Origin: Sedimentisphaerales bacterium
GTDB lineage: Bacteria > Planctomycetota > Phycisphaerae > Sedimentisphaerales > Anaerobacaceae
Reading direction: 5' to 3'
Length of the DNA: 64,000 bases
Assembly: GCA_963708075.1 (NCBI GenBank)
Contig: OY970194.1
Span: forward strand, 6,848,001-6,912,000
Below are positions 1-64,000 of this stretch, piece by piece. A program made the position numbers and the translations under genes. Each line of letters begins with the position of its first letter. The stretch's first letter is position 1. The notes under the pieces are model-generated. The model had not been told where the DNA came from. It saw only the letters and a list, made by a program, of their open reading frames with translations, and ran no database searches.

Positions 1-1
1 C

Positions 2-382
2 AATCTGCGGGCCGTGGGACGTTGGCTCAAGGTCAACGGCGAGTCCATCTACGGCGCCGGCACGACCCCGTTCGGCGAAGAGCTGGGCACGCCGGACCCC
101 GGACGCAAAGACAGCAAGGGCAATCCGGCTTTCAACGCCAGGACGGATTGGCGTTGCACGACCAAACCGGGCAAGCTGTACATCCACCTGTTCAAATGGC
201 CCGCCGGCTCGTTCGAACTTCCAGCGATCAAGGATAAAGTGACAAAGGCGTACCTGCTGGCCGACCCGCAGAAGCAGGCCCTGACGGTCAAGCAGGATGG
301 TCAGAAGTGGTCGATCTCCCTGCCGGCAACTGCCCCGGACAAGATGGATTCCGTGCTGGTGCTTGAGACTGCGGCCAAGTGA
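2..382 (+). CDS. C-terminal part of an alpha-L-fucosidase (GH29-like), 5' end outside the window
   Basis: GRWLKVNGESIYG...LYIHLFKWP is typical of GH29 C-termini; the frame is open to the window edge. Confidence 0.75.
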   Translation, partial: NLRAVGRWLKVNGESIYGAGTTPFGEELGTPDPGRKDSKGNPAFNARTDWRCTTKPGKLYIHLFKWPAGSFELPAIKDKVTKAYLLADPQKQALTVKQDGQKWSISLPATAPDKMDSVLVLETAAK

Positions 383-424
383 CGTCGATGGAGAGTAGTG
401 TTTCGTAACAGACTGGATACGTCC

Positions 425-511
425 GGGTGGCAGCGTCAAGGCCGAAGGCCTTGGCGATGGTCAACGCTTCGACAGGTCACCATCGCCAAGCTGCGCTTGA
501 CGCTGCCACCC
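425..511. repeat. Palindromic REP-like element, family 'GGGTGGCAGCGTCAAG...CTTGACGCTGCCACCC'
   Basis: 16-bp perfect terminal inverted repeat; near-identical copies at 28310-28397 and 36818-36897, diverged copy at 35501-35594. Confidence 0.85.
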
Positions 512-544
512 GACACTCAATGTGAGTTCTTGTGAGGGCTTGAC

Positions 545-2155
545 ATGAGATGCTATAGGGTGCCCGAGACGATTTGTCTCCTTTGTGTGGTGGCATATGT
601 TATCGCAGTTGATGCGGCCGCTCTTGGCGGGACAGCGCCGGAGTCGAACGCCCCGAGGGCGGAGATTCGCACGCCCAGGGCACCGGAGACTCCGCGCATC
701 AACGGCCCGTCGGTCTTTGGCGTGCGCCCGGGCAATCCCTTCCTTTACCAAATTCCCGCCACGGGTGCCCGGCCCATGGAGTTCTCCGTCGAGTCTCTGC
801 CCGCAGGTCTTCAGGTGGACGCCAGGACGGGGCGAATCACCGGCTCGTTGAAGCAAGCCGGGGAGCACCTCGTCACATTGCGAGCCAAGAACACTCTGGG
901 GACTAGTGAGAAGAAGTTCAAAATCGTCGTCGGCGAGACCATCGCCCTGACGCCTCCGATGGGTTGGAACAGTTGGAACGCCTATCACGGGAGCGTCACG
1001 GGCGAGAACGTCATTCATGCTGCCCGTGCCATGGCGTCCAGCGGCCTCGCCAATCACGGCTGGACCTACATCAACATCGACGACGCCTGGCAGAAAGAGC
1101 GAGGCGGGCCGTTCAAGGGCATCCAGCCCAACGAGAAGTTCCCCGATTTCCAGAAGATGTGCGATGAGATCCATGCCCTGGGTCTCAAGGTCGGCATCTA
1201 CTCCACCCCGTGGACGACCTCCTACGCCCGCTACATCGGCGGCAGCTCGGACGATCCGAACGGTGCCTGGTCAAAGGGAGGCGGCAGGAGAAGCGGCAAG
1301 GTCTCCTTCGCCGAGGCCGACGCCAGGCAGTGGGCGGCGTGGGGCATCGATTATCTCAAGTACGACTGGAATCCCAACCAGACCACGCCGCGTGAGACCA
1401 GCGAGATGTTCCACCAGGACACCGACACGATGCGCACGGCACTACGCAACTGCGGCCGTGACATCGTCTTCAGCTACTCCAACAGCATGCGCTTTGACGA
1501 CATTGCCGACCAGTCCAAGATGCTCAACTGCTGGCGCACCACGGGCGACATCGGCGACAGTTGGCAGAGCATGGCCACCAAAGCCTTCTACATCAACATC
1601 CCCCGCGGCCAGACCGATCCGCAAGGCCCGCCCAGTGACAAATGGGCTCCTTACGCGGGCCCCGGCCATTGGAACGATCCGGATATGATGGTCCTGGGCG
1701 TGGTCAACTTCGGAGGCAAACAACACCCGACCCGCCTCACGCCCGACGAGCAATACCTGCACATGACCCAGTGGTGCATGGCCTGTTCGCCTCTGCTGCT
1801 GGGCTGCGATCTCGATAAGCTCGATGAATTCACCCTGAACCTCATCACCAACGACGAGGTACTCGCAGTGAACCAGGACACGCTCGGCAAGCAGGCGACG
1901 CTGGTCTCCAACGAGAACAACGTCCTGCTGGTCTATGCAAGGGACCTCGAAGACGGCACCAAAGCCGTGGCCCTCTACAACCTGAGCAAGGAGCCGGCGA
2001 CAGTGACCGCCAAATGGTCCGATTTGAAGATCTCAGGCCGGCAGAAGGTCCGCGACCTGTGGCGGCAGAAGGACCTGGGCCAGTTCTCCGATCAATTCCA
2101 GATGCCCGTGGCTGCTCATGGAGCGGAACTGGTGAAGATTCGCGCAGCCCGCTAA
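545..2155 (+). CDS. Alpha-galactosidase (GH27) with N-terminal putative Ig domain
   Basis: TPPMGWNSWN, YINIDDAW, GIDYLKYDW and WNDPDMM motifs; signal peptide; Ig-like segment LPAGLQVDARTGRITG. Confidence 0.92.
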   Translation: MRCYRVPETICLLCVVAYVIAVDAAALGGTAPESNAPRAEIRTPRAPETPRINGPSVFGVRPGNPFLYQIPATGARPMEFSVESLPAGLQVDARTGRITGSLKQAGEHLVTLRAKNTLGTSEKKFKIVVGETIALTPPMGWNSWNAYHGSVTGENVIHAARAMASSGLANHGWTYINIDDAWQKERGGPFKGIQPNEKFPDFQKMCDEIHALGLKVGIYSTPWTTSYARYIGGSSDDPNGAWSKGGGRRSGKVSFAEADARQWAAWGIDYLKYDWNPNQTTPRETSEMFHQDTDTMRTALRNCGRDIVFSYSNSMRFDDIADQSKMLNCWRTTGDIGDSWQSMATKAFYINIPRGQTDPQGPPSDKWAPYAGPGHWNDPDMMVLGVVNFGGKQHPTRLTPDEQYLHMTQWCMACSPLLLGCDLDKLDEFTLNLITNDEVLAVNQDTLGKQATLVSNENNVLLVYARDLEDGTKAVALYNLSKEPATVTAKWSDLKISGRQKVRDLWRQKDLGQFSDQFQMPVAAHGAELVKIRAAR

Positions 2156-2195
2156 TCAACCGGCACATGGCGGACGGTTGGAGAAGGGAAATACT

Positions 2196-5051
2196 GTGAA
2201 GTCAATGACTGCAATCAAGATGTGTGAAGCCTCCATTTGGGTGTTGCTCATGCTCGGCGTTTCGGTATGGGCGGCCACAGGGGCCAACAGCGAATGGGTA
2301 TACGCGGGCGCCGATAGCAAACTCGTCTATAAGACGACGCCTGCCGGCGACAGGATCATGGACTTTTCCCACGCCGGCTACATGGGTGGGGGCGTGGCGT
2401 TGCCGCAGGTCCCGGTCAAGATCACCGTGCAGCCGGTGGAGGGGGACAACACGGCCGTCATCCAGGAGGCCATCGATAAAGTCTCGGCGATGAGTCCGGA
2501 GGGTGGCTTTCGCGGCGCTGTCCTGCTGGCCCCGGGCGACTATACATGCTCGGGAACGATCTCCATTCGCACCAGCGGCGTCGTACTTCGCGGCAGTGGC
2601 AGCGGAACGAACGGATCGACCATCAAAATGGTCGGCGGCCGGCACGTGGCCATCACCGTCAGCAGATCGAGGAGCCGAGGGCGGGCCCCCGATGCCGGGC
2701 AGGAATCCAGTGCGGTCAAGACATCGATCTCCGATGCGTACGTGCCTTCGGGGGCGACTTCCTTCACCGTGGCCGATGCTTCAGGATTCGCCGTCGGCGA
2801 CACAATCGAAATCCGTCGGCCCGTCACACAGGCTTGGGTCAAGTTCATGCAGATGGACAACCTGGTTCGTGACGGCCGGCCTCAGACCTGGATTCGCGCG
2901 GGAACCGATATCACCACCCAGCGCAGGATTGCAGCAATTTCGGGCAACAGGGTCATGCTGGATGTCCCGCTCTCCGATTCCTTTGACGCCAGGTACCTGA
3001 ATCCGCCGGGGACTACTGTCATCAAAGTGACGCCCGGGGCGCTGCTCACGCAGGTCGGCGTGGAACACCTCCATGTCCAAGCGCCCCCGCAGCACATGAG
3101 CTATTCTCAAGCCCCTTACTCCGCGATGCGGGTCAGCGGCGAAGATTGCTGGGCCAGGGATGTCGTGATCGAGGAGACGATGAACAGCGTCAGCGTCGGC
3201 GGCCGGCGCATCACGCTGGAGCGGGTGGCGATCCATCGGACCGTCCCTAACGTGGGAGCATCCAAGCCGGCGGAATTCGCCCCGAATGCCGGCCAGGTCC
3301 TGCTGGACCGCTGCTCGGGCAACGGCGATAACATCTGGCACGTGGCGACCGGCGGCCGTCAGGCCGGCCCGATCGTGCTGCTCAACTGCACTTTCCGAGG
3401 CGCCGGCCACATCGAGGGCCATCAGCGATGGACCACAGGGATGCTCCTCGACAATTGCCAGGTCCCCGAGGGCGGCATCGACTTCAAGAATCGCGGCTCA
3501 ATGGGCTCGGGCCACGGCTGGGGAGTCGCGTGGGCGGTGGCCTGGAACTGCGAGGCCAAGACCTACGTGGTCCAACAGCCGCCCGGAGCGTTCAACTGGA
3601 TGATCGGCTGCAAGGGAGAGAATGTTCCGACGCCCCGACCGTTCGACTCCTCTCCGGCCCTGCCGCTGGGCATTTCCGATTCACCCGGAAAGCCAGTCAT
3701 CCCTCAGAGCCTCTACCTGGCCCAGTTAGCCGAGCGCCTGGGGCCGCAGGCCGTCAGGAACATCGGGTATTCGGCAGGCGAGGGCTCGCAGCCTGCGTCT
3801 GGAGGGCAGAGTCAAGGTGGCGGCGCCGTTACCAATCCACCAGTAGTTACGGATGCGGCGGCCGCTTCGGCTGTGCCGGATGCGCATTTGGATTATGTGC
3901 CGGGCAAGGCTCCGACGTTCTGGTCTGTCGCGACGGCTGAGACGATCATGGCCCGCTGGCCGGACTACAACCGGGCCTATCACGCCTCGTGGACCTACGT
4001 TCATGGCTACGCGCTCTACGGCTTCGAGATGCTCTATCGTGCCACGGGCGACAAGCGATACTATGATTTCATCAAGCGTTACATCGATAAGCACATCGAT
4101 GAAAACGGTGACTTCCGCGTCGTCGTGGACGGCCGGGATCGCGAACGTGCAACCAGCTTCGGCAACCAGGACAACATGATGACAGGCAATACCCTGGTCA
4201 TGCTCTACGAGTACACCAAGGACGAGCGCTACAAGAAGGCCGCCACCACTATCCGCCGCGCCCTGGACGGCTACCCCCGCAACAACAACGGAGGTCTGTG
4301 GCACTCGCGTGGCATGAACGGCCAATGGTGGATCGATGGCATCTTCATGAGCCAGATGTTCCTGACACGCTACGGCAAATCCATCGGCGATACGCAGTAC
4401 TGCTGGGATGAGGCTACCCTTCAGCTTGGCGCGTATGCCCGCAGTGCTCAGCGCGACAATACGGGGCTCTACGTGCACGGTATCTATGAGGCGGGCCACG
4501 GCGGCAAGCCGGCGAGATGGGCCGACCCGAATGGCGGTCTCTCGCCGGAAGTCTGGAGCGAAGGACTGGGCTGGTATGCTCTGGTTCTGGTCGAGACGCT
4601 GGCGGATCTGCCCAGGGACCACACCAAGCGCGACGAGATGGAAGACATCTTCCGTCGCTTGGCCGCGGGGCTCAAACGGACGCAGGACACGAAGAGCTGC
4701 CGATGGTTCCAGGTCGTGGACAAGGGCGACCGGCCGGACAACTGGACCGACACCTCCGGCAGCGCAATGTTCACCTACACGATCCAAAAGGGAATCGAAA
4801 TCGGTCTGCTCGACAAGGCCACGTACGCTCCAGCCGTCGAGCAGGGGTACAAAGGGATCACTGAAAACGCCAAGATCAACGACAAAGGCCTTGTCGATAT
4901 CTACAGCGCCTGCGATGGTCTCGGCGTCCAGGCGAGTTACGACCGCTACATCAACTACAAGCAGTCGATCAACGCCAAGGAGGCGGTCGCGGGATTCCTC
5001 TGGGCCACGACGATCGTGGAAAGGCCCGAATTGGAGAAGCTCAAGAAATGA
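2196..5051 (+). CDS. Secreted fusion: pectate-lyase-like beta-helix domain + GH105/GH88 unsaturated uronyl hydrolase
   Basis: N-half DFSHAGYMGG...DNTAVIQEAID; Gly/Ser/Ala linker; C-half WTYVHG, WWIDGIFM, WSEGLGW, DTSGSAMF. Confidence 0.8.
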   Translation: MKSMTAIKMCEASIWVLLMLGVSVWAATGANSEWVYAGADSKLVYKTTPAGDRIMDFSHAGYMGGGVALPQVPVKITVQPVEGDNTAVIQEAIDKVSAMSPEGGFRGAVLLAPGDYTCSGTISIRTSGVVLRGSGSGTNGSTIKMVGGRHVAITVSRSRSRGRAPDAGQESSAVKTSISDAYVPSGATSFTVADASGFAVGDTIEIRRPVTQAWVKFMQMDNLVRDGRPQTWIRAGTDITTQRRIAAISGNRVMLDVPLSDSFDARYLNPPGTTVIKVTPGALLTQVGVEHLHVQAPPQHMSYSQAPYSAMRVSGEDCWARDVVIEETMNSVSVGGRRITLERVAIHRTVPNVGASKPAEFAPNAGQVLLDRCSGNGDNIWHVATGGRQAGPIVLLNCTFRGAGHIEGHQRWTTGMLLDNCQVPEGGIDFKNRGSMGSGHGWGVAWAVAWNCEAKTYVVQQPPGAFNWMIGCKGENVPTPRPFDSSPALPLGISDSPGKPVIPQSLYLAQLAERLGPQAVRNIGYSAGEGSQPASGGQSQGGGAVTNPPVVTDAAAASAVPDAHLDYVPGKAPTFWSVATAETIMARWPDYNRAYHASWTYVHGYALYGFEMLYRATGDKRYYDFIKRYIDKHIDENGDFRVVVDGRDRERATSFGNQDNMMTGNTLVMLYEYTKDERYKKAATTIRRALDGYPRNNNGGLWHSRGMNGQWWIDGIFMSQMFLTRYGKSIGDTQYCWDEATLQLGAYARSAQRDNTGLYVHGIYEAGHGGKPARWADPNGGLSPEVWSEGLGWYALVLVETLADLPRDHTKRDEMEDIFRRLAAGLKRTQDTKSCRWFQVVDKGDRPDNWTDTSGSAMFTYTIQKGIEIGLLDKATYAPAVEQGYKGITENAKINDKGLVDIYSACDGLGVQASYDRYINYKQSINAKEAVAGFLWATTIVERPELEKLKK

Positions 5052-5089
5052 TGTCTGAACGCGATGGGAATGAAGAAGGGGCAAACGGA

Positions 5090-6097
5090 ATGATGCGGCG
5101 GAATCGGCTTTGCTGCGGATTGGTTTCTTTGATGCTGATGCCCTCCTTTGCCTTTGCGGGGCAGGCTCGGGATCGGGCGACCTGGATGACAGAGGCACGA
5201 TGGGGCGTGATGACCCACTATCTGGCCGACTGGAAGGCCCGCGAGATGAAGGAGCCGATGACCGTCGAGAAATGGAACGATATGGTGAGCCGTTTCGACG
5301 TGGAGGGACTGGCCGAGCAGCTCAAATCGGTCGGGGCGGGTTACTACCTCGTCACCATCGGCCAGAACTCGGGCTTCTACCTGGCTCCCAATGCCACCTA
5401 TGATCGTCTCGTCGGCATCCAGCCGAGCAGGTGCTCCCGCCGGGACCTGGTGGCGGACCTGTACGAGGCCTTGCACAAGCGGGACATCCGCCTCATGGTG
5501 TATCTGCCGGCGGGCGCCCCGGCCGGTGACGCGACCGCGCGGCAGACGCTCCAGTGGCAGAACGGCGCGCACCGCAACCGCGAGTTCCAGCTCAAATGGG
5601 AGCAGGTCATTCGCGAATGGTCCCTGCGTTGGGGGTCGAAGGTCGCCGGCTGGTGGTTCGACGGGTGCTACTGGCCCAACACAATGTACCGCACGGAGGA
5701 GCCCCCGAATTTCGCCAGCTTCGCCGCCGCGGCGCGGGCGGGCAACCCCGACAGCATCGTCGCCTTCAATCCCGGGGTCGTCGCCCGCATTCTCTCCGTC
5801 ACGCCGCATGAGGACTACACCCCCGGCGAGATCAACGATCCCAATCGCGTGGAGATCCGGCGGGCCGAAAATGGCAGGATCGACGGGACCCAGGTGCATA
5901 TTCTGAGCTACCTCGGCGAGCGGTGGGGCATGGGTGCGCCGCGGTTCCCTGCGGAGCAGGTCGTCAAGTGGAGCCAGGGCATCCGCAAGCAGGGCGGCGC
6001 AATCACCTGGGATGTGCCGATCCAGCCCAACGGCCTGATCGGCCAGCCGTTCATCGATCAGTTGGCCGCCGTGGGCAAGGCCCTTCGTCGCCCGTGA
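5090..6097 (+). CDS. GH29-like alpha-L-fucosidase family protein
   Basis: ARWGVMTHY, RRDLVADLYEALHKRDIRLMVY, GWWFDG nucleophile motif; signal peptide. Confidence 0.7.
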   Translation: MMRRNRLCCGLVSLMLMPSFAFAGQARDRATWMTEARWGVMTHYLADWKAREMKEPMTVEKWNDMVSRFDVEGLAEQLKSVGAGYYLVTIGQNSGFYLAPNATYDRLVGIQPSRCSRRDLVADLYEALHKRDIRLMVYLPAGAPAGDATARQTLQWQNGAHRNREFQLKWEQVIREWSLRWGSKVAGWWFDGCYWPNTMYRTEEPPNFASFAAAARAGNPDSIVAFNPGVVARILSVTPHEDYTPGEINDPNRVEIRRAENGRIDGTQVHILSYLGERWGMGAPRFPAEQVVKWSQGIRKQGGAITWDVPIQPNGLIGQPFIDQLAAVGKALRRP

Positions 6098-6328
6098 CAC
6101 GCGGGAAATCCCCGAAAAAATGGCAGCGGGGGCGAAATTGTGGTGGAATTCCGCTACGTCCGGGATATTGACCAATTCAGAGGCCCATGAGTGGGCCTTA
6201 CAAAAGGCATGGATTCCCACGGTTGGCTAAGGGATCAAAGGAGGAGTTCTGTGCACTTGTTGTTGGCAGGGCTCGCAGTCGCCAGGTGTCAGTACATCTA
6301 TTCACTCTCGTTGTGAAGGAGGATTGTC

Positions 6329-8449
6329 ATGTGCAAGAAGTTGTTCGTCTTGGCGTTTGTGCTGGGTCTGGTGACAAGTGCTGCCCAGGCGGCGCAGCTC
6401 GACCTCAAGGCTCTGGGGATCAATCCGGATTTCGAGAACTATTCCGCCGTCGGCGACGGGATCACAAAGACGGGTTGGGGCAGTTTCCCCGGCGCGGCGA
6501 ACGGCGTGCTCGCCGATGCTATCCCGATCAATGATGAGTTCTACACGAATCCCAGCACCTATAGCCAAGGCTGGCAGTCCAACGGCACCGCCGGACTCAG
6601 CGGCAAGTATGGCCTGGCGCACCCGCAAAAGAGCGGCCAGAATAATATGTCCCCGCCGTTCAGTGGGGATTTCATTGGCTTTGTCAATCTTGATGATGGC
6701 GACGGGTTCGCCCAGTCGATCCAGTCCGGCATCGTGGGCAACCTCGTCGAGGGGACCTATACCCTGACCGTGGCGGTAGCCGCTCGGCCGTCTACCAGTT
6801 GGAATGACGTGCGGTACGAGATTTCGCTGGTGGCCAATCCGGTGGTTGGGGCCCCGGATAATGCCGGTCCGGCATTGGGCTCGCGGGACGGGACGGTCCT
6901 GGGTGTGCCGGCGACCGTCACGCTGGTGCCCGCCGCGGCGGTCCTGGGCTCCAATAGCCAGGACCTGACGTACGTGCTGATGATCGACCTCAATGATCCC
7001 AACACCGATCCGAACCTTATTGGCGCTCCATTCGCCATTCGCATCGGCGTCTTCAACGCCCAGACTCAAAACGGCGTGGCGGATGACGGGACGAACAACG
7101 GCGCAGCGCCCGCCGGGACCAACTACCGATTCACGCAGGGCAACTTCGACAATGTCCGGCTCAATGTCGTGCAGGTCGTCGATCTCAAGGGCATCAATCC
7201 GGACTTCGAGGATTATTCCGCCGTCGGCGACGGGGTCACAAAGACGGGTTGGGGCAGTTTCCCCGGCGCGGCGAACGGCGTGCTCGCCGACGCTATCCCG
7301 ATCAATGATGAGTTCTACACGAATCCCAGCACCTATAGCCAGGGCTGGCAGTCCAATGGCACCGCCGGACTCAGCGGCAAGTATGGCCTGGCGCACCCGC
7401 AAAAGAGCGGCCAGAATAATATGTCCCCGCCGTTCAGCGGGGACTTCATTGGCTTTGTCAATCTTGATGATAGCGACGGGTTCGCCCAGTCGATCCAATC
7501 GGGCATCGTGGGCAAGCTTGTCGAGGGAACCTATTCCCTGACCGTGGCTGTGGCAGCGCGGCCATCGACCAGTTGGAATGACGTGCGGTACGAGATTTCG
7601 CTGGTGGCCAATCCTGTGCTCGGTGCCCCCGATAACGCGGGTCCGGCCTTGGGTTCTCGGGATGGGACGGTCCTGGGCACGCCGGCTACGGTGACCCTGG
7701 TGCCTGCCGCGGCAGTCCTGGGCTCCAATAGTCAGGATCTGACGTACGTGCTGACGATCGACCTCAATGATCCCAACACCGATCCGAACCTTATTGGCGC
7801 TCCGTTCGCCATTCGCATCGGCGTTTTCAACGCCCAGACTCAAAACGGCGTGGCAGATGACGGGACGAACAACGGCGCAGCGCCCGCCGGGACCAACTAC
7901 CGGTTCGTCCAAGGCAACTTCGACAATGTCCGGCTGACGGTCGAGTCGAAGACGCTGCCTGTGCCTGAGCCGGTGGAAGAGCCGAAGGCCCTGGTCAACG
8001 GGAGCTTTGAAGAGCCTGCGGCGCAGGCCGGTTTTGACAATGTCCCGGGTTGGAGCACAAGTGCTCCGGCCGCCAATTCAGGCATCCAGGTCGATCCGAA
8101 TGCGACCGATGGAGCCCAGACCGCATACCTGGCCGGCGGCGATCCAGCCATCTCGCAGATGTCGAGTCTCGTCGTCGAGGCCGGCCGCGTCCCGGAACTG
8201 AAAGTCGACGCAAGGGCTAAGGCCGGGGCCGCAAGTTTGAAGATGACCCTGTTTGTCGAGGTGCTCGGGATTCGCATGCCCGTAGCGACGCAGGAGGTGG
8301 TCCTCACCGGTTCGATGGCGGAGTATGTGCTGCGGGCCGAGAACACCGCGGCCATAGTCGGTTCCGTCGTAGGCGTCGAGCTGGCCTGCGTGGGCGGCTC
8401 CGATACGTCGGTTGTCGTGGACAATGTGCGTCTGAACCTCGCTGAATGA
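6329..8449 (+). CDS. Secreted protein with two tandem 258-aa copies of an unrecognised domain plus a C-terminal CBM-like domain
   Basis: RBS AAGGAGG, signal peptide, 774-bp internal duplication, LVNGSFE...DNVRL ending. Confidence 0.75.
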   Translation: MCKKLFVLAFVLGLVTSAAQAAQLDLKALGINPDFENYSAVGDGITKTGWGSFPGAANGVLADAIPINDEFYTNPSTYSQGWQSNGTAGLSGKYGLAHPQKSGQNNMSPPFSGDFIGFVNLDDGDGFAQSIQSGIVGNLVEGTYTLTVAVAARPSTSWNDVRYEISLVANPVVGAPDNAGPALGSRDGTVLGVPATVTLVPAAAVLGSNSQDLTYVLMIDLNDPNTDPNLIGAPFAIRIGVFNAQTQNGVADDGTNNGAAPAGTNYRFTQGNFDNVRLNVVQVVDLKGINPDFEDYSAVGDGVTKTGWGSFPGAANGVLADAIPINDEFYTNPSTYSQGWQSNGTAGLSGKYGLAHPQKSGQNNMSPPFSGDFIGFVNLDDSDGFAQSIQSGIVGKLVEGTYSLTVAVAARPSTSWNDVRYEISLVANPVLGAPDNAGPALGSRDGTVLGTPATVTLVPAAAVLGSNSQDLTYVLTIDLNDPNTDPNLIGAPFAIRIGVFNAQTQNGVADDGTNNGAAPAGTNYRFVQGNFDNVRLTVESKTLPVPEPVEEPKALVNGSFEEPAAQAGFDNVPGWSTSAPAANSGIQVDPNATDGAQTAYLAGGDPAISQMSSLVVEAGRVPELKVDARAKAGAASLKMTLFVEVLGIRMPVATQEVVLTGSMAEYVLRAENTAAIVGSVVGVELACVGGSDTSVVVDNVRLNLAE

Positions 8450-8705
8450 CAGGCTGATCGCGGCTGCCCACGGACTACCTTGCGATCTGGGCCGGCCCGG
8501 GATAGAGGTCCGGCCTGACGGCAGTGGTCTGCCCGCCTTGATGTATTCCGGCGGTTGTGTCCAACCAGCTACAATCTCCGCCAAGTCCGAGGGTAGCGCC
8601 GAAGTGCACGTTTCGACATGCCTCAGGCTTCCAGGTGTCAACTCAACCTGTCTGGCCTCGTAAGTCTCGGATTTGACAGGGGTTGTGGTTGGCTGTGGAA
8701 TCTCC

Positions 8706-9926
8706 TCAGGGCGTGGACGCGAGTTTACTCACCTCCGTCCAGACGCGGAGGAAGTTCTCGGCGCAGATTTTCTTCAGGTCCTCCTCGCTGTAGCCTCGCT
8801 TGAGCAGTTCGTAGATCAGATTCGGATAGCCGGAAACGTCCTCCAGGCCTTCGGGCACCTGTTCGACGCCGTCGAAGTCGGAGCCGAGGCCGACGTGCTC
8901 GATGCCGACCAGCTTGACGACGTGGTCCATGTGCTCGGCGACCTGCGAAACGTGCGCCTTGGTGAATTGGGCCTGCTCGAAACGTTGCCTGGTGTAGTTG
9001 GTCTTCTCCTCGCCTTGCAGGTTGTGCGTCTCGACGTACCGGCGGATCTCCTCACGGAGCTTCACGAACTCGCGGTTGGTCGTGGCGTTGAGGAAGATGG
9101 AGCCGAAGTTGATCTGGATGACGCCGCCTTTGGCCGCCAGATCGCGGATCATCTCGTCGCTCATATTGCGATGCCAGCCCGGCGTGAAGTGGCGGCAGCT
9201 CGAATGCGTCGCCACCACCGGCGCCTTGGATAGCTCGATAACCTGGTAAAAGGTGTCATCGGAGACGTGCGAGACATCGATCATCATCCCCAGGCGGTTC
9301 ATCTCGGCGACGACCTGCCTGCCGAACGGGCTCAAGCCGTGCCATTTCGGGCCCTGGTCGAAGGAGGAATCACAGAGATGGTTGTTCTTGGAGTGCGTCA
9401 GCGTGATGTACCGCGCGCCGCGGTCGTAGAAGTATTTGAGATTCTTCAGGTCGTCTTCAAGGGCAGAGCCGTTTTCGATGGCCGGAACGAGCGCGACCCG
9501 GTTCCCGTCGGACTGTGCCCGGATTTCCTGTGGCGAGCATGCCAGGACGAACTTGTCCGGCCACTTCTGAACGTAGCCCTTGACCTCCTCGATCATCTGG
9601 TCGGCCAGCGCGTGGGCGCCGCCTTTCTCTTCGTAGTCGGGTGGAATGTAGGCGACCATGAACGCCGCATTGAGCCCGCCTTGCCTGGCCCGGATGTAGT
9701 CGAACTGTCCCTTTTCCGCCCTCGTGGAGATATCGTACCACGTCTTGCGGACCTCGTACGGCGTATCCAGGTGCGTGTCTATGATCAGCAGCTTCTGGGC
9801 CAATCGCTGAGCTCGGCTCTTCAGCTCGACATCCGTTTCGCCCCGGGCGACCTGCGGGCCGCACAAGTTCAGCACAACCGGCAACATCACTGTGAACTGC
9901 AATGCAATCACCTTTCCTAAACACAT
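8706..9926 (-). CDS. Membrane dipeptidase (peptidase M19)
   Basis: IIDTHLD, ITLTH, IDVSH, ATHS and GLGSDFDG motifs. Confidence 0.93.
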   Translation of the reverse strand: MCLGKVIALQFTVMLPVVLNLCGPQVARGETDVELKSRAQRLAQKLLIIDTHLDTPYEVRKTWYDISTRAEKGQFDYIRARQGGLNAAFMVAYIPPDYEEKGGAHALADQMIEEVKGYVQKWPDKFVLACSPQEIRAQSDGNRVALVPAIENGSALEDDLKNLKYFYDRGARYITLTHSKNNHLCDSSFDQGPKWHGLSPFGRQVVAEMNRLGMMIDVSHVSDDTFYQVIELSKAPVVATHSSCRHFTPGWHRNMSDEMIRDLAAKGGVIQINFGSIFLNATTNREFVKLREEIRRYVETHNLQGEEKTNYTRQRFEQAQFTKAHVSQVAEHMDHVVKLVGIEHVGLGSDFDGVEQVPEGLEDVSGYPNLIYELLKRGYSEEDLKKICAENFLRVWTEVSKLASTP

Positions 9927-9932
9927 ACCCGC

Positions 9933-11396
9933 TTATTCTCCGGCACACATGGCGTTCATCGACTCCAGACTCGACAGATATATCCCCTTCGAGTAATTCT
10001 CCAGCAGCCGCATCGCGGATGCTTTGTCCGTTTCGTACAGCTTGCGGGCGGCCCGCTCAATAGAGGGCTGCATCGCGACAGCCTCCCGCTCCAGGCGTTC
10101 CGCCTCCGCCTTTGTCCGTGCGACCATCGCGGGGCCGGCAGTATCGGCCTTGTCGCGGAAATTGGAGTAGACCCAGAACGCTTCCTGCGCGTTCGCGGCG
10201 AAGGGAGCTTGTACCCGGCGTGTATAAGTCTCGCCTGTCGGCCTCTCGGATTCCAGACGCCAGCCTGCGGGGAAACCGCTGATACCAAAGTGGAACGGGA
10301 TGTAGAAGGAGGTCCTCGGCGAGGCGAGACAGACCCAGTACACGAGGCCGATGTCCATGGGAGCGGTCTTTCTCAACTGGGCGACGAAGCTCGTTTGCGT
10401 TCCGCCGCTGCACAGGGCGCAGATGAAAGGCGAGGTACGGGCGGAGGGCTCGGGCTCGCTCTCTTTGTCGTGGCGCAGAATTCGCATCACGTCGGTGACG
10501 CTGAGCTTCTGTCGCGGCACGACCGAGAAGGGCAGGCGGGGCCCGGGCTCCAGCGGCTCGGCGGCGACGTATTTCAATCCACTCCATTGCCGGCCTATGT
10601 TGTTCGGGTGCGAGGCCGCCTTGGGATTGGCGTAAACGGCGGCGAAATCGAAGGTACCACCAGCAGCAGACTTGTACCAGCCCCGCGACTCTGCGTACTC
10701 GACGATGTCTTTGGAGGCGAGGCAGTTCCTGTCGTCCTTCAGATCGACATTGCGGACCGTGTAGGTATTGGCCACCATGGCGACTTCGTTGTCCGGCACG
10801 CGCTGAGCGAGCCAGTGCTTGCCATTTACGACGCAGAAGAGCCAGCCCTCGCCGGGATCGGCGATGATGTAGGTCCGGCCGGAATCGATGTAGCCGAATC
10901 GCTCCACGAGGCTGCCGGCCAGCAGGACGCCTTCCCTCGCCGTACGGGCGCGCTCCGCCACGAGTCGCCGGAGCATGTAGCCGATGCCGCCATCGCTGAT
11001 CTCCGGCTGGTCTTCACGTGACGGACAGTTATCTGATGCGACCGTCACGCCCCACTCGTTGACATAGCTGTCGGAAAAGAGCAGCCCGGGCATCTCCGAC
11101 CAGATGTAGGCCCAGGTCTGCGGGACCTGTTCCAGCGAGCCGCCGTTACGCAACTTCACCACGGCGCCGGCCGGATACGTGTGCCGGGATACCTTATGGT
11201 GGTTGACGATCTGCGGGGCCTCGTCGTCTTCGTTGTGACCGACGATCACGCAGCCGTCCGCTGAGACGTCCTTGCCGACGACGATGGAGAAGCACGCCCC
11301 GCACGGCACGGCTGCCGTCAACAGTGCACAGGTCAGAACGATCAAAATGATATAGCGGGGCAAGCCCCACCCCACGGGCTTTCGCCTCATGTTCAC
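9933..11396 (-). CDS. C69 family dipeptidase
   Basis: Nucleophile Cys in ACFSIVVGK..SADG...GHNED; NEWGV; ERARTAREGV. Confidence 0.88.
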   Translation of the reverse strand: MNMRRKPVGWGLPRYIILIVLTCALLTAAVPCGACFSIVVGKDVSADGCVIVGHNEDDEAPQIVNHHKVSRHTYPAGAVVKLRNGGSLEQVPQTWAYIWSEMPGLLFSDSYVNEWGVTVASDNCPSREDQPEISDGGIGYMLRRLVAERARTAREGVLLAGSLVERFGYIDSGRTYIIADPGEGWLFCVVNGKHWLAQRVPDNEVAMVANTYTVRNVDLKDDRNCLASKDIVEYAESRGWYKSAAGGTFDFAAVYANPKAASHPNNIGRQWSGLKYVAAEPLEPGPRLPFSVVPRQKLSVTDVMRILRHDKESEPEPSARTSPFICALCSGGTQTSFVAQLRKTAPMDIGLVYWVCLASPRTSFYIPFHFGISGFPAGWRLESERPTGETYTRRVQAPFAANAQEAFWVYSNFRDKADTAGPAMVARTKAEAERLEREAVAMQPSIERAARKLYETDKASAMRLLENYSKGIYLSSLESMNAMCAGE

Positions 11397-11400
11397 ATCC

Positions 11401-12714
11401 TTATTGCGTGGCGGGTGTTCTTAGAGTCTCTCCCGCGGCAACGGCTCCTCCCTGTGCAGGCACGGCGTTGAGCTGGCCTTCGGTGGAAGCAATCACCATG
11501 GTGCATACGGAGTCGCCGGTCACATTCACCACCGTGCGGCACATGTCTAAGAATCGATCCACGCCCATGATGATGCCGATGCCCTGGAGCGGGACGCCGA
11601 TACTACGCAGCACCATGGCAAGCATAATGACACCGGCCCCGGGGATGCCGGTGGTTCCCAGAGAGGCCAGCGTGGCGGTCAGGACAATCGTCAACTGCTG
11701 CCCGAACGTCAGGTCAATGCCGTAGAACTGGGCCAGGAACACGGCGGCCACACCCTGGTAGAGGGCCGTGCCGTCCATGTTGATGCTGGCCCCGAGCGAC
11801 AGCATGAAACTGCTGATGCTCCGGGAAACGCCAAGGTTCTCCGTGACACACTTGATCGTCACGGGCAACGTGGCCGAGCTCGATGAGGAGCTGAAGGCCA
11901 CCAACTGCGCCGGGCGGATGCCTCGGAAGAACTTGACAGGGCTCGTCTTCGCGAGGATTCTCACGATCGCGGACTGAACGAGAAGCATGTATGTGAGCAA
12001 TCCGAGCAGGACTACTCCACAGTACTTGGCGAGCATCACTATGATCCCGAGGCCGAAATCCGCGACGACAGCGGCAATCAGCGCGAACACGCCGTACGGC
12101 GCGATCTGCATGATGACGTGCACCATCTTTACGAAGATCTCGTTGATGCCTTCGAAGAATTGAACGACCGGCTTGCTGCGCTCCGGCGGGATCAGTGTCA
12201 GGCAAACGCCCATCAGCACGGCGAAGAAGATGATCTGAAGCATTTCGCCGTCTGCGAGGGACCGGACCGGGTTGGTGGGGATGATGTTCAGAAGCAGGTC
12301 CCTGACGGACGGCCTTTCGAGGGCGGGCCCGGCGGGGGAGGTCGTCTGTTTGCCGGCCCCATCGATCAATAGTTGTTTCGTATCCTGAGAAAAGCCGACA
12401 CCGGGCCGACCGATGTTGGCGAACAGCAGGCCGATGCTTACGGCGATGGCGGTCATGGACACATAGAGCGTCAGGGTTCGGATTCCGATTCTGCCGAGGC
12501 TTCTCAGATCCTTCAGGCTCGTCGTGCCCACGACCAGAGAGGCGAAGACCAGTGGCACGACGACCATGCTGATGAGCTTGATGAACGCCGTCCCTATCGG
12601 CCGGACCCAGGTGGTTACGAACTCCGTGAACCCAAAGCGATTGGCCGCAAATCCGAAAATGGTCCCGAGGGCCAGGGCCAGCAGTATCTTTGTATGCATT
12701 TGCAGTCTGGGCAT
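11401..12714 (-). CDS. Dicarboxylate/amino acid:cation symporter (DAACS, GltP-like)
   Basis: AFSSSSSSATLP, GASINMDGT and DRFLDMCRTVVNVTGD motifs. Confidence 0.95.
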   Translation of the reverse strand: MPRLQMHTKILLALALGTIFGFAANRFGFTEFVTTWVRPIGTAFIKLISMVVVPLVFASLVVGTTSLKDLRSLGRIGIRTLTLYVSMTAIAVSIGLLFANIGRPGVGFSQDTKQLLIDGAGKQTTSPAGPALERPSVRDLLLNIIPTNPVRSLADGEMLQIIFFAVLMGVCLTLIPPERSKPVVQFFEGINEIFVKMVHVIMQIAPYGVFALIAAVVADFGLGIIVMLAKYCGVVLLGLLTYMLLVQSAIVRILAKTSPVKFFRGIRPAQLVAFSSSSSSATLPVTIKCVTENLGVSRSISSFMLSLGASINMDGTALYQGVAAVFLAQFYGIDLTFGQQLTIVLTATLASLGTTGIPGAGVIMLAMVLRSIGVPLQGIGIIMGVDRFLDMCRTVVNVTGDSVCTMVIASTEGQLNAVPAQGGAVAAGETLRTPATQ

Positions 12715-12747
12715 TGACGTCAGATCTCCAACATGCCTTCGCCGGGG

Positions 12748-13542
12748 CTACGGCTGTTTCGTCGCGGCCTGGATGAGCGCGCCGTAGATCGCGTTGCGGT
12801 GGGCCAGGTCGGTCATGGCCTCGGGGTGCCACTGCACGAACAGGCCGAACTTGCCGTCGGTGCGTTCCAGAGCCTCCGCCACCCCGTCCTCGCTGCGTGC
12901 GATCACCCGCAGATTCTTTCCCAGGCCGTCCACAGCCTGGTGATGGCTTGACAGGACAGACGCTTCATGGTTCTTGAGCAATCGGGCCAGGAGGCTGTCG
13001 GGATCGATCCGGACACGATGGTAAGCTCGATGATTGACCTTCGTGCCGATCTCGGAGGGGATGTCCTGAACCATCGTGCCGCCGGCGACGACATTCGTGA
13101 ATTGCATGCCCAGGCACACGCCGAGCAGGGGCTTGCCGCCGTCGAGCCATCGGGCGATCAGTTTTCGCTCGAACTCACACCGGTGCTTCTCCAGAGGCTC
13201 AACCGTCTCGTGTGCCTTTTCACCGTACATCTCAGGCGGAATATCATCTCCGCCGATCAGCACCAGGCCATCGAGCACCTCCAGGTACTTCTGGAGAATC
13301 GATTCATCGTCAATCGTCGGCAGCACCACGGGCACGCCGCCATTCTCGGCCACGGCCGCAGCGTAGGCAAAAGTCACGGTCGTCTGGGCCGGCTTCTTCT
13401 CCTTCGCCGGCTCATAAACGCTCGTGATGCCGATGATCGGTCTGGAAGGCGCCTGGACCTGTCGGCATCCGCCGGCGGTCCAGAAAAGGCAAGCACATAG
13501 GGCCAAAACTGCTGCGTTTGTGACGTGCTTCGCATTCCTCAT
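12748..13542 (-). CDS. Gamma-glutamyl-gamma-aminobutyrate hydrolase family (peptidase C26)
   Basis: PIIGIT, GGDD, GVCLGMQ, SHHQAV and VQWHPE motifs. Confidence 0.9.
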   Translation of the reverse strand: MRNAKHVTNAAVLALCACLFWTAGGCRQVQAPSRPIIGITSVYEPAKEKKPAQTTVTFAYAAAVAENGGVPVVLPTIDDESILQKYLEVLDGLVLIGGDDIPPEMYGEKAHETVEPLEKHRCEFERKLIARWLDGGKPLLGVCLGMQFTNVVAGGTMVQDIPSEIGTKVNHRAYHRVRIDPDSLLARLLKNHEASVLSSHHQAVDGLGKNLRVIARSEDGVAEALERTDGKFGLFVQWHPEAMTDLAHRNAIYGALIQAATKQP

Positions 13543-13895
13543 GGCTGACCCCTGTCCCACGGACTATATCTATCGGGTAGAGCAGACCACTCTACGTGGC
13601 CGCCAGCTTACCGTCTTGGGCATTGCCTGTCCATACGCAGCCTTGCAGGGCCTGGCGTGCGAGAAGGAGCCGATTTCCAAATATCCGGCAGGCGAACAGA
13701 CATTTCGGTTTCTTCCGTCCGTCGCTACAAAGTTCTTGCGGCTTGCGGGGGATTCTGGTATTATGGGTCCGAGCGTGGAGGCACGCCGTCTATGAGGTCT
13801 GCACGAGAGATGTCGGGTGAAGCGGCTCGGCGCGGAATGAGCCGACGCGGGTCGTGACGCCTGTGATTTCAAGGGAGCTTTGAAGGAGGACCATC

Positions 13896-16532
13896 ATGTG
13901 GCGCAAATCAATCTATCTGGCAGCATTCGTGGCTGTGGGTCTGTTGGCTGTGCCATCGCTGACCCATGCACAAGTGACGAACCTGGCACCGAATCCGAGT
14001 TTCGAGGAGGACGAGCCTGTCCTGGACGACGCGAGTTGGACGGCTTGGTGCACCTGGAATGATGCGGCCGGTACAGGCAGCACGGCCAAGTTCGATGACA
14101 CCGAAGCCGTCGACGGCTTGAGGAGTCTCAGGGTCGATCCCAAGGGCGGCACCGACTGGTATTTCATCGTGGCACTGATCTCCATGCCGGGCAAGGTTGG
14201 CACGAAGTACACCGCCAGCTTCTGGGCCAAGGCGCAGGAGCCGCGCCCTTCGGCGCGCAGTTCAAGTCGGCGGACAACTCCGTCACCTGGGGCGGGACCT
14301 CCTTTCAACTGACGCAGGAATGGGCGGAGTATTACTTCACCGTTGCGGCCCAGAACGCCGACATCAAGCTCGAGTTCCTCTGTGCCGCTTCGACGGCGCC
14401 GTTCTGGCTGGATTTCGTGTCCTTCTATGAGGGCGAGTACGTTCCGGGCATTACGCCGCCGGGAGCGGGACCGCGGCCGAAGGCCTTCATGCCGGATCCG
14501 AAGGTCGATACCATAATCGATCAGACGTGGGTCAAGCTCGGCTGGAAACCCGGGGATTTCGCGGTGTCGCACAAGGTGTACTTCGGGGACAGCCTGGAGG
14601 CCGTGGACGGGGGGCAGGTGCAGCCCATGGACACGACGGGCACCTCTCTTGAGCTTGGACGCAAAGCGCCGTACGCGACCGCACTGACTCCGGGCAAGAC
14701 CTACTACTGGCGCGTCGATGAAGTCAATAACGCCGATCCCGCCAGTCCATGGAAAGGCGATGTCTGGAGTTTCCGGGTCCGGCCTGCACTCGCCTGGAAT
14801 CCTGTGCCCGGCGACGGGATCAAGTACGTTGATCCCAATCAGGACCTGGCCTGGGAGTACGGCTTGGGCAGCGTCTTCCACACGGTGTATTTCGGCGAGA
14901 GCCTTGAGAACCGTCAGCACGGCCACAACCGACGGCCAGCCGACCATGGCTGCCACATCTGATCCCGGGGCGTTGAAGATCGCCACGACGTACTATTGGC
15001 GAGTTGATGAATATGTGAGCGGGGTGTTCCGCAAAGGCGATGTCTGGAGCTTCACGACGGTTCCTGAAATCGCGGTCACGAACCCGGACCTGCTCGGCTG
15101 GTGGACGCTCGATGAGGGCATGGGGACCACAGCGATGGATTGGTCCGGTCACGGCAAGCACGGCCGGATCATCGGCAGTGCGAAATGGACCTATGGGGTT
15201 CACGACGGCGCGCTGTACCTGGCCAATGGGGCGAGCGTGGAGATCCCGGCACTCAACGTGAGCACCAATACGGTGACGATGACGGCCTGGGTCAAGAGAG
15301 ACGGCAGCCAGTCGGATTGGTCCGGGGTGCTCTTCAAGAGAGAGGGCGGAGCGTTGGGCATGGGCTTCGGTCCGGCCAACGAGCTGCGATACCATTGGAC
15401 CGACAAGTATTGGGACTATGTCACCGGGATCGTCCCGCCGGACCAGGAATGGTTCTTCATGGCCCTGGTCATCGAGCCGACACAGGGCACCTTGTACCTC
15501 AACGGCACCGACACATTCGCACAGAACAAGGCGGCCCACGACCCGGATCCGTTCAGCGGAACTCTGGTGATCGGTCGAGACCCGCAGGGTAGCCGGGACC
15601 TGAAGGGAACCGTGGACGACGTCCGGTTCTACAACAAGGCGTTGAGCGCGGCCGAGATCAAGGCGGTCATGCGTGGCGATCCGTCGCGGGCGTGGGGTCC
15701 CACACCGGCGGCTGATGCCGTTCTGGATATCAGAAATGTGGATTCCTTGAGCTGGTCGGCAGGCGATGGGGCCGCGACTCATGACGTGTACTTCGGCAAG
15801 GACAGGAAGGCCGTCACGGACGCAGATCACAGCTCGCCCGCGTACAAAGGCAATCAGGCGGCGACGGGCTTTTCCCTGGCGGCGCTTGTCGATATCAATG
15901 CCGGTGACTGCTTCTGGCGCATCGACGAAGTCGAGGCCGGCGGAACCATCCATAAGGGCAATGTCTGGCAGTTCACGGTCCTGCCGTACCTGCTCGTCGA
16001 TGATTTCGAGAGCTACACGAACGAGTCCCCGAACCGGCTGTTCCAGACTTGGATCGACGGGGCGGGCTTCTCGCCGGATGATTTCTTCCCGAAGGGCAAC
16101 GCGGGCAACGCCTCGGGCGCGCTCGTCGGCTACGATCCTCAGGCCGGCACCATCGTGGAGACCCGCATCGTCCATGGCGGCAGCCAGTCCATGCCGATCG
16201 CATATGACAACAGCGCCGCACCGAAGTACTCCGAGGCCGAACGCACGTTCTCGCCCGCCGAGAACTGGACGGTCGCCGGAGTCACGACCCTGGTTGTGCA
16301 CTTCCGCGGCGCCCCGGACAACACGGGCCAACTGTACGCGAAGATCAATGGCACGAAGGTGCTCTACAAGGGTGACGCCGCCGACATCGCGGGCACCACG
16401 TGGGTGGCGTGGAATATCGACCTCGCCTCCGCCGGCGTGAGCCCGGCCAGCATCAGGACACTGGCCATCGGCATCGACGGCGGCCAGACGGGGACCCTGT
16501 ATATCGACGATATCCGCGTGATCAAGCCGTAA
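13896..16532 (+). CDS. Secreted CBM4/9 + LamG-like multidomain protein, split by two frameshifts (~14250, ~14910)
   Basis: ORFs 13896-14312, 14417-14962 and 14718-16532 join into one protein; NPSFE, repeated YYWRVDE/GDVWSF, GTVDDVRFYNKALS. Confidence 0.8.
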
Positions 16533-16577
16533 GGCCGGATCGTGGATAGTATCGTCGAGGGTCCATCAGACGAGTAC

Positions 16578-16609
16578 CAAGGGGCTGCGACATTATGTGC
16601 AGCCCCTTG
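16578..16609. terminator. Probable bidirectional intrinsic terminator
   Basis: CAAGGGGCTGC...GCAGCCCCTTG hairpin followed by CTGTTTT, between convergent genes. Confidence 0.7.
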
Positions 16610-16634
16610 CTGTTTTCGGATACGCGGCCAATCG

Positions 16635-18228
16635 TCAATCCCCAGGCTCGGCGCCGACGATGCCATCGGACCAGCGGGTCAGGGTCAAGGGGTCGTGGCC
16701 GGGAATGACGATGTCTGCGAGGGAGCGGATTTTCGCCATGGCCTGCCGGCAGGCGGATTCATCGGGGCTGCGCGGGCCGGTCCTTCTCGATGTTCTCGTA
16801 TTTATAGACGACGTCGCCCGCGAGCACGGCCGGGCCCATGTGGGTCTGCACGAGCACGCCCTGGCTGCCGGTGCTGTGACAGCCGAGCGGGAAGACCCGT
16901 ACGCCGGGGAGGATCTCGTCATCCTCAACGAGTTGAAGGGCTTCGGGACGCTTTGAGAGAGCACCTTTCACATCGGGGGCAATGTGAGCTTCCGCCTCCT
17001 CGTACTCGCGGCGGTTGACGATGAGCTTCGCATTGGGGAAGGCGTCGAAGTAGTCGTAATGGTCGGCGTGCAGGTGCGTGGCGATGACGTGACTGACGGC
17101 GGCCGGGTCGATCCCGTGTCGCTTCAGGGCCTCGGGCGTCCGCTCCTCCGGAAGTTGCTTCACACCGCCGGGGATGTATTGGGCCGTGCCTTTACTGAAT
17201 TCCTCGGGGTACTTCGGGCCGGTGTCCACGAGAATCGGGCGCGGGCCGCCCTCGATCACCCAGACGTAGAGATAGTACTTGCTTGTCTCCTGACTGTCGC
17301 TGTCCTGGAACGTGATGTAGTCGCGGACCTGGCACTCGCCCACCTTGATCGCGCGGATCGTGTACCTGGGTGCGTTCGCCGGAGCAGGGGGCCAGCGGTC
17401 CGGCGTGCCGGGATCGTGACTGGGCAGTACGATGTCCGCCTTGGCGCGGACCTTCTCGATAGCGGCCTTGCATTGATTGAGATCGTCAAACACGCCAGGC
17501 GGAATGTTGCGCTCGAAGTTGGCCAGCAGGGAAATCGTATCGCCCGTGAGTACGGCCCAGCCCTGATCGGTCCGGACCCGATAGGCCGTCGAGCCCGGCG
17601 TGTGCCCGCCGATCCAGAATGACTCGATTCCCGGCAGGACCGCCTGGTCCTCCACGAGCACCAGCCGGCTGCGGCACTGGGGGTCGTTCAGGAACGCATC
17701 CATCATCGGCCCGTGACCCCAACTCGGGCTCTGGCCTGTCGCGCCCTCCCATTCCTTCTTGCCGACGTAGACCTTCGCATTTTTGTACAGTGGCAGATCA
17801 TCGACGTGGTCGAAGTGCATATGCGTGATGAAAATATGCCCGATATCCTCAGGCGCGAGGCCGAACTTGCGTAATTGGGCCCGGCTGCTCTCTTGTTCGC
17901 TCTGCGCGATCGGCTCGCGAAGCACGTGAGCGGCGCCGCGATTCATCTCCGCGACATTCGTAAGCCCCGCGTCCACCAGAATGGGCTTGTCCCCGCCGAG
18001 GATCAGCCAGAGGTACAGCGCGTAGCCGTACGTCTCGGCGTTGTTGCCGCCGTAGAATGCGTGATTCCCCGCGAGTTTGCACACGCCGTTGCGCAATGGG
18101 TAGATCCGGTACGCTGGCCCCTTTGTTTCACTGGCCGCGCTCGTCGGCAGTGTAATCAGCACTGACAGCAGTACCATCAGCCGAATTATAGGGTGGGCTG
18201 TGCCCACCAATTCATTGTGCATTTGCAT
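16635..18228 (-). CDS. Protein with two tandem N-acyl-homoserine-lactonase-like MBL-fold domains; frameshift near the C-terminus (~16770)
   Basis: THMHFDH and THLHADH motifs, GHTPG/CHSTG, PSHDP; second PGHDP lies in the shifted frame (16635 ORF). Confidence 0.82.
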
Positions 18229-18266
18229 CTCCCATCAGGAACATGGTGGGCACAGCCCACCCTGCG
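18188..18266. repeat. GTAG-type REP-like doublet (TAGGGTGGGCTGTGCCCACC / GGTGGGCACAGCCCACCCTGCG)
   Basis: Two inverted copies of a 20-bp palindromic unit; related units at 34461, 35020, 35625, 43546, 52334. Confidence 0.75.
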
Positions 18267-18270
18267 AGAC

Positions 18271-19947
18271 TCACAATCGTACCTGGACCTGCTTGTCAGC
18301 GGGGACCTGCATGGTCACTGTCTTGCCCCGTGAGGCAATTGCGAGGTCGAAGGCTCCATCGCTTTTCACCGTCACCGTGCGAACACCGGCTGCGTCGGCT
18401 TCTTCGCAGACGAGCGAAACCGTCTTGCCGCCAAACCAGAACCTTTCGATCCCCACGCGGGCGGGGGAGCGGATGTCCCAGGTGATCTTGTTGGCCGGCG
18501 CGTCCGCCCGGATGCCGATGGCGTACTCGATGAAGAACGCGATGGGCCCGATGCCGCTCCAGCCGACGAAGTCGCCTTTGGCGGGCTTACCCTCAGTCAC
18601 GTGCTGCGGAGCGTAGTTCTCCCATATGGTCCCATTCTCCTTGAACACGGCCACAACATTGCGCAGGTGATTCAGCGCGATCTCGCGGGCGAGGTCCGCG
18701 TAGCCGTAATTTTCCAGGCCTGCCATCACCATTTTGTCGGTGGGGGCCCAGATGGCGCCGACCCAGTAGCCGCCCTTGGGATCGAAGCCGGGCTCGTTGG
18801 CCGCCAGCGTGGGCACACGGTGGATTGTCTTGAATGTGTCCGGGTTCTCCAACTCCGCGGCGAGCGCTTCCGCCTGTGACTCGGACGCCACCTTTGCCAG
18901 CATCGCCCAGAACGCGGCGATGCTCTTGACCGGGGCCCGCTCGCCCTTGATGGTCAGGTCGAAGTAGAACTTTCGCTGCTCGTCCCACATGTGCCGGTTG
19001 ATGAGCGTCGAGAGTTCCTCGGCGTCCTGCCGGTACTTGCGGCCCTCGGCCTGCTTGCCGAGAATGTCCGCGATCTGAGCGATGTGGCGGGCGAACAGGA
19101 CCATTTCACAGGAGATGTCGATCCCGCAGCCGCCCGGCTCCAGGTACTTGTTTCGCGTGGAGTTGTCCATACTGGCCCAGTCGGTCAGATAGAGTCCGTT
19201 GCCCTGCCGCAGGTACTTCTGCAGGGCGGCGTGGTACCGCACCAGCGGCTCCCAGACCAGCCGGAGCCTGTCCTTGTCGCCCGTCAGGCGAAAGCTCTCC
19301 AACTCCGCCCAGGCGAAGATCGGGTGGTTCAGGGCGTCCAGCGTCAGCTTTGGATTGGGCACAGGCGCCGGCTTGCCCTCATAGACCACGCTCACTCGCT
19401 TCTGCCCCGTCTCCATGAGGGTGTATCCCCACCGGCTGAACATGGGCTCGTCGTCCTTGTTCACCCACTGCTCGAAATCCACGCCTGTAGTGCGGTTGAT
19501 CTCCCGGCAGATCTCGCCGTCCTCATGCTGCTTGATATAGAAGTTGTCCAGCGAGCCGATGCCCGGCACGTAGGGATGGGCGTAGTTGCAGAACATCGTC
19601 ATGAAGCACGTGTCCCACAGGAAGATATTCTGATTGAACGCCGCATCGATGAACTGCGTGACGAACCCGCTGCCCTTCGCCGGCTCGTGGAAGTTCCGGA
19701 ACGCCACCTCCCACGCCTTCCAGTAGCACCGAACATAGTTCGGGTCCTCATCAAAGATCGGCGAAGGCAGCCTGCCCCGCATCGCCTCAAACCCCGGCAG
19801 CGCCTTGGGCTCATACTGCTTCTTGCCGAAGTACAGCCCCTGCCCGGCCGACAGGCCGCTGTTGATAGATGCCACCACCAGAACCACCGGCACAATTCTC
19901 GCGCACATCGTCCACCTCAATTCGCGGCCAGGCGCATTCAGACTCAT
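18271..19947 (-). CDS. Trehalase/MGH1-like (alpha/alpha)6 glycoside hydrolase
   Basis: IFLWDTCF, SMDNS, YWVGAIWAP, WENY and DFVGWSG motifs; signal peptide. Confidence 0.82.
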   Translation of the reverse strand: MSLNAPGRELRWTMCARIVPVVLVVASINSGLSAGQGLYFGKKQYEPKALPGFEAMRGRLPSPIFDEDPNYVRCYWKAWEVAFRNFHEPAKGSGFVTQFIDAAFNQNIFLWDTCFMTMFCNYAHPYVPGIGSLDNFYIKQHEDGEICREINRTTGVDFEQWVNKDDEPMFSRWGYTLMETGQKRVSVVYEGKPAPVPNPKLTLDALNHPIFAWAELESFRLTGDKDRLRLVWEPLVRYHAALQKYLRQGNGLYLTDWASMDNSTRNKYLEPGGCGIDISCEMVLFARHIAQIADILGKQAEGRKYRQDAEELSTLINRHMWDEQRKFYFDLTIKGERAPVKSIAAFWAMLAKVASESQAEALAAELENPDTFKTIHRVPTLAANEPGFDPKGGYWVGAIWAPTDKMVMAGLENYGYADLAREIALNHLRNVVAVFKENGTIWENYAPQHVTEGKPAKGDFVGWSGIGPIAFFIEYAIGIRADAPANKITWDIRSPARVGIERFWFGGKTVSLVCEEADAAGVRTVTVKSDGAFDLAIASRGKTVTMQVPADKQVQVRL

Positions 19948-20059
19948 AACATTACCCCTCAAAAAAACTCCAGCCTATCCGCTCCCGCATTCCTTGTCCA
20001 TACATGCTTGCGCAAGCGTAAGCATGGCACTTGGCTTGACCGAGAGAGACATCGGCCGG

Positions 20060-22737
20060 TCAGAGTCCCGGTTGTCCCGCGACGTCTTCGAGGCAGCGGA
20101 TGATGAGGGCGGTCCAGCCGGTTTGATGGCTGGCGCCGAGGCCCTGGCCGGTCTCGGCGTGGAAGTACTCGTGGAAGAGCAGCGGTTCCTCTTCGCACGG
20201 TCCGGGGGATTTGGGGTGGGCGGGGCGGTTGCCCTTCTCGTCGGGCAGGAAGAGATGGGTCAGCCGCTTCGACAATTCGAGTGACACCTGCCCGAGGGTC
20301 ATCATGTTGCCTGAGCCGGTCGGGAATTCGACCTTCAGGGACGGGCCGTAGAAGTGATCGTATCTTTGCAGGGCCTCGATCAGCAGGTAATTCACGGGGA
20401 ACCAGATCGGCCCGCGCCAGTTGGAGTTGCCGCCGAAGAGGCCCGTCCGTGACTCGCCCGGCGAGTATTCGATCTCGTGCTCGGCGCCGCCCATCCGGAA
20501 GTGGACCGGATTATCCTCGTGGAACCGCGACAGGGACCGGATGCCATAGGGCGACAGAAATTCGTTCTCGTCGAGCAGGTATCGCAGCACCCGTTTGAGC
20601 CGGTCGAGCGACGGGATGGCCAGCAGGTATCGCAGGCCGCCGTCTTTGCTTCTGCACTCCATGTAGGAGATGAATTGGGCCAGGTCCCGGCGGTTCTTCA
20701 GGAACCAGTCGCATCCGCTTCTTGAAGCCGGGCAACCGGTCGATCGGTCTCCTGCTCGATGACCTCGACGGCGATCAGCGGCAGCAGTCCGACGAGTGAC
20801 CGCACCTTGAGCGGCCAGACCTCCTGCCCGCACTGGATCTGGTCGTAGTAGAAACCGTCGTTCTCGTCCCAAAGGCCTGTGCCGCCCAGCGTGTTCATGG
20901 CGCTGGCGATCATGACAAAGTGCTCGAAGAACTTGGAGGCCATGTCCTCGTATGCCTGCTCCTCGCAGGCCAGCTCCAGCGCCATCGACAGCATCGTGGC
21001 ACAGAAGAAGGCCATCCAGGCGGTGCCGTCGGCCTGCTCGAGATATTCGCCGCTGGGCAGGGGCTTGGAGCGGTCGAACAGGCCGATATTGTCCATGCCC
21101 AGGAAGCCGCCGGAGAAGACGTTCCTGCCCGCCGGATCCTTGCGATTGACCCACCAGGTGAAATCCAGCAGCAGCTTCTGGAACGTGCTGGCCAGGAACG
21201 CCCGGTCGCGTTTGCCCGGCGGGGCCGTGATCTTGTACACCCGCCAGCAAGCCCACGCGTGCACCGGCGGGTTCACGTCGGAGAAGTTGAATTCGTAGGC
21301 GGGTATCTTGCCGCTCGGGTGCATGTACCACTCGCGCAGGAACAGGAGGAGCTGTCTCTTCGTGAACTCCGGGTCGATCCGGGCGAAGGGGAGCATGTGG
21401 AAGGCCGTGTCCCACGAGGCGAACCACGGGATATTCCCACTTGTCCGGCATCGACAGCACGTCGCGGTTGAACAGGTGCCACCAGTCGATGTTGCGTCCC
21501 TCCTTGCGGCCGGCCGGCGGCGGGGGCATATTCGGATCGCCTTCGAGCCAGTCTTCGACCGACGTAATGGTAGAACTGCTTGTTCCACAGCAGCCCGGCA
21601 TAGGCCTGGCGCGCGATGGACCGCGCCTGTGGCTCCAGGCTCTCGGGAATGATCTGCCGATAGAAGGCGTCCGCTTCCGCGATGCGCTGCTTGAAGACCT
21701 CATCGAAGCCGGCATCGAAGGGATCACCGATGCCCTCGGCTTCCGCATAGAGTCGAAGCTTGATCTGCGCCTGTCCGTGGCCGCCGATCTTCAGGCGGTA
21801 GTACGGGGCCGCCTTTGTGCCCCGGCCCTTGTCACTGATTGCCGCCTTGTTACCCTTGACCACGTACTCGTGGAAGGCGTCCTTCACATAGGGCGTGTAG
21901 TTCGGCACGTGGAAGAGCCGCAGCGTGTTCGTCTCATTCTCTGTGAACAGCACTGGCGGCTGGTTGCCCGCCGGGTCCGGCCCGATGGCGAACAGGAACC
22001 GGCCGAGCGTCTCATGCTCGGTCCGCAACGTCGAGGCGTTGACCGGCTCGATGTTCGGCTTGGTCGTGCAATCCTCGTGCTTGCAGCCCCAGATCCAGGT
22101 GTTGCGAAACCACAACGTCGGCAGCAGGTGCAGGAGCCGCTCGCGGCCGCTTCGATTGCAGCGCGGTGATCCGGATCAGGATGTCGTTGTCGGAGGCCTT
22201 GGCGTACTCGACGTAGATATCGAAGTACCGGCGGCCGTCGAATATGCCCGTGTCGAGGATCTCAAATTCCGGCTGGTCCCTGCCCCTGCGCCCGTTCTCC
22301 TCCACGAGCTTCTCGTAGGGAAACGCCTCCTGCGGGTATCGGTACAGGCCCCGCATGTACGAATGCGTGGGCGTCGAATCGAGATAGTAGTAAAGCTCCT
22401 TCACGTCCTCGCCGTGATTGCCCTCGTGATTGGTCAGGCCGAATAGCCGCTCCTTGAGGATCGGGTCTTTGCCGTTCCACATCGCCGGCGCGAAGCACAG
22501 CCGGCACTCGCGGTCGGTGAATCCGAGGATGCCGTCCTCGCCCCAGCGGTACGCCCGGCTGCGCGCCATGTCATGCGTGAAGTACTCCCAGCAGTCGCCG
22601 TTCTCCGAATAATCCTCTCGCACGGTACCCCATTGCCGCTCCGCGAGGTACGGCCCCCAGCGCTTCCAGTTCCTCGTGCGCTCGGTATCTTCCCGCAGCC
22701 GATTCCTCTCGGCATTGGCCGTGTTCGCTCCGTTCAT
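20060..22737 (-). CDS. MGH1-like (GH63) glucosidase, broken by several frameshifts
   Basis: [51 protein letters not shown] and [11 protein letters not shown] distributed over four overlapping ORFs. Confidence 0.88.
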
Positions 22738-22915
22738 GGTAGTACCCCCACTATAACGCTCAAGCTGCTCGCCTGACAGCCATACCCGCCCCGGCTCAAG
22801 CCTGCCATGTAGACTCTACTGCCACGCCGCCAGTGGGTTCAACATAGTCTTATCAACCGAATGCGGAAATCCAGTCTCTACGGCTGCAACCGATGCGTTG
22901 GAGGCTCTCGATAGG

Positions 22916-24138
22916 TAGGGCTATCGCATCTAAATGCCAAGGACCTTAAGCAGGTAGTCTCGGTCCCAGCCGGCTCGGAGGCGTTTGGCGGCGATGCCGC
23001 CCTTGGCCGTCTTCTCCTGCTTGAGCAGCATCAGGGCGATTCGACGCAATCGCGAGAAGTTCTCGGCGGCGTTGGCCACTCGGACTCGACTGGCGTCCTC
23101 ATGGAAACTCACGTCCAGCGACCAGTGCAACTGGACCTCCACGGACCAGTGATGGCGAATCAATGTCCCCAGACGCTGGGCACAGTGTCCCGGATGGGAG
23201 CTGATGAAGTAGTGTCGCTTTCGTTCGCACTGGCCGTTGACCTGACGCTCTCGCTCGATGGCCGTGAGGCTGCCCAGACCCGGCCAGTCGTGACGCCCTT
23301 GCAGCCATCCCACATCGCTGGTAGTCCACACCCGGCGGGTTTCCAGTCGTCCATGGCCTTTTTCCACGGTTTCCCAGAAGTCCTGCTCGCCGGCAAACCC
23401 GTGGGCGATGCCGTCCTCCATGTACATCCGGGCATCCTCGTACAGAGTCCCTTGGTTAGCCTTGAGGGCCAGCACATAGTCGCCGCCCTGATCGACGATC
23501 TGCTCGGCGATCTCCTTTTGACAACCCATGGCGTCAATCGTGACGGTTGCCTCCTCCACGTCGAGCAGCTTGAGCAACTCCGGGATCGCGGTGGTCTCAT
23601 TGCTCTTGGCATCGACCGTCCGTTGGCCGAAAGCCACGCAGTTCTCGTGGACCCAGGCACTGACCATGTGCAACGGGCCTTGGGCACGGGCCCGATCAAA
23701 GCTGTTTCGCAGGGTCTTGCCGTCGATGGCGATGTGCTTGCCCCGGCTGCTGCCGGCCAGATCCGCGACAAACGCCTGCATGACCGCTTCAAACGCATCC
23801 GGGTCCAGGGCGGCAAAGACCCGACCAAAGGTATCATGCGATGGAATGCCATTGGGCAGGTCCAGAAACGTGCCAAACCATTCCTCGTTGACGTTGCCGA
23901 ACATCTCTACGTCCGTCCAGTGCTCGGCCCCGCAGATCACGGCACAGACGCCAATGACCAGAATATCCTGTAATTCATGCCGTTTCGTCCGCTCCACGCG
24001 AGGATCAGGAACCGCGGCAAAATGATCCCAAATCGATTTCTTCATCAAAAACGTATTCCTCTCTACTTGAAGTGTCTTGCTTCTGAGAAGAATACGAAAC
24101 CATGCCTGCAAAGGCTCAATTTAGATGCGATTGCCCTG
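22916..24138 (-). mobile_element. Complete ISAs1-family insertion sequence (1223 bp)
   Basis: 20-bp TIRs TAGGGCTATCGCATCTAAAT / CAGGGCAATCGCATCTAAAT (2 mismatches); 10-bp target duplication TCTCGATAGG at 22906-22915 and 24139-24148. Confidence 0.95.
22930..24111 (-). CDS. ISAs1 family transposase (start may be ~24045)
   Basis: [57 protein letters not shown]. Confidence 0.95.
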
Positions 24139-24233
24139 TCTCGATAGGCCATTGCCACCTGAGGAGAAGGTCTGTACACTATCCTATGCATCGAAGTACT
24201 TTGTTGTCTGATAGAGAAAGAGGTGGAGCCCAG

Positions 24234-25493
24234 ATGATCCGGTTGATTGAAGTGCTGAACTACCGCTCCCTACGCTATATCAGCCAGCCGCTGGAACGAT
24301 TTCACGTGCTTGTAGGTCCGAACGCCAGTGGCAAGACCACTTTCCTGGACGTAATTGCCTTTCTTGGACGAATGGTATCTGATGGACTGGACGCAGCCAT
24401 TGATGAACGTACAAAGAACTTCGTAGATCTCCTTTGGAGACGCGAAGGTACGAGTTTTGAGTTGGCCGTGGAAGCTGATATTCAAGAGGCAAAGGCGCCG
24501 GGTCTTAACGGCAGGTTTGACGCCATCCGTTATGAGGTATCGATAGGTCTGCACCCTGAGACGAACGAGGTCGGGATATTGCAGGAGCGTGCAATGCTGA
24601 AGAAGCAGCATCCTGCCCCACGGGAGCAGCGTTCCTTGTTCCCGATGGAACCGCAGCCACCACGTACGATCATATCCAAGGCCGGCAGGCATGGGGAGCA
24701 GACCGTCTTGAGTAAGGGGCTGCAGGGAAATGACAACTATTACGCGGAGGTCAGGGAGGAGTCTGGTGGGAAGGGATGGATGCCCTCTTTCCGACTTGGA
24801 CCAAAGAAATCGGCACTCGCTAATCTGCCAGAAGATGAGAGAAGATTCCCTGCATCCACATGGTTCAAGCGGTATCTGATGTATGGTGTGCAGACCTTTG
24901 TCTTGAATAGCTTGATGATTCGAAGAGCTAGCCCATCGGGCCAACCCATAGGTTTCAAGCCAGATGGCTCTAATCTGCCCTGGGTGATAGAACGACTAAA
25001 GGCTAGTGAGAAAGACAAGTTTCGAGCGTGGATACACCATCTGCAAACCGCGCTTCCTGATCTTGTCGACATCAGTACGGTGGAGCGGGAAGACGACAAG
25101 CATCGTTACCTGAAGGTCCATTATAAGAACGGCCTTGAAGTACCCTCTTGGATGGTTTCAGATGGGACCCTTCGATTACTGGCCTTGACCCTGCCAGCCT
25201 ACATACCGCGTTTCAGCGGCGTCTATCTTGTGGAAGAGCCCGAAAACGGCATACACCCGGGAGCAATTGAGACTCTATTTCAATCACTTTCATCAGTCTA
25301 CAGCGCACAGATGCTCCTGGCCACTCACTCGACAGTAATCCTGAGCCAAGCCCATTTGGATCAAGTACTGTGCTTCAAGAAGACGGACTTGGGAGCGACG
25401 GACATTGTCGCGGGGCCACAGCATCCGGCCCTCAAAGACTGGAAGGGTCAGCCAAATCTGGATGTTATCTTTGCCAGCGGAGTCTTGGGATGA
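24234..25493 (+). CDS. ABC/AAA_21-type ATPase resembling MAD3 of the methylation-associated defence system
   Basis: Walker A GPNASGKT, signature SDGT, Walker B/D-loop VEEPENGIHP, H-loop ATHS; MAD3 assignment is from remembered family similarity. Confidence 0.75.
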   Translation: MIRLIEVLNYRSLRYISQPLERFHVLVGPNASGKTTFLDVIAFLGRMVSDGLDAAIDERTKNFVDLLWRREGTSFELAVEADIQEAKAPGLNGRFDAIRYEVSIGLHPETNEVGILQERAMLKKQHPAPREQRSLFPMEPQPPRTIISKAGRHGEQTVLSKGLQGNDNYYAEVREESGGKGWMPSFRLGPKKSALANLPEDERRFPASTWFKRYLMYGVQTFVLNSLMIRRASPSGQPIGFKPDGSNLPWVIERLKASEKDKFRAWIHHLQTALPDLVDISTVEREDDKHRYLKVHYKNGLEVPSWMVSDGTLRLLALTLPAYIPRFSGVYLVEEPENGIHPGAIETLFQSLSSVYSAQMLLATHSTVILSQAHLDQVLCFKKTDLGATDIVAGPQHPALKDWKGQPNLDVIFASGVLG

Positions 25494-26140
25494 AATCTCC
25501 CAGTCGTAGGGACTTGATCGTACTCGTGGCTGACAGCAATATGAGAGCCGCCGTCCGTGGATTGCTGTCTCGCGAACAGGCATTGGGTATCGGGACCGTC
25601 GACGTCGAGGTACTGCCGCATCCTCAGAGAGACAGCGGCTGCTGCAAAGGGGGTGTCGATTTTCTGTCGGCCTTTGCGAACCAGTTTCAGCACGCGCTGC
25701 TGATGTTCGACTGGGAAGGCTGTGGCCAGGAGGGATGCTCGCCTACAGACATTGAGGGCGGCCTTGAAGAACGATTGTCAAACTCGGGATGGAGTGACAG
25801 GGCCAGAGTAATTGTGTTGGACCCTGAATTGGAGATTTGGGTTTGGAGTGGGTCTCCTCATGTAGAACAGTGCCTGGGTTGGAACGATCAGAGCATGCCC
25901 CTGAGGGAATGGCTCGTCACTCGCGGATTTCTCCATACAGGTCAACACAAGCCGGTGCGTCCCAAGGAAGCGATGGAGGCTGCTCTCTACGAGAGTCAGA
26001 CACCGCGATCTTCAGCCATTTACCGCCACCTTGCAGAGACGGTGTCACTGAAGGGTTGCACGGATCGTGCATTCCTGAAGTTCACAAACATGATGCAACT
26101 GTGGTTCGCCTGCCAGAGGATGCCCTCCACGGGCGAATGA
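25490..26140 (+). CDS. TOPRIM-like/DUF4276-like partner protein resembling MAD4
   Basis: ATGA overlap with the ATPase; DLIVLVAD, HPQRDSG, FDWEG, PELEIW and RPKEA motifs. Confidence 0.65.
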   Translation: MKSPSRRDLIVLVADSNMRAAVRGLLSREQALGIGTVDVEVLPHPQRDSGCCKGGVDFLSAFANQFQHALLMFDWEGCGQEGCSPTDIEGGLEERLSNSGWSDRARVIVLDPELEIWVWSGSPHVEQCLGWNDQSMPLREWLVTRGFLHTGQHKPVRPKEAMEAALYESQTPRSSAIYRHLAETVSLKGCTDRAFLKFTNMMQLWFACQRMPSTGE

Positions 26141-26261
26141 ATTCCAGCGTCTCGGGATTGTCGAAAGCTTGAATGGGGAGTCGCCCCGAATTACGCCTGT
26201 AAGAGTCTGGTTCGACGCATCGTCTGATTCCACGTTGGTGGTCGGTCCTGTTCCCGGCTTC

Positions 26262-26510
26262 TCACGGGTAGCGATAGACTCTTCCGATCAGTACGCGCGG
26301 CGCTGGGCCGAGATTCACCTTCCACGAGGCTTCGTCGCCGTTGAGGCGGCGGCCCGGCGTCCACCGGCCGTGGCGGAAAGTGCCTTCCTCGATGGACAGC
26401 CAGGCCGTGTTGCCCGGCTTGTCCCGGCGTGACGCAAAGCGGATGCTGTAATTTGTTCCCGCCATCACGAAGGTGTCCGGCGCGGTGGCGATCACGAAAC
26501 CGGCGCGAAG
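26262..26510 (-). pseudogene. C-terminal fragment of a GH35-associated (DUF5597-like) domain
   Basis: DTFVMAG...SIEEGTF..GRW..GRRLNGDE matches the C-terminus of such proteins; no upstream catalytic domain. Confidence 0.5.
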
Positions 26511-26637
26511 CTGAGGGCGTGATGGTGACCAATGGCGCCAGACAAAGCGCCGCCGATACTTCGATCCAGGAAAGGCCGTGGACATGGTGTCGTGCTGCGG
26601 GTATTCGCATGACAGATCCTCCAAGTGTATCCTGTGG

Positions 26638-28127
26638 TTACAGGCGTTCATCCGCGGCTTTGTTTGGCAGTGTGTCCCCCTCATGCACGATCGGATTGGA
26701 GAGCCGTCCGAAGTGGCTCAGCAGCCGGCCGAGGAGCATCGTAATCGCTGTGCCGAGGACGATCAGCCAGGTCCAGCCGAGCTGGAGGTGTCCCGTCTTG
26801 ATCAGCAGGAGCAGGGCGAGGCAGATCAGGGTGCTGATGAGCATGGCGGGGACGTTGGCGAGGTTGGCCTTGTGGCGCGTGAGCAGGCCGAGCAGGAAGA
26901 CGCCGAGCATCGGGCCGCCCGTCACCGCATAAATCTGGAAAGCAAACCAGAGGATGTTCTCCACGGGAGAGCAGGCGACGGCGATTCCCGCGAGGATCAG
27001 GCCGAACCCGATGACCCCGAGGCGCGAACCAGCAGGTAATGTCTCTCCGTGGCCTGCTTGCGGATCAGCGGGCGGTAGATGTCGCGGACGAACGAGGTGG
27101 TCAGTGAGTTCAGCGGCGAATCGACGCTGGCCATGACGATGGCCGCGAGCATCAGACCCTTGAGGCCCGCCGGCAGGACCGTGCGGGCGAAATGCGGCAG
27201 GATCGTCTTCAACTCCTGCGGCAAAGCCAGCTCCGGATGCCGGCCGTAGAAAACGAAGAGGAGCGTTCCGATGAGCAGGTACAGCCAGTAGACGGGCAAG
27301 ACCGTCAGGATCGTGGCGAGGATTGTCTTCTGGCTGCTCCTTCGGGTTTTGACCGTCAGGAGCCGCTGGACCATCTCCTGATCCGCGCCAAAGGAGACCA
27401 GACCGGTGAAGAGCCCGCCGATGGTGCCCGCCCAGAATGTGCCGGCGTCGTTGAGGTTCAGAGCGAAGTTGAACGTGCTGAGCCGGCCTGCTTCCTGTGC
27501 CGTCTGCAGGGCCGGGATCAGGCCGCCGTCCATGTGTCGCAGCAGGTAGCCGACGACGAGAACCCCGCTGAGGATGAAGAAGATGGCCTGATACGCGCCG
27601 GTCCAGACAAGGGCTTTGATGCCGCCGAAGGCGATGAAGAGGATACTGACGAGGGTGAACAGCGCGAGCGTCGCTCCCAGGGGCCAACCGACGATCAGGC
27701 CCACGGCCATGCAGGTGGCATAGAGCCTCACGCCGGAAGCGATCAGACGAGTGACCAGAAAGTAGGCGGAGCCCGTGTACTGCGTGGCCGGGCCGAATCG
27801 GTGGCCCAGGAATTCGTAGATGCTCGTGCAATTGTACTTATAGAATGCCGGGACGAAGAGAAACGCGACGATCAGTCGAGCCACCGCCAGGCCGATCAGG
27901 AACTGAAACCATCGCCAGTTTTCGGTGAAGGCCGTGTGCGGCATGCCGACGAGGGCCAGGGCGCTGATCTCCGTAGCGACAAACGACAGGCACGCGACGA
28001 CCCACGGAACCTGCCGGCCGCCGAGGAAGAAATCCTCCGTGTCCTTCTCCTCGCGCCCGAAGACGTAGGAGATGACGAACAGCAGCAGCACCGCTCCGGC
28101 GATGATCGCGCCATCGATCCCGCTCAA
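26638..28127 (-). CDS. Sodium:solute symporter (SSS), frameshift ~27030
   Basis: DFFLGGR, ATEISA, DQEMVQRLL, DSPLNSL motifs; C-terminal TM helices continue in the 26638 frame. Confidence 0.88.
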
Positions 28128-28202
28128 CGAGCCGGTCAGATGTTGGGTGATTACGTCTTCGATAATCCTTCATCCTTTCCAATCGTTCCGCCCGCGGGAA
28201 CG

Positions 28203-28279
28203 GGGTGCCATGTCTACGCTTGCGTAGACATGCCTGACTCGGAGGCGAACATGCTTACGCAAGCGTAAGCATGGCACCC
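28203..28279. repeat. Palindromic element, family 'GGGTGCCATG...CATGGCACCC'
   Basis: Two inverted hairpin units; related copy inside anmK (29919-30002) and half copy at 20003-20030. Confidence 0.8.
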
Positions 28280-28309
28280 GGCACCCGGACTTCCATGGTT
28301 CACTATATT

Positions 28310-28397
28310 GGGTGGCAGCGTCAAGCGCAGCTTGGCGATGGCTGCAGGAAGCGTAGTAAGACCATCGCCAAGGCCTTCGGCCTTGACGCTGCCACCC
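28310..28397. repeat. Palindromic REP-like element (same family as 425-511)
   Basis: GGGTGGCAGCGTCAAG...CTTGACGCTGCCACCC. Confidence 0.85.
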
Positions 28398-28423
28398 GGT
28401 ACCTCGCACGGGAAAGCCATCTG

Positions 28424-29329
28424 TCAGCACGAGTCCTCGATAGCTCTGCGCAGAGACTGCCCACACTGGTTGAGGATTCGAGTGGCATCCCGCAAATCGA
28501 CCTTGCGAAAATGCATGACCACGGCGGGTTTGAGTTGCCCGTCGGCCCGCCGGAGCAGGGCCTGGGCCCGCGGACGTGAAAGTCCCGTCAACTCCATCAC
28601 GATCCGCATCGAGCGGTCACGCAGCTTATTGTTCACGGCCCGGAGATCGACCATCAGGTTGCCGTACACCTTGCCGAGCTTGATCATGGCGGCCGTCGTG
28701 AGTGTGTTGAGCACGAGCTTCGTGGCCGTACCCGCCTTCATTCGCGTCGAACCCGTGACGATCTCCGGTCCGACGACAGGATTGATGACGATCTCGGCGG
28801 GGATGAACCCGACCGCCTCGGGTGCGCAGGTCACGCAGATGGTTCTGGCCCCGATCCGCCGTGCCTGCTGAAGGGCACCTCGCACAAAGGGCGTCATTCC
28901 ACAGGCCGCCAAGCCCACAACTGTGTCTTTGTCGCTCACGTGCTTCCTGTCGATAGCCTTGGCGCCGTCGTCGGCGTGGTCCTCGGCCCCCTCGATGGAG
29001 CGGACGAGGGCCCGCTTGCCACCGGCGATGATGCCCTGGACCATGGACGGCTTGACGCCGAACGTCGGCGGACATTCGGAGGCGTCGAGGACGCCAAGCC
29101 GGCCGCTCGTACCTGCGCCGACGTAAAAGAGCCGCCCGCCCGCGCGGAACTGCTCCACGATCACGTCAATCGCGGCGGCGATCTTCTCTCGCTGCGAGCC
29201 GACGGCCTGCGGAACCGTACAGTCCTCGCGGTTGATCAGCTCGACAATTTCCAGCGTGGACAATCGGTCGATGTTCGCGCTGGCGGGGTTACGCTTCTCG
29301 GTAGTCGGCAGGCTTCTGCGGTTTGTCAT
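28424..29329 (-). CDS. murQ: N-acetylmuramic acid 6-phosphate etherase
   Basis: TEKRNP, GAGTSGRLGVLDASECPPTF, EGAED, GSTRMKAGTA, GKVYGNLMVD. Confidence 0.95.
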   Translation of the reverse strand: MTNRRSLPTTEKRNPASANIDRLSTLEIVELINREDCTVPQAVGSQREKIAAAIDVIVEQFRAGGRLFYVGAGTSGRLGVLDASECPPTFGVKPSMVQGIIAGGKRALVRSIEGAEDHADDGAKAIDRKHVSDKDTVVGLAACGMTPFVRGALQQARRIGARTICVTCAPEAVGFIPAEIVINPVVGPEIVTGSTRMKAGTATKLVLNTLTTAAMIKLGKVYGNLMVDLRAVNNKLRDRSMRIVMELTGLSRPRAQALLRRADGQLKPAVVMHFRKVDLRDATRILNQCGQSLRRAIEDSC

Positions 29330-30606
29330 CGTCCTGGTACGATCTTTCCCATAACGACCGGCTCGCTCGCCCCCGTGACGCGGGGGAGGTTGTTGGGCAC
29401 GCCCCGGATCGTGGCGTACGCCAGAATCGCGAACGAGACGGCCTCTTTTGCATCCACATCGATTCCAAATTCATCCGTGGAACGGATTCTAACGCCTGCA
29501 AGAGCGGACTGCAACATTCGCACGAGCGTGGCGTTGTGGGCCCCGCCGCCGCACAGGATCATCTCGTCGGGCATCGCGGGCAGGAACCGGCGATAGGCCG
29601 ACGCGATGGTCGAAGCCGTGAACGCGGTCGCCGTCGCGACGATGTCCTCGGGCATGAGCCCCTTTCTGCGGGCCTTATCGTAGAGCCATTCGCAATACTG
29701 CTGCCCGAACTGCTCGCGACCCGTGGATTTCGGCGGCCGGCGCCGAAAGAACGGATGTCGCAGCATTTCCTTCAGGAGCCCCTCATCTGCCGTCCCTTTA
29801 GCCGCCATTGCGCCCCCGCGATCATAGCATCGCTTGCCTTTCGTGATCAGCCGCATCACGCCGTCGATCACCATATTCCCCGGGCCCGTATCAAATGCCA
29901 TCACATCGGCCGGATTCTGGGTGCCATGCCTACGCTCGCGTAGGCATGCCTTCCCATCGTCCTCGCGTATAGCATGTCCACGCAGGCGCGAACATGGCAC
30001 CCGGTCGGTGCCGCCATCCAGAAAGGGCAGGAAGGTCACGTTGGCGATGCCACCGATGTTCTGCACGGCCCGGACCAGCCGGCGGTCGCTGAACAGGATG
30101 TAATCGGCATAGGGCACGAGTGGGGCGCCCTCGCCGCCGGCGGCCATGTCGCGAGGCCGGAAGTCGGCAACGGTCGTGATGCCCGTCCGCTGCGCAATCA
30201 CGGATGGCTCGCCAATCTGGAGCGTGGACCGCACGACTCGCCCCGCGTACCGCCCGCCGTTGGGATTATGATAGATCGTCTGCCCGTGCGAGCCGATCAG
30301 ATCGATGGAATCCAGCGGAATGCCGCTCTCATCGCAGAGCCTGATGACCGCCTCCGCGAACACCTCGCCCAGCACATGATTATAGTGGCAGATGGCATCC
30401 AGCCTCGCCGACTCGGGCCGGCATAGCCGCAGAACCTCGCTCCGCAGCGCCGCCCGATACGGGTACGTATCGAACGCCACCACCCGGACCTGGCGCCCGC
30501 GAATATCGACAATTGCCGCATCGACCCCATCCGCCGACGTCCCCGACATCAGCCCCGCCACCCGCAGAGTCTTCTTCGCCCCAACCCTTGCCAAAGGCTC
30601 ATCCAT
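29326..30606 (-). CDS. anmK: Anhydro-N-acetylmuramic acid kinase carrying an in-frame repeat insertion
   Basis: GLMSGTSADGVD, GSHGQT, DFRPRDMAAGGEGAPL, NIGGIAN, FDTGPGN, KSTGRE, KEAVSFA. Confidence 0.95.
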   Translation of the reverse strand: MDEPLARVGAKKTLRVAGLMSGTSADGVDAAIVDIRGRQVRVVAFDTYPYRAALRSEVLRLCRPESARLDAICHYNHVLGEVFAEAVIRLCDESGIPLDSIDLIGSHGQTIYHNPNGGRYAGRVVRSTLQIGEPSVIAQRTGITTVADFRPRDMAAGGEGAPLVPYADYILFSDRRLVRAVQNIGGIANVTFLPFLDGGTDRVPCSRLRGHAIREDDGKACLRERRHGTQNPADVMAFDTGPGNMVIDGVMRLITKGKRCYDRGGAMAAKGTADEGLLKEMLRHPFFRRRPPKSTGREQFGQQYCEWLYDKARRKGLMPEDIVATATAFTASTIASAYRRFLPAMPDEMILCGGGAHNATLVRMLQSALAGVRIRSTDEFGIDVDAKEAVSFAILAYATIRGVPNNLPRVTGASEPVVMGKIVPGR

Positions 30607-31001
30607 ACCCACACGCCTCTTGCACACTGATCCATTCACCGAGCCATCTGATTATAGCCTTCCCACAGGCTGATCGCACATGAAATGCAGCGGCGACTCA
30701 TGCAGGGCCACAGAAACCACAGAGACCCCAACCCGGCCTTCGGCCGGAGACAATTGCGTTTAGCGCTTTGTGGGTACCGGCGGGGAGACAATCAAACCAA
30801 GCGGCTGGTAGGGACAAGCCTGCCCTCCCCATCGGTACCCTAAATGCGAAAAACGCATCCAAGGTCAGGAGGCGGCCTCGTACGCGCTAGCGGAACGAGC
30901 CTTGCGCAATCACCAACACCATTCAGTGTCACGCCAAGATGTGTAGGACCACGAGGGCTGTGCCCACCTTTCATTCTGACGCGTCGTTATCCGCATCCCC
31001 G

Positions 31002-31325
31002 TCATTCACGTACATTTGTCGGATGTCCGGCGAAGTACTCGAACACGAGAAGAAACGTCCCAACCAAAGACAAGATGAGAAAGAGTACTTGATCGAGACG
31101 TTCGGGAGGAGAATGCCCATCAATCGTCTGAATCGACCACCCTAGGCGCCCAATGGCCGCGACCAGCAGAAACGCCGAGCCCACAAGGAAACATGCCCTT
31201 CTAGCCTTCCCTCTGCAGAGGGAAGGAGTTCGGATTTGTGCTTTTCGTGCCGTAATCCAGGCGATCAGGAAAATGACTCCAACCAACGCGATGGTCTTGA
31301 AATAGTTCAGGATCACCTCGGACAT
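31002..31325 (-). CDS. Small membrane protein of unknown function
   Basis: RBS GGAAGGAG before ATG; three hydrophobic segments. Confidence 0.55.
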   Translation of the reverse strand: MSEVILNYFKTIALVGVIFLIAWITARKAQIRTPSLCRGKARRACFLVGSAFLLVAAIGRLGWSIQTIDGHSPPERLDQVLFLILSLVGTFLLVFEYFAGHPTNVRE

Positions 31326-31410
31326 CGGATCTCCTTCCGCCCCTTGATCCCGCCACATAGTGTGCCGCACGAAGATCGCTTCGTCTCAGAAATGGTGTGC
31401 CAATCCTGCC

Positions 31411-31740
31411 TCATGCGGGGATGCCTTCGCGTTTGATGGTTCGGTATACGAGGAAGGTGCCGTCAGCGAAATCCGCCTCGGTGACGAAAAGGAATGTGAC
31501 GACGGTGTCGTATTCGAGGCTAAGGTCGGCAGCGAGTTGGCTGGTGCGCTCGTGCTCGGCGAAACGGCTGGGAATTTCGTCAAGCACGACGGCGATGTCG
31601 ACGTCGCTGTCGGCGGTCAACTGATCACGAGCGGCCGAACCGTAAAGGTACACGCCGCGCAGACGCTCGCTGTAGATCTCCTCCAGGCCATGGCGGACCC
31701 TGGCGGCGATTTCCATCGCCTCTTGCCGTGTTGTCACCAT
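31411..31740 (-). CDS. Minimal nucleotidyltransferase (MNT antitoxin-like)
   Basis: LYGSAAR...DSDVDIAVV motif, 109 aa, ends IKREG. Confidence 0.88.
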   Translation of the reverse strand: MVTTRQEAMEIAARVRHGLEEIYSERLRGVYLYGSAARDQLTADSDVDIAVVLDEIPSRFAEHERTSQLAADLSLEYDTVVTFLFVTEADFADGTFLVYRTIKREGIPA

Positions 31741-32029
31741 TTCGGATTCCCAGTCAAATAGCCTTTACCTGGGCAAACCTATGATAGTCCTTTGTGAGGA
31801 TCGATGCAATGGCAAAGCTCAGCCTGTCCGTTCTGCGGTCAATCAAGTTGACAGTAAGAGCTCATATGGAAGGTGCTCCAGATCGCCGAGGCCCCGATGG
31901 CAGGCGGATGGCCTGTCTGTTGGCAGCCTGTGGGGAACGCATTTACAGAAGCGTGTCAAGGTGATATCAATACAGGTGGTTGATTCCGATTGAAGTGGTT
32001 CGGCGTCTGATGTTGGGAGGACGAGTGGC

Positions 32030-33214
32030 ATGGCGATTCGCGATGAGAGAATACGGGTTGGCGGGTTTCCTCGGGCCATCGGCATGTTCTGTCTCCTTGT
32101 TTGGTTTGCCGGTCCCGGCTTGCTGCTTGCCGCGGGCGAGGATCTGCCTCGCGTGGAGCCCGGGATCGAGTACCTTCACCACCGGATCGGGGACGGCCCC
32201 TGGTCAATCCACGTGGTGAAAGTGGATCGGCTTGGCGGGAAGTTCGGGCTTGTCTCGGCCCTGGCCCAAGGTCACATTTACGGATTGGCCACCGTCAGCG
32301 AGCAGGTGGAAAGCCTCGGCGATGCCTGGGGCCGGCCCGTCGCGGCCATCAATGGGGACTTCTTTGTCATTCGCTCCGGTCCATACCAGGGCGACCCCAC
32401 CGGTCTGCACGTCACCCAGGGCGAATTGGTCAGTGCGCCGACCGGGGCGAGCTTCTGGGTGGATAAGGAAGGCGACCCTCATATCGGCCAGGTCACGGCC
32501 AAGTTCCGAGCCACCGGCTCGAACGGCCTGGATATCACGTTCTCTCTCAATCAGGCGAGGGCCGATGATGCGGCTGTGCTGTATACGCCTGCCATCGGAG
32601 AATCGACGCGCACGGGGCCCGGACTCGAACTGGTCCTGGAGAAGTCCGGCGAGGGCGATTGGCTGCCGCTGCGTCCGGGCGGCCGGTATCAGGCGAGAAT
32701 CTCCGCTCTCAACGGGCAAGGAGACGTCCGGCTAACACCTCAGATCATGGTCCTATCCATTGGGCCCAAGCTGGCCAGAGGACTGCCGGCGTCGGCGGTC
32801 GGGATGGTGATCTCGCTTCACATGAAGACATCGCCCGACCTGACCGGAGTGATGACGGCTCTCGGTGGGGGACCTGTTTTGCTGGACGCGGGCGAATCGC
32901 CTGACTGGCCGCCGCCCCAGCCGAGACATCCGCGAACGGTACTGGGATGGAATGACAAGCAGTTTTTCCTTGCGGTTGTCGACGGCCGCCAGGAGTCGCT
33001 GTCGGCAGGCATGACCTATCCCGAGTTGGCTTCGCTCATGAGCGGACTGGGCTGCACCCACGCCATCAACCTCGACGGCGGCGGCTCCTCCACGCTCTGG
33101 CTGGATGGGCACATCATGAATTCCCCCTCCGACGGCCACGAACGCCGGGTCGCCAACAGCCTGATCGTCGTCGCGAACAAACAGGACGAGAGCGAGACGA
33201 ATCCGGGACGTTGA
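32030..33214 (+). CDS. Phosphodiester glycosidase (NAGPA family)
   Basis: AAINGDFF, HPRT, VVDGR, AINLDGGGSS and ERRVAN motifs. Confidence 0.9.
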   Translation: MAIRDERIRVGGFPRAIGMFCLLVWFAGPGLLLAAGEDLPRVEPGIEYLHHRIGDGPWSIHVVKVDRLGGKFGLVSALAQGHIYGLATVSEQVESLGDAWGRPVAAINGDFFVIRSGPYQGDPTGLHVTQGELVSAPTGASFWVDKEGDPHIGQVTAKFRATGSNGLDITFSLNQARADDAAVLYTPAIGESTRTGPGLELVLEKSGEGDWLPLRPGGRYQARISALNGQGDVRLTPQIMVLSIGPKLARGLPASAVGMVISLHMKTSPDLTGVMTALGGGPVLLDAGESPDWPPPQPRHPRTVLGWNDKQFFLAVVDGRQESLSAGMTYPELASLMSGLGCTHAINLDGGGSSTLWLDGHIMNSPSDGHERRVANSLIVVANKQDESETNPGR

Positions 33215-33256
33215 GGATGTATGACGGCGGTAAGATAAGCTCCGCCCAGCGATGCT

Positions 33257-33560
33257 CTACGGAAGATGCTCCAGATCAGCGAGGTCCTGGTGGCGGCCCA
33301 AGGCTTGTTTGTTGCGCTTGAGGTCTTTGAGGCTGATTAGATTCACGGGGACATCGTCGAGCGTATCTTCCACTCGATCCGCGTAACATTCCGCAAAATC
33401 GACGCCCGAGATTGTGGTGGCGATCTCGATTCTGACAGGCGGCACACCCAGGCGGATGATCTGCCATTGGCGCAGGAACAACTCCGCGGACAGATCGGGC
33501 AGATCGAAGCCGAACTTTTGAAGGGCCGCGACGATTCTCTCCGCGTTGCCTGCCGCTGCC
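33257..33560 (-). pseudogene. N-terminally truncated nucleotidyltransferase-family (DUF6036-like) gene
   Basis: NAERIVAALQKFGF...RLGVPPVRIEI...NKQALGRHQDLAD; the catalytic N-terminus is absent. Confidence 0.6.
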
Positions 33561-33684
33561 GCCCGATTACCCGATTGTCTTCGCAGACACTCTGCATCGT
33601 GTGCCGCGGCCGGAATAGGATTTACAGGCGGTGGGGCGCGCGATATGAATATGCGGTTGGTTTCTCGGTTATCTGGAGAATAGT

Positions 33685-35457
33685 GTGTCACAGGCGAAAG
33701 AACGGGCCAGGGCATTTGTGGAAGGGGAGAAGGCGTTTCGGCTGGGCGAACTGCTGACGGAGTCGTTCCATCCGAAGACGCGCGAACTCTCACGGGTCAT
33801 GGAGAGGGACATTCACGCGGGCATCCGGCTGTTGCAGTCGGTGGATGAGGACATTCCGCTCGCTCTGGATCGGATCTTTGCCCAGGAGTCGTTCAGGCGT
33901 CTCGTCGAAGCTCTGCGCGAGGCGATACTTGCGGGCCGGCGGATCTTCTTCACAGGCTGCGGAGCGACAGGCCGATTGAGTATCCTGCTGGAAGCGGCGT
34001 GGCGGGAGTTCTGGCGCACGGCCGGACGGGACAATCCACAGGCGGCCAGGATGGCGGACCTGTGCATCAGCGTCATGGCGGGTGGCGACTTCGCGCTGAT
34101 CAAGTCCGTGGAAGGGTTTGAGGATTTCCCGGACTTCGGCCGGCATCAACTCAAGGAGGCCGGAGTGCAGCAGGGCGATGTCGTCGTCGCGATCACCGAG
34201 GGCGGCGAGACGTCCTTCGTCATCGGCACCGCCTGGCAGGGACTCGACTCGGGGGCGAGGGTCTTCTTCGTCTACAACAACCCGACGGACTTGTTACGCG
34301 GACACGTCCAGCGGTCACGCGAGGTCATCGACGAGCCCCGCATCCGGAAGCTCGACCTGGCGACCGGCCCGATGGCGATCACCGGCTCGACCCGGATGCA
34401 GGCCACGACCACGGAGCTTCTCGTCGTCGGCGCGGCCCTCGAAATGGCCTTGGCGCAGACCGTAGGGTGTGCCATGCACACCGCCTCCACCGACCGCGCC
34501 GAGCCACGGTCGGCGGAGCCCACCCTGCGCGACACGGCACAGTATCAGCGGCTCTTTGAAAAGCTGCTCAAGCAGTTGTCCATCGCCGAGGGAGTCAATG
34601 CGATGGCCCGGCTGGTGCAGTTTGAGGAACAGATCTATCGTCAGCACGGCTTGGTGACGTACCTGGCCGACTCGGCCCTCTTGGACATTCTGACCGACAC
34701 GACGGAGCGGGCGCCGACGTTCATGCTCCCGCCGTTTCGCAAGAGCGGCGACACGATTTCGCCCGTGTCTTGGGCGTTTGTCAAGGACCCGGGCCGGCCG
34801 ACGCAGGAGGCGTGGCGTCAGATGCTCCAGCGTGAGCCTCGCGGCCTGACCTGGGGTCCGGAAGTCTACAGGCGGTTGGACGCGCCGGTGGCGCTGCAGA
34901 CGAATCCGCCGAAACTCGACAACAGCGAGATATACAGATTTCAGATCGGCAACGAGCCCGATCCTTCCCGGACGAGTGTCCCGGAGTCCGCGATAGTGTT
35001 CGTCGGCGTCGGGGGGGACGGTGTGCACGGCACACCCTACGGCCGGGCCGGGTTCAAGAGGACGGCGGCGATTACAGTGGGGCCGGAAGCAGCGTCGCCG
35101 GCTGTGGATGAGCACTTTCACTTCTCGTGCGATTTGCCTGCGTCGCCGTTGCGGCTGTGGGAGCATCTGGCGATCAAGCTCGTTTTGAACACAGTCTCGA
35201 CGGCGACGATGGTCCGCATGGGCCGGGTGATCGGCAACGCGATGGTCTGGGTGTCGCCGAGTAACAAGAAGCTGATCGACCGCGGGACGCGCTTAATCTC
35301 GCTATCGACCGGCTACAGTTACGAGCAGGCATGCGAGGCGTTGCACGAGGCGATAGACGAGGTCGCCCGCCGCGCGCAGTCCGGCGAGGAGGTCCCTTCG
35401 CCCGTCGCATTGGCCATCGAACGAATCCTCGCCGGCGGCAAGGAGAGATCCGCATGA
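33685..35457 (+). CDS. SIS-domain sugar-phosphate isomerase/etherase-like protein (MurQ/GckR-like, long form)
   Basis: GCGATGRLS, EGFED, TGSTRMQA, KLVLNTVST, GRVIGNAM, NKKLIDRG. Confidence 0.8.
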   Translation: MSQAKERARAFVEGEKAFRLGELLTESFHPKTRELSRVMERDIHAGIRLLQSVDEDIPLALDRIFAQESFRRLVEALREAILAGRRIFFTGCGATGRLSILLEAAWREFWRTAGRDNPQAARMADLCISVMAGGDFALIKSVEGFEDFPDFGRHQLKEAGVQQGDVVVAITEGGETSFVIGTAWQGLDSGARVFFVYNNPTDLLRGHVQRSREVIDEPRIRKLDLATGPMAITGSTRMQATTTELLVVGAALEMALAQTVGCAMHTASTDRAEPRSAEPTLRDTAQYQRLFEKLLKQLSIAEGVNAMARLVQFEEQIYRQHGLVTYLADSALLDILTDTTERAPTFMLPPFRKSGDTISPVSWAFVKDPGRPTQEAWRQMLQREPRGLTWGPEVYRRLDAPVALQTNPPKLDNSEIYRFQIGNEPDPSRTSVPESAIVFVGVGGDGVHGTPYGRAGFKRTAAITVGPEAASPAVDEHFHFSCDLPASPLRLWEHLAIKLVLNTVSTATMVRMGRVIGNAMVWVSPSNKKLIDRGTRLISLSTGYSYEQACEALHEAIDEVARRAQSGEEVPSPVALAIERILAGGKERSA

Positions 35458-36791
35458 CACGAGTTGCGAATTGTCACGCTGCAATGTCGAGTAAGCTCCC
35501 GGGTGGCAGCGGCAAGCGCCAGCTTGCCGATGGCTCCAAGATGTGGCCCAATACCATCGGCAAACTCCGCAGGCTCCGCTTGCCGATGCCACTCATTGAT
35601 GGTCTATCATGTAGAGCGTTAGATGGTGTGCAATGCACACCCTACGCGAGAACGCCGGGCCTTGTCATTCTTGCGGTGTTCTTTTCTCTGCTTCCGGGCT
35701 GTCGATTGGATAGCAGCCGGGATGCGCGTCTGATGCAGATCGACGGCGTGGTGACAGAGGAAATCGCGGCGGGGCACCTGCCGGGAGCGGTGGTCCTCGT
35801 CGGGCGGGGGAACAAGGTCTTGTACCACAAAGCATTCGGCGTCGAGGTGAACGAGCCGTTCCAGGAGGCCATGGAGAAGGACACGATCTTCGACATGGCC
35901 TCGCTGACCAAGCCCATCGCCACCGCGACCTCCATCATGATCCTGGTGGATCGGGGCAAGGTCGACGTGAACGACTACGTGTCCGAGTACCTGCCGGCCT
36001 TCGCCTGCAACGGCAAGGAGCAGGCCCGGATCCGGCACCTCCTGACGCACACCTCCGGCCTGCCCGCGTACACGGATGCCAACAGCCTGCGGACCCGCTT
36101 CGGCGAGTCCTGTCCCGACAAGGTCGTCGAGACGATCTGCGGCTTGAAGGCCCAGAGCCCGCCGGGCGAACAATTCCGCTATAGCTGCCTCGGGTATATC
36201 ACCCTGGCGCGAATCGTGAAGACCGTCACCGGCCAGGACATCGACGAATTCAGCCGGGCCAATATCTTCAAACCGCTTGGCATGAAGCACACAAGGTTCT
36301 GCCCGCCGGCCTCGTGGCAAAGGGAAATCGCCGCGACGGAAATCGTCAACGGAAAGCTGCTCCGCGGCACCGTCCACGACCCGCTGGGCCGGCTGATGGA
36401 CGGCACGAGCGGCAACGCCGGCCTGTTCTCCACCGCCTCCGACCTGTCCATCTACTGCCGCATGCTCCTCAACGACGGCACCTGGAAGGGTAAACGCATC
36501 CTCAGTCCCGCCGCCGTCGCCATGTTGACCACCGCCCAATCCCACGGCCGTGCCTGCGGCTTCGATGTCAGCTCCAACTACGCCTGGGTGAAAGGTCCAA
36601 GCGCCTCACCGAACGCTTTCTGCCACACCGGCTACACCGGAACCAGTCTCGTCTGCGACCCGGACACCGACACCTACCTCATCCTCCTGACCAACAGCGT
36701 CCATCCGTACGACAAGGGCCGCTCCAAACCCATCCGCCAGAAGCTCGCCGAGATTGTCTTCACCCCTCTATCGAATGGAACACAATCCTGA
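35454..36791 (+). CDS. Serine hydrolase, beta-lactamase/AmiE-like family (start uncertain)
   Basis: FDMASLTK (SxxK), LLTHTSG, YSCLG, VHDP, GNAGLFS, HTGYTG; ATGA overlap with the upstream gene. Confidence 0.85.
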   Translation: MTRVANCHAAMSSKLPGGSGKRQLADGSKMWPNTIGKLRRLRLPMPLIDGLSCRALDGVQCTPYARTPGLVILAVFFSLLPGCRLDSSRDARLMQIDGVVTEEIAAGHLPGAVVLVGRGNKVLYHKAFGVEVNEPFQEAMEKDTIFDMASLTKPIATATSIMILVDRGKVDVNDYVSEYLPAFACNGKEQARIRHLLTHTSGLPAYTDANSLRTRFGESCPDKVVETICGLKAQSPPGEQFRYSCLGYITLARIVKTVTGQDIDEFSRANIFKPLGMKHTRFCPPASWQREIAATEIVNGKLLRGTVHDPLGRLMDGTSGNAGLFSTASDLSIYCRMLLNDGTWKGKRILSPAAVAMLTTAQSHGRACGFDVSSNYAWVKGPSASPNAFCHTGYTGTSLVCDPDTDTYLILLTNSVHPYDKGRSKPIRQKLAEIVFTPLSNGTQS

Positions 36792-36817
36792 TCGTGTACG
36801 ACAAATGGATCAGCGGT

Positions 36818-36897
36818 GGGTGGCAGCGTCAAGCGCAGCTTGGCGATGGTTTGCCCATCCGCCATCGCCAAGGCCTTCGGCCTTGACGATGCCACCC
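36818..36897. repeat. Palindromic REP-like element (same family as 425-511)
   Basis: GGGTGGCAGCGTCAAG...CTTGACGATGCCACCC, between convergent genes. Confidence 0.85.
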
Positions 36898-36982
36898 GTG
36901 TGTGTAGCTCGTATCAGGGCCACCTCAAGGATTTGGGACGAACCCAACAGGTTTGGCGGTGCCGCCCGGAGACACAGAATAC

Positions 36983-38084
36983 TCAGGTCTGAATCGTGTC
37001 CAGCTCGATAAACGCGATCGGCACGAAAATGAACAGGGGCAGCCAGGCCCATAGCTCGGGCATGACCCGGCCGGCGATGACGACCTCCGTCGCGAGCATC
37101 TTGCAGACGAAGGTCACCACGAAGCACGTCGCCGTCAGGGCGAAGCTGACCAGGATCCTTGACTTCATCGTCCGGGGGTCCCGGCAGATCAGCACGGGCA
37201 GGCTTACCATGAGCATCGTCAGGTTGATGATGGGGTCCGTGATGCGGAAATGCTTCAGGCTGCTCAATTGAGCGACGTCACGGATCTTCGTGCTCTGGGC
37301 GGCCAGGATGGACAACTGGTGCGAGCTGAACAGGGACGCGTGCTTGGACTCGCAGATGATCGGAATGTCTTTGGGCAGGAGATTGGGGGCGGAGTAGGTG
37401 GTCGCCTGCCGCACGCCGTCCTGCGGCCCCGTCCCGATGAACACGCCATTGACCAGGTCCCAGACGCCCGTCTCGTAGTTGAAGACAGCTTTGTCGGCGG
37501 TGATCCGGCCCGTCACCTTCCAGATCCCCGGCCGGTCCGTGCCCTCCCGCGTGATGATCATCGGCTTGTAGAACGACGACGTCTTGACGTCGAATTGGCG
37601 GGAGTAGATCAGCGAGCCGTTGCCGTCCACGATGAACTGGACATCGAAGGACTCCTCGCCCGGCACGTCGTCGTGGCTGCGCCAGCTTGTCGCTGATGGC
37701 GGGGATCACCAGCTCCTGATCGACCACCCAAACGCCCGTGAACAGGATGGCCAGCACCAGGACGGGGCCAACGATCCGCTGAGCGCTGACGCCGGAGGCG
37801 ATCATGGCCACCAGCTCGTTTGTCCGCACCATGCGGCCAAGCGAAAACGCGGCCGCCACGACGGTGATCACGCCCGCGAGATCGCGGAAATACAGGGTCA
37901 TGTTCAGCCCGTAAAACGTCGCAACGTTCTTGGCGATGGCCCACGCCCCCATGTCCATGCGCTCGGCAAACTCGTCGAGGTGCACGAACAGATCGATGAT
38001 CGTCCACAGCCCGATCAGCACGCAGAACGCGATGGCGTACCCGATCAGAAAATTCGTTGCAATGTACCGGTCCAGAATCTTCAT
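36983..38084 (-). CDS. LptF/LptG family permease, frameshift ~37680
   Basis: MKILDRYI, NELVAMIASGVS motifs; C-terminal TM region ending PELWAWLP in a second frame. Confidence 0.85.
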
Positions 38085-38214
38085 CGCTTCCCATAATAGC
38101 CGCACGCCCCATGACAAGCAACGCCAAACCGCTCCGATCCGTCCGCAGGGGTGCGGTCGGCCTTCGGTGGCGGATTCGGATTCCAGCCGACACAAGAGCA
38201 CAGCCCAGTCTTCT

Positions 38215-38490
38215 TTCGCCCCTACGGGGCTTTGAGATAGGATTGACTATCGTACCCACCGTTGAAACGGTGGGCTAGTGTCGATCGCCCCCGTGGGGCG
38301 GACGGGCCGACGCAAGAGGACTGGGGCGAAGTCCAGGCTCGAAGGGCGATAGAGAATAGCCTTCAATTTGACAGGACCACAAAGCTCAGCCATGGCGCAG
38401 TCCAAGCCCGGAGGGCGATAGAGAATAGCCCAGCGATTGATCGCTGGGGAACTGGGGCCGAGGACAAAAGCCAGTCCCGTAAGGGACGAA
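38215..38490. repeat. Cluster of short palindromes (CCC-N4-GGG and CCCACCGTTGAAACGGTGGG type)
   Basis: GCCCTACGGGGC, CCCACCGTTGAAACGGTGGG, GTCCCGTAAGGGAC, and a direct repeat of AGGGCGATAGAGAATAGCC. Confidence 0.6.
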
Positions 38491-38581
38491 AGAGGCGCAG
38501 TCCGCACACGGCGGCGGATTAAGATGTCCCCGAAATTCCCCCAAATCACAAATCTCAAATCATAGATCATAGATCCATAGA

Positions 38582-39322
38582 TCAAACCGCCTTTTGCTTC
38601 GCCCGTTCCCGCAGCCACCGGGCGTGGACCTGCCGTCGCCTCTTGACCGGCCACTCCTCGGGAAAGTTCGGCCGGGCCGACTCCCCGAATACCTGGGCCG
38701 CCTTGTAGTCATACGCCCGCGCCGCCTCCACCTCGCTGTCGAACCGCCCAAGACTGTAGTGCTCCTTGCGACAGTCCAGGCCTGCCCGCCATCGACCGGT
38801 CGCCTTGCACCGAGCGACGCCCTTGTAGATGGAACTGCCGCCGGCCCGCTTTCTCGTATTGTGCTGGTTCACCTGATGCGTGGTGTTCCGCAGATTGGCC
38901 CGGGTATTGTCGTACTTGTTGCCGTTGCCGTGATCCACGATCTTGCCCTTCGGCGGCTTCATGATCTCGCGATGCATCAGGACAACCCTGCGTTTGCCGT
39001 TGCGTTTCTCATGCCGTGCCGCGTACCCGCCTTTTGTTCCCCAACGCCATTGATTGAGCCACTCGAAGTCCGCAGCGTCCACATACGCATACAACCCGTC
39101 GCCCAGCGGGATCGTCTTGACCCCCTCTCCCTCCGGCACAGGCGGCCGCACCCGATAATTCCGACACACTGCCCCAACGGGACACGCCTTCATCAGCCCC
39201 GGCGACTCCGGCTGGTTCCCGCACGTCGGCCCAGCCGCCCACCCCGTCCCCAGACTCCGCATCCACAACGCCCGATCCAGATGAGCATAAACACACCTGT
39301 GACAACTCGCCCGCGTCGCCAT
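38582..39322 (-). CDS. HNH/AP2-domain endonuclease-like protein with Cys-rich N-terminus
   Basis: MHREIM, VDHGNGNKYDNTRANLR, SSIYKGV, LGRFDSEVEAARAYD. Confidence 0.88.
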   Translation of the reverse strand: MATRASCHRCVYAHLDRALWMRSLGTGWAAGPTCGNQPESPGLMKACPVGAVCRNYRVRPPVPEGEGVKTIPLGDGLYAYVDAADFEWLNQWRWGTKGGYAARHEKRNGKRRVVLMHREIMKPPKGKIVDHGNGNKYDNTRANLRNTTHQVNQHNTRKRAGGSSIYKGVARCKATGRWRAGLDCRKEHYSLGRFDSEVEAARAYDYKAAQVFGESARPNFPEEWPVKRRRQVHARWLRERAKQKAV

Positions 39323-39881
39323 GATTCGCCCCTCTCAATCACGTTTGATGTTTGATGTTTGATGTTTGATTTCTCAAGTAGGACGGCCTCTCTTACTTCT
39401 CACATCAACCATCATAAATCAACCATGATCATAGCCGCACTATGATCCTTTGTCCATACAGTTGTTCAAAAATCACCAAATTTTTCTGTGCACACGGTAA
39501 CCCCTTTGTGGCACACGGATTAGGAGTCGCTTTGTCCGCAGATTGCACCGATTTTTGCAGATTTCCAGGACGAATCACAAATCCTAATTCGTAAATCGTA
39601 AATCCGATAGGCCACGGAGAGCGCCGAGCCCACGGAGCGGAATATAAGGATGTAGGGTGGGTTCTTAACCCACGCGGATTCTGATCCTCTCACGCAGAGA
39701 CGCCGAGACGCAGAGGGTGGAAGGAGAAGGGAGAAACGCAGGAAGGGAAGCAGGGAAGGAGGTAAGAACTGCCCCATCGGCACTCAGGGATCGGGGATCA
39801 GGGGCCAGAAATGATTGCTCTGCTGAACCCCGGCCCCTGACCCCCGACACCTGCTGGCCATTCCGCCCACAGTAAGGGGTT

Positions 39882-40656
39882 TCAGCCCACTGGCAATGTG
39901 CCATACGCCCCTTTCTTGAACACATAAATCGCCCACCCCAACGTTTCTCGTCCCCACCTCAGATACGCTGTCTTGCTTTCCCGCACTCGTTTCAGCACGG
40001 TTCTCCACATCAGGATCATCCCGATGGCCACTCGCCCAGCTTTCTGCTGCATACCATTGCAACCCTTCATACTTGTCCCAGTCATCTTGGCTGCTTACGA
40101 GTGTGTAGACGGCCTCCAACCCGTGTTCTTGCCCAGCCTTAACATTCTCATCATGTGTTCCGCAGTTGTTCCTTGTCTGGCCGATGGCCTCTAAATACTC
40201 TCTTTCCGGTTCATGCCGCCAGTAGGGTTCACCCACGACGATCCAACTTTCTGGCGCTGCCATCTTGTATAACGCGTTCAACGTCCCTCCATGCCCGCCA
40301 TAAATCCAACTCGCACCGATGCAGGCCACCAGATCAAAACTCTCTAAGGTCTCTGGGACATACTTAGCCCCATCCATCTCTAAGAAGTGGAGTTGAGCAT
40401 CTGGAACGCGTGTTTGGTGCTTTTTGCGGACATCTGCAATGCAGTAAGGAGAGAAATCAACCCCTGTCCCCGTCATTTGTCGGTGCCGCTCTGCGAGCCT
40501 GATGAGAAATTCGCCCTTGCCAGTGGCGATTTCAAGCACGCATGCACCAGGTTTCAGACGCAGAAGCGTGATGAGCTCTTCAAATTTCTCAGAACTCATC
40601 GGGTTGCAGAACACGTGCTCCCGATGCGTGATGTCAAAGAACTTCCACATGTCCAT
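39882..40656 (-). CDS. Class I SAM-dependent methyltransferase, frameshift ~40005
   Basis: RBS GAGGAGG; VLEIATGKGE, GVDFSP, CIGASW; C-terminus YLRWGRETLGWAIY in a second frame; lower GC than flanks. Confidence 0.85.
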
Positions 40657-40751
40657 GAGTTTACCTCCTCTGGCGCATTAACATGCTAAGTGCAACACGG
40701 CTCAGCGATCACGAGCCATCCGGTCGCCTATTCACTTGCGTAGATCTGAAG

Positions 40752-40944
40752 AAACTAGGGACGGACCCTATTTTAGTCGGGGCAATCCGGTTCTTCCAGT
40801 CCGAGTTCTCAAAATCCGACAGCCATCGCACATTTCGGCCTCACCACATCTGTCCGGCCCGTGGGGGCCGGCGACCAACTTGTCGCAGCTTCATCAGAGG
40901 TGCAGAACTGACGGGATTATAGCCCTTGCAGGCATGGTCTGCAA
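40752..40944 (-). ncRNA. Promoter + conserved structured leader + end motif, copy E
   Basis: TTGCAG-N17-TATAAT, then CACCTCTGATGAAGCTGCGACAAGTTGG..GGCCCCCACGGGCCGGACAGATGTGGTGAGGCC, then AAAATAGGGTCCGTCCCTAG. Confidence 0.65.
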
Positions 40945-41035
40945 GAGGGATGTGACAAGTTTGAAGTGTGATGTTTGAAGTGGGAAGTCGGAGGCTCCGC
41001 CACGCCCAGGATTCCATCATTCCAGAGGGAATTCG

Positions 41036-41150
41036 GGGGACACATTACTTATTTGGCAGGAATTAAGTATTGTGTCCCCAGATCCCCGGCAGTGGACATC
41101 TGGGGACACTATACTCAACTCGGGGCGGAGATAGGTGTCCCCGGAATTCC
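41036..41150. repeat. Two miniature inverted-repeat units bounded by GGGGACAC...GTGTCCCC
   Basis: 41036-41079 and 41102-41142; same motif as 62268-62286 and 63000-63029. Confidence 0.7.
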
Positions 41151-41162
41151 GCTGTCATGGCT

Positions 41163-43277
41163 TCAGCTACCATAACCCATCAGTTCGTCATTAGACAACT
41201 CCTTGTTTGGCACAAGTCGGTAATGCTTTTCCTCTTTGATCTTTATTTCTCCCTCGGATAACTCGAATTCGAACATCGCAACTAACTCTCCGTCTACAAA
41301 CTGCGTGGCAATCGGACGGCACTTTATCGCTGGAAATTTCGATTTGCAGATGGCAAGGTCTTGTTCTATCTGGATGATGCCAATCATATCTTTGGCGCCC
41401 TTGGCCTGGATAGGAAAAACAAACTGTTCGCCACTCTTGCTGATACCGATGTACAGTTCGTCGATTTCACCTCCACCCATACCCGGTACAGAGGTCCTTA
41501 GATGGCTCTGGAGCGAATAGCAGGTCACCCCTGTAAAGATGTCTATGAGTCGATTATACCGTACTATCGCCAAAAGGGCCTGCTCGTCGCTCAGTGCATA
41601 CCGCCGGATCACCTCTGGCGTAGCATCAGGTACCTTGATCGTGGACAATCTGGGATTTGGCCTAATCTGGTGCATTGAGGCTTTTGCAAATACGTACTTT
41701 GACCGCCCCACAGATCGTATCACCCACTCCTGGTCTGCATCAAGAAGCTTCCTCATGCTTTCGGGTAACGCACCTCTATACCGGAAGGTGTAGGGAATAT
41801 CGCCAAGATTGAGCGGGACTTCTATGCCCAACTCGCCAGCAGCGTCAACAAACTCCTGCCGCTCGAAGTATACCTCGGTGGCACCCTCCTTGTAGTGCTT
41901 GAAGAACACATGCTCGATGATCTGGGCATAACGAGTGGGGTTTCTCCCTTCCTTTGTCTTCTTTTTCGCCATCTTCTTCTCCCCTGGCCATTCCAGAACC
42001 AAGACTTCTTCACGTAGTTGTTCACCTGTCGCTGTCGATAAACGTGTTCTAAACAAGTCAAGCGAAAGGACTTCGTACCCGATCTCGTGGGCGATATCGG
42101 CCAGAAGCTCTCCCGTGCGGATTAGGACCTGTAGGAATGATGCTTGGTCACCAACAACGTAGGCCAACTTCGCACCAGGTTTCAGGACCCGTTTCATCTG
42201 CTCGAAATGTCGTTTCATTCCGCCAAAGTACAGTTTTGTGACTCGATGGTATAGGCGTTCAAAGCCAGAGTCCTTGTTAAGATCTATGCGCCGCCTCTCG
42301 ATTTCATCTGCAATCGCGTTTATTCTGCGATTGCCTGAGACGGCCAGGTCATCGTCATCACTACGATAGACATTTCGCGTATTGGAACGGAGCAGGCTCT
42401 CTTTAAGCAAACGCAAATCCTGCTTGGATCTTACGAAACCGAGGAGGACACTCTCAAGGCGTGTCGTACGCGTATAGTCCTTCTCATTCGGGTATGGAGG
42501 CGATGTAATCAGTCCATCGACAGAGCCTGGCGGAAGGTCACTAAGCATTTGCCTTGCATCTCCGAGCACACATTTCGCGTCAACGGAGGTAAGAGCCGCA
42601 AACTCTCTGAGGTCGCCAGCCATTTCATTGATCTTGTTCAACCAACTCTCAAGAACAGGCGCGTCAGTCTTCTTGTTGCTCCCTACGCCCACCTCAGGTC
42701 CAAACTTCAGATTGCTCGCAACAAACACTGAAACGAACGCAAATGCTAGCAACTCAATGTTGCGCAGCGATGGATCGCGCCCTCTCTCTATCGCTTCACG
42801 AAGGATGAGACACTTATGGAGTGGGAGCGGACTGATTGAATCCGTAAGAAGCAGATTCTCCTCTTCGCCGGGCAAGGTCCGTCGTTCACCGTTCCATTCC
42901 TCCATTGCGCGGTGCGCGCGTTGAACGACTGCGCCCGCATGCTGAACAAGTCGCTCAGGCTCGACAGACCAGTTTGTTTTCACCTTTGATGCGAAGCATG
43001 CCATAGGATGAGCTTCAACGCCGTAAGCTCTGATCCCATTCTTCTTCGCCTCTACAAGAGTTGTTCCCGTTCCGCAGAACGGGTCCAGAACCAGATGATC
43101 CCGGGTCAGTCCAAAGCGGGAGAAATAGGTCCGCACAAGATGCGGCGGGTAGGACAAGACAAAACGGTACCAATCGTGGAACGCGCGATCCGCGTCTTTC
43201 AACTTGTTGTGACGCAAGTCTTTAGGTGCTAACAATTCTTCCATGAATCCCAGAGCCGTCTGCATTACAGGGTACAC
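41163..43277 (-). CDS. Type II restriction-modification gene: amino-methyltransferase (SPPY, probably m4C) in frame with a PD-(D/E)xK endonuclease
   Basis: DPFCGTGTT, ITSPPY; C-terminal EIDELYIG..FPIQAK; GC lower than flanks. Confidence 0.82.
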   Translation of the reverse strand: MYPVMQTALGFMEELLAPKDLRHNKLKDADRAFHDWYRFVLSYPPHLVRTYFSRFGLTRDHLVLDPFCGTGTTLVEAKKNGIRAYGVEAHPMACFASKVKTNWSVEPERLVQHAGAVVQRAHRAMEEWNGERRTLPGEEENLLLTDSISPLPLHKCLILREAIERGRDPSLRNIELLAFAFVSVFVASNLKFGPEVGVGSNKKTDAPVLESWLNKINEMAGDLREFAALTSVDAKCVLGDARQMLSDLPPGSVDGLITSPPYPNEKDYTRTTRLESVLLGFVRSKQDLRLLKESLLRSNTRNVYRSDDDDLAVSGNRRINAIADEIERRRIDLNKDSGFERLYHRVTKLYFGGMKRHFEQMKRVLKPGAKLAYVVGDQASFLQVLIRTGELLADIAHEIGYEVLSLDLFRTRLSTATGEQLREEVLVLEWPGEKKMAKKKTKEGRNPTRYAQIIEHVFFKHYKEGATEVYFERQEFVDAAGELGIEVPLNLGDIPYTFRYRGALPESMRKLLDADQEWVIRSVGRSKYVFAKASMHQIRPNPRLSTIKVPDATPEVIRRYALSDEQALLAIVRYNRLIDIFTGVTCYSLQSHLRTSVPGMGGGEIDELYIGISKSGEQFVFPIQAKGAKDMIGIIQIEQDLAICKSKFPAIKCRPIATQFVDGELVAMFEFELSEGEIKIKEEKHYRLVPNKELSNDELMGYGS

Positions 43278-43874
43278 CTATCTGTCCCGAATACAACGAG
43301 ACCGGGTCATTGTAGGGCCGTTGCCCCGCTTCCGCAAGCCGCTTACGGGGAATTCCACGCTGACCTCGATTAGTCTCAAGGTGAGGGTCTGGAGCCTTGG
43401 GGCAGGGGAATCAGTGTCCGTGGCTTGGTCTTTTTCCGGTTGTTGGCATGTCAGGCGAGGGTATAATGGCTCATGGCTGGGAGAAATCAGCCGGGGGGGA
43501 AACGGGGTCAGGTCCTGCAATGTGGAATTATTAGGAAGATGTGGTGTGCGGTGCACGCCCTACAGGATTGTGTCTCTCGCGAAGGCGCGAAGGGCAGAGA
43601 GGGTTTCGGGTTGTTAGTTGTTGGTTGCCCATAGGGGAGGTGGGGATATAATGGCTTTGGCTGGGGGCATCAGCAGGCAGAAATCTGCGGCGCCGGGCGA
43701 ATGTGAGGGCGCCTACTGGTGAAGGGCCGAATAATGAGCACGTGTCAGGAGTTGCGGGCCGGTGCAGACGAGGGGACTGGATAGAGGAATTGCATGGACG
43801 AGCTAGGGAAGGTGGAACAACCGGAGGGGCGGGACACGCCGAGCCAAGCTGAGCCGGTGGGCGGCCAGATCCTA

Positions 43875-44049
43875 GGAGGACCGGGGGTCGCACCTGCGCA
43901 CCTACACATTTCACTTTCCGCAAATCTCCGCGTCCTCTTCGGTTCTCACCACAACTGTCCGGCCCGTGGGGGCTGGCTACCAACTTCTCGCAGCTTCATC
44001 AGAGGTGCACAACTGACGGTATTATGGCAGACGCGGGCGGAGGCCGCAA
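43875..44049 (-). ncRNA. Promoter + conserved structured leader + end motif, copy D
   Basis: TTGCGG-N17-CATAAT, conserved core, ends GTGAAATGTGTAGGTGCG(CAGGTGCG)ACCCCCGGTCCTCC. Confidence 0.65.
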
Positions 44050-44059
44050 GCCGAAAGTG

Positions 44060-44700
44060 ATAGGCGATACGTGATAAGTGGCAAGTGTGAAGCGGGAAGC
44101 CGGGGGGGGCGGGAGGCCCGGATTTCGGATTGCGGAATGACCAGCAGGTGTCGGGGGTCAGGGGCCGGGGTTCAGCAGGGCAATCATTTCTGACCCCTGA
44201 TCCCTAATCAGTGTTCATCCGGGTTCATCAGCGGTTTTCATTTTCTCCGTGGCCTCCGTGCCTCCGTGGTGAGAGACTCTGGATTCCCGCCTCCGCGAGA
44301 ATGACATGGAATCCGCGTGGATTGAGAATCCACCCTACACACTACTCTCTGCGTCCCTGCGTCTCCGCGTGAGTTGATCTTTTTTCGCGTAGTTCGCGTC
44401 CCCCGATCGGGTCGAGGGCAAGCCTTCGCGGTCGAGAATACGCGTGGGTTAAGAACCCACCCTACTACTTCGTGGTCTTCGGGCCCTTCGTGGTGGAGAG
44501 CCTGGATTCCTGCCCTCGCGGGAATGGTATGGAATCCGCGTGGGTTGAGAACCCACCCTACATACTGAAAACAGCCGGAATGGTCGTGCGGGGACGCATG
44601 ACCCCCGATCAGGTCGGGGGCAGGCTCTACGAAGAGGCTTATGGATGGCCACCGTATTCCGGCCGTGACTCCCGGTGCGCGGAGGGCGATTGTGCGAAAC
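44060..44700. repeat. Composite intergenic repeat tract (REP-like units, GGATTCCCGC...GGAATGAC palindromes, heptamer runs)
   Basis: Three CGCGTGGRTTRAGAAYCCACCCTAC units plus other units shared with 39520-39866, 47700-48190, 51724-52020 and 55310-55830. Confidence 0.75.
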
Positions 44701-44756
44701 GAAACCAGTCGGCGGGCTTGGCTCAGGACACAACGGGTCAGGATTGGCGTTCCGGA

Positions 44757-46304
44757 TCAGGCCTGAGCGGGTTTCAGCGTCTCCTCGTGGGTGCGGGGGG
44801 AGTGTACGACGTTGATGCCGTACATCTGGCAGAAGGCCTCAACGTCGCGCCGGTGATTGCCGTAGAAGACGACCTGGTGAAATCCCAGGACGTCCCGGCA
44901 ATCCTCAATGCCGTCCATCTGGATCTCGACACTCGTTCGGCAGCCGCCGGCCGGAGGCGTGTTCACGTTGCCGACCACGGTGCCTGTGTCGAGATAGAGT
45001 GCGTCGGGCGTGAAGAATTGCACGAGCGTCACCGGCCGGCCGACCGGCCAGAGGACCTGCGGCGAGACGCCCAGGCTCGATTCGGAGTGGCTGCGGAGAA
45101 TGTACGGGGCGTGCTCTTTTTGGCGATCCAGGCCGTAGATCCGCGTGCCGCTGACGCAGTGCGCCGCGATCAGCACGTTCTTGACGGTCTCGGGCACCGG
45201 ATCATTCATGAATCCGGGCTTGTCGAACAGATAGCTCGTCAGCATGAGCGAGACCGCCGGGGCAACCGCCGCTTCGCAGCCGTAGGTCACCCCCGCATCC
45301 TGGAAGATCGACGCGCCCATGCACGGCGGGGTCGGCACTTTCTTCTGCGTGACCATGCCCAGACAGTCGGTTGTCAGTGCGTTGCAGCTTTCGTTCTTGA
45401 GCAGTTGCTTGGCGGCAATGTACGACCGTGCGGCGTTGAGGCCGTCCTGTTTCGTCGGCTCCACCACCTTCTCGGCCTCGCGGAATCGCTGATGCGCGAC
45501 CCACTTGGCTTCCTCGCTGACCGGCGTCTGGCTGAACATCTCCTCGAAGGTCGCCCGGGGGACATGCTGGAGGCTCACGAGACCGAATTTGTCTTCCTGA
45601 CGCTCGTTGCCGCTTAGAACGAGCATTCTGGTTGCTTCGAGCTGCCGTTTGGCGCGGATCATGCGCAGGGCCTGCTCGATGGCCGGCGTTTCCAGTGATG
45701 AGATGACGTGGACGCCTCTTTGGAAGGCGAGGCTGTTCACGTGTCCCGTGAAGGCGGTGCCGACGGGAGCAAAGACGATCGTGGGCACGCCGGCCTTGGC
45801 AATCTCGCTCGCCATGCCCCAGTACGCGAAATGCTGGAGGGTGACCAGGACGGCGTCGGGTTTCTCGGCCTGCACTTTCTGGACGAACGAGGCGACGGCC
45901 GCATTCTCTTCGAGGGGCTGCGCCTCTTGGATGATTTCGACGCCCACTCGCTGGGCGGCATCGGCGGTTGCCTTGGCGTACCTTGCCCGCTCGCCCTCGA
46001 CATCGTACGACGTACCCGGCCAGCCGAGCCAATAAGGCGGCTTCTGGCGTGCGACCACGCTCATCACCCGGACCTTCGGTCGCGGCCGGAACGAGGCCAG
46101 ACTGATCTCCTCGTTCGATTTGGGCGCGGTGTGGAGTGAACGGGCGAAAGATGTTTCGCCCCTACCGGCACACCCTGTCGCCAGCGCCGCTGTGCAAGCC
46201 GCGGCTGTGCCCAGGAACGCTCGCCGGGACATCGCGCAGCAACTGCATGGATGATTGTGGATAATGGGTCTTTCGCTTGATGTGGGCCGATTCCTTGGCG
46301 ACAT
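44757..46304 (-). CDS. Tat-exported protein, possibly L-fucose/L-arabinose isomerase-like fold
   Basis: SRRAFLG twin-arginine motif; DCL..PC, GCEA, AHC, CRT and GFHQVVFYGNH pattern. Confidence 0.6.
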   Translation of the reverse strand: MSPRNRPTSSERPIIHNHPCSCCAMSRRAFLGTAAACTAALATGCAGRGETSFARSLHTAPKSNEEISLASFRPRPKVRVMSVVARQKPPYWLGWPGTSYDVEGERARYAKATADAAQRVGVEIIQEAQPLEENAAVASFVQKVQAEKPDAVLVTLQHFAYWGMASEIAKAGVPTIVFAPVGTAFTGHVNSLAFQRGVHVISSLETPAIEQALRMIRAKRQLEATRMLVLSGNERQEDKFGLVSLQHVPRATFEEMFSQTPVSEEAKWVAHQRFREAEKVVEPTKQDGLNAARSYIAAKQLLKNESCNALTTDCLGMVTQKKVPTPPCMGASIFQDAGVTYGCEAAVAPAVSLMLTSYLFDKPGFMNDPVPETVKNVLIAAHCVSGTRIYGLDRQKEHAPYILRSHSESSLGVSPQVLWPVGRPVTLVQFFTPDALYLDTGTVVGNVNTPPAGGCRTSVEIQMDGIEDCRDVLGFHQVVFYGNHRRDVEAFCQMYGINVVHSPRTHEETLKPAQA

Positions 46305-46615
46305 AGTTTTTCTCCTTAATGGTCTCCGGGACAGGACAGACTCTACACGGGGGTCGTGGCGCTTTCAAGCCCAAAAGCCCGGTGAGCTGTAGGGGTTTCT
46401 GTGCCTGCCGTGGCGGGTGCCGGCGTCACAATCACGGGCTCGCCCGGAACCATCCCGTGAGCCAATGTCGAATGTACAGACATTGGGCGGAGAAAAGGCG
46501 GGGTGTGCTTTGAATATACACTGTCCGAAGGGCGAGACGATCAGGCCTTTAGATTGCTCGGACGGTGTGCCCGATTCGGGGGCGGAATCGCAGATATGGA
46601 GGTTCTCTGCGTATC

Positions 46616-46813
46616 TCAGGTGCGCGGCTCGCCTTCCTGGACCGCATCCTTCAACTGGTCCCTGAGGTCCGGCGTGTCATCATAACCGTGAACCTTCACC
46701 ATGTGCTCCGCCGCGGTCTCGATGACTTCCTCGTCGGTGTCGGCCGAAATGGCTATGGTGCATTTCTGGGATGGATCCGGGTGCTCTCTACAATCGATGT
46801 ACTTTCTGGTCAT
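46616..46813 (-). CDS. DUF1059 family small protein
   Basis: RBS AGGAGG; RKYIDCRE..C.IAISAD..E...A.EH...HG. Confidence 0.8.
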   Translation of the reverse strand: MTRKYIDCREHPDPSQKCTIAISADTDEEVIETAAEHMVKVHGYDDTPDLRDQLKDAVQEGEPRT

Positions 46814-46927
46814 AGTAACCTCCTTTTTCGCACAGTACTATCACTTCCGGCGGGACCGTTGGAACTGGGGAAAACCTGATATCACATGCTCCAAACCCCG
46901 AGAGGGGGATGCTCCGGCATCGCTCGC

Positions 46928-47404
46928 TCAGGCGGGGGGCCGGGCGATGGGGCCGATGGTGGCGCCGGTGGCACGGATGTAGTCCTGCGGAGCGAGCAGG
47001 ATTTGCGTGCCGCGGATGCCGGCGGAAACGGAAATGATGTCGTAGAGTTGGGCGGTTTCATCGAGGTAAACAGGGTAGTCCTTTTTGCCCGCCAGGGCCG
47101 TCACGCCGCCGCGGATGTAGCCGGTCAGCGCCTGCAACTGGCTGACGGGCGTCAACTCGACCCGGCGATTGCCGGAGAGCCGGGCCAGGGCCTTCAGGTC
47201 CACCTCCGCATCGCCCGGCACGACCGCCATGAGGATGCCGTGCACATCGCCCCTGGCCACCAGGGTCTTGAAGACCTGGTCCGGCGGCAGACCGACCTGG
47301 CCGGCGACTTTGATTGCGCTGAGATCGTCCGGGTCCACCTCGTACTCCCGCAGCTCGTAGTGGATGCCCAGCTTGTCAAGTTGTCGTGTCGCGTTGGTCT
47401 TCAT
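46928..47404 (-). CDS. ybaK: Cys-tRNA(Pro) deacylase
   Basis: KTNA.R.L, QVFKTLV, TGYIRGGVT, VSAGIRG. Confidence 0.92.
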   Translation of the reverse strand: MKTNATRQLDKLGIHYELREYEVDPDDLSAIKVAGQVGLPPDQVFKTLVARGDVHGILMAVVPGDAEVDLKALARLSGNRRVELTPVSQLQALTGYIRGGVTALAGKKDYPVYLDETAQLYDIISVSAGIRGTQILLAPQDYIRATGATIGPIARPPA

Positions 47405-47414
47405 CTCGAAGGAA

Positions 47415-47489
47415 TCGGGGTGACTGGACTTGAACCAGCGACCTTGTGGTCCCAAACCACACGCTCTAGCCAAACTGAGCTACACCCCG
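47415..47489 (-). tRNA. tRNA-Pro(TGG), CCA not encoded
   Basis: CGGGGTG/CACCCCG acceptor stem, TGTGG-TTTGGGA-CCACA anticodon arm, GGTTCAAGTCC T-loop. Confidence 0.95.
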
Positions 47490-48195
47490 TGAATCTTACC
47501 CCAGAGATTATACCCGCCCCCCGGCCCCGACGCAACACGCCAATTGCCGCCGCCCCCCAAAATTCCGCCGCCCGCACGTGGCAAGGATGCGGCCGCCATT
47601 CGGTGGCGGATTCGGGGCTCCGCGTAGGACGAGCGTCCTCGCTCGTCCTCTTTCGGCTGTGGCCTTGTACAGGATCCAGTCCGTTGCAAGGGCCCGGACT
47701 GGTCGTGCGGGGACGCACGGCCTACGAAGAGGCTCGCCGACTGCCACCGTATTCCGACCACACCCCGTGGCAAGGGCGTCCGGCCCTTGTCTGCAACGGC
47801 AAGAGGGGCGCCGCCGGAGCTTGCCAAGCATAGAGGCCACTCCGCCGCCGGGAAGAGCTCTGCGCGGCCTCCGACCGCAACCAAATCAACTCGCGCAGAG
47901 ACGCCGAGGCGCAGAGATAATGCAACCGCCGATAAACGCGGATGCCGACCCTGTCATTCCTGCGGAAGCAGGAATCCATCTTCTGGGAACTGACAACCCA
48001 CAACTGACAACTGACCATTCTGCCACAGAGGACACGGAGCCCGCAGAGGAAGACTCCAAGAACCGGCAACTGACAACTGTCCTCAATCCGCAATCCCCAG
48101 TCCCTTACTGCCTCCGACTTCTCACTTCGAACATCAAACTTCACACTTGACACTTCCTCCCAATCATAAATCATAAATCATAAATCCCAACGCTC

Positions 48196-48408
48196 TTGCC
48201 TTCTCCGCCTGCCTTCGCCATAATACCGGTAGTTTTGCACCTCTGAGAAAGCTGCGACAAGTTGGTTGGCGGTCCCCATGGGCCGGACTGATGTGGTGAG
48301 GCCGATATGAGTGGGACGGCCATAACGGCGTCAAGGCCGAGGGATAAATGAGACTGAGGAAGGCGGAAATAGGTGACTGTCCCTAGATTCCACCTCTAGA
48401 TTCCACCT
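48196..48408 (+). ncRNA. Promoter + conserved structured leader + end motif, copy C (no cargo gene follows)
   Basis: TTGCCT-N17-CATAAT, conserved core, then AAATAGGTGACTGTCCCTAG and duplicated CTAGATTCCACCT. Confidence 0.6.
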
Positions 48409-48448
48409 CCGTTCTTCCTCATGCTTCGACCAGCACCCGGAATTTGCC

Positions 48449-49822
48449 TCAGCCCTCGGCGACTGCCAGCTTCGCGTCGGGAATCGCTGAAGCGTCGATG
48501 TCCCCATTCCACAGGTACCTGCGCGTTTCGAGGACCACGACGCCCGACAGCGCGAACAGAGAAATAACGTTCGGAATGACCATCAGGGCATTGGCGATGT
48601 CGGCGAACGACCATACCGCTCGCAGCGTCGACAGCGAGCCGACCATCACGGCCGCCACCCAGAGCAATCGATAGGGTTTTACGACGCGCGAACCCAACAG
48701 GTATTCCGCTGCCTTCTCGCCATAGTACGACCACCCGAGGATCGTTGAAAAGACGAAGGTGAGGAGGCTCACGCTCAAGACGATGGGCCCGACAAACGAC
48801 ATGCCTTCGAACGCCACCTTTGTCAGCGCGGCCCCGTTATGCCCCTGTATCCACTGGCCGGAATTGACGATCACCAGGCCCGTCAGGGCGCAGACAACGA
48901 CCGTATCCCAGAACGTGCCGGTCGAGGACACGAGGGCCTGCCTCACCGGATTCTTCGTCTGGGCGGCGGCGGCGACGATCGGCGCGCTGCCGAGCCCCGA
49001 CTCGTTGCTGAAGAGCCCCCGGGCGATCCCGTACCGCGCCGCCTCCCTGACCGTTGTCCCGAGAAATCCTCCGACGGCCGCCTGTCCCGTGAAGGCCCCT
49101 GAGACGATCAGGCGGATGGTCTCGGGAATCGTTTCGTAGCGCATAGCCAGTAGAATGATCGAACCGATGACGAAGAAGATGGCCATGAATGGCACGAGCC
49201 ATTCGCACCAGGCGGCGATGGATTTGATGCCGCCGAGAATGACCAGGGCGGTGAGCGCCGTGATAACGATCCCTGTGATCCACTGCGGCACGCCGAAGGT
49301 CTCGCGGACCATGGCGGCCACCGAGTTCGCCTGCACCATGTTCCCGATGCCGAAGGCGGCGATCGTCGTGAGCCCCGCGAAGACGAGTCCGAGCCAGCGG
49401 CAGTGCATCCCGCGTTCGAGCACGTACATCGGGCCGCCCGCCATGGCTCCCGATTTCGTCGTGATGCGGTACTTGACCGACAGCACCGCTTCCGCGTACT
49501 TGGTCGCGATCCCGAAGACGCCCGTAAGCCAGAGCCAGAGGACCGCGCCCGGCCCGCCCGATGCTACGGCCGTGGCGACGCCGACGATATTGCCGGTGCC
49601 GATCGTCGCCGCCAGCGCCGTCGTCAGGGCGCCGAACTGACTGATGTCGCCCTGGCCCTCCTGCGAACGCTTCACGGACAGCCGGATCGCTTTGCCCACA
49701 TACCTCTGAATGAAACGCAGCCGAATCGTGAGGAAGATATGAGTCCCGAACAGGAGGATGAGCATGGGGGGACCCCACACGAGATCGCTTAACCACGCGA
49801 GTAACTTATCAACGGCCTCCAT
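48449..49822 (-). CDS. Alanine/glycine:cation symporter (AGCS)
   Basis: IGTGNIVGVA, GGPGAVLW, GGPMY, RGLFSNESGLGS motifs. Confidence 0.95.
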   Translation of the reverse strand: MEAVDKLLAWLSDLVWGPPMLILLFGTHIFLTIRLRFIQRYVGKAIRLSVKRSQEGQGDISQFGALTTALAATIGTGNIVGVATAVASGGPGAVLWLWLTGVFGIATKYAEAVLSVKYRITTKSGAMAGGPMYVLERGMHCRWLGLVFAGLTTIAAFGIGNMVQANSVAAMVRETFGVPQWITGIVITALTALVILGGIKSIAAWCEWLVPFMAIFFVIGSIILLAMRYETIPETIRLIVSGAFTGQAAVGGFLGTTVREAARYGIARGLFSNESGLGSAPIVAAAAQTKNPVRQALVSSTGTFWDTVVVCALTGLVIVNSGQWIQGHNGAALTKVAFEGMSFVGPIVLSVSLLTFVFSTILGWSYYGEKAAEYLLGSRVVKPYRLLWVAAVMVGSLSTLRAVWSFADIANALMVIPNVISLFALSGVVVLETRRYLWNGDIDASAIPDAKLAVAEG

Positions 49823-50150
49823 GCCTTGGCTCCTTTGCCGAGATTCCAAATGACAGAACGAATGAGAAGATTCTATCAAAGGCAAGCCATCGGTCAATGA
49901 TCTGCATCAATGGGCTAAGGTGCCGCATCATGCGGCGTTCCGTCATCGCCCGGCCCCGCCGTGCCCCCAACCGGCAACTGCCAACGGATTATCAACCGCG
50001 GATAAACGCAGGTGAACGCCGATTTTCAACCTGTAATTGCCTTTTCATTCCGCATTCATCATCGCCTCCGACTTCCCACTTCACACTTCAAACCACTTAT
50101 CACCTATCACTTCTCACTTGCGGGCCCCGCCTGACAGGCACACACGCTGC

Positions 50151-51593
50151 TCAAGTATACGCAGCGCCGATCCGATCGCCGGTTCTTCTCACCCAGTCCT
50201 TCAGAAGTCGCCTGTGCCTGTCCAGGACGTTCTCCATCCCCGGGGCTTCGGCAAGATTCTTCATCTCACCCGGGTCGTCCTTCAGATCCACAAGCCACTC
50301 ACGCCGTTCACCGGAATCATAGATGCTGTACTTGAACCGATCCGTCCGCAGCATCCTGCCGTTCTGGCTCTCCGAGACGACGAAATCACGCCATCCCTCC
50401 ACGGGCCTGTTTTGCGTCAGCGGTCGCAGACTCCTGCCGGGGAGTCCCGCAGGCGTCTCTATCCCCGCGAAGTCACACAGGGTGGGAAGCAGGTCGAGAC
50501 CGTTGGAAACCAGGTGCAGGTCGTCAACCACTCCCCTGGGGATCCCGCCGCCGAGACTCATTACGAATGGAACCCGCACGGCTTCTTCATAGAGCACCGA
50601 CTTGTGCTCCAGCCTGTGTGATGCGTCCATATCGCCGTGATCGCTGGTGAAGACGATGAGGGTATTGTCTTCGAGGCCCGCCTCCCGGACGGCGTCGAGG
50701 AGTATCCCGATCTGCTCGTCCACCATCTCGGTCAACCGGCAGTAGGCCCAGCGGTGTAATCGCCACTGGTCTTCGCTCCAGTTCGCACGGACATGCGCTC
50801 GAAACGCGCTCGCATCGACGTACTTGTGCGTTATGCATCCCGGCTCATCCTCCGGGATCCCGTAGTTTGACGGCAGCGGCGGACAGTTGTTCCGCACGAA
50901 ATCGGCCAGGTCTCCAGCTCCCCTCACCCGATCCAGCACGGCCTCACAGGTCTTGGAACCCACAGTGCCGGCTGGGGGCTGTCCATTGGCACGCGAGTGG
51001 GCGTTGATCGCCATGTAACAGATATCGTGCGGATTCATGAACGACGCGAAGAGCAGGAACGGGCTCGCATGGGGACTCTTGATGAATTTCGCACAGGCAT
51101 CCGCCAATCCCTGGCGCGAATCGTTGGTGAGATTCCGATATCCGATATTCTGCAGGTTCTCCATCCTGGCCGGCAGGTGCACCTTGCCGCCATACACGGT
51201 CTCGTAGCCCGCCTTCCGGAAGAGGGAGCCAAGCGATTGCTGCACCATGATCTCGGTCACGGCGGCCCGTTCTATGTCGCCGTTATGGCTCATTCCGATG
51301 GCACTGGGCATGAGCCCCGTCTGCAGGCTGAACCGGCTTGGCACGCAGACCGGGTTAGAGGCATAGGTCTTTTCGAATCGGATGCCTGAGGCGGCGAGCC
51401 TGTCCATGGCAGGGGTTTTAAGCCACTTGTTGCCCGTGCAGCTCATCATGCCGGCGTGTTGCTGGTCGGTCATGATGAACAGGATGTTGGGCCGGCGTTG
51501 TCCCGGTTGGCCGTGCGCGGTCATCGGGGTCCGCGCGAACGTCAGCCCACCGGCCGCCGTCATCGCCGCGGCAATAAACTCTCGTCTCCTCAT
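50151..51593 (-). CDS. Sulfatase with Tat-like signal
   Basis: RRREF, PNILFIMTDQ, CVPSR..LQTG, GKVH, SDHGD. Confidence 0.93.
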   Translation of the reverse strand: MRRREFIAAAMTAAGGLTFARTPMTAHGQPGQRRPNILFIMTDQQHAGMMSCTGNKWLKTPAMDRLAASGIRFEKTYASNPVCVPSRFSLQTGLMPSAIGMSHNGDIERAAVTEIMVQQSLGSLFRKAGYETVYGGKVHLPARMENLQNIGYRNLTNDSRQGLADACAKFIKSPHASPFLLFASFMNPHDICYMAINAHSRANGQPPAGTVGSKTCEAVLDRVRGAGDLADFVRNNCPPLPSNYGIPEDEPGCITHKYVDASAFRAHVRANWSEDQWRLHRWAYCRLTEMVDEQIGILLDAVREAGLEDNTLIVFTSDHGDMDASHRLEHKSVLYEEAVRVPFVMSLGGGIPRGVVDDLHLVSNGLDLLPTLCDFAGIETPAGLPGRSLRPLTQNRPVEGWRDFVVSESQNGRMLRTDRFKYSIYDSGERREWLVDLKDDPGEMKNLAEAPGMENVLDRHRRLLKDWVRRTGDRIGAAYT

Positions 51594-52028
51594 AAGTCGT
51601 GATCCTCCTGGCCTGCGACAATCAAAACCACCTGCTCCAACGGTTCTCTGTTCAGTAGTGATCCTACCAGCGATTTGGCTCACAATCAAGGCCGGCCATT
51701 CTCCCAATGCCCGGAACCTCACGCCGCCCCCTGATCCCTCTGTCCACCGTCAACTGACAACTGAGAACTGACAACAACTGATCATCTCGCGCAGAGACGC
51801 CGAGGCGCAGAGGATAGTACGTAGGGTGGATTCTCAACCCACGCGGATTCTGATTGTTCGCCACGGAGAGCACCGAGAACACGGAGAACAGAGCATCAAA
51901 GGCGATGGGGGAGGAACGTAGGAAGGGAAGAAGGTAAGGACTGCCCAATCCGCATTCCGCAATCACACGGCCCCGCCGTGCCTTCTCATTCCGCATTCCG
52001 CAATCCGCACTCCGCAATCGGAAGCCTC

Positions 52029-52194
52029 TTGCCGGCCCCGCCCGCGTCTGCCATAATACCGGCAGTTTCACACCTCTGATGAAGCTGCGAGAAGTTGGTC
52101 GGTGGCCCCCACGGGCCGGACAGATGTGGTGAGGCCAAAGAGGACGCGGAGATTTGCGGAAAGTGAAATGTGTAGGTGCGACCCCCGGTCCTCC
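52029..52194 (+). ncRNA. Promoter + conserved structured leader + end motif, copy B
   Basis: TTGCCG-N17-CATAAT, conserved core, ends GTGAAATGTGTAGGTGCGACCCCCGGTCCTCC. Confidence 0.65.
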
Positions 52195-52407
52195 CCGCTA
52201 GCGCTCTGAGTGCCGAGGGCTTTGCCGAGGCCTTTCGACGGTTCGCATCTGATGAGGACGCTTCGCGTGTCCCTCCGGGGACTTTGGCGTCTGTCTTGTG
52301 GAGCGTCGAACGGCTGGGCCGGAGAACCATCACTTTCGACGGGTCACAGTAGCAGGGTGGGCTGTGTCCATCGCTCTTGTCTGAGTACCGGCTACCGCCT
52401 TTTTCCC

Positions 52408-52573
52408 TTGCGGGCCCCGCCTGCTCGTGCCATAATACCGCCAGTTCTGCACCTCTGATGAAGCTGCGAGAAGTTGGTTGCGGGCCCCCACGGGCCGGAC
52501 AGATGTAGTGAGGCCGAAGATGACGTGGGGATTTGCGGAAAGTGAAATGTGTAGGTGCGACCCCCGGTCCTCC
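52408..52573 (+). ncRNA. Promoter + conserved structured leader + end motif, copy A, 17 nt before the next ATG
   Basis: TTGCGG-N17-CATAAT, conserved core, same end motif as copy B. Confidence 0.65.
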
Positions 52574-52590
52574 GGTGAGGAATTGACGAA

Positions 52591-53514
52591 ATGAGCGACA
52601 CAGAACCGAACCAGAACGAGACCACCCTGGGCACGAAGCCTAAGCCGTTCGTCTTTGTGCTGATGCCGTTTGCGAAGGAGTTTGATGATACCTACCAGCT
52701 TGGCATTAAGGCAGCTTGTGAGAAGGCAGGAGCATATGCACAGAGGCTTGACGAGCAGCTATTTAACGAGAGCATGCTGCAACGCATTTACAACCAGATC
52801 GCCAAAGCTGATGTCATTGTGGCAGATATGACTGGCAGGAATCCCAACGTCTTCTACGAAGTAGGGTATGCTCATGCTCTCGGTAAGGTCGTGATCCTGC
52901 TGACGCAGAAGAACGAGGATATACCTTTTGATCTGAAACATTACCGGCACATCGTCTATGAGAATGTGGTTAGTTTACAACCACAACTTGAGACGGCCGT
53001 TCAATGGGGAGTGAAGCAGGCCAGCGGGGAGGCACTGCCTAAACCCCCGATTGCGGTCTATCATGAAGATAGGCCTTTGATTGACAAACCAACTATTGTG
53101 TTCACGCTATACCATCCTAAGACACAGTTGGACCGGTCACGCATTCGATTCTCTTTGACGTACGGCAATATTGATGAAGTAAATACGGTGCGGTGTAGAA
53201 TGGCCATATGGACCTCCAAGCTGTTCCGAACCGCTCAATGGTACGACAACCTGGGTCCGCCGCCTGTGGATGGAGGACCAACAATATATCCAATACTACA
53301 TCCTACTCAACGGAAGATTTTCACTTGTCCAGTGGTCATGTCCTTGCTACCGGAAGAATGGCGATCAGATGTGTTAGTGCTTGGAATGCGAACCGATGAC
53401 CTGAAACATGGTGAGCAGTATTTCACCGAAGATATGGTACTCCGCGTCTCCACACAATCCGGCAGCTATAGCTATCCCTTCACAGCAAGGATCGAGCAGG
53501 ATAAGAAACAATGA
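52591..53514 (+). CDS. Nucleoside 2-deoxyribosyltransferase/TIR-like domain protein with unknown C-terminal domain
   Basis: FVLMPF, ADVIVADMTGRNPNVFYEVGYAHALGK, IPFDL motifs. Confidence 0.8.
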   Translation: MSDTEPNQNETTLGTKPKPFVFVLMPFAKEFDDTYQLGIKAACEKAGAYAQRLDEQLFNESMLQRIYNQIAKADVIVADMTGRNPNVFYEVGYAHALGKVVILLTQKNEDIPFDLKHYRHIVYENVVSLQPQLETAVQWGVKQASGEALPKPPIAVYHEDRPLIDKPTIVFTLYHPKTQLDRSRIRFSLTYGNIDEVNTVRCRMAIWTSKLFRTAQWYDNLGPPPVDGGPTIYPILHPTQRKIFTCPVVMSLLPEEWRSDVLVLGMRTDDLKHGEQYFTEDMVLRVSTQSGSYSYPFTARIEQDKKQ

Positions 53515-54410
53515 TTGCCACAAAGACCGTACTGGTGTTGGGAGCAGGAGCGAGTGCTCCGTATGGATTCCCTACAGGTGGGGCATTGGTCGAACTAATC
53601 GCGAATGATTTTGCATCACCACGATTTGCGAAAGCCGAAAAAGTCATGCCGGAAGGATACCGAATCTTGACAGGCAGACTAAGACAGGCACAACACAATT
53701 CCATTGATGAGTTCCTTGAAAACCATCCATCATTTGCGGACATTGGGCGACAAGCCATAGCACTTCACTTGCTCCCGGCGGAATCCCATTCAGGAGCCAC
53801 CCTGATGGATTTGACCAAGAAGGATCACTGGTACAGATACCTGAAAGGGCAGTTGGGCCCTCTTGGTACATTCGGAAAGAATCAACTCAGGATCATCTCC
53901 TTCAATTACGACAGATCAGTGGAGCACTACCTGTACGAGACTTCGCGGACAAGCGATGAGCGGATCAATGATCAACAGTGTGTGGAGATATTGAAGCAAC
54001 TCCCTGTACTTCATGTCTATGGCAACTTGGGGCCATTACCTTGGCAGTCGCGTATCGGGACCATACCCTATGGTGGTAGTACCCCAGAACCATGTGCAGA
54101 GGAGATTCGACAAGCAGCCATGAACATCAAGATTCTACATCAGGGAACTGATGACGAAGTGCAACAGAATTTTCGGATTGCTCAAGAATGGCTGAAATGG
54201 GCTGAGAGGATCGTCGTTCTGGGCTTCGGATTTCACCACGCCAATGTTGAACGACTCGCACTCACTGAGACGTTTCAAGGCAAAAGAGAAGTTGTAGGTA
54301 CATGTAAAGACTTGGCTCTGACGAACAGGGCGGCTGCTTTACATGTTACTTTCCCCCGACCTGCTGCCGATTGCTACACACTACTGCACGATCATGTTGT
54401 TCTGTTATAG
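53511..54410 (+). CDS. SIR2-like domain protein
   Basis: KTVLVLGAGAS..YGFP, ISFNYDRS, LHVYG, VLGFGFH..N; ATGA overlap with the upstream gene. Confidence 0.85.
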   Translation: MIATKTVLVLGAGASAPYGFPTGGALVELIANDFASPRFAKAEKVMPEGYRILTGRLRQAQHNSIDEFLENHPSFADIGRQAIALHLLPAESHSGATLMDLTKKDHWYRYLKGQLGPLGTFGKNQLRIISFNYDRSVEHYLYETSRTSDERINDQQCVEILKQLPVLHVYGNLGPLPWQSRIGTIPYGGSTPEPCAEEIRQAAMNIKILHQGTDDEVQQNFRIAQEWLKWAERIVVLGFGFHHANVERLALTETFQGKREVVGTCKDLALTNRAAALHVTFPRPAADCYTLLHDHVVLL

Positions 54411-54776
54411 GTGCGAGGGGACAATGGGGGGAATAGAGGGTCACACCTACGGGGGAATAGAGGGTCACACCTACACATTTCACATTCCCGTCATTTCGGA
54501 GGGTAGCCAAATGTATAGAAGGGACCTTCGCGGGGTCACATTGCGAATTAGGAATGATTCCGGAATCGGCTCGCGAACACCCTGGAGTTCGCTGTCCGTC
54601 GTCACTCGGTTTCAGGTTTCTGTGCGAACGGCGCGACTTGCCGGTACAACCGGGAAGGGACGGCAAGTCACGATGGGACAAGAGGCAAGTAGTTGCACAA
54701 TCCGAGTCATTTCTCTATAATGGGCAGGGTGCACGAGGATCAGTCAATGTCAACGTCGAGCGACAAGGGAAACGCC

Positions 54777-55163
54777 ATGGACAATGCCTGCATACGATGT
54801 TTGGCCTGTTGCATCGAGAAGGTCGATCTGCCCACCAAGCCGGGCCAATTGGGGGGCCACCTTGTCGAAGTCCGCAGGCATGCCAAGTGGTGCGAGACGA
54901 CGCACCCTGATCCGCGCATCAAGCTCTTCATCCCATGCCATTTCCTGGACTACGTCGCGCGATGCTGCACGATTCACGACCATTTGCCGGGAGAGTGCCA
55001 GCTTCTTGAGCCGGGTAGTCCGGCCTGCCTGAGACACCGGCGGAAATTGTACGGCAGGGAGAATCCATCCGCATCTCACGTCGAGATGATGGTGCCCCAT
55101 AACCGGGGCATGGCTTGCTGGTCCCAGATGGATCGTGACTTCTCCGACGAGTCTATGTCGTAG
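54777..55163 (+). CDS. CxxCxxCC (YkgJ-like) Cys-cluster protein
   Basis: CIRCLACC, PCHFL, CTIHDHLPGEC. Confidence 0.65.
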   Translation: MDNACIRCLACCIEKVDLPTKPGQLGGHLVEVRRHAKWCETTHPDPRIKLFIPCHFLDYVARCCTIHDHLPGECQLLEPGSPACLRHRRKLYGRENPSASHVEMMVPHNRGMACWSQMDRDFSDESMS

Positions 55164-56320
55164 ACCTTCCTGCCTGCGAGCCGGGGGCTCCACGTAGGAC
55201 GCGGGGGCCTTCGATGGCCTTAAGTCAAGCTTTAGCGGGCACTTCAATTGTCACGGGGGGCAGGCCGGGATCGTTTGTCTTGGGTAGAACAAGGGGAGAC
55301 GTCATCGGGTGGGGGACGGCCCAATGCGGAGTGCGGAGTGCGGAATGAAGAGGGAGGGGTCAGGGCTCGAGGCCCAGGGGTCAGGTGGTTTCTTCCCTTC
55401 CTGCGTTCTTACCTTCTTACATTCTGCTCTGTGTCCTCCGGGCCCTCTGTGGCTAAACAATCAGTTGTCAGTTCACGGTTGTTAGTTCTCAGTTGACGGA
55501 TTTCCTCTCCGCGGACGCAGTGCTCTCTGTGGTGAACAATCAGAATCCGCGTGGGTTGAGAACCCACCCTGCATACTATCCTCCGCGTCTCGGCGTCTCT
55601 GCGTGAGATGATCAGTTGTTTTCAGTTCTCGGTTGTCAGTTGACGGTGGACAGAGGGGTCAAGGGGCGGGGGAAACGGTCTGAAGTGTGATGTTTGACGT
55701 GTGAAGTAGGAAGAGCCCACAGATTTCAAGAATCAAACATCAAAAATCAAACATCAAACTTAGCGATGTGTGACGTGTGAGGTCGGAGGCTCTGGCAACT
55801 CAATATTCCATCATTCCAGGGTTCCATTGTTCCCGCCGTCTCGGTCGGCGGACTGGATCGGGGTTATCCCGGATGCGTCACGAGGGCAGGCGGCGCGAAG
55901 ATTCTCGGACCTTCCGTGACTCGGCTGGCTGTCCTTTGTACCGGTTCAGCCTGGGAAGGCCCGATCCTGGGTGGCACGGGCAGACTCGTTTGCCCGTGGG
56001 GTTTCGAGTGAACAGGCCACGTCGAATGAGCACCGTCAAATGAGTCTGGCGGTGCCACCCGGCAAGCGAGAGGCTTCGCGCTAGACACATACTGGCCGTT
56101 GGGGCGGTGTGACTGGGCGATTGAGACTCGTCACGCACTGAGCACATAAAAACCCGTCTGCTTCGCCTGAAAAAGGCATTATATGTCACGGATCGATGTC
56201 GAAAGCCCCAGAAAAAACTTGCATAAACTGCGTCCTTGCGGTAAAATACGTATCTTAGGGAACTATGTCCGGGGATATAGACGCGGTGCAGTCGCGTGTT
56301 CGGTTAGGAGAAGGCAAATT

Positions 56321-57757
56321 ATGGCAGGCATGTTCTACTCGATCAAAGAAACAGCGGACCGACTGGGCAAGACCGAGGACGATGTGAGGAGACTGGCGAG
56401 GGCCGGAAAACTCCGCGAGTTCCGCGATGGTTCCCACACCTTGTTCAAGGTCGATGAGGTCAATGCCATCCTGGCGGAGAAGATCGACGTTGACGAGTTG
56501 CTTGCCGAGCCTGACGTCCCTGCGGAGCCCGCTGAGGTGCTGGAGGCCGAGCCTGTAGCGACGTCGGACGGGGCTTCCGATGATGATGTGCTCAATCTGC
56601 TGGAGGAGGAACCGACTGCGGCCGAGCCGGCGGCGGCAGCGGAGGCAAGCTCCGAGATGGAACTGGCTGCCGAGCCTGAGGCGGAGGCAAGTTCTGAGAT
56701 GGAGCTGACTGCGGAGCCGGAAGCAGAAGCAAGCTCTGAGATGGAGCTGACTGCGGAGCCGGAGGCGGAGGCAAGCTCCGAGTTCGACCTGGCTGCTGAG
56801 TCCGGAGCCGAGGCCACGAGCGAGGAGGACGAGTTGTTCTTTCTTGAAGAGGACGAGAAGCCGGCGGAATCGGGTGCTGAAACGGCCGCCGAAACAGACG
56901 AAGAGATTGCCCTGGCGGCAGAGAGCGGTGCTCCGGCTGAAAGCGACATCACGGACATGGACACAGCCCTGACCGGCGAGGGAGTCCCCGTACTCGGCGA
57001 AACCGATACCGAATACGACGTGACCGAGGATTCAATGGCCGAGACGGCCGGGCCCGCGGCTTCGGCCGGGGCGACCGGGACCGGGACAGGATCCGACGCC
57101 GAGGCTTCGCTTGAAGAGATTGAAGATGATGTAAATCTAGATAGCTTCGGCAGCGGCTCCGGTCTGCTGGATCTGTCGCTCCAGGCGGACGACACGTCCC
57201 TCGGCGGCATCCTGGATGAGATTTATACGGCCGAAGGCGGCGAGGAAGGCCCTGCGGCGGCCGAGCCGGGAAGCGTTGAGGACATCACCGCCGAGGTGGA
57301 CCATGTGGCTCCGGAAGAGGAATTGGGCGCTCCGGAAGCTGCTGTGGCGGCACCGGTCGTGGCGGCCGCCTATCCCGCCTACGCGGAGGCTGCGCCCGAC
57401 ACCCAGAGCAATGTCCTGGGCATGCTCCTGATCCTGCCCCTGCTGGCGCTATTATATACCGCTATTATCGCCATCTCCGGCCAGAGGGGGGTCGTGCCCT
57501 CCATCCTGTCCTCGATCCAGGGCATGATCTGGTACATCATCGGCGGACTGATTGTCCTGGCGCTGCTGATCTCCGGCGCCTCCTTCGTCATGGGCGGCGA
57601 GAAAGCTCCCAGGGCGGCGGCCCCCAAGAAGGTCAAAGCCGCCAAGGCCGAAAAATCCAGGAAGGAAAAGGCCCCCAAGGCCGAAAGGCCCACTGAAAAA
57701 CCCGCCAAAGAAAAGAAGGGCTTCAGCCTCTTCGGCAAGAAGAAAGAGAAGAAGTAG
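56321..57757 (+). CDS. Excisionase-like HTH + acidic linker + two TM helices + Lys-rich tail
   Basis: RBS TAGGAG; FYSIKETADRLG...LREFRDG; GSGSGLLDLS..DDTSLG; four 14-aa AEASSEMELxAEPE repeats. Confidence 0.75.
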   Translation: MAGMFYSIKETADRLGKTEDDVRRLARAGKLREFRDGSHTLFKVDEVNAILAEKIDVDELLAEPDVPAEPAEVLEAEPVATSDGASDDDVLNLLEEEPTAAEPAAAAEASSEMELAAEPEAEASSEMELTAEPEAEASSEMELTAEPEAEASSEFDLAAESGAEATSEEDELFFLEEDEKPAESGAETAAETDEEIALAAESGAPAESDITDMDTALTGEGVPVLGETDTEYDVTEDSMAETAGPAASAGATGTGTGSDAEASLEEIEDDVNLDSFGSGSGLLDLSLQADDTSLGGILDEIYTAEGGEEGPAAAEPGSVEDITAEVDHVAPEEELGAPEAAVAAPVVAAAYPAYAEAAPDTQSNVLGMLLILPLLALLYTAIIAISGQRGVVPSILSSIQGMIWYIIGGLIVLALLISGASFVMGGEKAPRAAAPKKVKAAKAEKSRKEKAPKAERPTEKPAKEKKGFSLFGKKKEKK

Positions 57758-57781
57758 CCGGACAGGACGGAACCCCCTTAT

Positions 57782-58159
57782 ATGACTACTGCACCAGAAA
57801 CCAAGAAGGATACGAGGCGTCGCGGTCCGAGGGTTCCGGCCCTGCCCGACGAGAAGACTGGCAAGATCAAGCGGTCGTTCTACATCATGCCCCAGGACTA
57901 TTAGCCCTTCTCGGACGCCTTCGGCGGCGACATCTCCGACCACCAGCCGCTGATGATCGCCGTCTGGATGGCGATGGACGGCAACGTGCAAGACTTTGTC
58001 CGGGAGACTCACAAGAAACACGGCATGGTCGAGACCATCAGCATCCTGAAAAAGCGACTGCCAGAGAAGATGGCTGATATGCTCCTGGCACAGTGGGCCG
58101 CCAGTTTGCCTACCGGGCGCAAGTCACAACTGATCCAGGAAGCCCGTAAGAGAGTATAG
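57782..58159 (+). pseudogene. Small hypothetical ORF interrupted by an in-frame TAG at 57902-57904
   Basis: ATG at 57782 is in frame with the 57953-58159 ORF; a single stop lies between them. Confidence 0.4.
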
Positions 58160-58495
58160 AGGCTACAAGTTCCATCACATGCAGCGCCGCAGATGACATA
58201 AAGAACACCCCAAATGCCCCGCCTCCTGCAATAGTTGAGAACCCACGCAGTGAAATCATAGGGGATCAAGAGAGGAGGGGTGCTGCCGTGGGTTAGCGCG
58301 CTGTCCCTCTCGCGAGGGTATCCCGACAACACCCCATGCTTACAGACGCTTCTCGCGGGCTGGATATGGATGGAAGAATGAAAATCCTGTATTTGCACGG
58401 GCGGAAAACGGCCCGTACACCGCCCAGACCGCCATGAGCGATGACGTCATCCTTGGCCGCCGCGATGGAGCGGGCGACACAGACAGCTCACATGG

Positions 58496-59443
58496 CTATT
58501 GCAGCAGGGCCTTGAGCTGGCTTTGGAGTTGGCGGTCGGTCTGCAAACGCTGCTCGGCCCGGCGGCAGGCGTGCGAAACCGCTGACTCGCCTACACCGAA
58601 ATGCTCGGCAATCTCGCCCAGGCGAAATCGACCCTGCCGCCACAGCAGGTATATCAGCACCTCCCGCATGGGTCGCTCCCGGTGCCGGATCGGCCGAAGT
58701 AGCGACGCATACTCCTGCGAATCGATCCTCAGCCTGCGGCGGTATTCCGCCAGATGCTCCTGGATCGTCCCATGCGATTGCAGGGCTCGCAACTGGGGCT
58801 TGTCTGGCTCTCGCAGGCCTTGCACACGCTGACGCAGCTCCTCCACCACGGCCTCGCTGCCCAGCACCAGGCCATAGTGCAGGCTCGAAAACAGCTCATC
58901 CGCCCGTTCATCGTATCGCCGCACCGCCTGGCGAAAGCCCCTGGCGTCGAGATCCAATTGCTCGTACACCAGCCGTGCATCAAACCACGCCGGCCCGCCC
59001 CGGCCATACGCCAACGCCCGGTAGCTGCTCCAGCGGTAATCCTCCAGTCGTTCCGCGAGCCTGGCCCGCAGGGGATTGCGATGGATATACAGCAGCAATC
59101 GCTGGAGATACTCGGTCTCTTGAATGAGAAAGCTCTTGAATCTCCCCTGGAACAGGTGCCCGCTTCGCCGATGTCGGCGATTATGCCATGAGCCGTACGC
59201 CACTTGCAGCCACTGCATCGCCGCCGAGAGGTTCGCTTCTTGGGTCTTGACCAGAAGATGATAGTGGTTGCCCATGAGCACATAGGCGTAGATGTCGAGA
59301 GAGAACCGTTCCGAGCACCGGCCCAGTCGGTCAAGAAAGTCCTCGTAGTCGTGCTCATCGCGAAAGATCGCTCGCCGCTCATTGCCGCGATTGAGCACGT
59401 GATAGAATGTATCTTCCTGATCGATGCGTAACGGCCGTGCCAT
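58496..59443 (-). CDS. Y1 HUH transposase (IS200-like/RAYT-like) with C-terminal DnaA-like HTH
   Basis: MARPLR, YHVLNRGN, NHYHLL (HUH), GHLFQGRF, YIHRNP, YRWSSY; LGEIAEHFG..ESAVSH. Confidence 0.9.
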   Translation of the reverse strand: MARPLRIDQEDTFYHVLNRGNERRAIFRDEHDYEDFLDRLGRCSERFSLDIYAYVLMGNHYHLLVKTQEANLSAAMQWLQVAYGSWHNRRHRRSGHLFQGRFKSFLIQETEYLQRLLLYIHRNPLRARLAERLEDYRWSSYRALAYGRGGPAWFDARLVYEQLDLDARGFRQAVRRYDERADELFSSLHYGLVLGSEAVVEELRQRVQGLREPDKPQLRALQSHGTIQEHLAEYRRRLRIDSQEYASLLRPIRHRERPMREVLIYLLWRQGRFRLGEIAEHFGVGESAVSHACRRAEQRLQTDRQLQSQLKALLQ

Positions 59444-59544
59444 GAACAGCAGAGTACAACGTCACGAACGGTGCCGTCAAGCAAATAATTCCTTATTCAA
59501 GACGTGACCCCGTTTCCGCTTTTCATTGTCCGCTCCCCCGTCTA

Positions 59545-60084
59545 TTATAAGCCAATGATTATATACTTGATATAGCATGCAGAACCAAGCCTTTCATTGT
59601 AGAGCAGAAGGTTAGCATCAAGCCAACTCAGACCGACATTGTCCTCTCCCACGTAGTAAGTCTCCCACGCGTCCCATTTCGCCAGATCAAACCAACCCGG
59701 CTGCGGGCGTCCCTCTGTGTACAATTCTATGTCCATGTAGTACTTATCGGTAGTCTTGAAGCGGAGGACTCCTTTGGAATATTGAGCCGCTTCCCATTGC
59801 TTGAACTTTCGTGCAGCAATCAGATGTGACAGGTCCTCCCGGGTAATCAGAAAGCGCAGCACATATGCATGCTCGCGAGATCCGTACAGCCCTATGAGAT
59901 GCGACATCTGGCAGTGGTCCGCTTCAATCCTGTGCACCGACCCTGGAATCGGCTGCACCACGAAACGCCGGAACATGAGTGGTCCATACAGGAAAGACCT
60001 GGTGACAATCAGCGTTACTAATAGAAGCACCGCAATACAGCAGACGGCTCCCACCACGACCGGATGTCGGCATTTCCTAATCAT
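59545..60084 (-). CDS. Putative immunity protein of the adjacent Rhs C-terminus
   Basis: Directly downstream of the Rhs-CT ORF; N-terminal TM helix; low GC. Confidence 0.55.
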   Translation of the reverse strand: MIRKCRHPVVVGAVCCIAVLLLVTLIVTRSFLYGPLMFRRFVVQPIPGSVHRIEADHCQMSHLIGLYGSREHAYVLRFLITREDLSHLIAARKFKQWEAAQYSKGVLRFKTTDKYYMDIELYTEGRPQPGWFDLAKWDAWETYYVGEDNVGLSWLDANLLLYNERLGSACYIKYIIIGL

Positions 60085-60114
60085 GTCCAACGATCCTCGC
60101 AATTTCAACTGCTA

Positions 60115-60890
60115 TTAGGGCACAGTCTGGGGTACGGCCCAAAGCCAACTGCTGCCCGGTAGCGCCTTAGCTGCAGACTCATATATACCCCATTGTCCTC
60201 TGATCACATACGGAGTACCGTTGTCAAACTCCAAATAGCCCATTTTAGCATCATCAAATATGTTCCACATATCAAAGGCATCGCGGAACCAGTCCTCGAA
60301 CCAGAAGTTGAATTTGATGTCAATAGCCCCACTGCCGTCCATGTTGTAAGCAACCACAACCGTCGCGTCTAGATTCAAGTAGCCACGTCCAAGCACCACT
60401 AGATTGTCCAGCCAACTAATATATGGAGGTCCGAAGTTATACAACTTCCTTACATTATGAGGGAATTCCTGGCGCCCGAGTGGCCGGTCGCCCAGTTCTT
60501 CAGCGGAAATCTCCCCATGCCTGTAGCGTGCGGCCCTTGCGAGCCATTCTGCATCCGCTTCGGCAATCTTGTCGAATCGATCGGTAGCCATCTGCCGCAC
60601 CTCGCTGCAGAAATCCCGCACATATTTCTCTATTTGGCGACTTCCCTTAAATACATCAAGCAGACCTGTCTGGGCCAGATCAAGTGTTTCGCCACCTTTA
60701 TTCACATACCACCACCAGAAGTTCTTCTTAGTCCATCGTGACACACTAGCCGGGTCCTCCATTGCTCCAGGAGCGACGAATGCCGCAGGCCATCTGGAGC
60801 CAATCATAACCATCTTCCCATCCCTCTCCTGCCATACAGTCACATCACCTGAAGGATCTAACGCATTCAATGGGCTGTTCGCACAATAGA
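60115..60890 (-). pseudogene. Orphan Rhs C-terminal toxin module
   Basis: Begins YCANSPLNALDPSG (end-of-core DPxG motif) with no core upstream; low GC. Confidence 0.75.
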
Positions 60891-60899
60891 GATCATAGA

Positions 60900-62035
60900 G
60901 GGTCACACCTACACATTTCACATTCATCGCAGTGCTTTAAGGCTCTGTTCGATCTGCGACCAGGCTTCCAGGAGTTTCTTGTCCCGACGAAGCGTCTGCT
61001 CGGCGCGGTCGCGGGCCATCGTCAGGCCACTCAGTGAGATGTCGAAGCGTTTCGCCAACGCGGTCAAGCTCTCTCCCGCTCGGCTGTAGCGGCACACGCC
61101 GTAGATCAGTAGTTGCCTCGCACGGCGGTCCGAGCCGCGCAGCGTCAGCAGGCTCTCCGGCCGGACTCCGCAGTGGCGCCCCACACAGCCGGCCACCGCG
61201 TCAAAAGGAATCGACTGCCGGGCCCGCTCGAACGCCGGCTGCTCTCGCCGATCGGCGTTTCGCGTCAGCACGTAGGTCCGCCGAATGTGGTCAAGGAAGG
61301 TCTCCGTCCCCAGGATCGTCTGGCCCTCCAGTCGGGCCAGCGGGTTGTCCAACTCCCGCAGCAGGCCTTCCTCGACGTACTGGCCATATCGCCGCATCTG
61401 AACGCGTCGGCTCGCCCCCCAGTCCGACAGAAGCGGCCCGGGATCAAACCACTTCGGGCCCGGCGACAAGCCGATGCAGGCTGCATAGCTCGACCAGCCA
61501 AACGCACGCAGCGCCCGCCGTCTGGCCGACACGGACGCCGGCCGCAGTGCCTTGGTCCGGACCGGATTGAGATGGATGTAGCGTGAGACCTCGCCGCCGT
61601 AGGCGTCATTCTCGACCAGATGGGCCGTGAAGCGGCCCTGGAAGACGTGCCCGCGGCTGCGCCGACGGCGGTTGAGGCTGATCGTGAAGCTCGTCAGAAG
61701 GCTCTGCATGAAGCGGCTGAGATTCGCCTGCTCGGTCCGCAGGTACAGATGGAAGTGATTCGGCATGCAGCAGTAACACAACAGCCCCACCTCGAACTGC
61801 CGGCTGAACTGGCCCAGCCGCTCCAGGAACAGCTCATAGTCTCTCGCCTCCGTGAACACGGCCTGCCGCCCATTGCCCCGATTCATCACATGATAGCAGG
61901 CACCCGCATACTCGATCCGCAACGGACGAGCCATACACAGTCTCCTTTCAGACAAGCAGATCTGCAACGTCCGCCAGAATACACCGGACCCGTGGGCCTC
62001 GTCAAGAGCAAATATGAAATGTGTAGGTGTGACCC
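60900..62035 (-). mobile_element. Y1-HUH transposase element bounded by perfect 21-bp inverted repeats
   Basis: GGGTCACACCTACACATTTCA at 60900-60920 and TGAAATGTGTAGGTGTGACCC at 62015-62035. Confidence 0.8.
60924..61934 (-). CDS. Second Y1 HUH transposase (IS200-like/RAYT-like) with C-terminal DnaA-like HTH
   Basis: MARPLR, YHVMNRGN, NHFHL, GHVFQGRF, YIHLNP, WSSY. Confidence 0.9.
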   Translation of the reverse strand: MARPLRIEYAGACYHVMNRGNGRQAVFTEARDYELFLERLGQFSRQFEVGLLCYCCMPNHFHLYLRTEQANLSRFMQSLLTSFTISLNRRRRSRGHVFQGRFTAHLVENDAYGGEVSRYIHLNPVRTKALRPASVSARRRALRAFGWSSYAACIGLSPGPKWFDPGPLLSDWGASRRVQMRRYGQYVEEGLLRELDNPLARLEGQTILGTETFLDHIRRTYVLTRNADRREQPAFERARQSIPFDAVAGCVGRHCGVRPESLLTLRGSDRRARQLLIYGVCRYSRAGESLTALAKRFDISLSGLTMARDRAEQTLRRDKKLLEAWSQIEQSLKALR

Positions 62036-62112
62036 CGTATTCTCTGGAGGACTGGCCCTCCAGGGTCGGTCGGCGAGGGCAGGCGGCAAAGGCGGCAAAT
62101 CGCCCCGGTTTC

Positions 62113-62255
62113 CGCCGCTCATTGCCGCGATTGAGCACGTGATAGAACGTATCCTCCTGATCGATGCGTAAGGGTCGTGCCATGAGCACCAGAGTACAAC
62201 GTCACGAACGGTGCCGTCAAGCAAATAATTCCTTATTCAAGACGTGACCCCGTTT
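62113..62255 (-). pseudogene. Truncated duplicate of the 5' end (end motif, promoter, first ~24 codons) of the 58496-59443 transposase
   Basis: 143-bp near-identical direct repeat of 59373-59515. Confidence 0.85.
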
Positions 62256-62331
62256 ACCCCCCCCCGAGTATTGTGTCCCCGGAACCCGGAGGTGGCTGTT
62301 CCCTGTATACACAAATGCTATATCGCGACTC

Positions 62332-62967
62332 CTACTCTCCAAGGAGCGGGGCAATGCACGTCACCACTTCCTGTGCCTCTGCCAACTCCTTGAGTTGCGG
62401 GTATAACTCTCGCAGTATTGTCGATATCCTTCGATCATTTTGTCTTATGACCAAGCAGAACCGCAAATAGCGAGGCTCCGGTGGGCGCACTGCGGCTGGG
62501 CCATTGGCGATTTGCCCATCATAAGACACTCTGAGTCGTTCGCCTGCCAGTGGCTGGCATGAAAATGACCGTTTCTCCAGACCCTGTATCTGTCCGATTC
62601 TTCTGCGACCTGTTGGGATTAGGAGCCCCTCTGCAAGTCGATATGAAACACGTGGTTCCTGTGTGGCATCGCGCTGCAGACAGAGGATGATTGTCATAGC
62701 CTCTGCGCTCAACTGGCCGCTGCCCTCCCAGCGTAGAATTGCCACAACGCGATCCCGTGATGCGCAATGCCAGCCTTTGAAGTGATAATTGTAGCTTCCT
62801 CCGGGCTCCGAAGACCAAGCTACATTGGGCTTCTTAAATGGCATCTCAACACCCTTGTCACATGATGAGCAGAACAATCCGAAAGAAATCAATACGCCAG
62901 TCATACCATAGACGGCCCTATGCATTGGCATCCTCCACGTCAATTGTCTCAATCTGAAGAACATCAC
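62332..62967 (-). CDS. Hypothetical lipoprotein-like protein, possible orphan immunity gene
   Basis: Hydrophobic N-region ending FCSSC; lies directly after the Rhs core fragment; low GC. Confidence 0.5.
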   Translation of the reverse strand: MMFFRLRQLTWRMPMHRAVYGMTGVLISFGLFCSSCDKGVEMPFKKPNVAWSSEPGGSYNYHFKGWHCASRDRVVAILRWEGSGQLSAEAMTIILCLQRDATQEPRVSYRLAEGLLIPTGRRRIGQIQGLEKRSFSCQPLAGERLRVSYDGQIANGPAAVRPPEPRYLRFCLVIRQNDRRISTILRELYPQLKELAEAQEVVTCIAPLLGE

Positions 62968-63034
62968 AGGTCAAACCTCACTCATTTAGCTCCTGTGGGG
63001 TTCCGGGGACACAGTACTTACAGTACTTATTTCT

Positions 63035-63535
63035 CATAGGATCGTTTCCGCAATACTCGTAGGGATTCGTCCCGTCGCCAGCCGGGTCGGTTTGGAGGCA
63101 TCTTCCGATGTAGGGGTTGTAGTATCTGGCGCGGTAGTAGTACAGGCCGGTGTCGGCGTCGAACTCCCGGCCGGTGAACAGGAAACGGTTCGGATGGTTC
63201 GGATCGCTGGCGCTTGTCTCGCCATAGACGCTGTACTCGTAGAGGTTCACTACCGAGCCTGCGGAGTTCGTCAGGGCTACACAGGAGCCCAGGCCATCGA
63301 AGTGATAGTAGTACGTGGCGTTGCTGTTGGCCACGTCGATCATGCAGATCGGCTGATCCACGCCGGGACCGTAGATGTACTTGTGCAAGAGGCTGTCGCT
63401 GCCGTCGTACTCGGCGATGATGTGCTGGCCATCGTAGAGGTACTTCATCACCGTCTGGCCGTCATAGGCCTTCTCGATCCGCCGCCCGGCCGAGTCATAG
63501 CCGTACGTGCTCGTCAGCCAATCCGTGGTGCCGCT
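63035..63535 (-). pseudogene. Rhs repeat-associated core fragment, cut before its DPxG motif
   Basis: YGYDSAGRRIEK, YYHFDGLGS, FTGREFDADTGLYYYRARYYNP..GR.LQTDP..YEYCGNDP. Confidence 0.88.
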
Positions 63536-63890
63536 GATGCGCCCTGGCGAACGCTGTCGATATCCAACTCTCGCACAATCCCAAGCATGGGTGACTATGT
63601 TGACTGTTGGCGGTCTGGCTGTCAACAGGGGGCAGCCATGCATGCTCCAGATATACGGACAGTCCACGTTCCGCAGTCACGGCGCGAATAGTGAATGATG
63701 AAGGCCTGGGCCAGGTTCTTTCGGGTACACGGCGTGGCTCTTGGGGTATTGCAGGGGCGTCGCCGATATGATACCATAGCTACGCAAGAGGTATGATTCT
63801 CGGATGGTCGCGCTGGTGCGCTATGGAGGGTACACCTGGGCGAAACGCGGACAGGGTCGGAGAGGCCGCTCTACGTAAAGGAGGAATGTC

Positions 63891-64000
63891 ATGCATAAGA
63901 CAGCGATTTGCTGGGTGATCGTACTGGTCATGGGTGTGACTATCCCAGTTTCCGCCGAGCTGGTCGGCTACTGGAAGCTGGACAAGGGCTCCGGTGACAA
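63891..64000 (+). CDS. 5' end of a secreted (LamG-type) protein, runs off the window
   Basis: RBS AAGGAGG; signal peptide then AELVGYWKLDKGSG. Confidence 0.65.
   Translation, partial: MHKTAICWVIVLVMGVTIPVSAELVGYWKLDKGSGD

What the first reader, a model, noticed from the sequence alone, without database searches (positions are those of the whole stretch)
39790..63535. Candidate integron-like cassette system driven by Y1-HUH transposases
Seen: the 21-bp IR bounding the transposase at 60900-62035 recurs without a transposase at 43885-43912, 52164-52184, 52543-52563 and 54462-54482. Related motifs ending TG(A/T)CCCC occur at 41067-41142, 43501-43533, 59485-59515, 62225-62286 and 63000-63029. These motifs point inward around lower-GC conflict genes: NDT+SIR2 (52591-54410), MTase-REase (41163-43277), Rhs-CT+immunity (59545-60890) and a lone lipoprotein (62332-62967). 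Several cargo blocks follow a conserved promoter-leader. Known: IS200/IS605 TnpA uses subterminal hairpins, not TIRs; RAYTs act on REPs; as I recall, Y1 subclasses with a DnaA-like C-terminus and inverted repeats have been catalogued but have no clear function. Inference: these enzymes capture or shuffle defence and toxin genes at dedicated sites behind a resident promoter, like an integron without IntI or attC.
Basis: partly seen in the sequence, partly recalled or inferred. Interest (0 to 1): 0.9.

Follow-up and report, generated by a model that had tools for sequence, protein, structure and literature searches.

The report
Transposon ends bracketing foreign defence genes
Small, already-named but never bench-tested mobile elements (TIRtrons) have piled up here, and their tips point at imported defence and toxin genes far more often than chance allows, though nothing yet shows that they capture those genes as an integron does.

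Summary
The 21-nt motif occurs 5 times in the window against 0.00 expected and 29 times in the 7.5-Mb genome. The other motifs belong to two more repeat families. The genes between them are a type II MTase-REase, an NDT/TIR-like plus SIR2-like pair, and an orphan Rhs toxin tip.

The two transposases are TIRYTs: RAYT-like Y1/HUH proteins with an HTH tail. Their non-hairpin inverted ends carry the published GGGGWSAS tip, so they are TIRtrons (Di Nocera 2013; Quentin 2018 subclass 2.1). This scan has met that family on other genomes.

What is added here is a test of direction. The GGGG tip of the ends faces 1-5 kb low-GC accessory DNA. For family F1, GC is 0.533 on the outer side and 0.594 on the inner side (p=4e-5). 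At low-GC island borders, 28 ends face inward and 4 outward. Seven islands are bracketed on both sides against 0.67 expected. The bias recurs in a second species (21 of 25 sites).

The cargo lies between the tips of separate elements, not inside one. I found no moved cargo-plus-ends unit and no empty site with F1-type ends, and only 28 of 562 island borders are marked. The strict integron analogy is therefore not supported. A tip-mediated exchange of accessory DNA stays open. The scan found this family before on other DNA.

The parts
60893..62042 (-). T1 TIRtron, a 1150-bp mobile unit: inverted ends at 60900-60920 and 62015-62035, and TIRYT gene T1 at 60924-61934 (336 aa)
   Evidence: A second copy at genome 478624-479773 matches window 60893-62042 at 100%. 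Metagenome contigs stop matching at 60895 and at 62042-62044. Pfam Y1_Tnp E=9e-11. HFH and YIHLNP motifs are read.
58496..59443 (-). T2, the second TIRYT gene (315 aa), 34% identical to T1 over its whole length
   Evidence: Y1_Tnp E=2e-12. Weak tail matches: HTH_28 E=0.012 and Bac_DnaA_C E=0.1, TIGR00362 DnaA E=1.9e-4. Alignment A1. No 3' end repeat was recognised.
59489..59510 (-). F5 end (5' end of T2), GGGG tip facing right toward the Rhs-CT block
   Evidence: sequence
59545..60927 (-). Block between the T2 tip and the T1 tip: orphan Rhs C-terminal toxin ORF 60115-60927, plus a membrane-anchored putative immunity gene 59545-60108
   Evidence: GC 0.508. The ORF starts inside the T1 end (ATGA overlap with the T1 stop), then reads YDLYCANSPLNALDPSG. 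This aligns with NLYAYCGSSPTGRTDPSGL of an intact Rhs in G032. Paralogues of the immunity-like gene lie in the second T1 locus (read by eye).
62112..62250 (-). T2' stump: F5 end 62229-62250, leader, and the first 24 codons of a second T2 copy
   Evidence: D3 repeat 59373-59515 against 62113-62255, 96%; tblastn 100% over 24 aa
62259..62280 (-). F6-like solo end stacked 8 nt beyond the F5 tip, pointing at 62332-62967
   Evidence: sequence; forms an inverted repeat with 62997-63018
62332..62967 (-).
   Evidence: searches gave no family; GC between the ends 0.528
63006..63035 (+). F6 end plus about 10 nt of the 3' end of a third Y1 gene type (T3). It cuts the Rhs core remnant after ...NPYEYCGNDP
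   Evidence: the same 3'-end sequence sits at genome 477840-477872
62978..63667 (-). Rhs core-end remnant, the only one in this genome
   Evidence: TIGR03696 E=9e-19; a single tblastn hit in the genome; no large Rhs gene upstream
52407..52573 (+). D1 promoter-like leader ending in an F1-variant end (52543-52563), tip facing the NDT/SIR2 block
52020..52200 (+). Second D1 plus F1-variant end (52164-52184), in tandem 379 nt upstream
   Evidence: sigma-70-like site at 52029-52057, 9 of 12 matches
52591..54410 (+). Two-gene defence-like block: NDT/TIR-like (52591-53514) and SIR2-like (53511-54410)
   Evidence: GC between the ends 0.496
54421..54482 (+). Solo F1 end (54462-54482) with a 24-nt tandem partial duplicate of its tip, pointing left at the SIR2-like gene
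   Evidence: D10; sequence
41030..41145 (.). Cluster of four F6-type ends. 41037/41063 form a hairpin dimer. The last (about 41128-41145) points at the MTase-REase gene
   Evidence: DNA fold -13.4 kcal/mol, z=-5.25
41163..43277 (-). Type II methyltransferase-restriction endonuclease fusion (704 aa)
   Evidence: PADLOC REase_II E=2e-109, MTase_II E=2.5e-34
43511..43533 (+). F5-like end pointing left at the MTase-REase gene
   Evidence: sequence, read by eye; not caught by the 3-mismatch search
43875..44050 (-). D1 copy ending in a diverged F1 end (43885-43912), pointing left
40834..40948 (-). D1 copy without an end, upstream of SAM-methyltransferase gene 39784-40656
48193..48383 (+). D1 copy of the second version, ending in another GGGGWSAS-type motif (family F7, GGGACAGTCACCTATT)

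Best explanation
What it is (near certain). The region is a pile-up of TIRtrons. These are small mobile elements made of one RAYT-like Y1/HUH 'TIRYT' transposase gene with an HTH tail, framed by non-hairpin terminal inverted repeats whose outer tip is GGGGWSAS. Their gene-less offspring are also present: hairpin dimers, a 260-bp miniature element, solo ends and 5' stumps. At least four enzyme/end families coexist in this genome.

Where the cargo sits (shown). The defence and toxin genes are not inside these elements. Each block lies between the outer tips of two separate elements or remnants.

How it most likely works (inferred, about even odds). The elements settle in accessory DNA, and their tips are the breakpoints at which accessory DNA is gained, lost or swapped. 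A Y1 nick leaves a 3'-OH upstream and a 5'-phosphotyrosine downstream. DNA lying between two facing tips is therefore chemically as excisable and insertable as the element itself. Recombination between the many repeated ends would give the same result. Either way, ends are left at island borders with the tip toward the foreign DNA.

It is not an integron analogue. There is no dedicated site behind one promoter, no direct repeats and no uniform cassette orientation.
For: Family:
- Y1_Tnp matches and near-cutoff REP_Tyr_transpos matches.
- HUH and Y---NP motifs are invariant in alignment A1.
- The ends do not fold (-0.6 to -1.5 kcal/mol, z about 0).
- The tips GGGGTCAC, GGGGACAC and GGGGTCAG fit the published GGGGWSAS (PMC3733652, passages read).
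- 62 of 80 relatives from many phyla have inverted ends of at least 16 nt, and 40 fit a strict GGGWSAS pattern near the tip.

Mobility of T1:
- Two copies match at 100% over 1150 bp, with unrelated flanks.
- Contigs of three runs diverge exactly at the ends.

Offspring:
- Genome copy numbers are 29 F1, 24 F4, 9 F5 and 17 F6.
- Pairs less than 300 nt apart are 7 outward, 8 tandem and 1 inward.

Direction:
- F1 outer 1 kb has GC 0.533 against inner 0.594. 18 of 29 outer sides are below 0.54, against 2.9% of genome windows (Wilcoxon p=3.8e-5).
- 19 of 20 true F1 solos have outer GC below inner GC (counted).
- GC steps down at the end itself.
- At the 562 borders of 281 low-GC islands, 28 ends face inward and 4 face outward.
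- 7 islands are marked on both borders against 0.67 expected (0 of 20,000 permutations reached 7).
- 37 of 79 ends lie within 350 nt of a border, against 5.2% of random positions.
- Neighbours 300-5000 nt apart are 11 inward, 5 tandem and 3 outward. The 3 outward pairs enclose TIRYT genes.

Replication:
- Mixed relatives: 18 of 25 usable sites, p=0.003.
- Species G032: 21 of 25 usable sites, p=0.0008.
- Inner flanks of relatives' sites match this genome in 35 of 60 cases and outer flanks in 15 of 59 (Fisher p=4e-4).
- Across phyla, near flanks are lower in GC than far flanks in 47 of 76 cases (p=0.008).

Swapped content between kept flanks:
- T1 end, then toxin/immunity genes, then T2 end occurs at two loci of this genome with different genes.
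- Rhs core, then cargo, then F5 end and T2 spans 1.38 kb in G032 and about 1.36 kb in a metagenome contig. Here it spans 3.56 kb.
- One orthologous gene has an F4 end upstream here and an F1-like end in G032. Orientation is the same and the outer DNA is unrelated.

Cargo nature:
- 14 of 48 ORFs scanned have Pfam families. Most of these are conflict genes: Fic, PIN_12, HEPN, DUF4238 twice, XhoI plus a methylase, DUF4145 and HD-CE.
Against: - No cargo-plus-ends unit was found at two places.
- The one duplicated cargo gene (DUF4238, 95% identical) has no ends at its second site.
- No abutted facing F1 ends (empty sites) appear among the F1 sites listed for 24 genomes. In this genome the only inward pair under 300 nt apart is two F6 ends 24 nt apart at window 41063/41103, which I did not examine further.
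- Only 28 of 562 island borders are marked, and 31 of 79 ends lie far from any island.
- Family F4 shows no asymmetry (0.566 against 0.563; one of its inner values is an artefact of the contig start).
- About 11 F1 solos have no recognised partner.
- 4 of the 7 doubly marked islands lie in two element-rich loci, so clustering inflates that count.
- Both flanks of full T1 copies are low in GC. Plain insertion into accessory DNA explains that.
- Close strains were not available. Same-genus genomes are about 75% identical with little synteny.
- No biochemistry exists for any TIRYT.
Confidence: 0.5

Rival explanations
1. Passive accumulation. TIRtrons insert wherever single-stranded, AT-richer, dispensable DNA tolerates them. 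Later deletions that start inside an element and run out through accessory DNA to the first indispensable gene leave one end at the border, tip toward what is left of the island. The enzymes play no part in gene gain.
For: - Full T1 copies and the miniature elements have low-GC DNA on both sides.
- 11 of 79 ends lie inside islands.
- Stumps of varying length exist: T2' with 24 codons, a T1 3' piece of 63 aa, and T2 pieces of 45-104 codons.
- Across phyla the genes sit in slightly lower-GC DNA.
- Most islands have no end.
Against: - Most solos keep only the roughly 33-nt end and nothing of the interior. Random deletion endpoints would not give that.
- Islands marked on both borders are about ten times more frequent than expected.
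- Ends of different families stack in tandem, all pointing at the same block: 5284885/5284977/5285077, 62229/62259 and 43885/43511.
Confidence: 0.28
2. Homologous-recombination exchange. The repeated elements and ends, together with the conserved Rhs core, serve only as portable homology. Incoming DNA that carries the same repeats replaces what lies between them, as in Rhs C-terminal displacement or neisserial minimal mobile elements.
For: - The Rhs core, cargo, F5 end and T2 arrangement is kept in G032 and in a metagenome contig, with different content.
- The two Rhs pieces in the window overlap in the core-end motif, so they come from two different genes.
- The F1 motif occurs in 23 of 24 genomes of the genus.
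Against: - Solo ends offer only about 33 nt of homology.
- Brackets often combine ends of different families.
- Sites are mostly not shared between species. Few relatives' inner flanks map next to an end in this genome.
Confidence: 0.12
3. This is an integron-like platform in which the Y1 enzymes insert promoterless cassettes at dedicated sites behind a resident promoter.
For: - D1, a promoter-like leader that ends in an F1-type or F7-type tip, points into at least five low-GC blocks: 52407, 43875, 40834, genome 2913892 and genome 2898340.
- One D1 copy has a sigma-70-like site.
Against: - No tyrosine recombinase was found among the 19 ORFs scanned.
- The repeats are inverted and come from mixed families.
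- Cargo lies on both strands.
- Only 4-5 of about 11 D1 copies carry the F1 end, and one D1 copy points into the 3' end of a native gene.
- No array of like-oriented cassettes exists.
- The end-encoded start codon gives a long ORF reading into low-GC cargo at only one F1 site, the window's Rhs-CT. One other long frame reads into native high-GC DNA (29 sites examined).
Confidence: 0.06
4. The solo ends are binding sites kept by selection. The HTH tail of a TIRYT would bind them as boundary or regulatory marks around foreign genes, so they would not be scars or active recombination sites.
For: - The 21-nt motif is conserved across species that share only about 75% DNA identity.
- G032 has 30 copies, but its best T1-like match is only 38% identical.
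- At one possibly orthologous site the end is 31 nt and 94% identical while its surroundings no longer align.
Against: - Continuing transposition also keeps ends identical.
- Most sites are lineage-specific.
- No expression or binding data exist.
Confidence: 0.04

Closest known systems
TIRtron / TIRYT (Di Nocera, De Gregorio and Rocco 2013, BMC Genomics 14:522, PMC3733652, passages read). Equated with TnpA-Y1 subclass 2.1 by Quentin et al. 2018, PMC6006769, passages read.
   Same: A RAYT-like Y1/HUH gene longer than RAYTs, with an HTH tail. It is flanked by inverted repeats with the GGGGWSAS motif. The repeats also form dispersed families of single, dimeric and grouped copies. Several families occur per genome; the paper names R. 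baltica as rich in them.
   Different: In the passages I searched, neither paper uses the words island, cargo or passenger, or reports a link between end orientation and accessory DNA. Here that link is quantified. Tandem stumps and stacks of ends from different families are also not described in those passages.
REPtron (RAYT gene flanked by REP/REPIN hairpins)
   Same: A related Y1 enzyme. The gene is flanked by inverted copies of a short repeat that is also dispersed between genes.
   Different: REPs are GTAG-tagged hairpins. F1 and F5 ends do not fold. REP families are reported as restricted to core genome regions (PMC3733652, Discussion passage), whereas these ends sit at accessory borders. 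The T1 unit is itself multi-copy and mobile.
IS200/IS605 (TnpA-Y1, peel and paste)
   Same: The HUH/Y1 catalytic core, and no target duplication seen by eye at the T1 ends.
   Different: IS200/IS605 has subterminal hairpins and asymmetric ends with no inverted repeats. Here the ends are inverted and do not fold, and the enzyme has an extra HTH tail.
Integron (IntI, attI, attC, Pc)
   Same: Short repeats delimit single-operon blocks of adaptive genes. A promoter-like repeat precedes some blocks.
   Different: No IntI. The repeats are inverted and heterologous. There is no ordered array, no common orientation and no demonstrated cassette mobility.
Composite transposons and one-ended capture by HUH elements (IS91/ISCR, Helitrons); comparison from my own knowledge
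   Same: Cargo lies outside the element proper, next to an element end. Genome 5813027-5815670 is a miniature-element, cargo, miniature-element composite.
   Different: Most brackets use solo ends or ends of different families, so there are no intact outer ends to move the whole. No moved copy was seen.
Rhs orphan C-terminal toxin/immunity arrays
   Same: A core-end remnant, an orphan toxin tip starting in the core-end motif, and immunity-like genes downstream, interleaved with mobile elements.
   Different: The main rhs gene is gone from this genome. The break points in both Rhs pieces are joined directly to TIRtron tips.

Membership tests
TIRtron / TIRYT | RAYT-like Y1 core: HUH motif and Y---NP tyrosine motif | tested here: met
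   Pfam Y1_Tnp: T1 E=9e-11, T2 E=2e-12. NCBIfam REP_Tyr_transpos 66.5 and 75.2 bits, below the cutoff of 80. N59 H60 H62 and Y119 I120 H121 N123 P124 are invariant in A1.
TIRtron / TIRYT | Gene flanked by terminal inverted repeats instead of REP hairpins | tested here: met
   T1: 35-nt arms, 86% complementary, which do not fold. For T2 only the 5' end was found, so this is met for T1 and inconclusive for T2.
TIRtron / TIRYT | GGGGWSAS motif in the repeat | tested here: met
   GGGGTCAC (F1, F5), GGGGACAC (F6) and GGGGTCAG (F4) at the outer tip. The same tip occurs in relatives from many phyla.
TIRtron / TIRYT | Repeat belongs to a dispersed family (single, dimer, group) | tested here: met
   29, 24, 9 and 17 copies of the four families. 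The reversed-pattern control gave 0 in all 24 genomes.
TnpA-Y1 subclass 2.1 (Quentin 2018) | C-terminal HTH resembling Bac_DnaA_C, HTH_23 or HTH_28 | tested here: inconclusive
   T2: HTH_28 E=0.012, Bac_DnaA_C E=0.1, TIGR00362 DnaA E=1.9e-4 at residues 259-314. T1: no HMM match, but its tail aligns with that of T2. No structure was predicted.
Integron | IntI-type tyrosine recombinase next to the array | tested here: not met
   None among the 19 ORFs of 39.8-63.7 kb scanned against Pfam, or the 12 scanned against NCBIfam.
Integron | Cassettes each ending in an attC, in direct orientation, behind attI and Pc | tested here: not met
   Flanking repeats are inverted and of mixed families. Cargo lies on both strands. 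D1 is a dispersed repeat, not one resident promoter.
Integron | Cassette excision and insertion as circles | not testable with these tools
   Only assembled contigs of metagenome runs were on offer, with no raw reads of this organism.
IS200/IS605 | Subterminal hairpins, no inverted repeats | tested here: not met
   The ends are inverted repeats and do not fold.
REPtron (RAYT/REP) | Flanking repeats are GTAG- or CGTC-tagged palindromes | tested here: not met
   F1 and F5 are not palindromic. A separate GTAG-type hairpin repeat exists in the genome (31 copies), but no copy lies within about 2 kb of the classical 188-aa RAYT gene. The TIRYT genes were not checked for it.
Composite transposon | Cargo between two complete elements, and the whole found at more than one site | tested here: not met
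   One miniature-element, cargo, miniature-element unit exists (genome 5813027-5815670). No second copy of any bracketed block with its ends was found. The only duplicated cargo gene lacks ends.
Rhs polymorphic toxin, orphan module | Start within the conserved core-end motif (…DPxGL), followed by a variable tip and an immunity gene | tested here: met
   YDLYCANSPLNALDPSG against NLYAYCGSSPTGRTDPSGL in the intact G032 gene. The core remnant matches TIGR03696 at E=9e-19. The immunity role of 59545-60108 is inferred from position only.

The most novel reading that the evidence does not exclude
TIRYT ends are two-sided docking sites. Y1 nick-and-join chemistry is symmetric, so any DNA lying between two facing tips is an excisable and insertable cassette that carries no repeat of its own (an 'inverse peel-and-paste'). 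TIRtrons and their solo ends would then form a dispersed gene-capture platform for defence and toxin genes, across the many phyla that share the GGGGTCA tip.
Probability: 0.2. Interest if true: 0.85.

Novelty: new member of a known kind. Interest (0 to 1): 0.55.

Why it matters
TIRYTs are one of the largest Y1/HUH subclasses. Quentin 2018 (passage read) found subclass 2.1 in 14.9% of strains, and 547 of 604 candidate stretches here encode relatives. Yet no function or biochemistry is known for them.

A reproducible, orientation-specific link between their tips and the borders of short defence and toxin islands gives the field a concrete hypothesis to test: what the ends do, where they are cut, and whether DNA between facing tips is exchangeable. 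If the link is causal, it would be a new route by which bacteria shuffle immune and toxin genes. If it is passive, the ends are still a handy marker for recently acquired DNA.

Tried and rejected
- Synteny at the window locus. In 30 relatives only the sulfatase gene matched, at about 75% identity, so no empty-site test was possible.
- Empty site at genome 1.745 Mb. The apparent short allele in G005 was a paralogous prepilin-type N-terminus, not an orthologue.
- Expression. No RNA holder was listed.
- Read cover. The cargo bins 52611-54413 and 59823-60423 had no cover in runs X2-X4. A missing cover is not evidence. Most joints listed there fall in other repeats and come from other organisms.
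- D1 as a structured RNA. No Rfam match, a weak consensus fold, and z=-0.5 against shuffles.
- Start codon inside the end as a general expression signal. It gives a long ORF into low-GC cargo only for the window's Rhs-CT. One other long frame, at 5815650, reads into native DNA (29 F1 sites).
- Target duplications at the T1 ends. None seen by eye.
- 'Solos derive from the 3' end of T1'. This rests on a single base (CATTC against CATTT), so I dropped it.
- Shared solo site in G032:C26 and genome 6699621. The distance to a conserved gene is similar, but the 1.1 kb in between does not align, so orthology is unproven.
- Two frame slips. The T1 translation and the Rhs query were in the wrong frame.
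- Not done: replichore or strand bias of the ends, structure prediction, and complex prediction.
- Literature. Three searches and term look-ups in the two key papers found no report of TIRYT ends at island borders. The supplements of those papers were not opened and may list the repeats' positions.

Full report
**Observation.** The 21-nt motif TGAAATGTGTAGGTGTGACCC lies at 52164, 52543, 54462, 60900 and 62015. That is 5 matches at up to 3 mismatches, against 0.00 expected in 100 shuffles. The pair around 60924-61934 is a 35-nt inverted repeat. The copy at 43885-43912 is diverged, with an 8-nt internal duplication. F5 lies at 59489 and 62229, with an F5-like copy near 43511. F6 lies at 41037, 41063, 41103 and 63006, with F6-like copies near 41128 and 62259. 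The enclosed DNA has GC of 0.50-0.53, in a genome that averages 0.604.

**Genes.**
- T1 (60924-61934, 336 aa) and T2 (58496-59443, 315 aa) match Pfam Y1_Tnp. They also match NCBIfam REP-associated tyrosine transposase just under its cutoff.
- Both have HUH (HFH, HYH) and YIH-NP motifs.
- T2's tail gives weak HTH_28, Bac_DnaA_C and DnaA matches. T1's tail aligns with it.
- The blocks between the motifs are a type II methylase-endonuclease fusion, an NDT/TIR-like plus SIR2-like pair, an unassigned 211-aa ORF, and an orphan Rhs toxin tip with a downstream membrane protein.
- The toxin ORF begins inside the T1 end, with its ATG overlapping the T1 stop. It then reads YDLYCANSPLNALDPSG. This aligns with the end of an intact Rhs gene in relative G032.
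- 62978-63667 is a core-end remnant, the only one in this genome. No large rhs gene lies upstream.

**Known family.** Di Nocera et al. 2013 (PMC3733652, passages read) named RAYT-like genes flanked by inverted repeats 'TIRYT' and the units 'TIRtrons'. They gave the shared motif GGGGWSAS and noted that some such repeats form dispersed families of single, dimeric or grouped copies. Quentin et al. 2018 (PMC6006769, passages read) placed most TIRYTs in TnpA-Y1 subclass 2.1, with Bac_DnaA_C, HTH_23 or HTH_28-like tails. The tips here (GGGGTCAC, GGGGACAC, GGGGTCAG) fit that motif. The F1 and F5 ends do not fold as single strands, unlike IS200/IS605 ends or REPs. This scan has filed the same family on at least eight other genomes.

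**Census in this genome** (7.52 Mb, one contig).
- End copies: F1 29, F4 24, F5 9, F6 17. Two other frequent GGG-words are internal parts of ordinary insertion sequences and were set aside.
- Y1 genes: T1 twice plus a 3' piece; T2 once plus stumps; a 328-aa gene with F4 ends plus a truncated twin; two genes of about 240-260 aa; one classical 188-aa RAYT.
- T1 is a discrete 1150-bp unit. The second copy matches window 60893-62042 at 100% with unrelated flanks. Contigs from three metagenome runs stop matching at 60895 and at 62042-62044.
- The G-rich tip is therefore the outer terminus of the mobile unit.
- Short pairs agree with this: of 16 neighbours under 300 nt apart, 7 are outward, 8 tandem and 1 inward. 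The outward ones are hairpin dimers or a 260-bp miniature element.

**Direction test.**
- For the 29 F1 copies, the 1 kb beyond the tip has mean GC 0.533. The 1 kb on the other side has 0.594. 18 of 29 outer sides fall below 0.54, a value reached by 2.9% of random 1-kb windows (Wilcoxon p=3.8e-5).
- F5 (n=9) gives 0.546 against 0.594. F6 (n=17) gives 0.544 against 0.574 (p=0.07). F4 (n=24) shows nothing, and one of its inner values is an artefact of the contig start.
- After removing copies that flank T1 or belong to the miniature elements, 19 of 20 solos have outer GC below inner GC (counted; one-sided sign test about 2e-5, hand calculation).
- For 24 F1 ends outside T1 units, the profile steps from 57-59% to 52-53% at the end itself.
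- I segmented the genome into 281 low-GC islands (at least 700 nt, 5.2% of the genome). Of 562 borders, 28 carry an inward-facing end within 350 nt and 4 an outward-facing one.
- 7 islands are marked on both borders against 0.67 expected (0 of 20,000 permutations reached 7).
- 37 of 79 ends lie at a border against 5.2% of random positions. 11 lie inside islands and 31 elsewhere.
- Neighbours 300-5000 nt apart are 11 inward (GC between them 0.50-0.56), 5 tandem and 3 outward. The 3 outward pairs enclose TIRYT genes.

**Replication.**
- The F1 motif occurs in 23 of 24 genomes of the genus. A reversed control gave 0 in all.
- In loci from mixed relatives, 25 of 34 sites had enough flank. GC was 0.577 outer against 0.615 inner, with outer lower in 18 of 25 (p=0.003).
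- In species G032, which has 30 copies but no T1-like match better than 38% identity, 25 of 28 sites were usable. GC was 0.551 against 0.598, with outer lower in 21 of 25 (p=0.0008).
- Inner flanks of relatives' sites find a match in this genome in 49 of 65 cases, and outer flanks in 18 of 59. Requiring at least 200 nt and dropping 5 hits to T1 gives 35 of 60 against 15 of 59 (Fisher p=4e-4). The inner side is shared genome and the outer side is accessory.
- Inward pairs of 1.3-2.2 kb recur in G013 and G032.
- Across 80 loci from many phyla, 62 have inverted ends of at least 16 nt, nearly all starting with a GGGGTCA-like tip. Near flanks are lower in GC than far flanks in 47 of 76 cases (0.479 against 0.495, p=0.008).

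**What the low-GC blocks hold.** I scanned 48 of 66 ORFs of at least 100 aa. I left out 18 that lay in the 300-nt pads or overlapped longer ORFs. Another 10 ORFs, from four blocks that I had not fetched as loci, were also not scanned. 14 of the 48 have Pfam families: Fic, DUF4926+DUF2971, DUF4238 twice, PIN_12, a methylase with XhoI, DUF4145, two FGE-sulfatase genes, DUF5343 with HEPN, HD-CE, and a sub-cutoff methylase. Relatives' blocks are mostly unassigned. DUF2971 recurs.

**Anatomy of 58.3-63.7 kb, read on the minus strand.** The order is:
1. Rhs core remnant, cut after NPYEYCGNDP by an F6 end that still carries about 10 nt of the 3' end of a third Y1 gene type.
2. The 211-aa ORF.
3. An F6-like solo end, stacked 8 nt beyond an F5 end.
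4. The F5 end with its leader and 24 codons of a T2 copy.
5. 66 nt of unknown origin.
6. The T1 unit.
7. The orphan Rhs tip and the immunity-like gene.
8. The F5 end and full T2.

The two Rhs pieces overlap in the core-end motif with different codons, so they come from two different genes. The ends that bracket a block are not a matched pair. The NDT/SIR2 block has a D1-type F1 variant on one side and a T1-type end on the other. Elsewhere F1 pairs with F4, F5 or F6.

**Kept flanks, different content.**
- At genome 477-482 kb the same order recurs: T1, F1 end, small ORF and two paralogues of the immunity-like gene, F5 end, T2 remnants. T1 is identical at both loci but the genes between are only distant paralogues (read by eye).
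- In G032 an intact Rhs end is followed by 1.38 kb of low-GC DNA, and then an F5 end facing it with a T2-like start.
- A 2826-nt contig of run X4 joins T2 plus its F5 end to the Rhs core across about 1355 nt. Here the distance is 3560 nt.
- One orthologous gene (79% aa identity) has an F4 end 261 nt upstream in this genome and an F1-like end 376 nt upstream in G032. Orientation is the same and the DNA beyond is unrelated.

**Against capture.**
- No bracketed block with its ends was found at a second site.
- The DUF4238 gene of one bracket has a 95% identical copy at genome 1335178-1336142. That copy has no ends at its borders and sits behind a D1-like leader.
- No abutted facing F1 ends appear in the listed matches of 24 genomes. 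In this genome the one inward pair under 300 nt apart is two F6 ends 24 nt apart at window 41063/41103. It could be an empty site, but I did not follow it up.
- Only 28 of 562 island borders are marked.
- 4 of the 7 doubly marked islands lie in two element-rich loci.
- Full T1 copies have low-GC DNA on both sides, as plain insertion into accessory DNA would give.

**D1.** One copy has a TTGCCG-17-CATAAT site. All aligned versions end in a GGGGWSAS-type tip pointing downstream, either the F1 variant or a further family F7 with 12 copies. D1 points into five low-GC blocks, and once into the 3' end of a native gene. It has no Rfam match and no convincing fold.

**Mechanism.**
- Shown: element identity, T1 mobility, the outer position of the tip, the derivative forms, and the oriented association with accessory DNA.
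- Inferred: a Y1 nick leaves a 3'-OH upstream and a 5'-phosphotyrosine downstream (established for IS608; from my own knowledge). Two nicks on one strand therefore release whatever lies between them, whether that is an element or the spacer between two elements. DNA between facing tips could thus be excised, inserted or replaced, and solo ends could stay active in trans. I give this tip-mediated turnover, including repeat-mediated recombination at the tips, about even odds.
- Rivals: passive accumulation with deletion trimming (0.28); pure homologous exchange (0.12); the strict integron-like model (0.06); a boundary-site role (0.04).
- Stacks of same-direction ends from different families suggest repeated events at the tips. 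So do the tandem 5' stumps, such as seven F5 ends within 900 nt in G010 and the repeated T1 5' pieces in G033. They do not say which process produced them.

**Verdict.** The elements are members of a known, uncharacterised family. The integron reading is not supported as stated. The oriented bracketing of accessory genes is real, reproducible, and not reported in the two key papers as far as my searches reach. Close strains, raw reads and biochemistry are what is missing.

Noticed in passing
window 52020-52200, 52407-52573, 43875-44050, 40834-40948, 48193-48383; genome 2898340, 2913892, 3495710, 4013247, 5609951, 6546799: D1 is a repeat of about 115 nt. It starts with a sigma-70-like promoter and always ends in a GGGGWSAS-type tip pointing downstream, in two versions. 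It has no Rfam family and no significant fold. It often sits upstream of low-GC operons.
   Followed up: partly
L129 (G010:C120) 4993-5868; G033:C53 4105-4861 and G033:C34 487448-488201: Tandem arrays of 5' stumps (end, leader, and the first 45 or so codons) sit beside full TIRYT genes. Seven F5 ends lie within 900 nt in G010, and repeated T1 5' pieces occur in G033. A smaller case is the 24-nt tip duplicate at window 54421-54474.
   Followed up: partly
window 39652, 44309, 44436, 44532, 51821, 55543: A GTAG-tagged 30-nt hairpin repeat (a classical REP type) has 31 copies in the genome, 6 of them in this window. No copy lies within about 2 kb of the classical 188-aa RAYT gene at genome 3442017-3442580.
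   Followed up: partly
window 38405-38448 (-) and 38255-38300 (+): Two Acido-Lenti-1 RNA matches (41.7 and 36.4 bits; gathering score 37) lie in inverted orientation just left of the region.
   Followed up: no
window 47415-47489 (-): A tRNA gene (66.6 bits) lies inside a long plus-strand ORF that is probably spurious. It lies between the two low-GC parts of the region, and no integrase was seen nearby.
   Followed up: no
window 56183-57757 (+): A 524-aa protein has an excisionase-type HTH_17 domain and four 42-nt tandem repeats that encode an acidic stretch (56628-56837). It sits between the SIR2-like block and T2.
   Followed up: no
genome 1335178-1336142 against 1746266-1747230: A DUF4238 gene is duplicated at 95% identity between two loci. 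The shared stretch runs only from the ribosome-binding site to just past the stop codon.
   Followed up: partly
genome 5813027-5815670 (L026): Two identical 260-bp miniature F1 elements flank two FGE-sulfatase genes. This is the only composite-transposon-like unit seen.
   Followed up: partly
G032: This species has 30 F1 ends, but its best T1-like match is only 38% identical. Either the ends outlive their enzyme, or the gene is missing from the fragmented assembly.
   Followed up: no

What the first reader, a model, noticed from the sequence alone, without database searches (positions are those of the whole stretch)
40752..52573. Five copies of a promoter-driven ~85-nt structured RNA fused to transposase end motifs
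Seen: copies at 40752-40944(-), 43875-44049(-), 48196-48408(+), 52029-52194(+) and 52408-52573(+). Each has TTGCNN-N17-(C/T)ATAAT with exactly 17 nt of spacer despite spacer divergence, then CACCTCTGATGAAGCTGCGA(G/C)AAGTTGGT-N5-6-GCCCCCACGGGCCGGACAGATGTGGTGAG. By eye it folds as a three-way junction: CACC-TCTG with CAGA..GGTG, AGCT with AGTT, GGCCC with GGGCC (a U-G wobble variant in copy C). The 6 nt after GTTGGT differ in every copy. The loop is GCGAGA in the three copies ending GTAGGTGCGACCCCC and GCGACA in the two ending GTCCCTAG. I do not recognise the RNA family. Inference: a regulatory 5' leader for captured genes, or an RNA cofactor/guide of the HUH enzymes.
Basis: partly seen in the sequence, partly recalled or inferred. 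Interest (0 to 1): 0.85.

Follow-up and report, generated by a model that had tools for sequence, protein, structure and literature searches.

The report
Reused promoter ending at transposase repeats
The five copies are real, but they belong to a genus-wide repeated promoter-plus-leader unit that ends at the recognition repeat of a little-studied DNA transposase and sits in front of foreign, often anti-phage genes; the proposed three-armed RNA fold is not supported.

Summary
The five copies are confirmed. They are part of a ~160-195 bp dispersed unit: 35 matches in this genome, present in 21 of 23 other genomes of the genus, 1 of 150 elsewhere in the phylum. The unit is a sigma70-type promoter (17-nt spacer in 110 of 126 copies), an ~85-nt leader, often an RBS-like motif and ATG, then a terminal repeat (TIR) of TIRYT-type HUH transposases. 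The window copies end in three different TIRs, each matching a full transposase gene in this genome. Downstream genes are unrelated, lower in GC and often defence-type. The three-way junction fails: no covarying pair in 124 copies (tRNA control 13 pairs), mean folding z -0.1. Only the GCCC/GGGC hairpin has weak support. The variable 6-mer is not a guide. Two leader blocks are still conserved in sequence (4.8% vs 21% divergence in the promoter spacer), which I cannot yet explain. Best reading: a portable expression platform at transposase junctions, working like an integron Pc-attI site. Transcription and gene capture are inferred, not shown. The scan noted similar promoter-leader-hairpin units before on other DNA.

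The parts
40758..40944 (-). Copy A: -35 at 40944, -10 ends 40916, core 1 40902-40874, hairpin 40869-40856, GGTGAG ends 40840, ATG with 21-codon ORF, TIR 40773-40758 (type flanking the TIRYT gene at C1:4612359)
43883..44049 (-). Copy B: -35 at 44049, -10 ends 44021, core 1 44007-43979, hairpin 43973-43961, no ATG, TIR 43912-43883 with internal duplication (type flanking the TIRYT gene at 60924-61934)
48196..48383 (+). Copy C: promoter 48196-48224, core 1 48238-48266, hairpin 48271-48284, ATG with 14-codon ORF, TIR 48367-48383 (type flanking the TIRYT gene at C1:4636885), followed by a short tandem duplication to 48408. No cargo: it faces the 3' end of the alanine symporter gene
52029..52186 (+). 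Copy D: promoter 52029-52057, core 1 52071-52099, hairpin 52104-52117, no ATG, TIR 52165-52186; in tandem with copy E
52408..52565 (+). Copy E: promoter 52408-52436, core 1 52450-52478, hairpin 52483-52496, ATG with 24-codon ORF running through the TIR (52544-52565); cargo starts 26 nt after the TIR
39784..40656 (-). SAM-dependent methyltransferase gene downstream of copy A (53.8% GC)
41163..43277 (-). Fused type II DNA methyltransferase-restriction endonuclease, about 600 bp downstream of copy B, itself between TIR-type ends (50.9% GC)
52591..53514 (+). Cargo of D/E: nucleoside-deoxyribosyltransferase-like / TIR-like effector domain protein
53511..54410 (+). Cargo of D/E: SIR2-like protein (the two genes together are 49.2% GC)
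54445..54487 (-). Oppositely oriented TIR of the same type as D/E, closing the cargo, with a 24-bp junction duplication
58496..59443 (-). Y1 HUH transposase (HYH, YIHRNP, weak DnaA-like C-terminal match), TIR upstream of its promoter
60895..62040 (-). TIRtron: Y1 HUH transposase gene (60924-61934) between inverted TIRs of the type ending copies B, D, E; a 99.6% identical 1150-bp copy lies at C1:478624-479773

Best explanation
The element is a portable expression platform tied to TIRYT-type HUH transposase ends. Shown: a repeated unit of promoter, leader, RBS-like GGTGAG plus ATG (in about half the copies) and a TIR, placed at non-orthologous, variable sites in front of unrelated genes. Inferred steps: (1) housekeeping sigma70 starts a transcript a few bases after the -10 box; (2) the transcript runs through the leader and the TIR into whatever DNA lies beyond; (3) the leader loads ribosomes, giving coupling or in-frame fusion to the cargo, as ORF-11 does in class 1 integrons; (4) a TIRYT enzyme nicks single-stranded DNA at the TIR hairpin and joins new DNA there, so cargo and end type are exchanged while selection keeps the promoter. 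The leader is constrained mainly in primary sequence, with one small hairpin, not as a three-way junction.
For: Spacer of 17 nt in 77 of 93 model-found copies and 33 of 33 pattern-found copies, where the -35 was not part of the pattern. Parsimony changes per site: TTG 3.7, -10 7.0, spacer 22.3, leader 13.8. Same promoter type genome-wide, peak at 17 nt (66 sites vs 6-12 at 14, 15, 18-20 and 33 at 16). A TIR matrix built only from 21 ends of TIRYT genes hits 55 of 124 copies just downstream, 41 of them at +72 to +75, against 0 of 119 control windows. Three TIR types in the window each match a full TIRYT gene. One TIRtron has a 99.6% identical second copy bounded by its TIRs. Short duplications at 9 of 50 junctions vs 1 of 50 controls. 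Downstream genes cluster at most in pairs among 116 flanks; 52 of 93 scanned had Pfam hits and 26 of those are defence-type domains. Downstream DNA is under 55% GC in 51% of 107 copies vs 5.5% of random windows of this genome. The site holding C, D, E is empty (231-641 bp) in 11 of 16 relatives. The unit's ATG starts long ORFs directly in 5 of 60 copies that have it, including NYN and prepilin-type genes.
Against: No transcription or reporter data. No capture or excision event is shown, and no precise empty site for the unit itself was found. No left TIR: opposite-orientation TIR upstream in 2 of 125 and same-orientation in 6 of 125, so how the unit spreads is open. 69 of 124 copies lack a hit to that TIR matrix (some carry another TIR type, others have lost it). 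22 of 119 copies face an opposite-strand ORF and copy C has no cargo. Copy A's TIR hairpin scores as a weak terminator. B and D have no ATG. Most TIRs lack the unit (12 of 39 and about 4 of 29 sites carry it), so defence-rich cargo may be a property of TIRs in general; no background gene set was scanned. GC baseline came from this genome only.
Confidence: 0.6

Rival explanations
1. The leader is a sequence-specific regulatory element on top of the promoter: either a DNA operator for a host repressor, or a loading site for an antitermination factor that lets RNA polymerase pass through AT-rich foreign genes. This refines rather than excludes the best explanation.
For: Two leader blocks diverge less than the spacer: 22 of 459 vs 38 of 180 sites in the nine-copy subfamily, and in 12 of 12 clades for each block. 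The last hairpin has weak arm-swap support. The genome has a second NusG-family gene.
Against: No dyad symmetry or strong periodic repeat (best 7 of 9). Core 1 has no intergenic regulon outside the unit (1 intergenic of 9 other hits). No link between the NusG paralogue and the unit was found. Model-based retrieval favours conserved positions.
Confidence: 0.2
2. A selfish, mostly functionless MITE-like passenger of TIRYT enzymes. It piles up in variable spacers; the promoter is inherited from a master copy and any effect on neighbours is incidental.
For: Copies with no cargo, tandem copies and 5'-truncated copies exist. It sits among other repeat mosaics (heptamer arrays in 14 of 28 copies vs 0.7% at random). 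TIR repeat families of this kind are described (PMC3733652).
Against: Neutral decay predicts even divergence; instead promoter boxes and leader blocks change 2- to 6-fold less than the spacer. It lacks paired terminal repeats.
Confidence: 0.12
3. A structured RNA (three-way junction), acting as a riboswitch-like leader or as a guide or cofactor of the HUH enzymes.
For: The outer stem CACC/GGTG can pair in 88% of cells. The last hairpin pairs better with its own arm than with swapped arms (p 0.007-0.045 at 48-58 representatives). Invariant stems give covariation tests little power.
Against: 0 pairs at E<=1 in 124 and in 112 copies, against 13 pairs at E<=0.05 in 37 tRNAs. Of 56 changes that break the outer stem 3 are rescued, 2.8 expected; tRNA control 285 of 296. 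Arm-swap test, which tolerates register shifts, gives p 0.07-0.84 for the outer and middle stems. Mean z -0.10. The 6-mer does not match junctions.
Confidence: 0.08

Closest known systems
TIRtrons / TIRYT and their TIR repeat families (Di Nocera et al. 2013, PMC3733652; TnpA-Y1 subclass 2.1 in Quentin et al., 10.1101/279083)
   Same: Ends fit the GGGG[AT][CG]A[CG] motif at 6-7 of 8 positions, flank Y1 HUH genes with the Y---NP signature, and are dispersed as a repeat family.
   Different: The passages read describe TIRs alone, in dimers or clusters. Here one TIR is the 3' end of a longer unit with an outward promoter and leader, no partner TIR, and interchangeable TIR types.
Putative mobile promoters (Nijveen, Matus-Garcia, van Passel 2012, PMC3575422)
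   Same: Similar upstream sequence reused before unrelated genes; function and mobility unknown.
   Different: Those are mostly pairs with no known mobiliser. This family has up to 35 copies per genome, a mean identity of 64%, and a candidate enzyme and junction site.
Class 1 integron Pc-attI1 with ORF-11 (review PMC8876359)
   Same: Promoter, RBS and short ORF leading into a recombination-type site, followed by captured genes; the peptide sequence is not what matters.
   Different: No tyrosine recombinase, attI or attC. The platform is multi-copy and dispersed, the candidate enzyme is an HUH nuclease, and capture is not demonstrated.
PeSL cassettes of T4-type phages (Arbiol et al. 2010, PMC2839356)
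   Same: Repeated sigma70 promoter, stem-loop, SD and start codon heading variable genes, with shuffling between copies.
   Different: PeSLs are phage elements whose stem-loops terminate transcription and which shuffle by recombination. This unit is chromosomal, has an 85-nt leader and ends at a transposase repeat.

Membership tests
TIRtron / TIR repeat family | End motif GGGG[AT][CG]A[CG] | tested here: met
   Reverse complements of the window ends match 7 of 8 (B, C, D, E) and 6 of 8 (A) positions (motif).
TIRtron / TIR repeat family | The same repeat flanks a Y1 HUH gene in the genome | tested here: met
   Three TIR types, three cognate genes, all PF01797.
TIRtron / TIR repeat family | Cognate enzymes carry a C-terminal HTH (Bac_DnaA_C, HTH_23, HTH_28) | tested here: inconclusive
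   No Pfam HTH hit at E<=0.01 in 4 of 4; a weak DnaA C-terminal match in 1 of 4, the one at 58496-59443. The two 235-aa proteins are short.
TIRtron / TIR repeat family | The element is bounded by two inverted TIRs and encodes the transposase | tested here: not met
   The unit has no transposase and an inverted upstream TIR in 2 of 125 copies. It carries a TIR but is not itself a TIRtron or a classical MITE.
TIRtron / TIR repeat family | Cleavage or mobilisation by the enzyme | not testable with these tools
   Needs in vitro assay; only indirect signs.
Putative mobile promoter | At least 80% identity over 50 nt upstream of non-paralogous genes | tested here: met
   Window copies are 78-87% identical over 110 nt and precede unrelated genes.
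Putative mobile promoter | Promoter activity | not testable with these tools
   Conservation pattern only.
Integron platform | Adjacent IntI tyrosine recombinase, attI and attC sites | tested here: inconclusive
   No integrase among the 13 window proteins scanned; no attC search was run. The ends match HUH-gene repeats instead.
Known Rfam RNA (riboswitch, ribozyme, sRNA) | Score at or near a family's gathering threshold | tested here: not met
   No match over the copies (E<=10; 10 loci, E<=1).
Conserved structured RNA (three-way junction) | Compensatory base changes in all three stems | tested here: not met
   only the last hairpin shows a weak signal.

The most novel reading that the evidence does not exclude
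TIRYT HUH transposases and this unit together form a dispersed, integron-like gene-capture and expression system: the enzyme joins promoterless defence genes at the TIR hairpin, and the unit supplies promoter, ribosome loading and a conserved leader signal (antitermination or stress-responsive operator) that drives them.
Probability: 0.25. Interest if true: 0.82.

Novelty: new variant of a known kind. Interest (0 to 1): 0.45.

Why it matters
TIRYT proteins are a large HUH subclass with no shown function; only two held papers name them. A defined unit that places a conserved promoter directly before the enzyme's end repeat, with three enzyme-repeat pairs in one complete genome, makes a capture-and-express role directly testable. 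It also offers a candidate mobilisation route for 'mobile promoters' and an explanation for how imported defence genes get expressed. It does not add a new structured RNA class.

Tried and rejected
Rfam: no hit on the copies. Alternative helices (5' hairpin, core 1 with the last arm): no support in the arm-swap test. Leader peptide: length and frame not conserved. Origin of the 3' part from a TIRYT gene end: no match at E<3.9 among the gene ends tested. A single orthologous master locus: no flank cluster larger than three loci upstream or two downstream. Promoter as the end of some other element: 28 of 34 promoter-matrix hits belong to this unit. Shared regulon for core 1: not found. RNA data: no RNA holder listed. 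Plasmids: no match. Viral contigs: one pattern match, in coding-like DNA without the unit. Single copies on short contigs of a Zixibacteria and a Chloroflexota MAG could be transfer or mis-binning and are not used as evidence. Literature searches for the unit or a TIRYT capture system found nothing relevant; RNA motif lists held only in supplements, and the figure and supplements of PMC3733652 listing TIR sequences, were not seen.

Full report
Observation. The five copies align as described, with exact part coordinates. An HMM from them finds 37 hits in the 7.5-Mb genome at E<0.1 and none in the reversed genome. A sequence-only model gives 35 matches here, matches in 21 of 23 other genomes of the genus, 0 of 40 sampled from the class and 1 of 150 sampled from the phylum. 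A gapped pattern gave 32 metagenome loci. The host is probably a Phycisphaerae planctomycete: two of four pattern hits in named genomes carry that label. The five window copies, with two more in this genome and two in one relative, form one subfamily, 71-88% identical pairwise.

Promoter. The spacer is 17 nt in 77 of 93 model-found copies (7 at 16 or 18, 9 with a box missing) and in 33 of 33 pattern-found copies, for which the -35 was not part of the query. Parsimony changes per site are 3.7 for TTG, 7.0 for the -10, 22.3 for the spacer, 13.8 for the leader and 26.2 after the ATG (model-found copies only). The same promoter type peaks at 17 nt genome-wide and precedes the tRNA-Pro gene in relatives. 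That it fires is inference; no RNA holder was listed.

RNA structure. No Rfam family matches. Single copies fold no better than shuffles (mean z -0.10 over 124 copies). A tree-aware covariation test finds 0 pairs at E<=1 on two alignments, while the same code finds 13 pairs at E<=0.05 in 37 tRNAs. Changes that break the outer stem are rescued in 3 of 56 cases, 2.8 expected. Because register shifts can hide covariation, I also swapped arms between copies (eight tests). Only the GCCC/GGGC hairpin prefers its own arm (p 0.001 at n=105, 0.007-0.045 at n=48-58, 0.03-0.10 at n=19-26). A spacer control reached p 0.02 at n=105, so the first value is inflated by kinship. The outer and middle stems give p 0.07-0.84. 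So one small hairpin is plausible and the junction is not. Stems made of near-invariant bases cannot be fully excluded.

What remains unexplained. Two leader blocks are conserved as sequence: 22 of 459 sites differ from the subfamily consensus against 38 of 180 in the spacer, and both blocks are below the spacer in 12 of 12 clades (copies are not independent, and model retrieval favours conserved sites). The second block includes GGTGAG, which can pair with the 16S tail found, and an ATG follows at fixed distance in 60 of 126 copies. The first block has no explanation yet.

Ends. Each window copy ends in a repeat that also flanks a full Y1 HUH gene: C matches the gene at C1:4636885, A the gene at C1:4612359, and B, D, E the gene at 60924-61934. 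These fit the TIRYT/TIRtron description (PMC3733652, passages; 10.1101/279083, passages). A matrix built only from 21 TIRYT gene ends hits 55 of 124 copies just downstream and 0 of 119 control windows. It hits upstream in only 6 (same strand) and 2 (opposite) of 125, so the unit is one-ended. The TIRtron in the window has a 99.6% identical second copy bounded by its repeats, a sign of recent movement. Junctions carry short duplications in 9 of 50 cases against 1 of 50. Most TIRs have no unit: 12 of 39 sites for one matrix and about 4 of 29 for the other type.

Cargo and sites. Of 129 copies, 94 have a co-oriented ORF next, 22 an opposite one, 3 none and 10 too little flank (crude longest-ORF call). 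I scanned 93 proteins (87 of those 94, plus 6 behind truncated copies): 52 had Pfam hits, and 26 of these are TIR, SIR2, ThsB, restriction-modification, FRG, DUF4238, PIN, SLATT, STAND and similar domains (the label 'defence-type' is my recalled grouping, and no background set was scanned). PADLOC hit 21 of 30 hand-picked proteins, including the window's methyltransferase-endonuclease fusion, TIR-like effector and SIR2. In 11 of 16 relatives the tRNA-Pro and the HTH gene at 56321 are 231-641 bp apart, one has a different 5.8-kb insert, four were uninformative, and none carries the unit there. Here 8.8 kb lies between them, holding C, D and E. So the unit is not an orthologous RNA gene; it arrives with accessory DNA.

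Mechanism. Most likely a portable promoter and ribosome-loading leader that reads across a TIRYT end into DNA joined at that end. The anatomy, the conservation pattern, the enzyme-repeat matches and the cargo diversity are shown. Transcription, translational coupling, nicking and capture are inferred. The closest working analogy is Pc-attI1 with ORF-11 (PMC8876359, passages); the closest descriptive classes are putative mobile promoters (PMC3575422, main text) and PeSL cassettes (PMC2839356, abstract and one section). It is not a TIRtron or MITE (no paired ends) and was not shown to be an integron.

Novelty. Searches for the unit or for TIRYT-linked capture found nothing in print in the held library. 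The scan's own notes hold no look-alike sequence but several similar architectures in other genomes; these are unchecked and are not counted as support. Verdict: new variant of a known kind, interest 0.45.

Noticed in passing
window 51724-52021 and 55320-55669: Inverted mosaic arms (164 bp at 90%, plus 47 bp at 77%) made of heptamer and REP-like repeats enclose copies D, E and their cargo, like a composite element.
   Followed up: partly
window 43445-43500 and 43619-43680 (+): Two copies of a second promoter-like repeat (TATAATGGCT...TGGCTGGG) point against copy B and away from the restriction-modification gene.
   Followed up: no
window 41036-41143: Two tiny gene-less units, each a pair of inverted TIR-type ends 41-45 bp long, just downstream of the restriction-modification gene.
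   Followed up: no
window 59545-63667: Rhs-type core end followed by orphan C-terminal and small immunity-like ORFs, separated by TIRs and two TIRYT genes.
   Followed up: no
window 62113-62255: 96% identical copy of the first 143 bp of the TIRYT gene region at 59373-59515, truncated; other truncated copies lie at C1:481587 and C1:2287657.
   Followed up: partly
window 38405-38448 (-): Acido-Lenti-1 Rfam match, 41.7 bits.
   Followed up: no
window 38582-39322 (-): HNH_3-AP2 endonuclease gene among heptamer repeats; a homologue sits next to tRNA-Pro in one relative.
   Followed up: partly
L158 (G000 C1:4637603), L115, L140: The same prepilin-type gene follows a TIRYT right end in this genome, is fused to the unit's ATG in one relative and follows a shortened unit in another.
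   Followed up: partly
G000 C1:5609950-5610220: A full copy is followed, 8 nt after its TIR, by a 5'-truncated second copy with its own TIR.
   Followed up: partly
G000 C1:1275260-1275514: Second NusG-family gene; no link to the unit found.
   Followed up: partly
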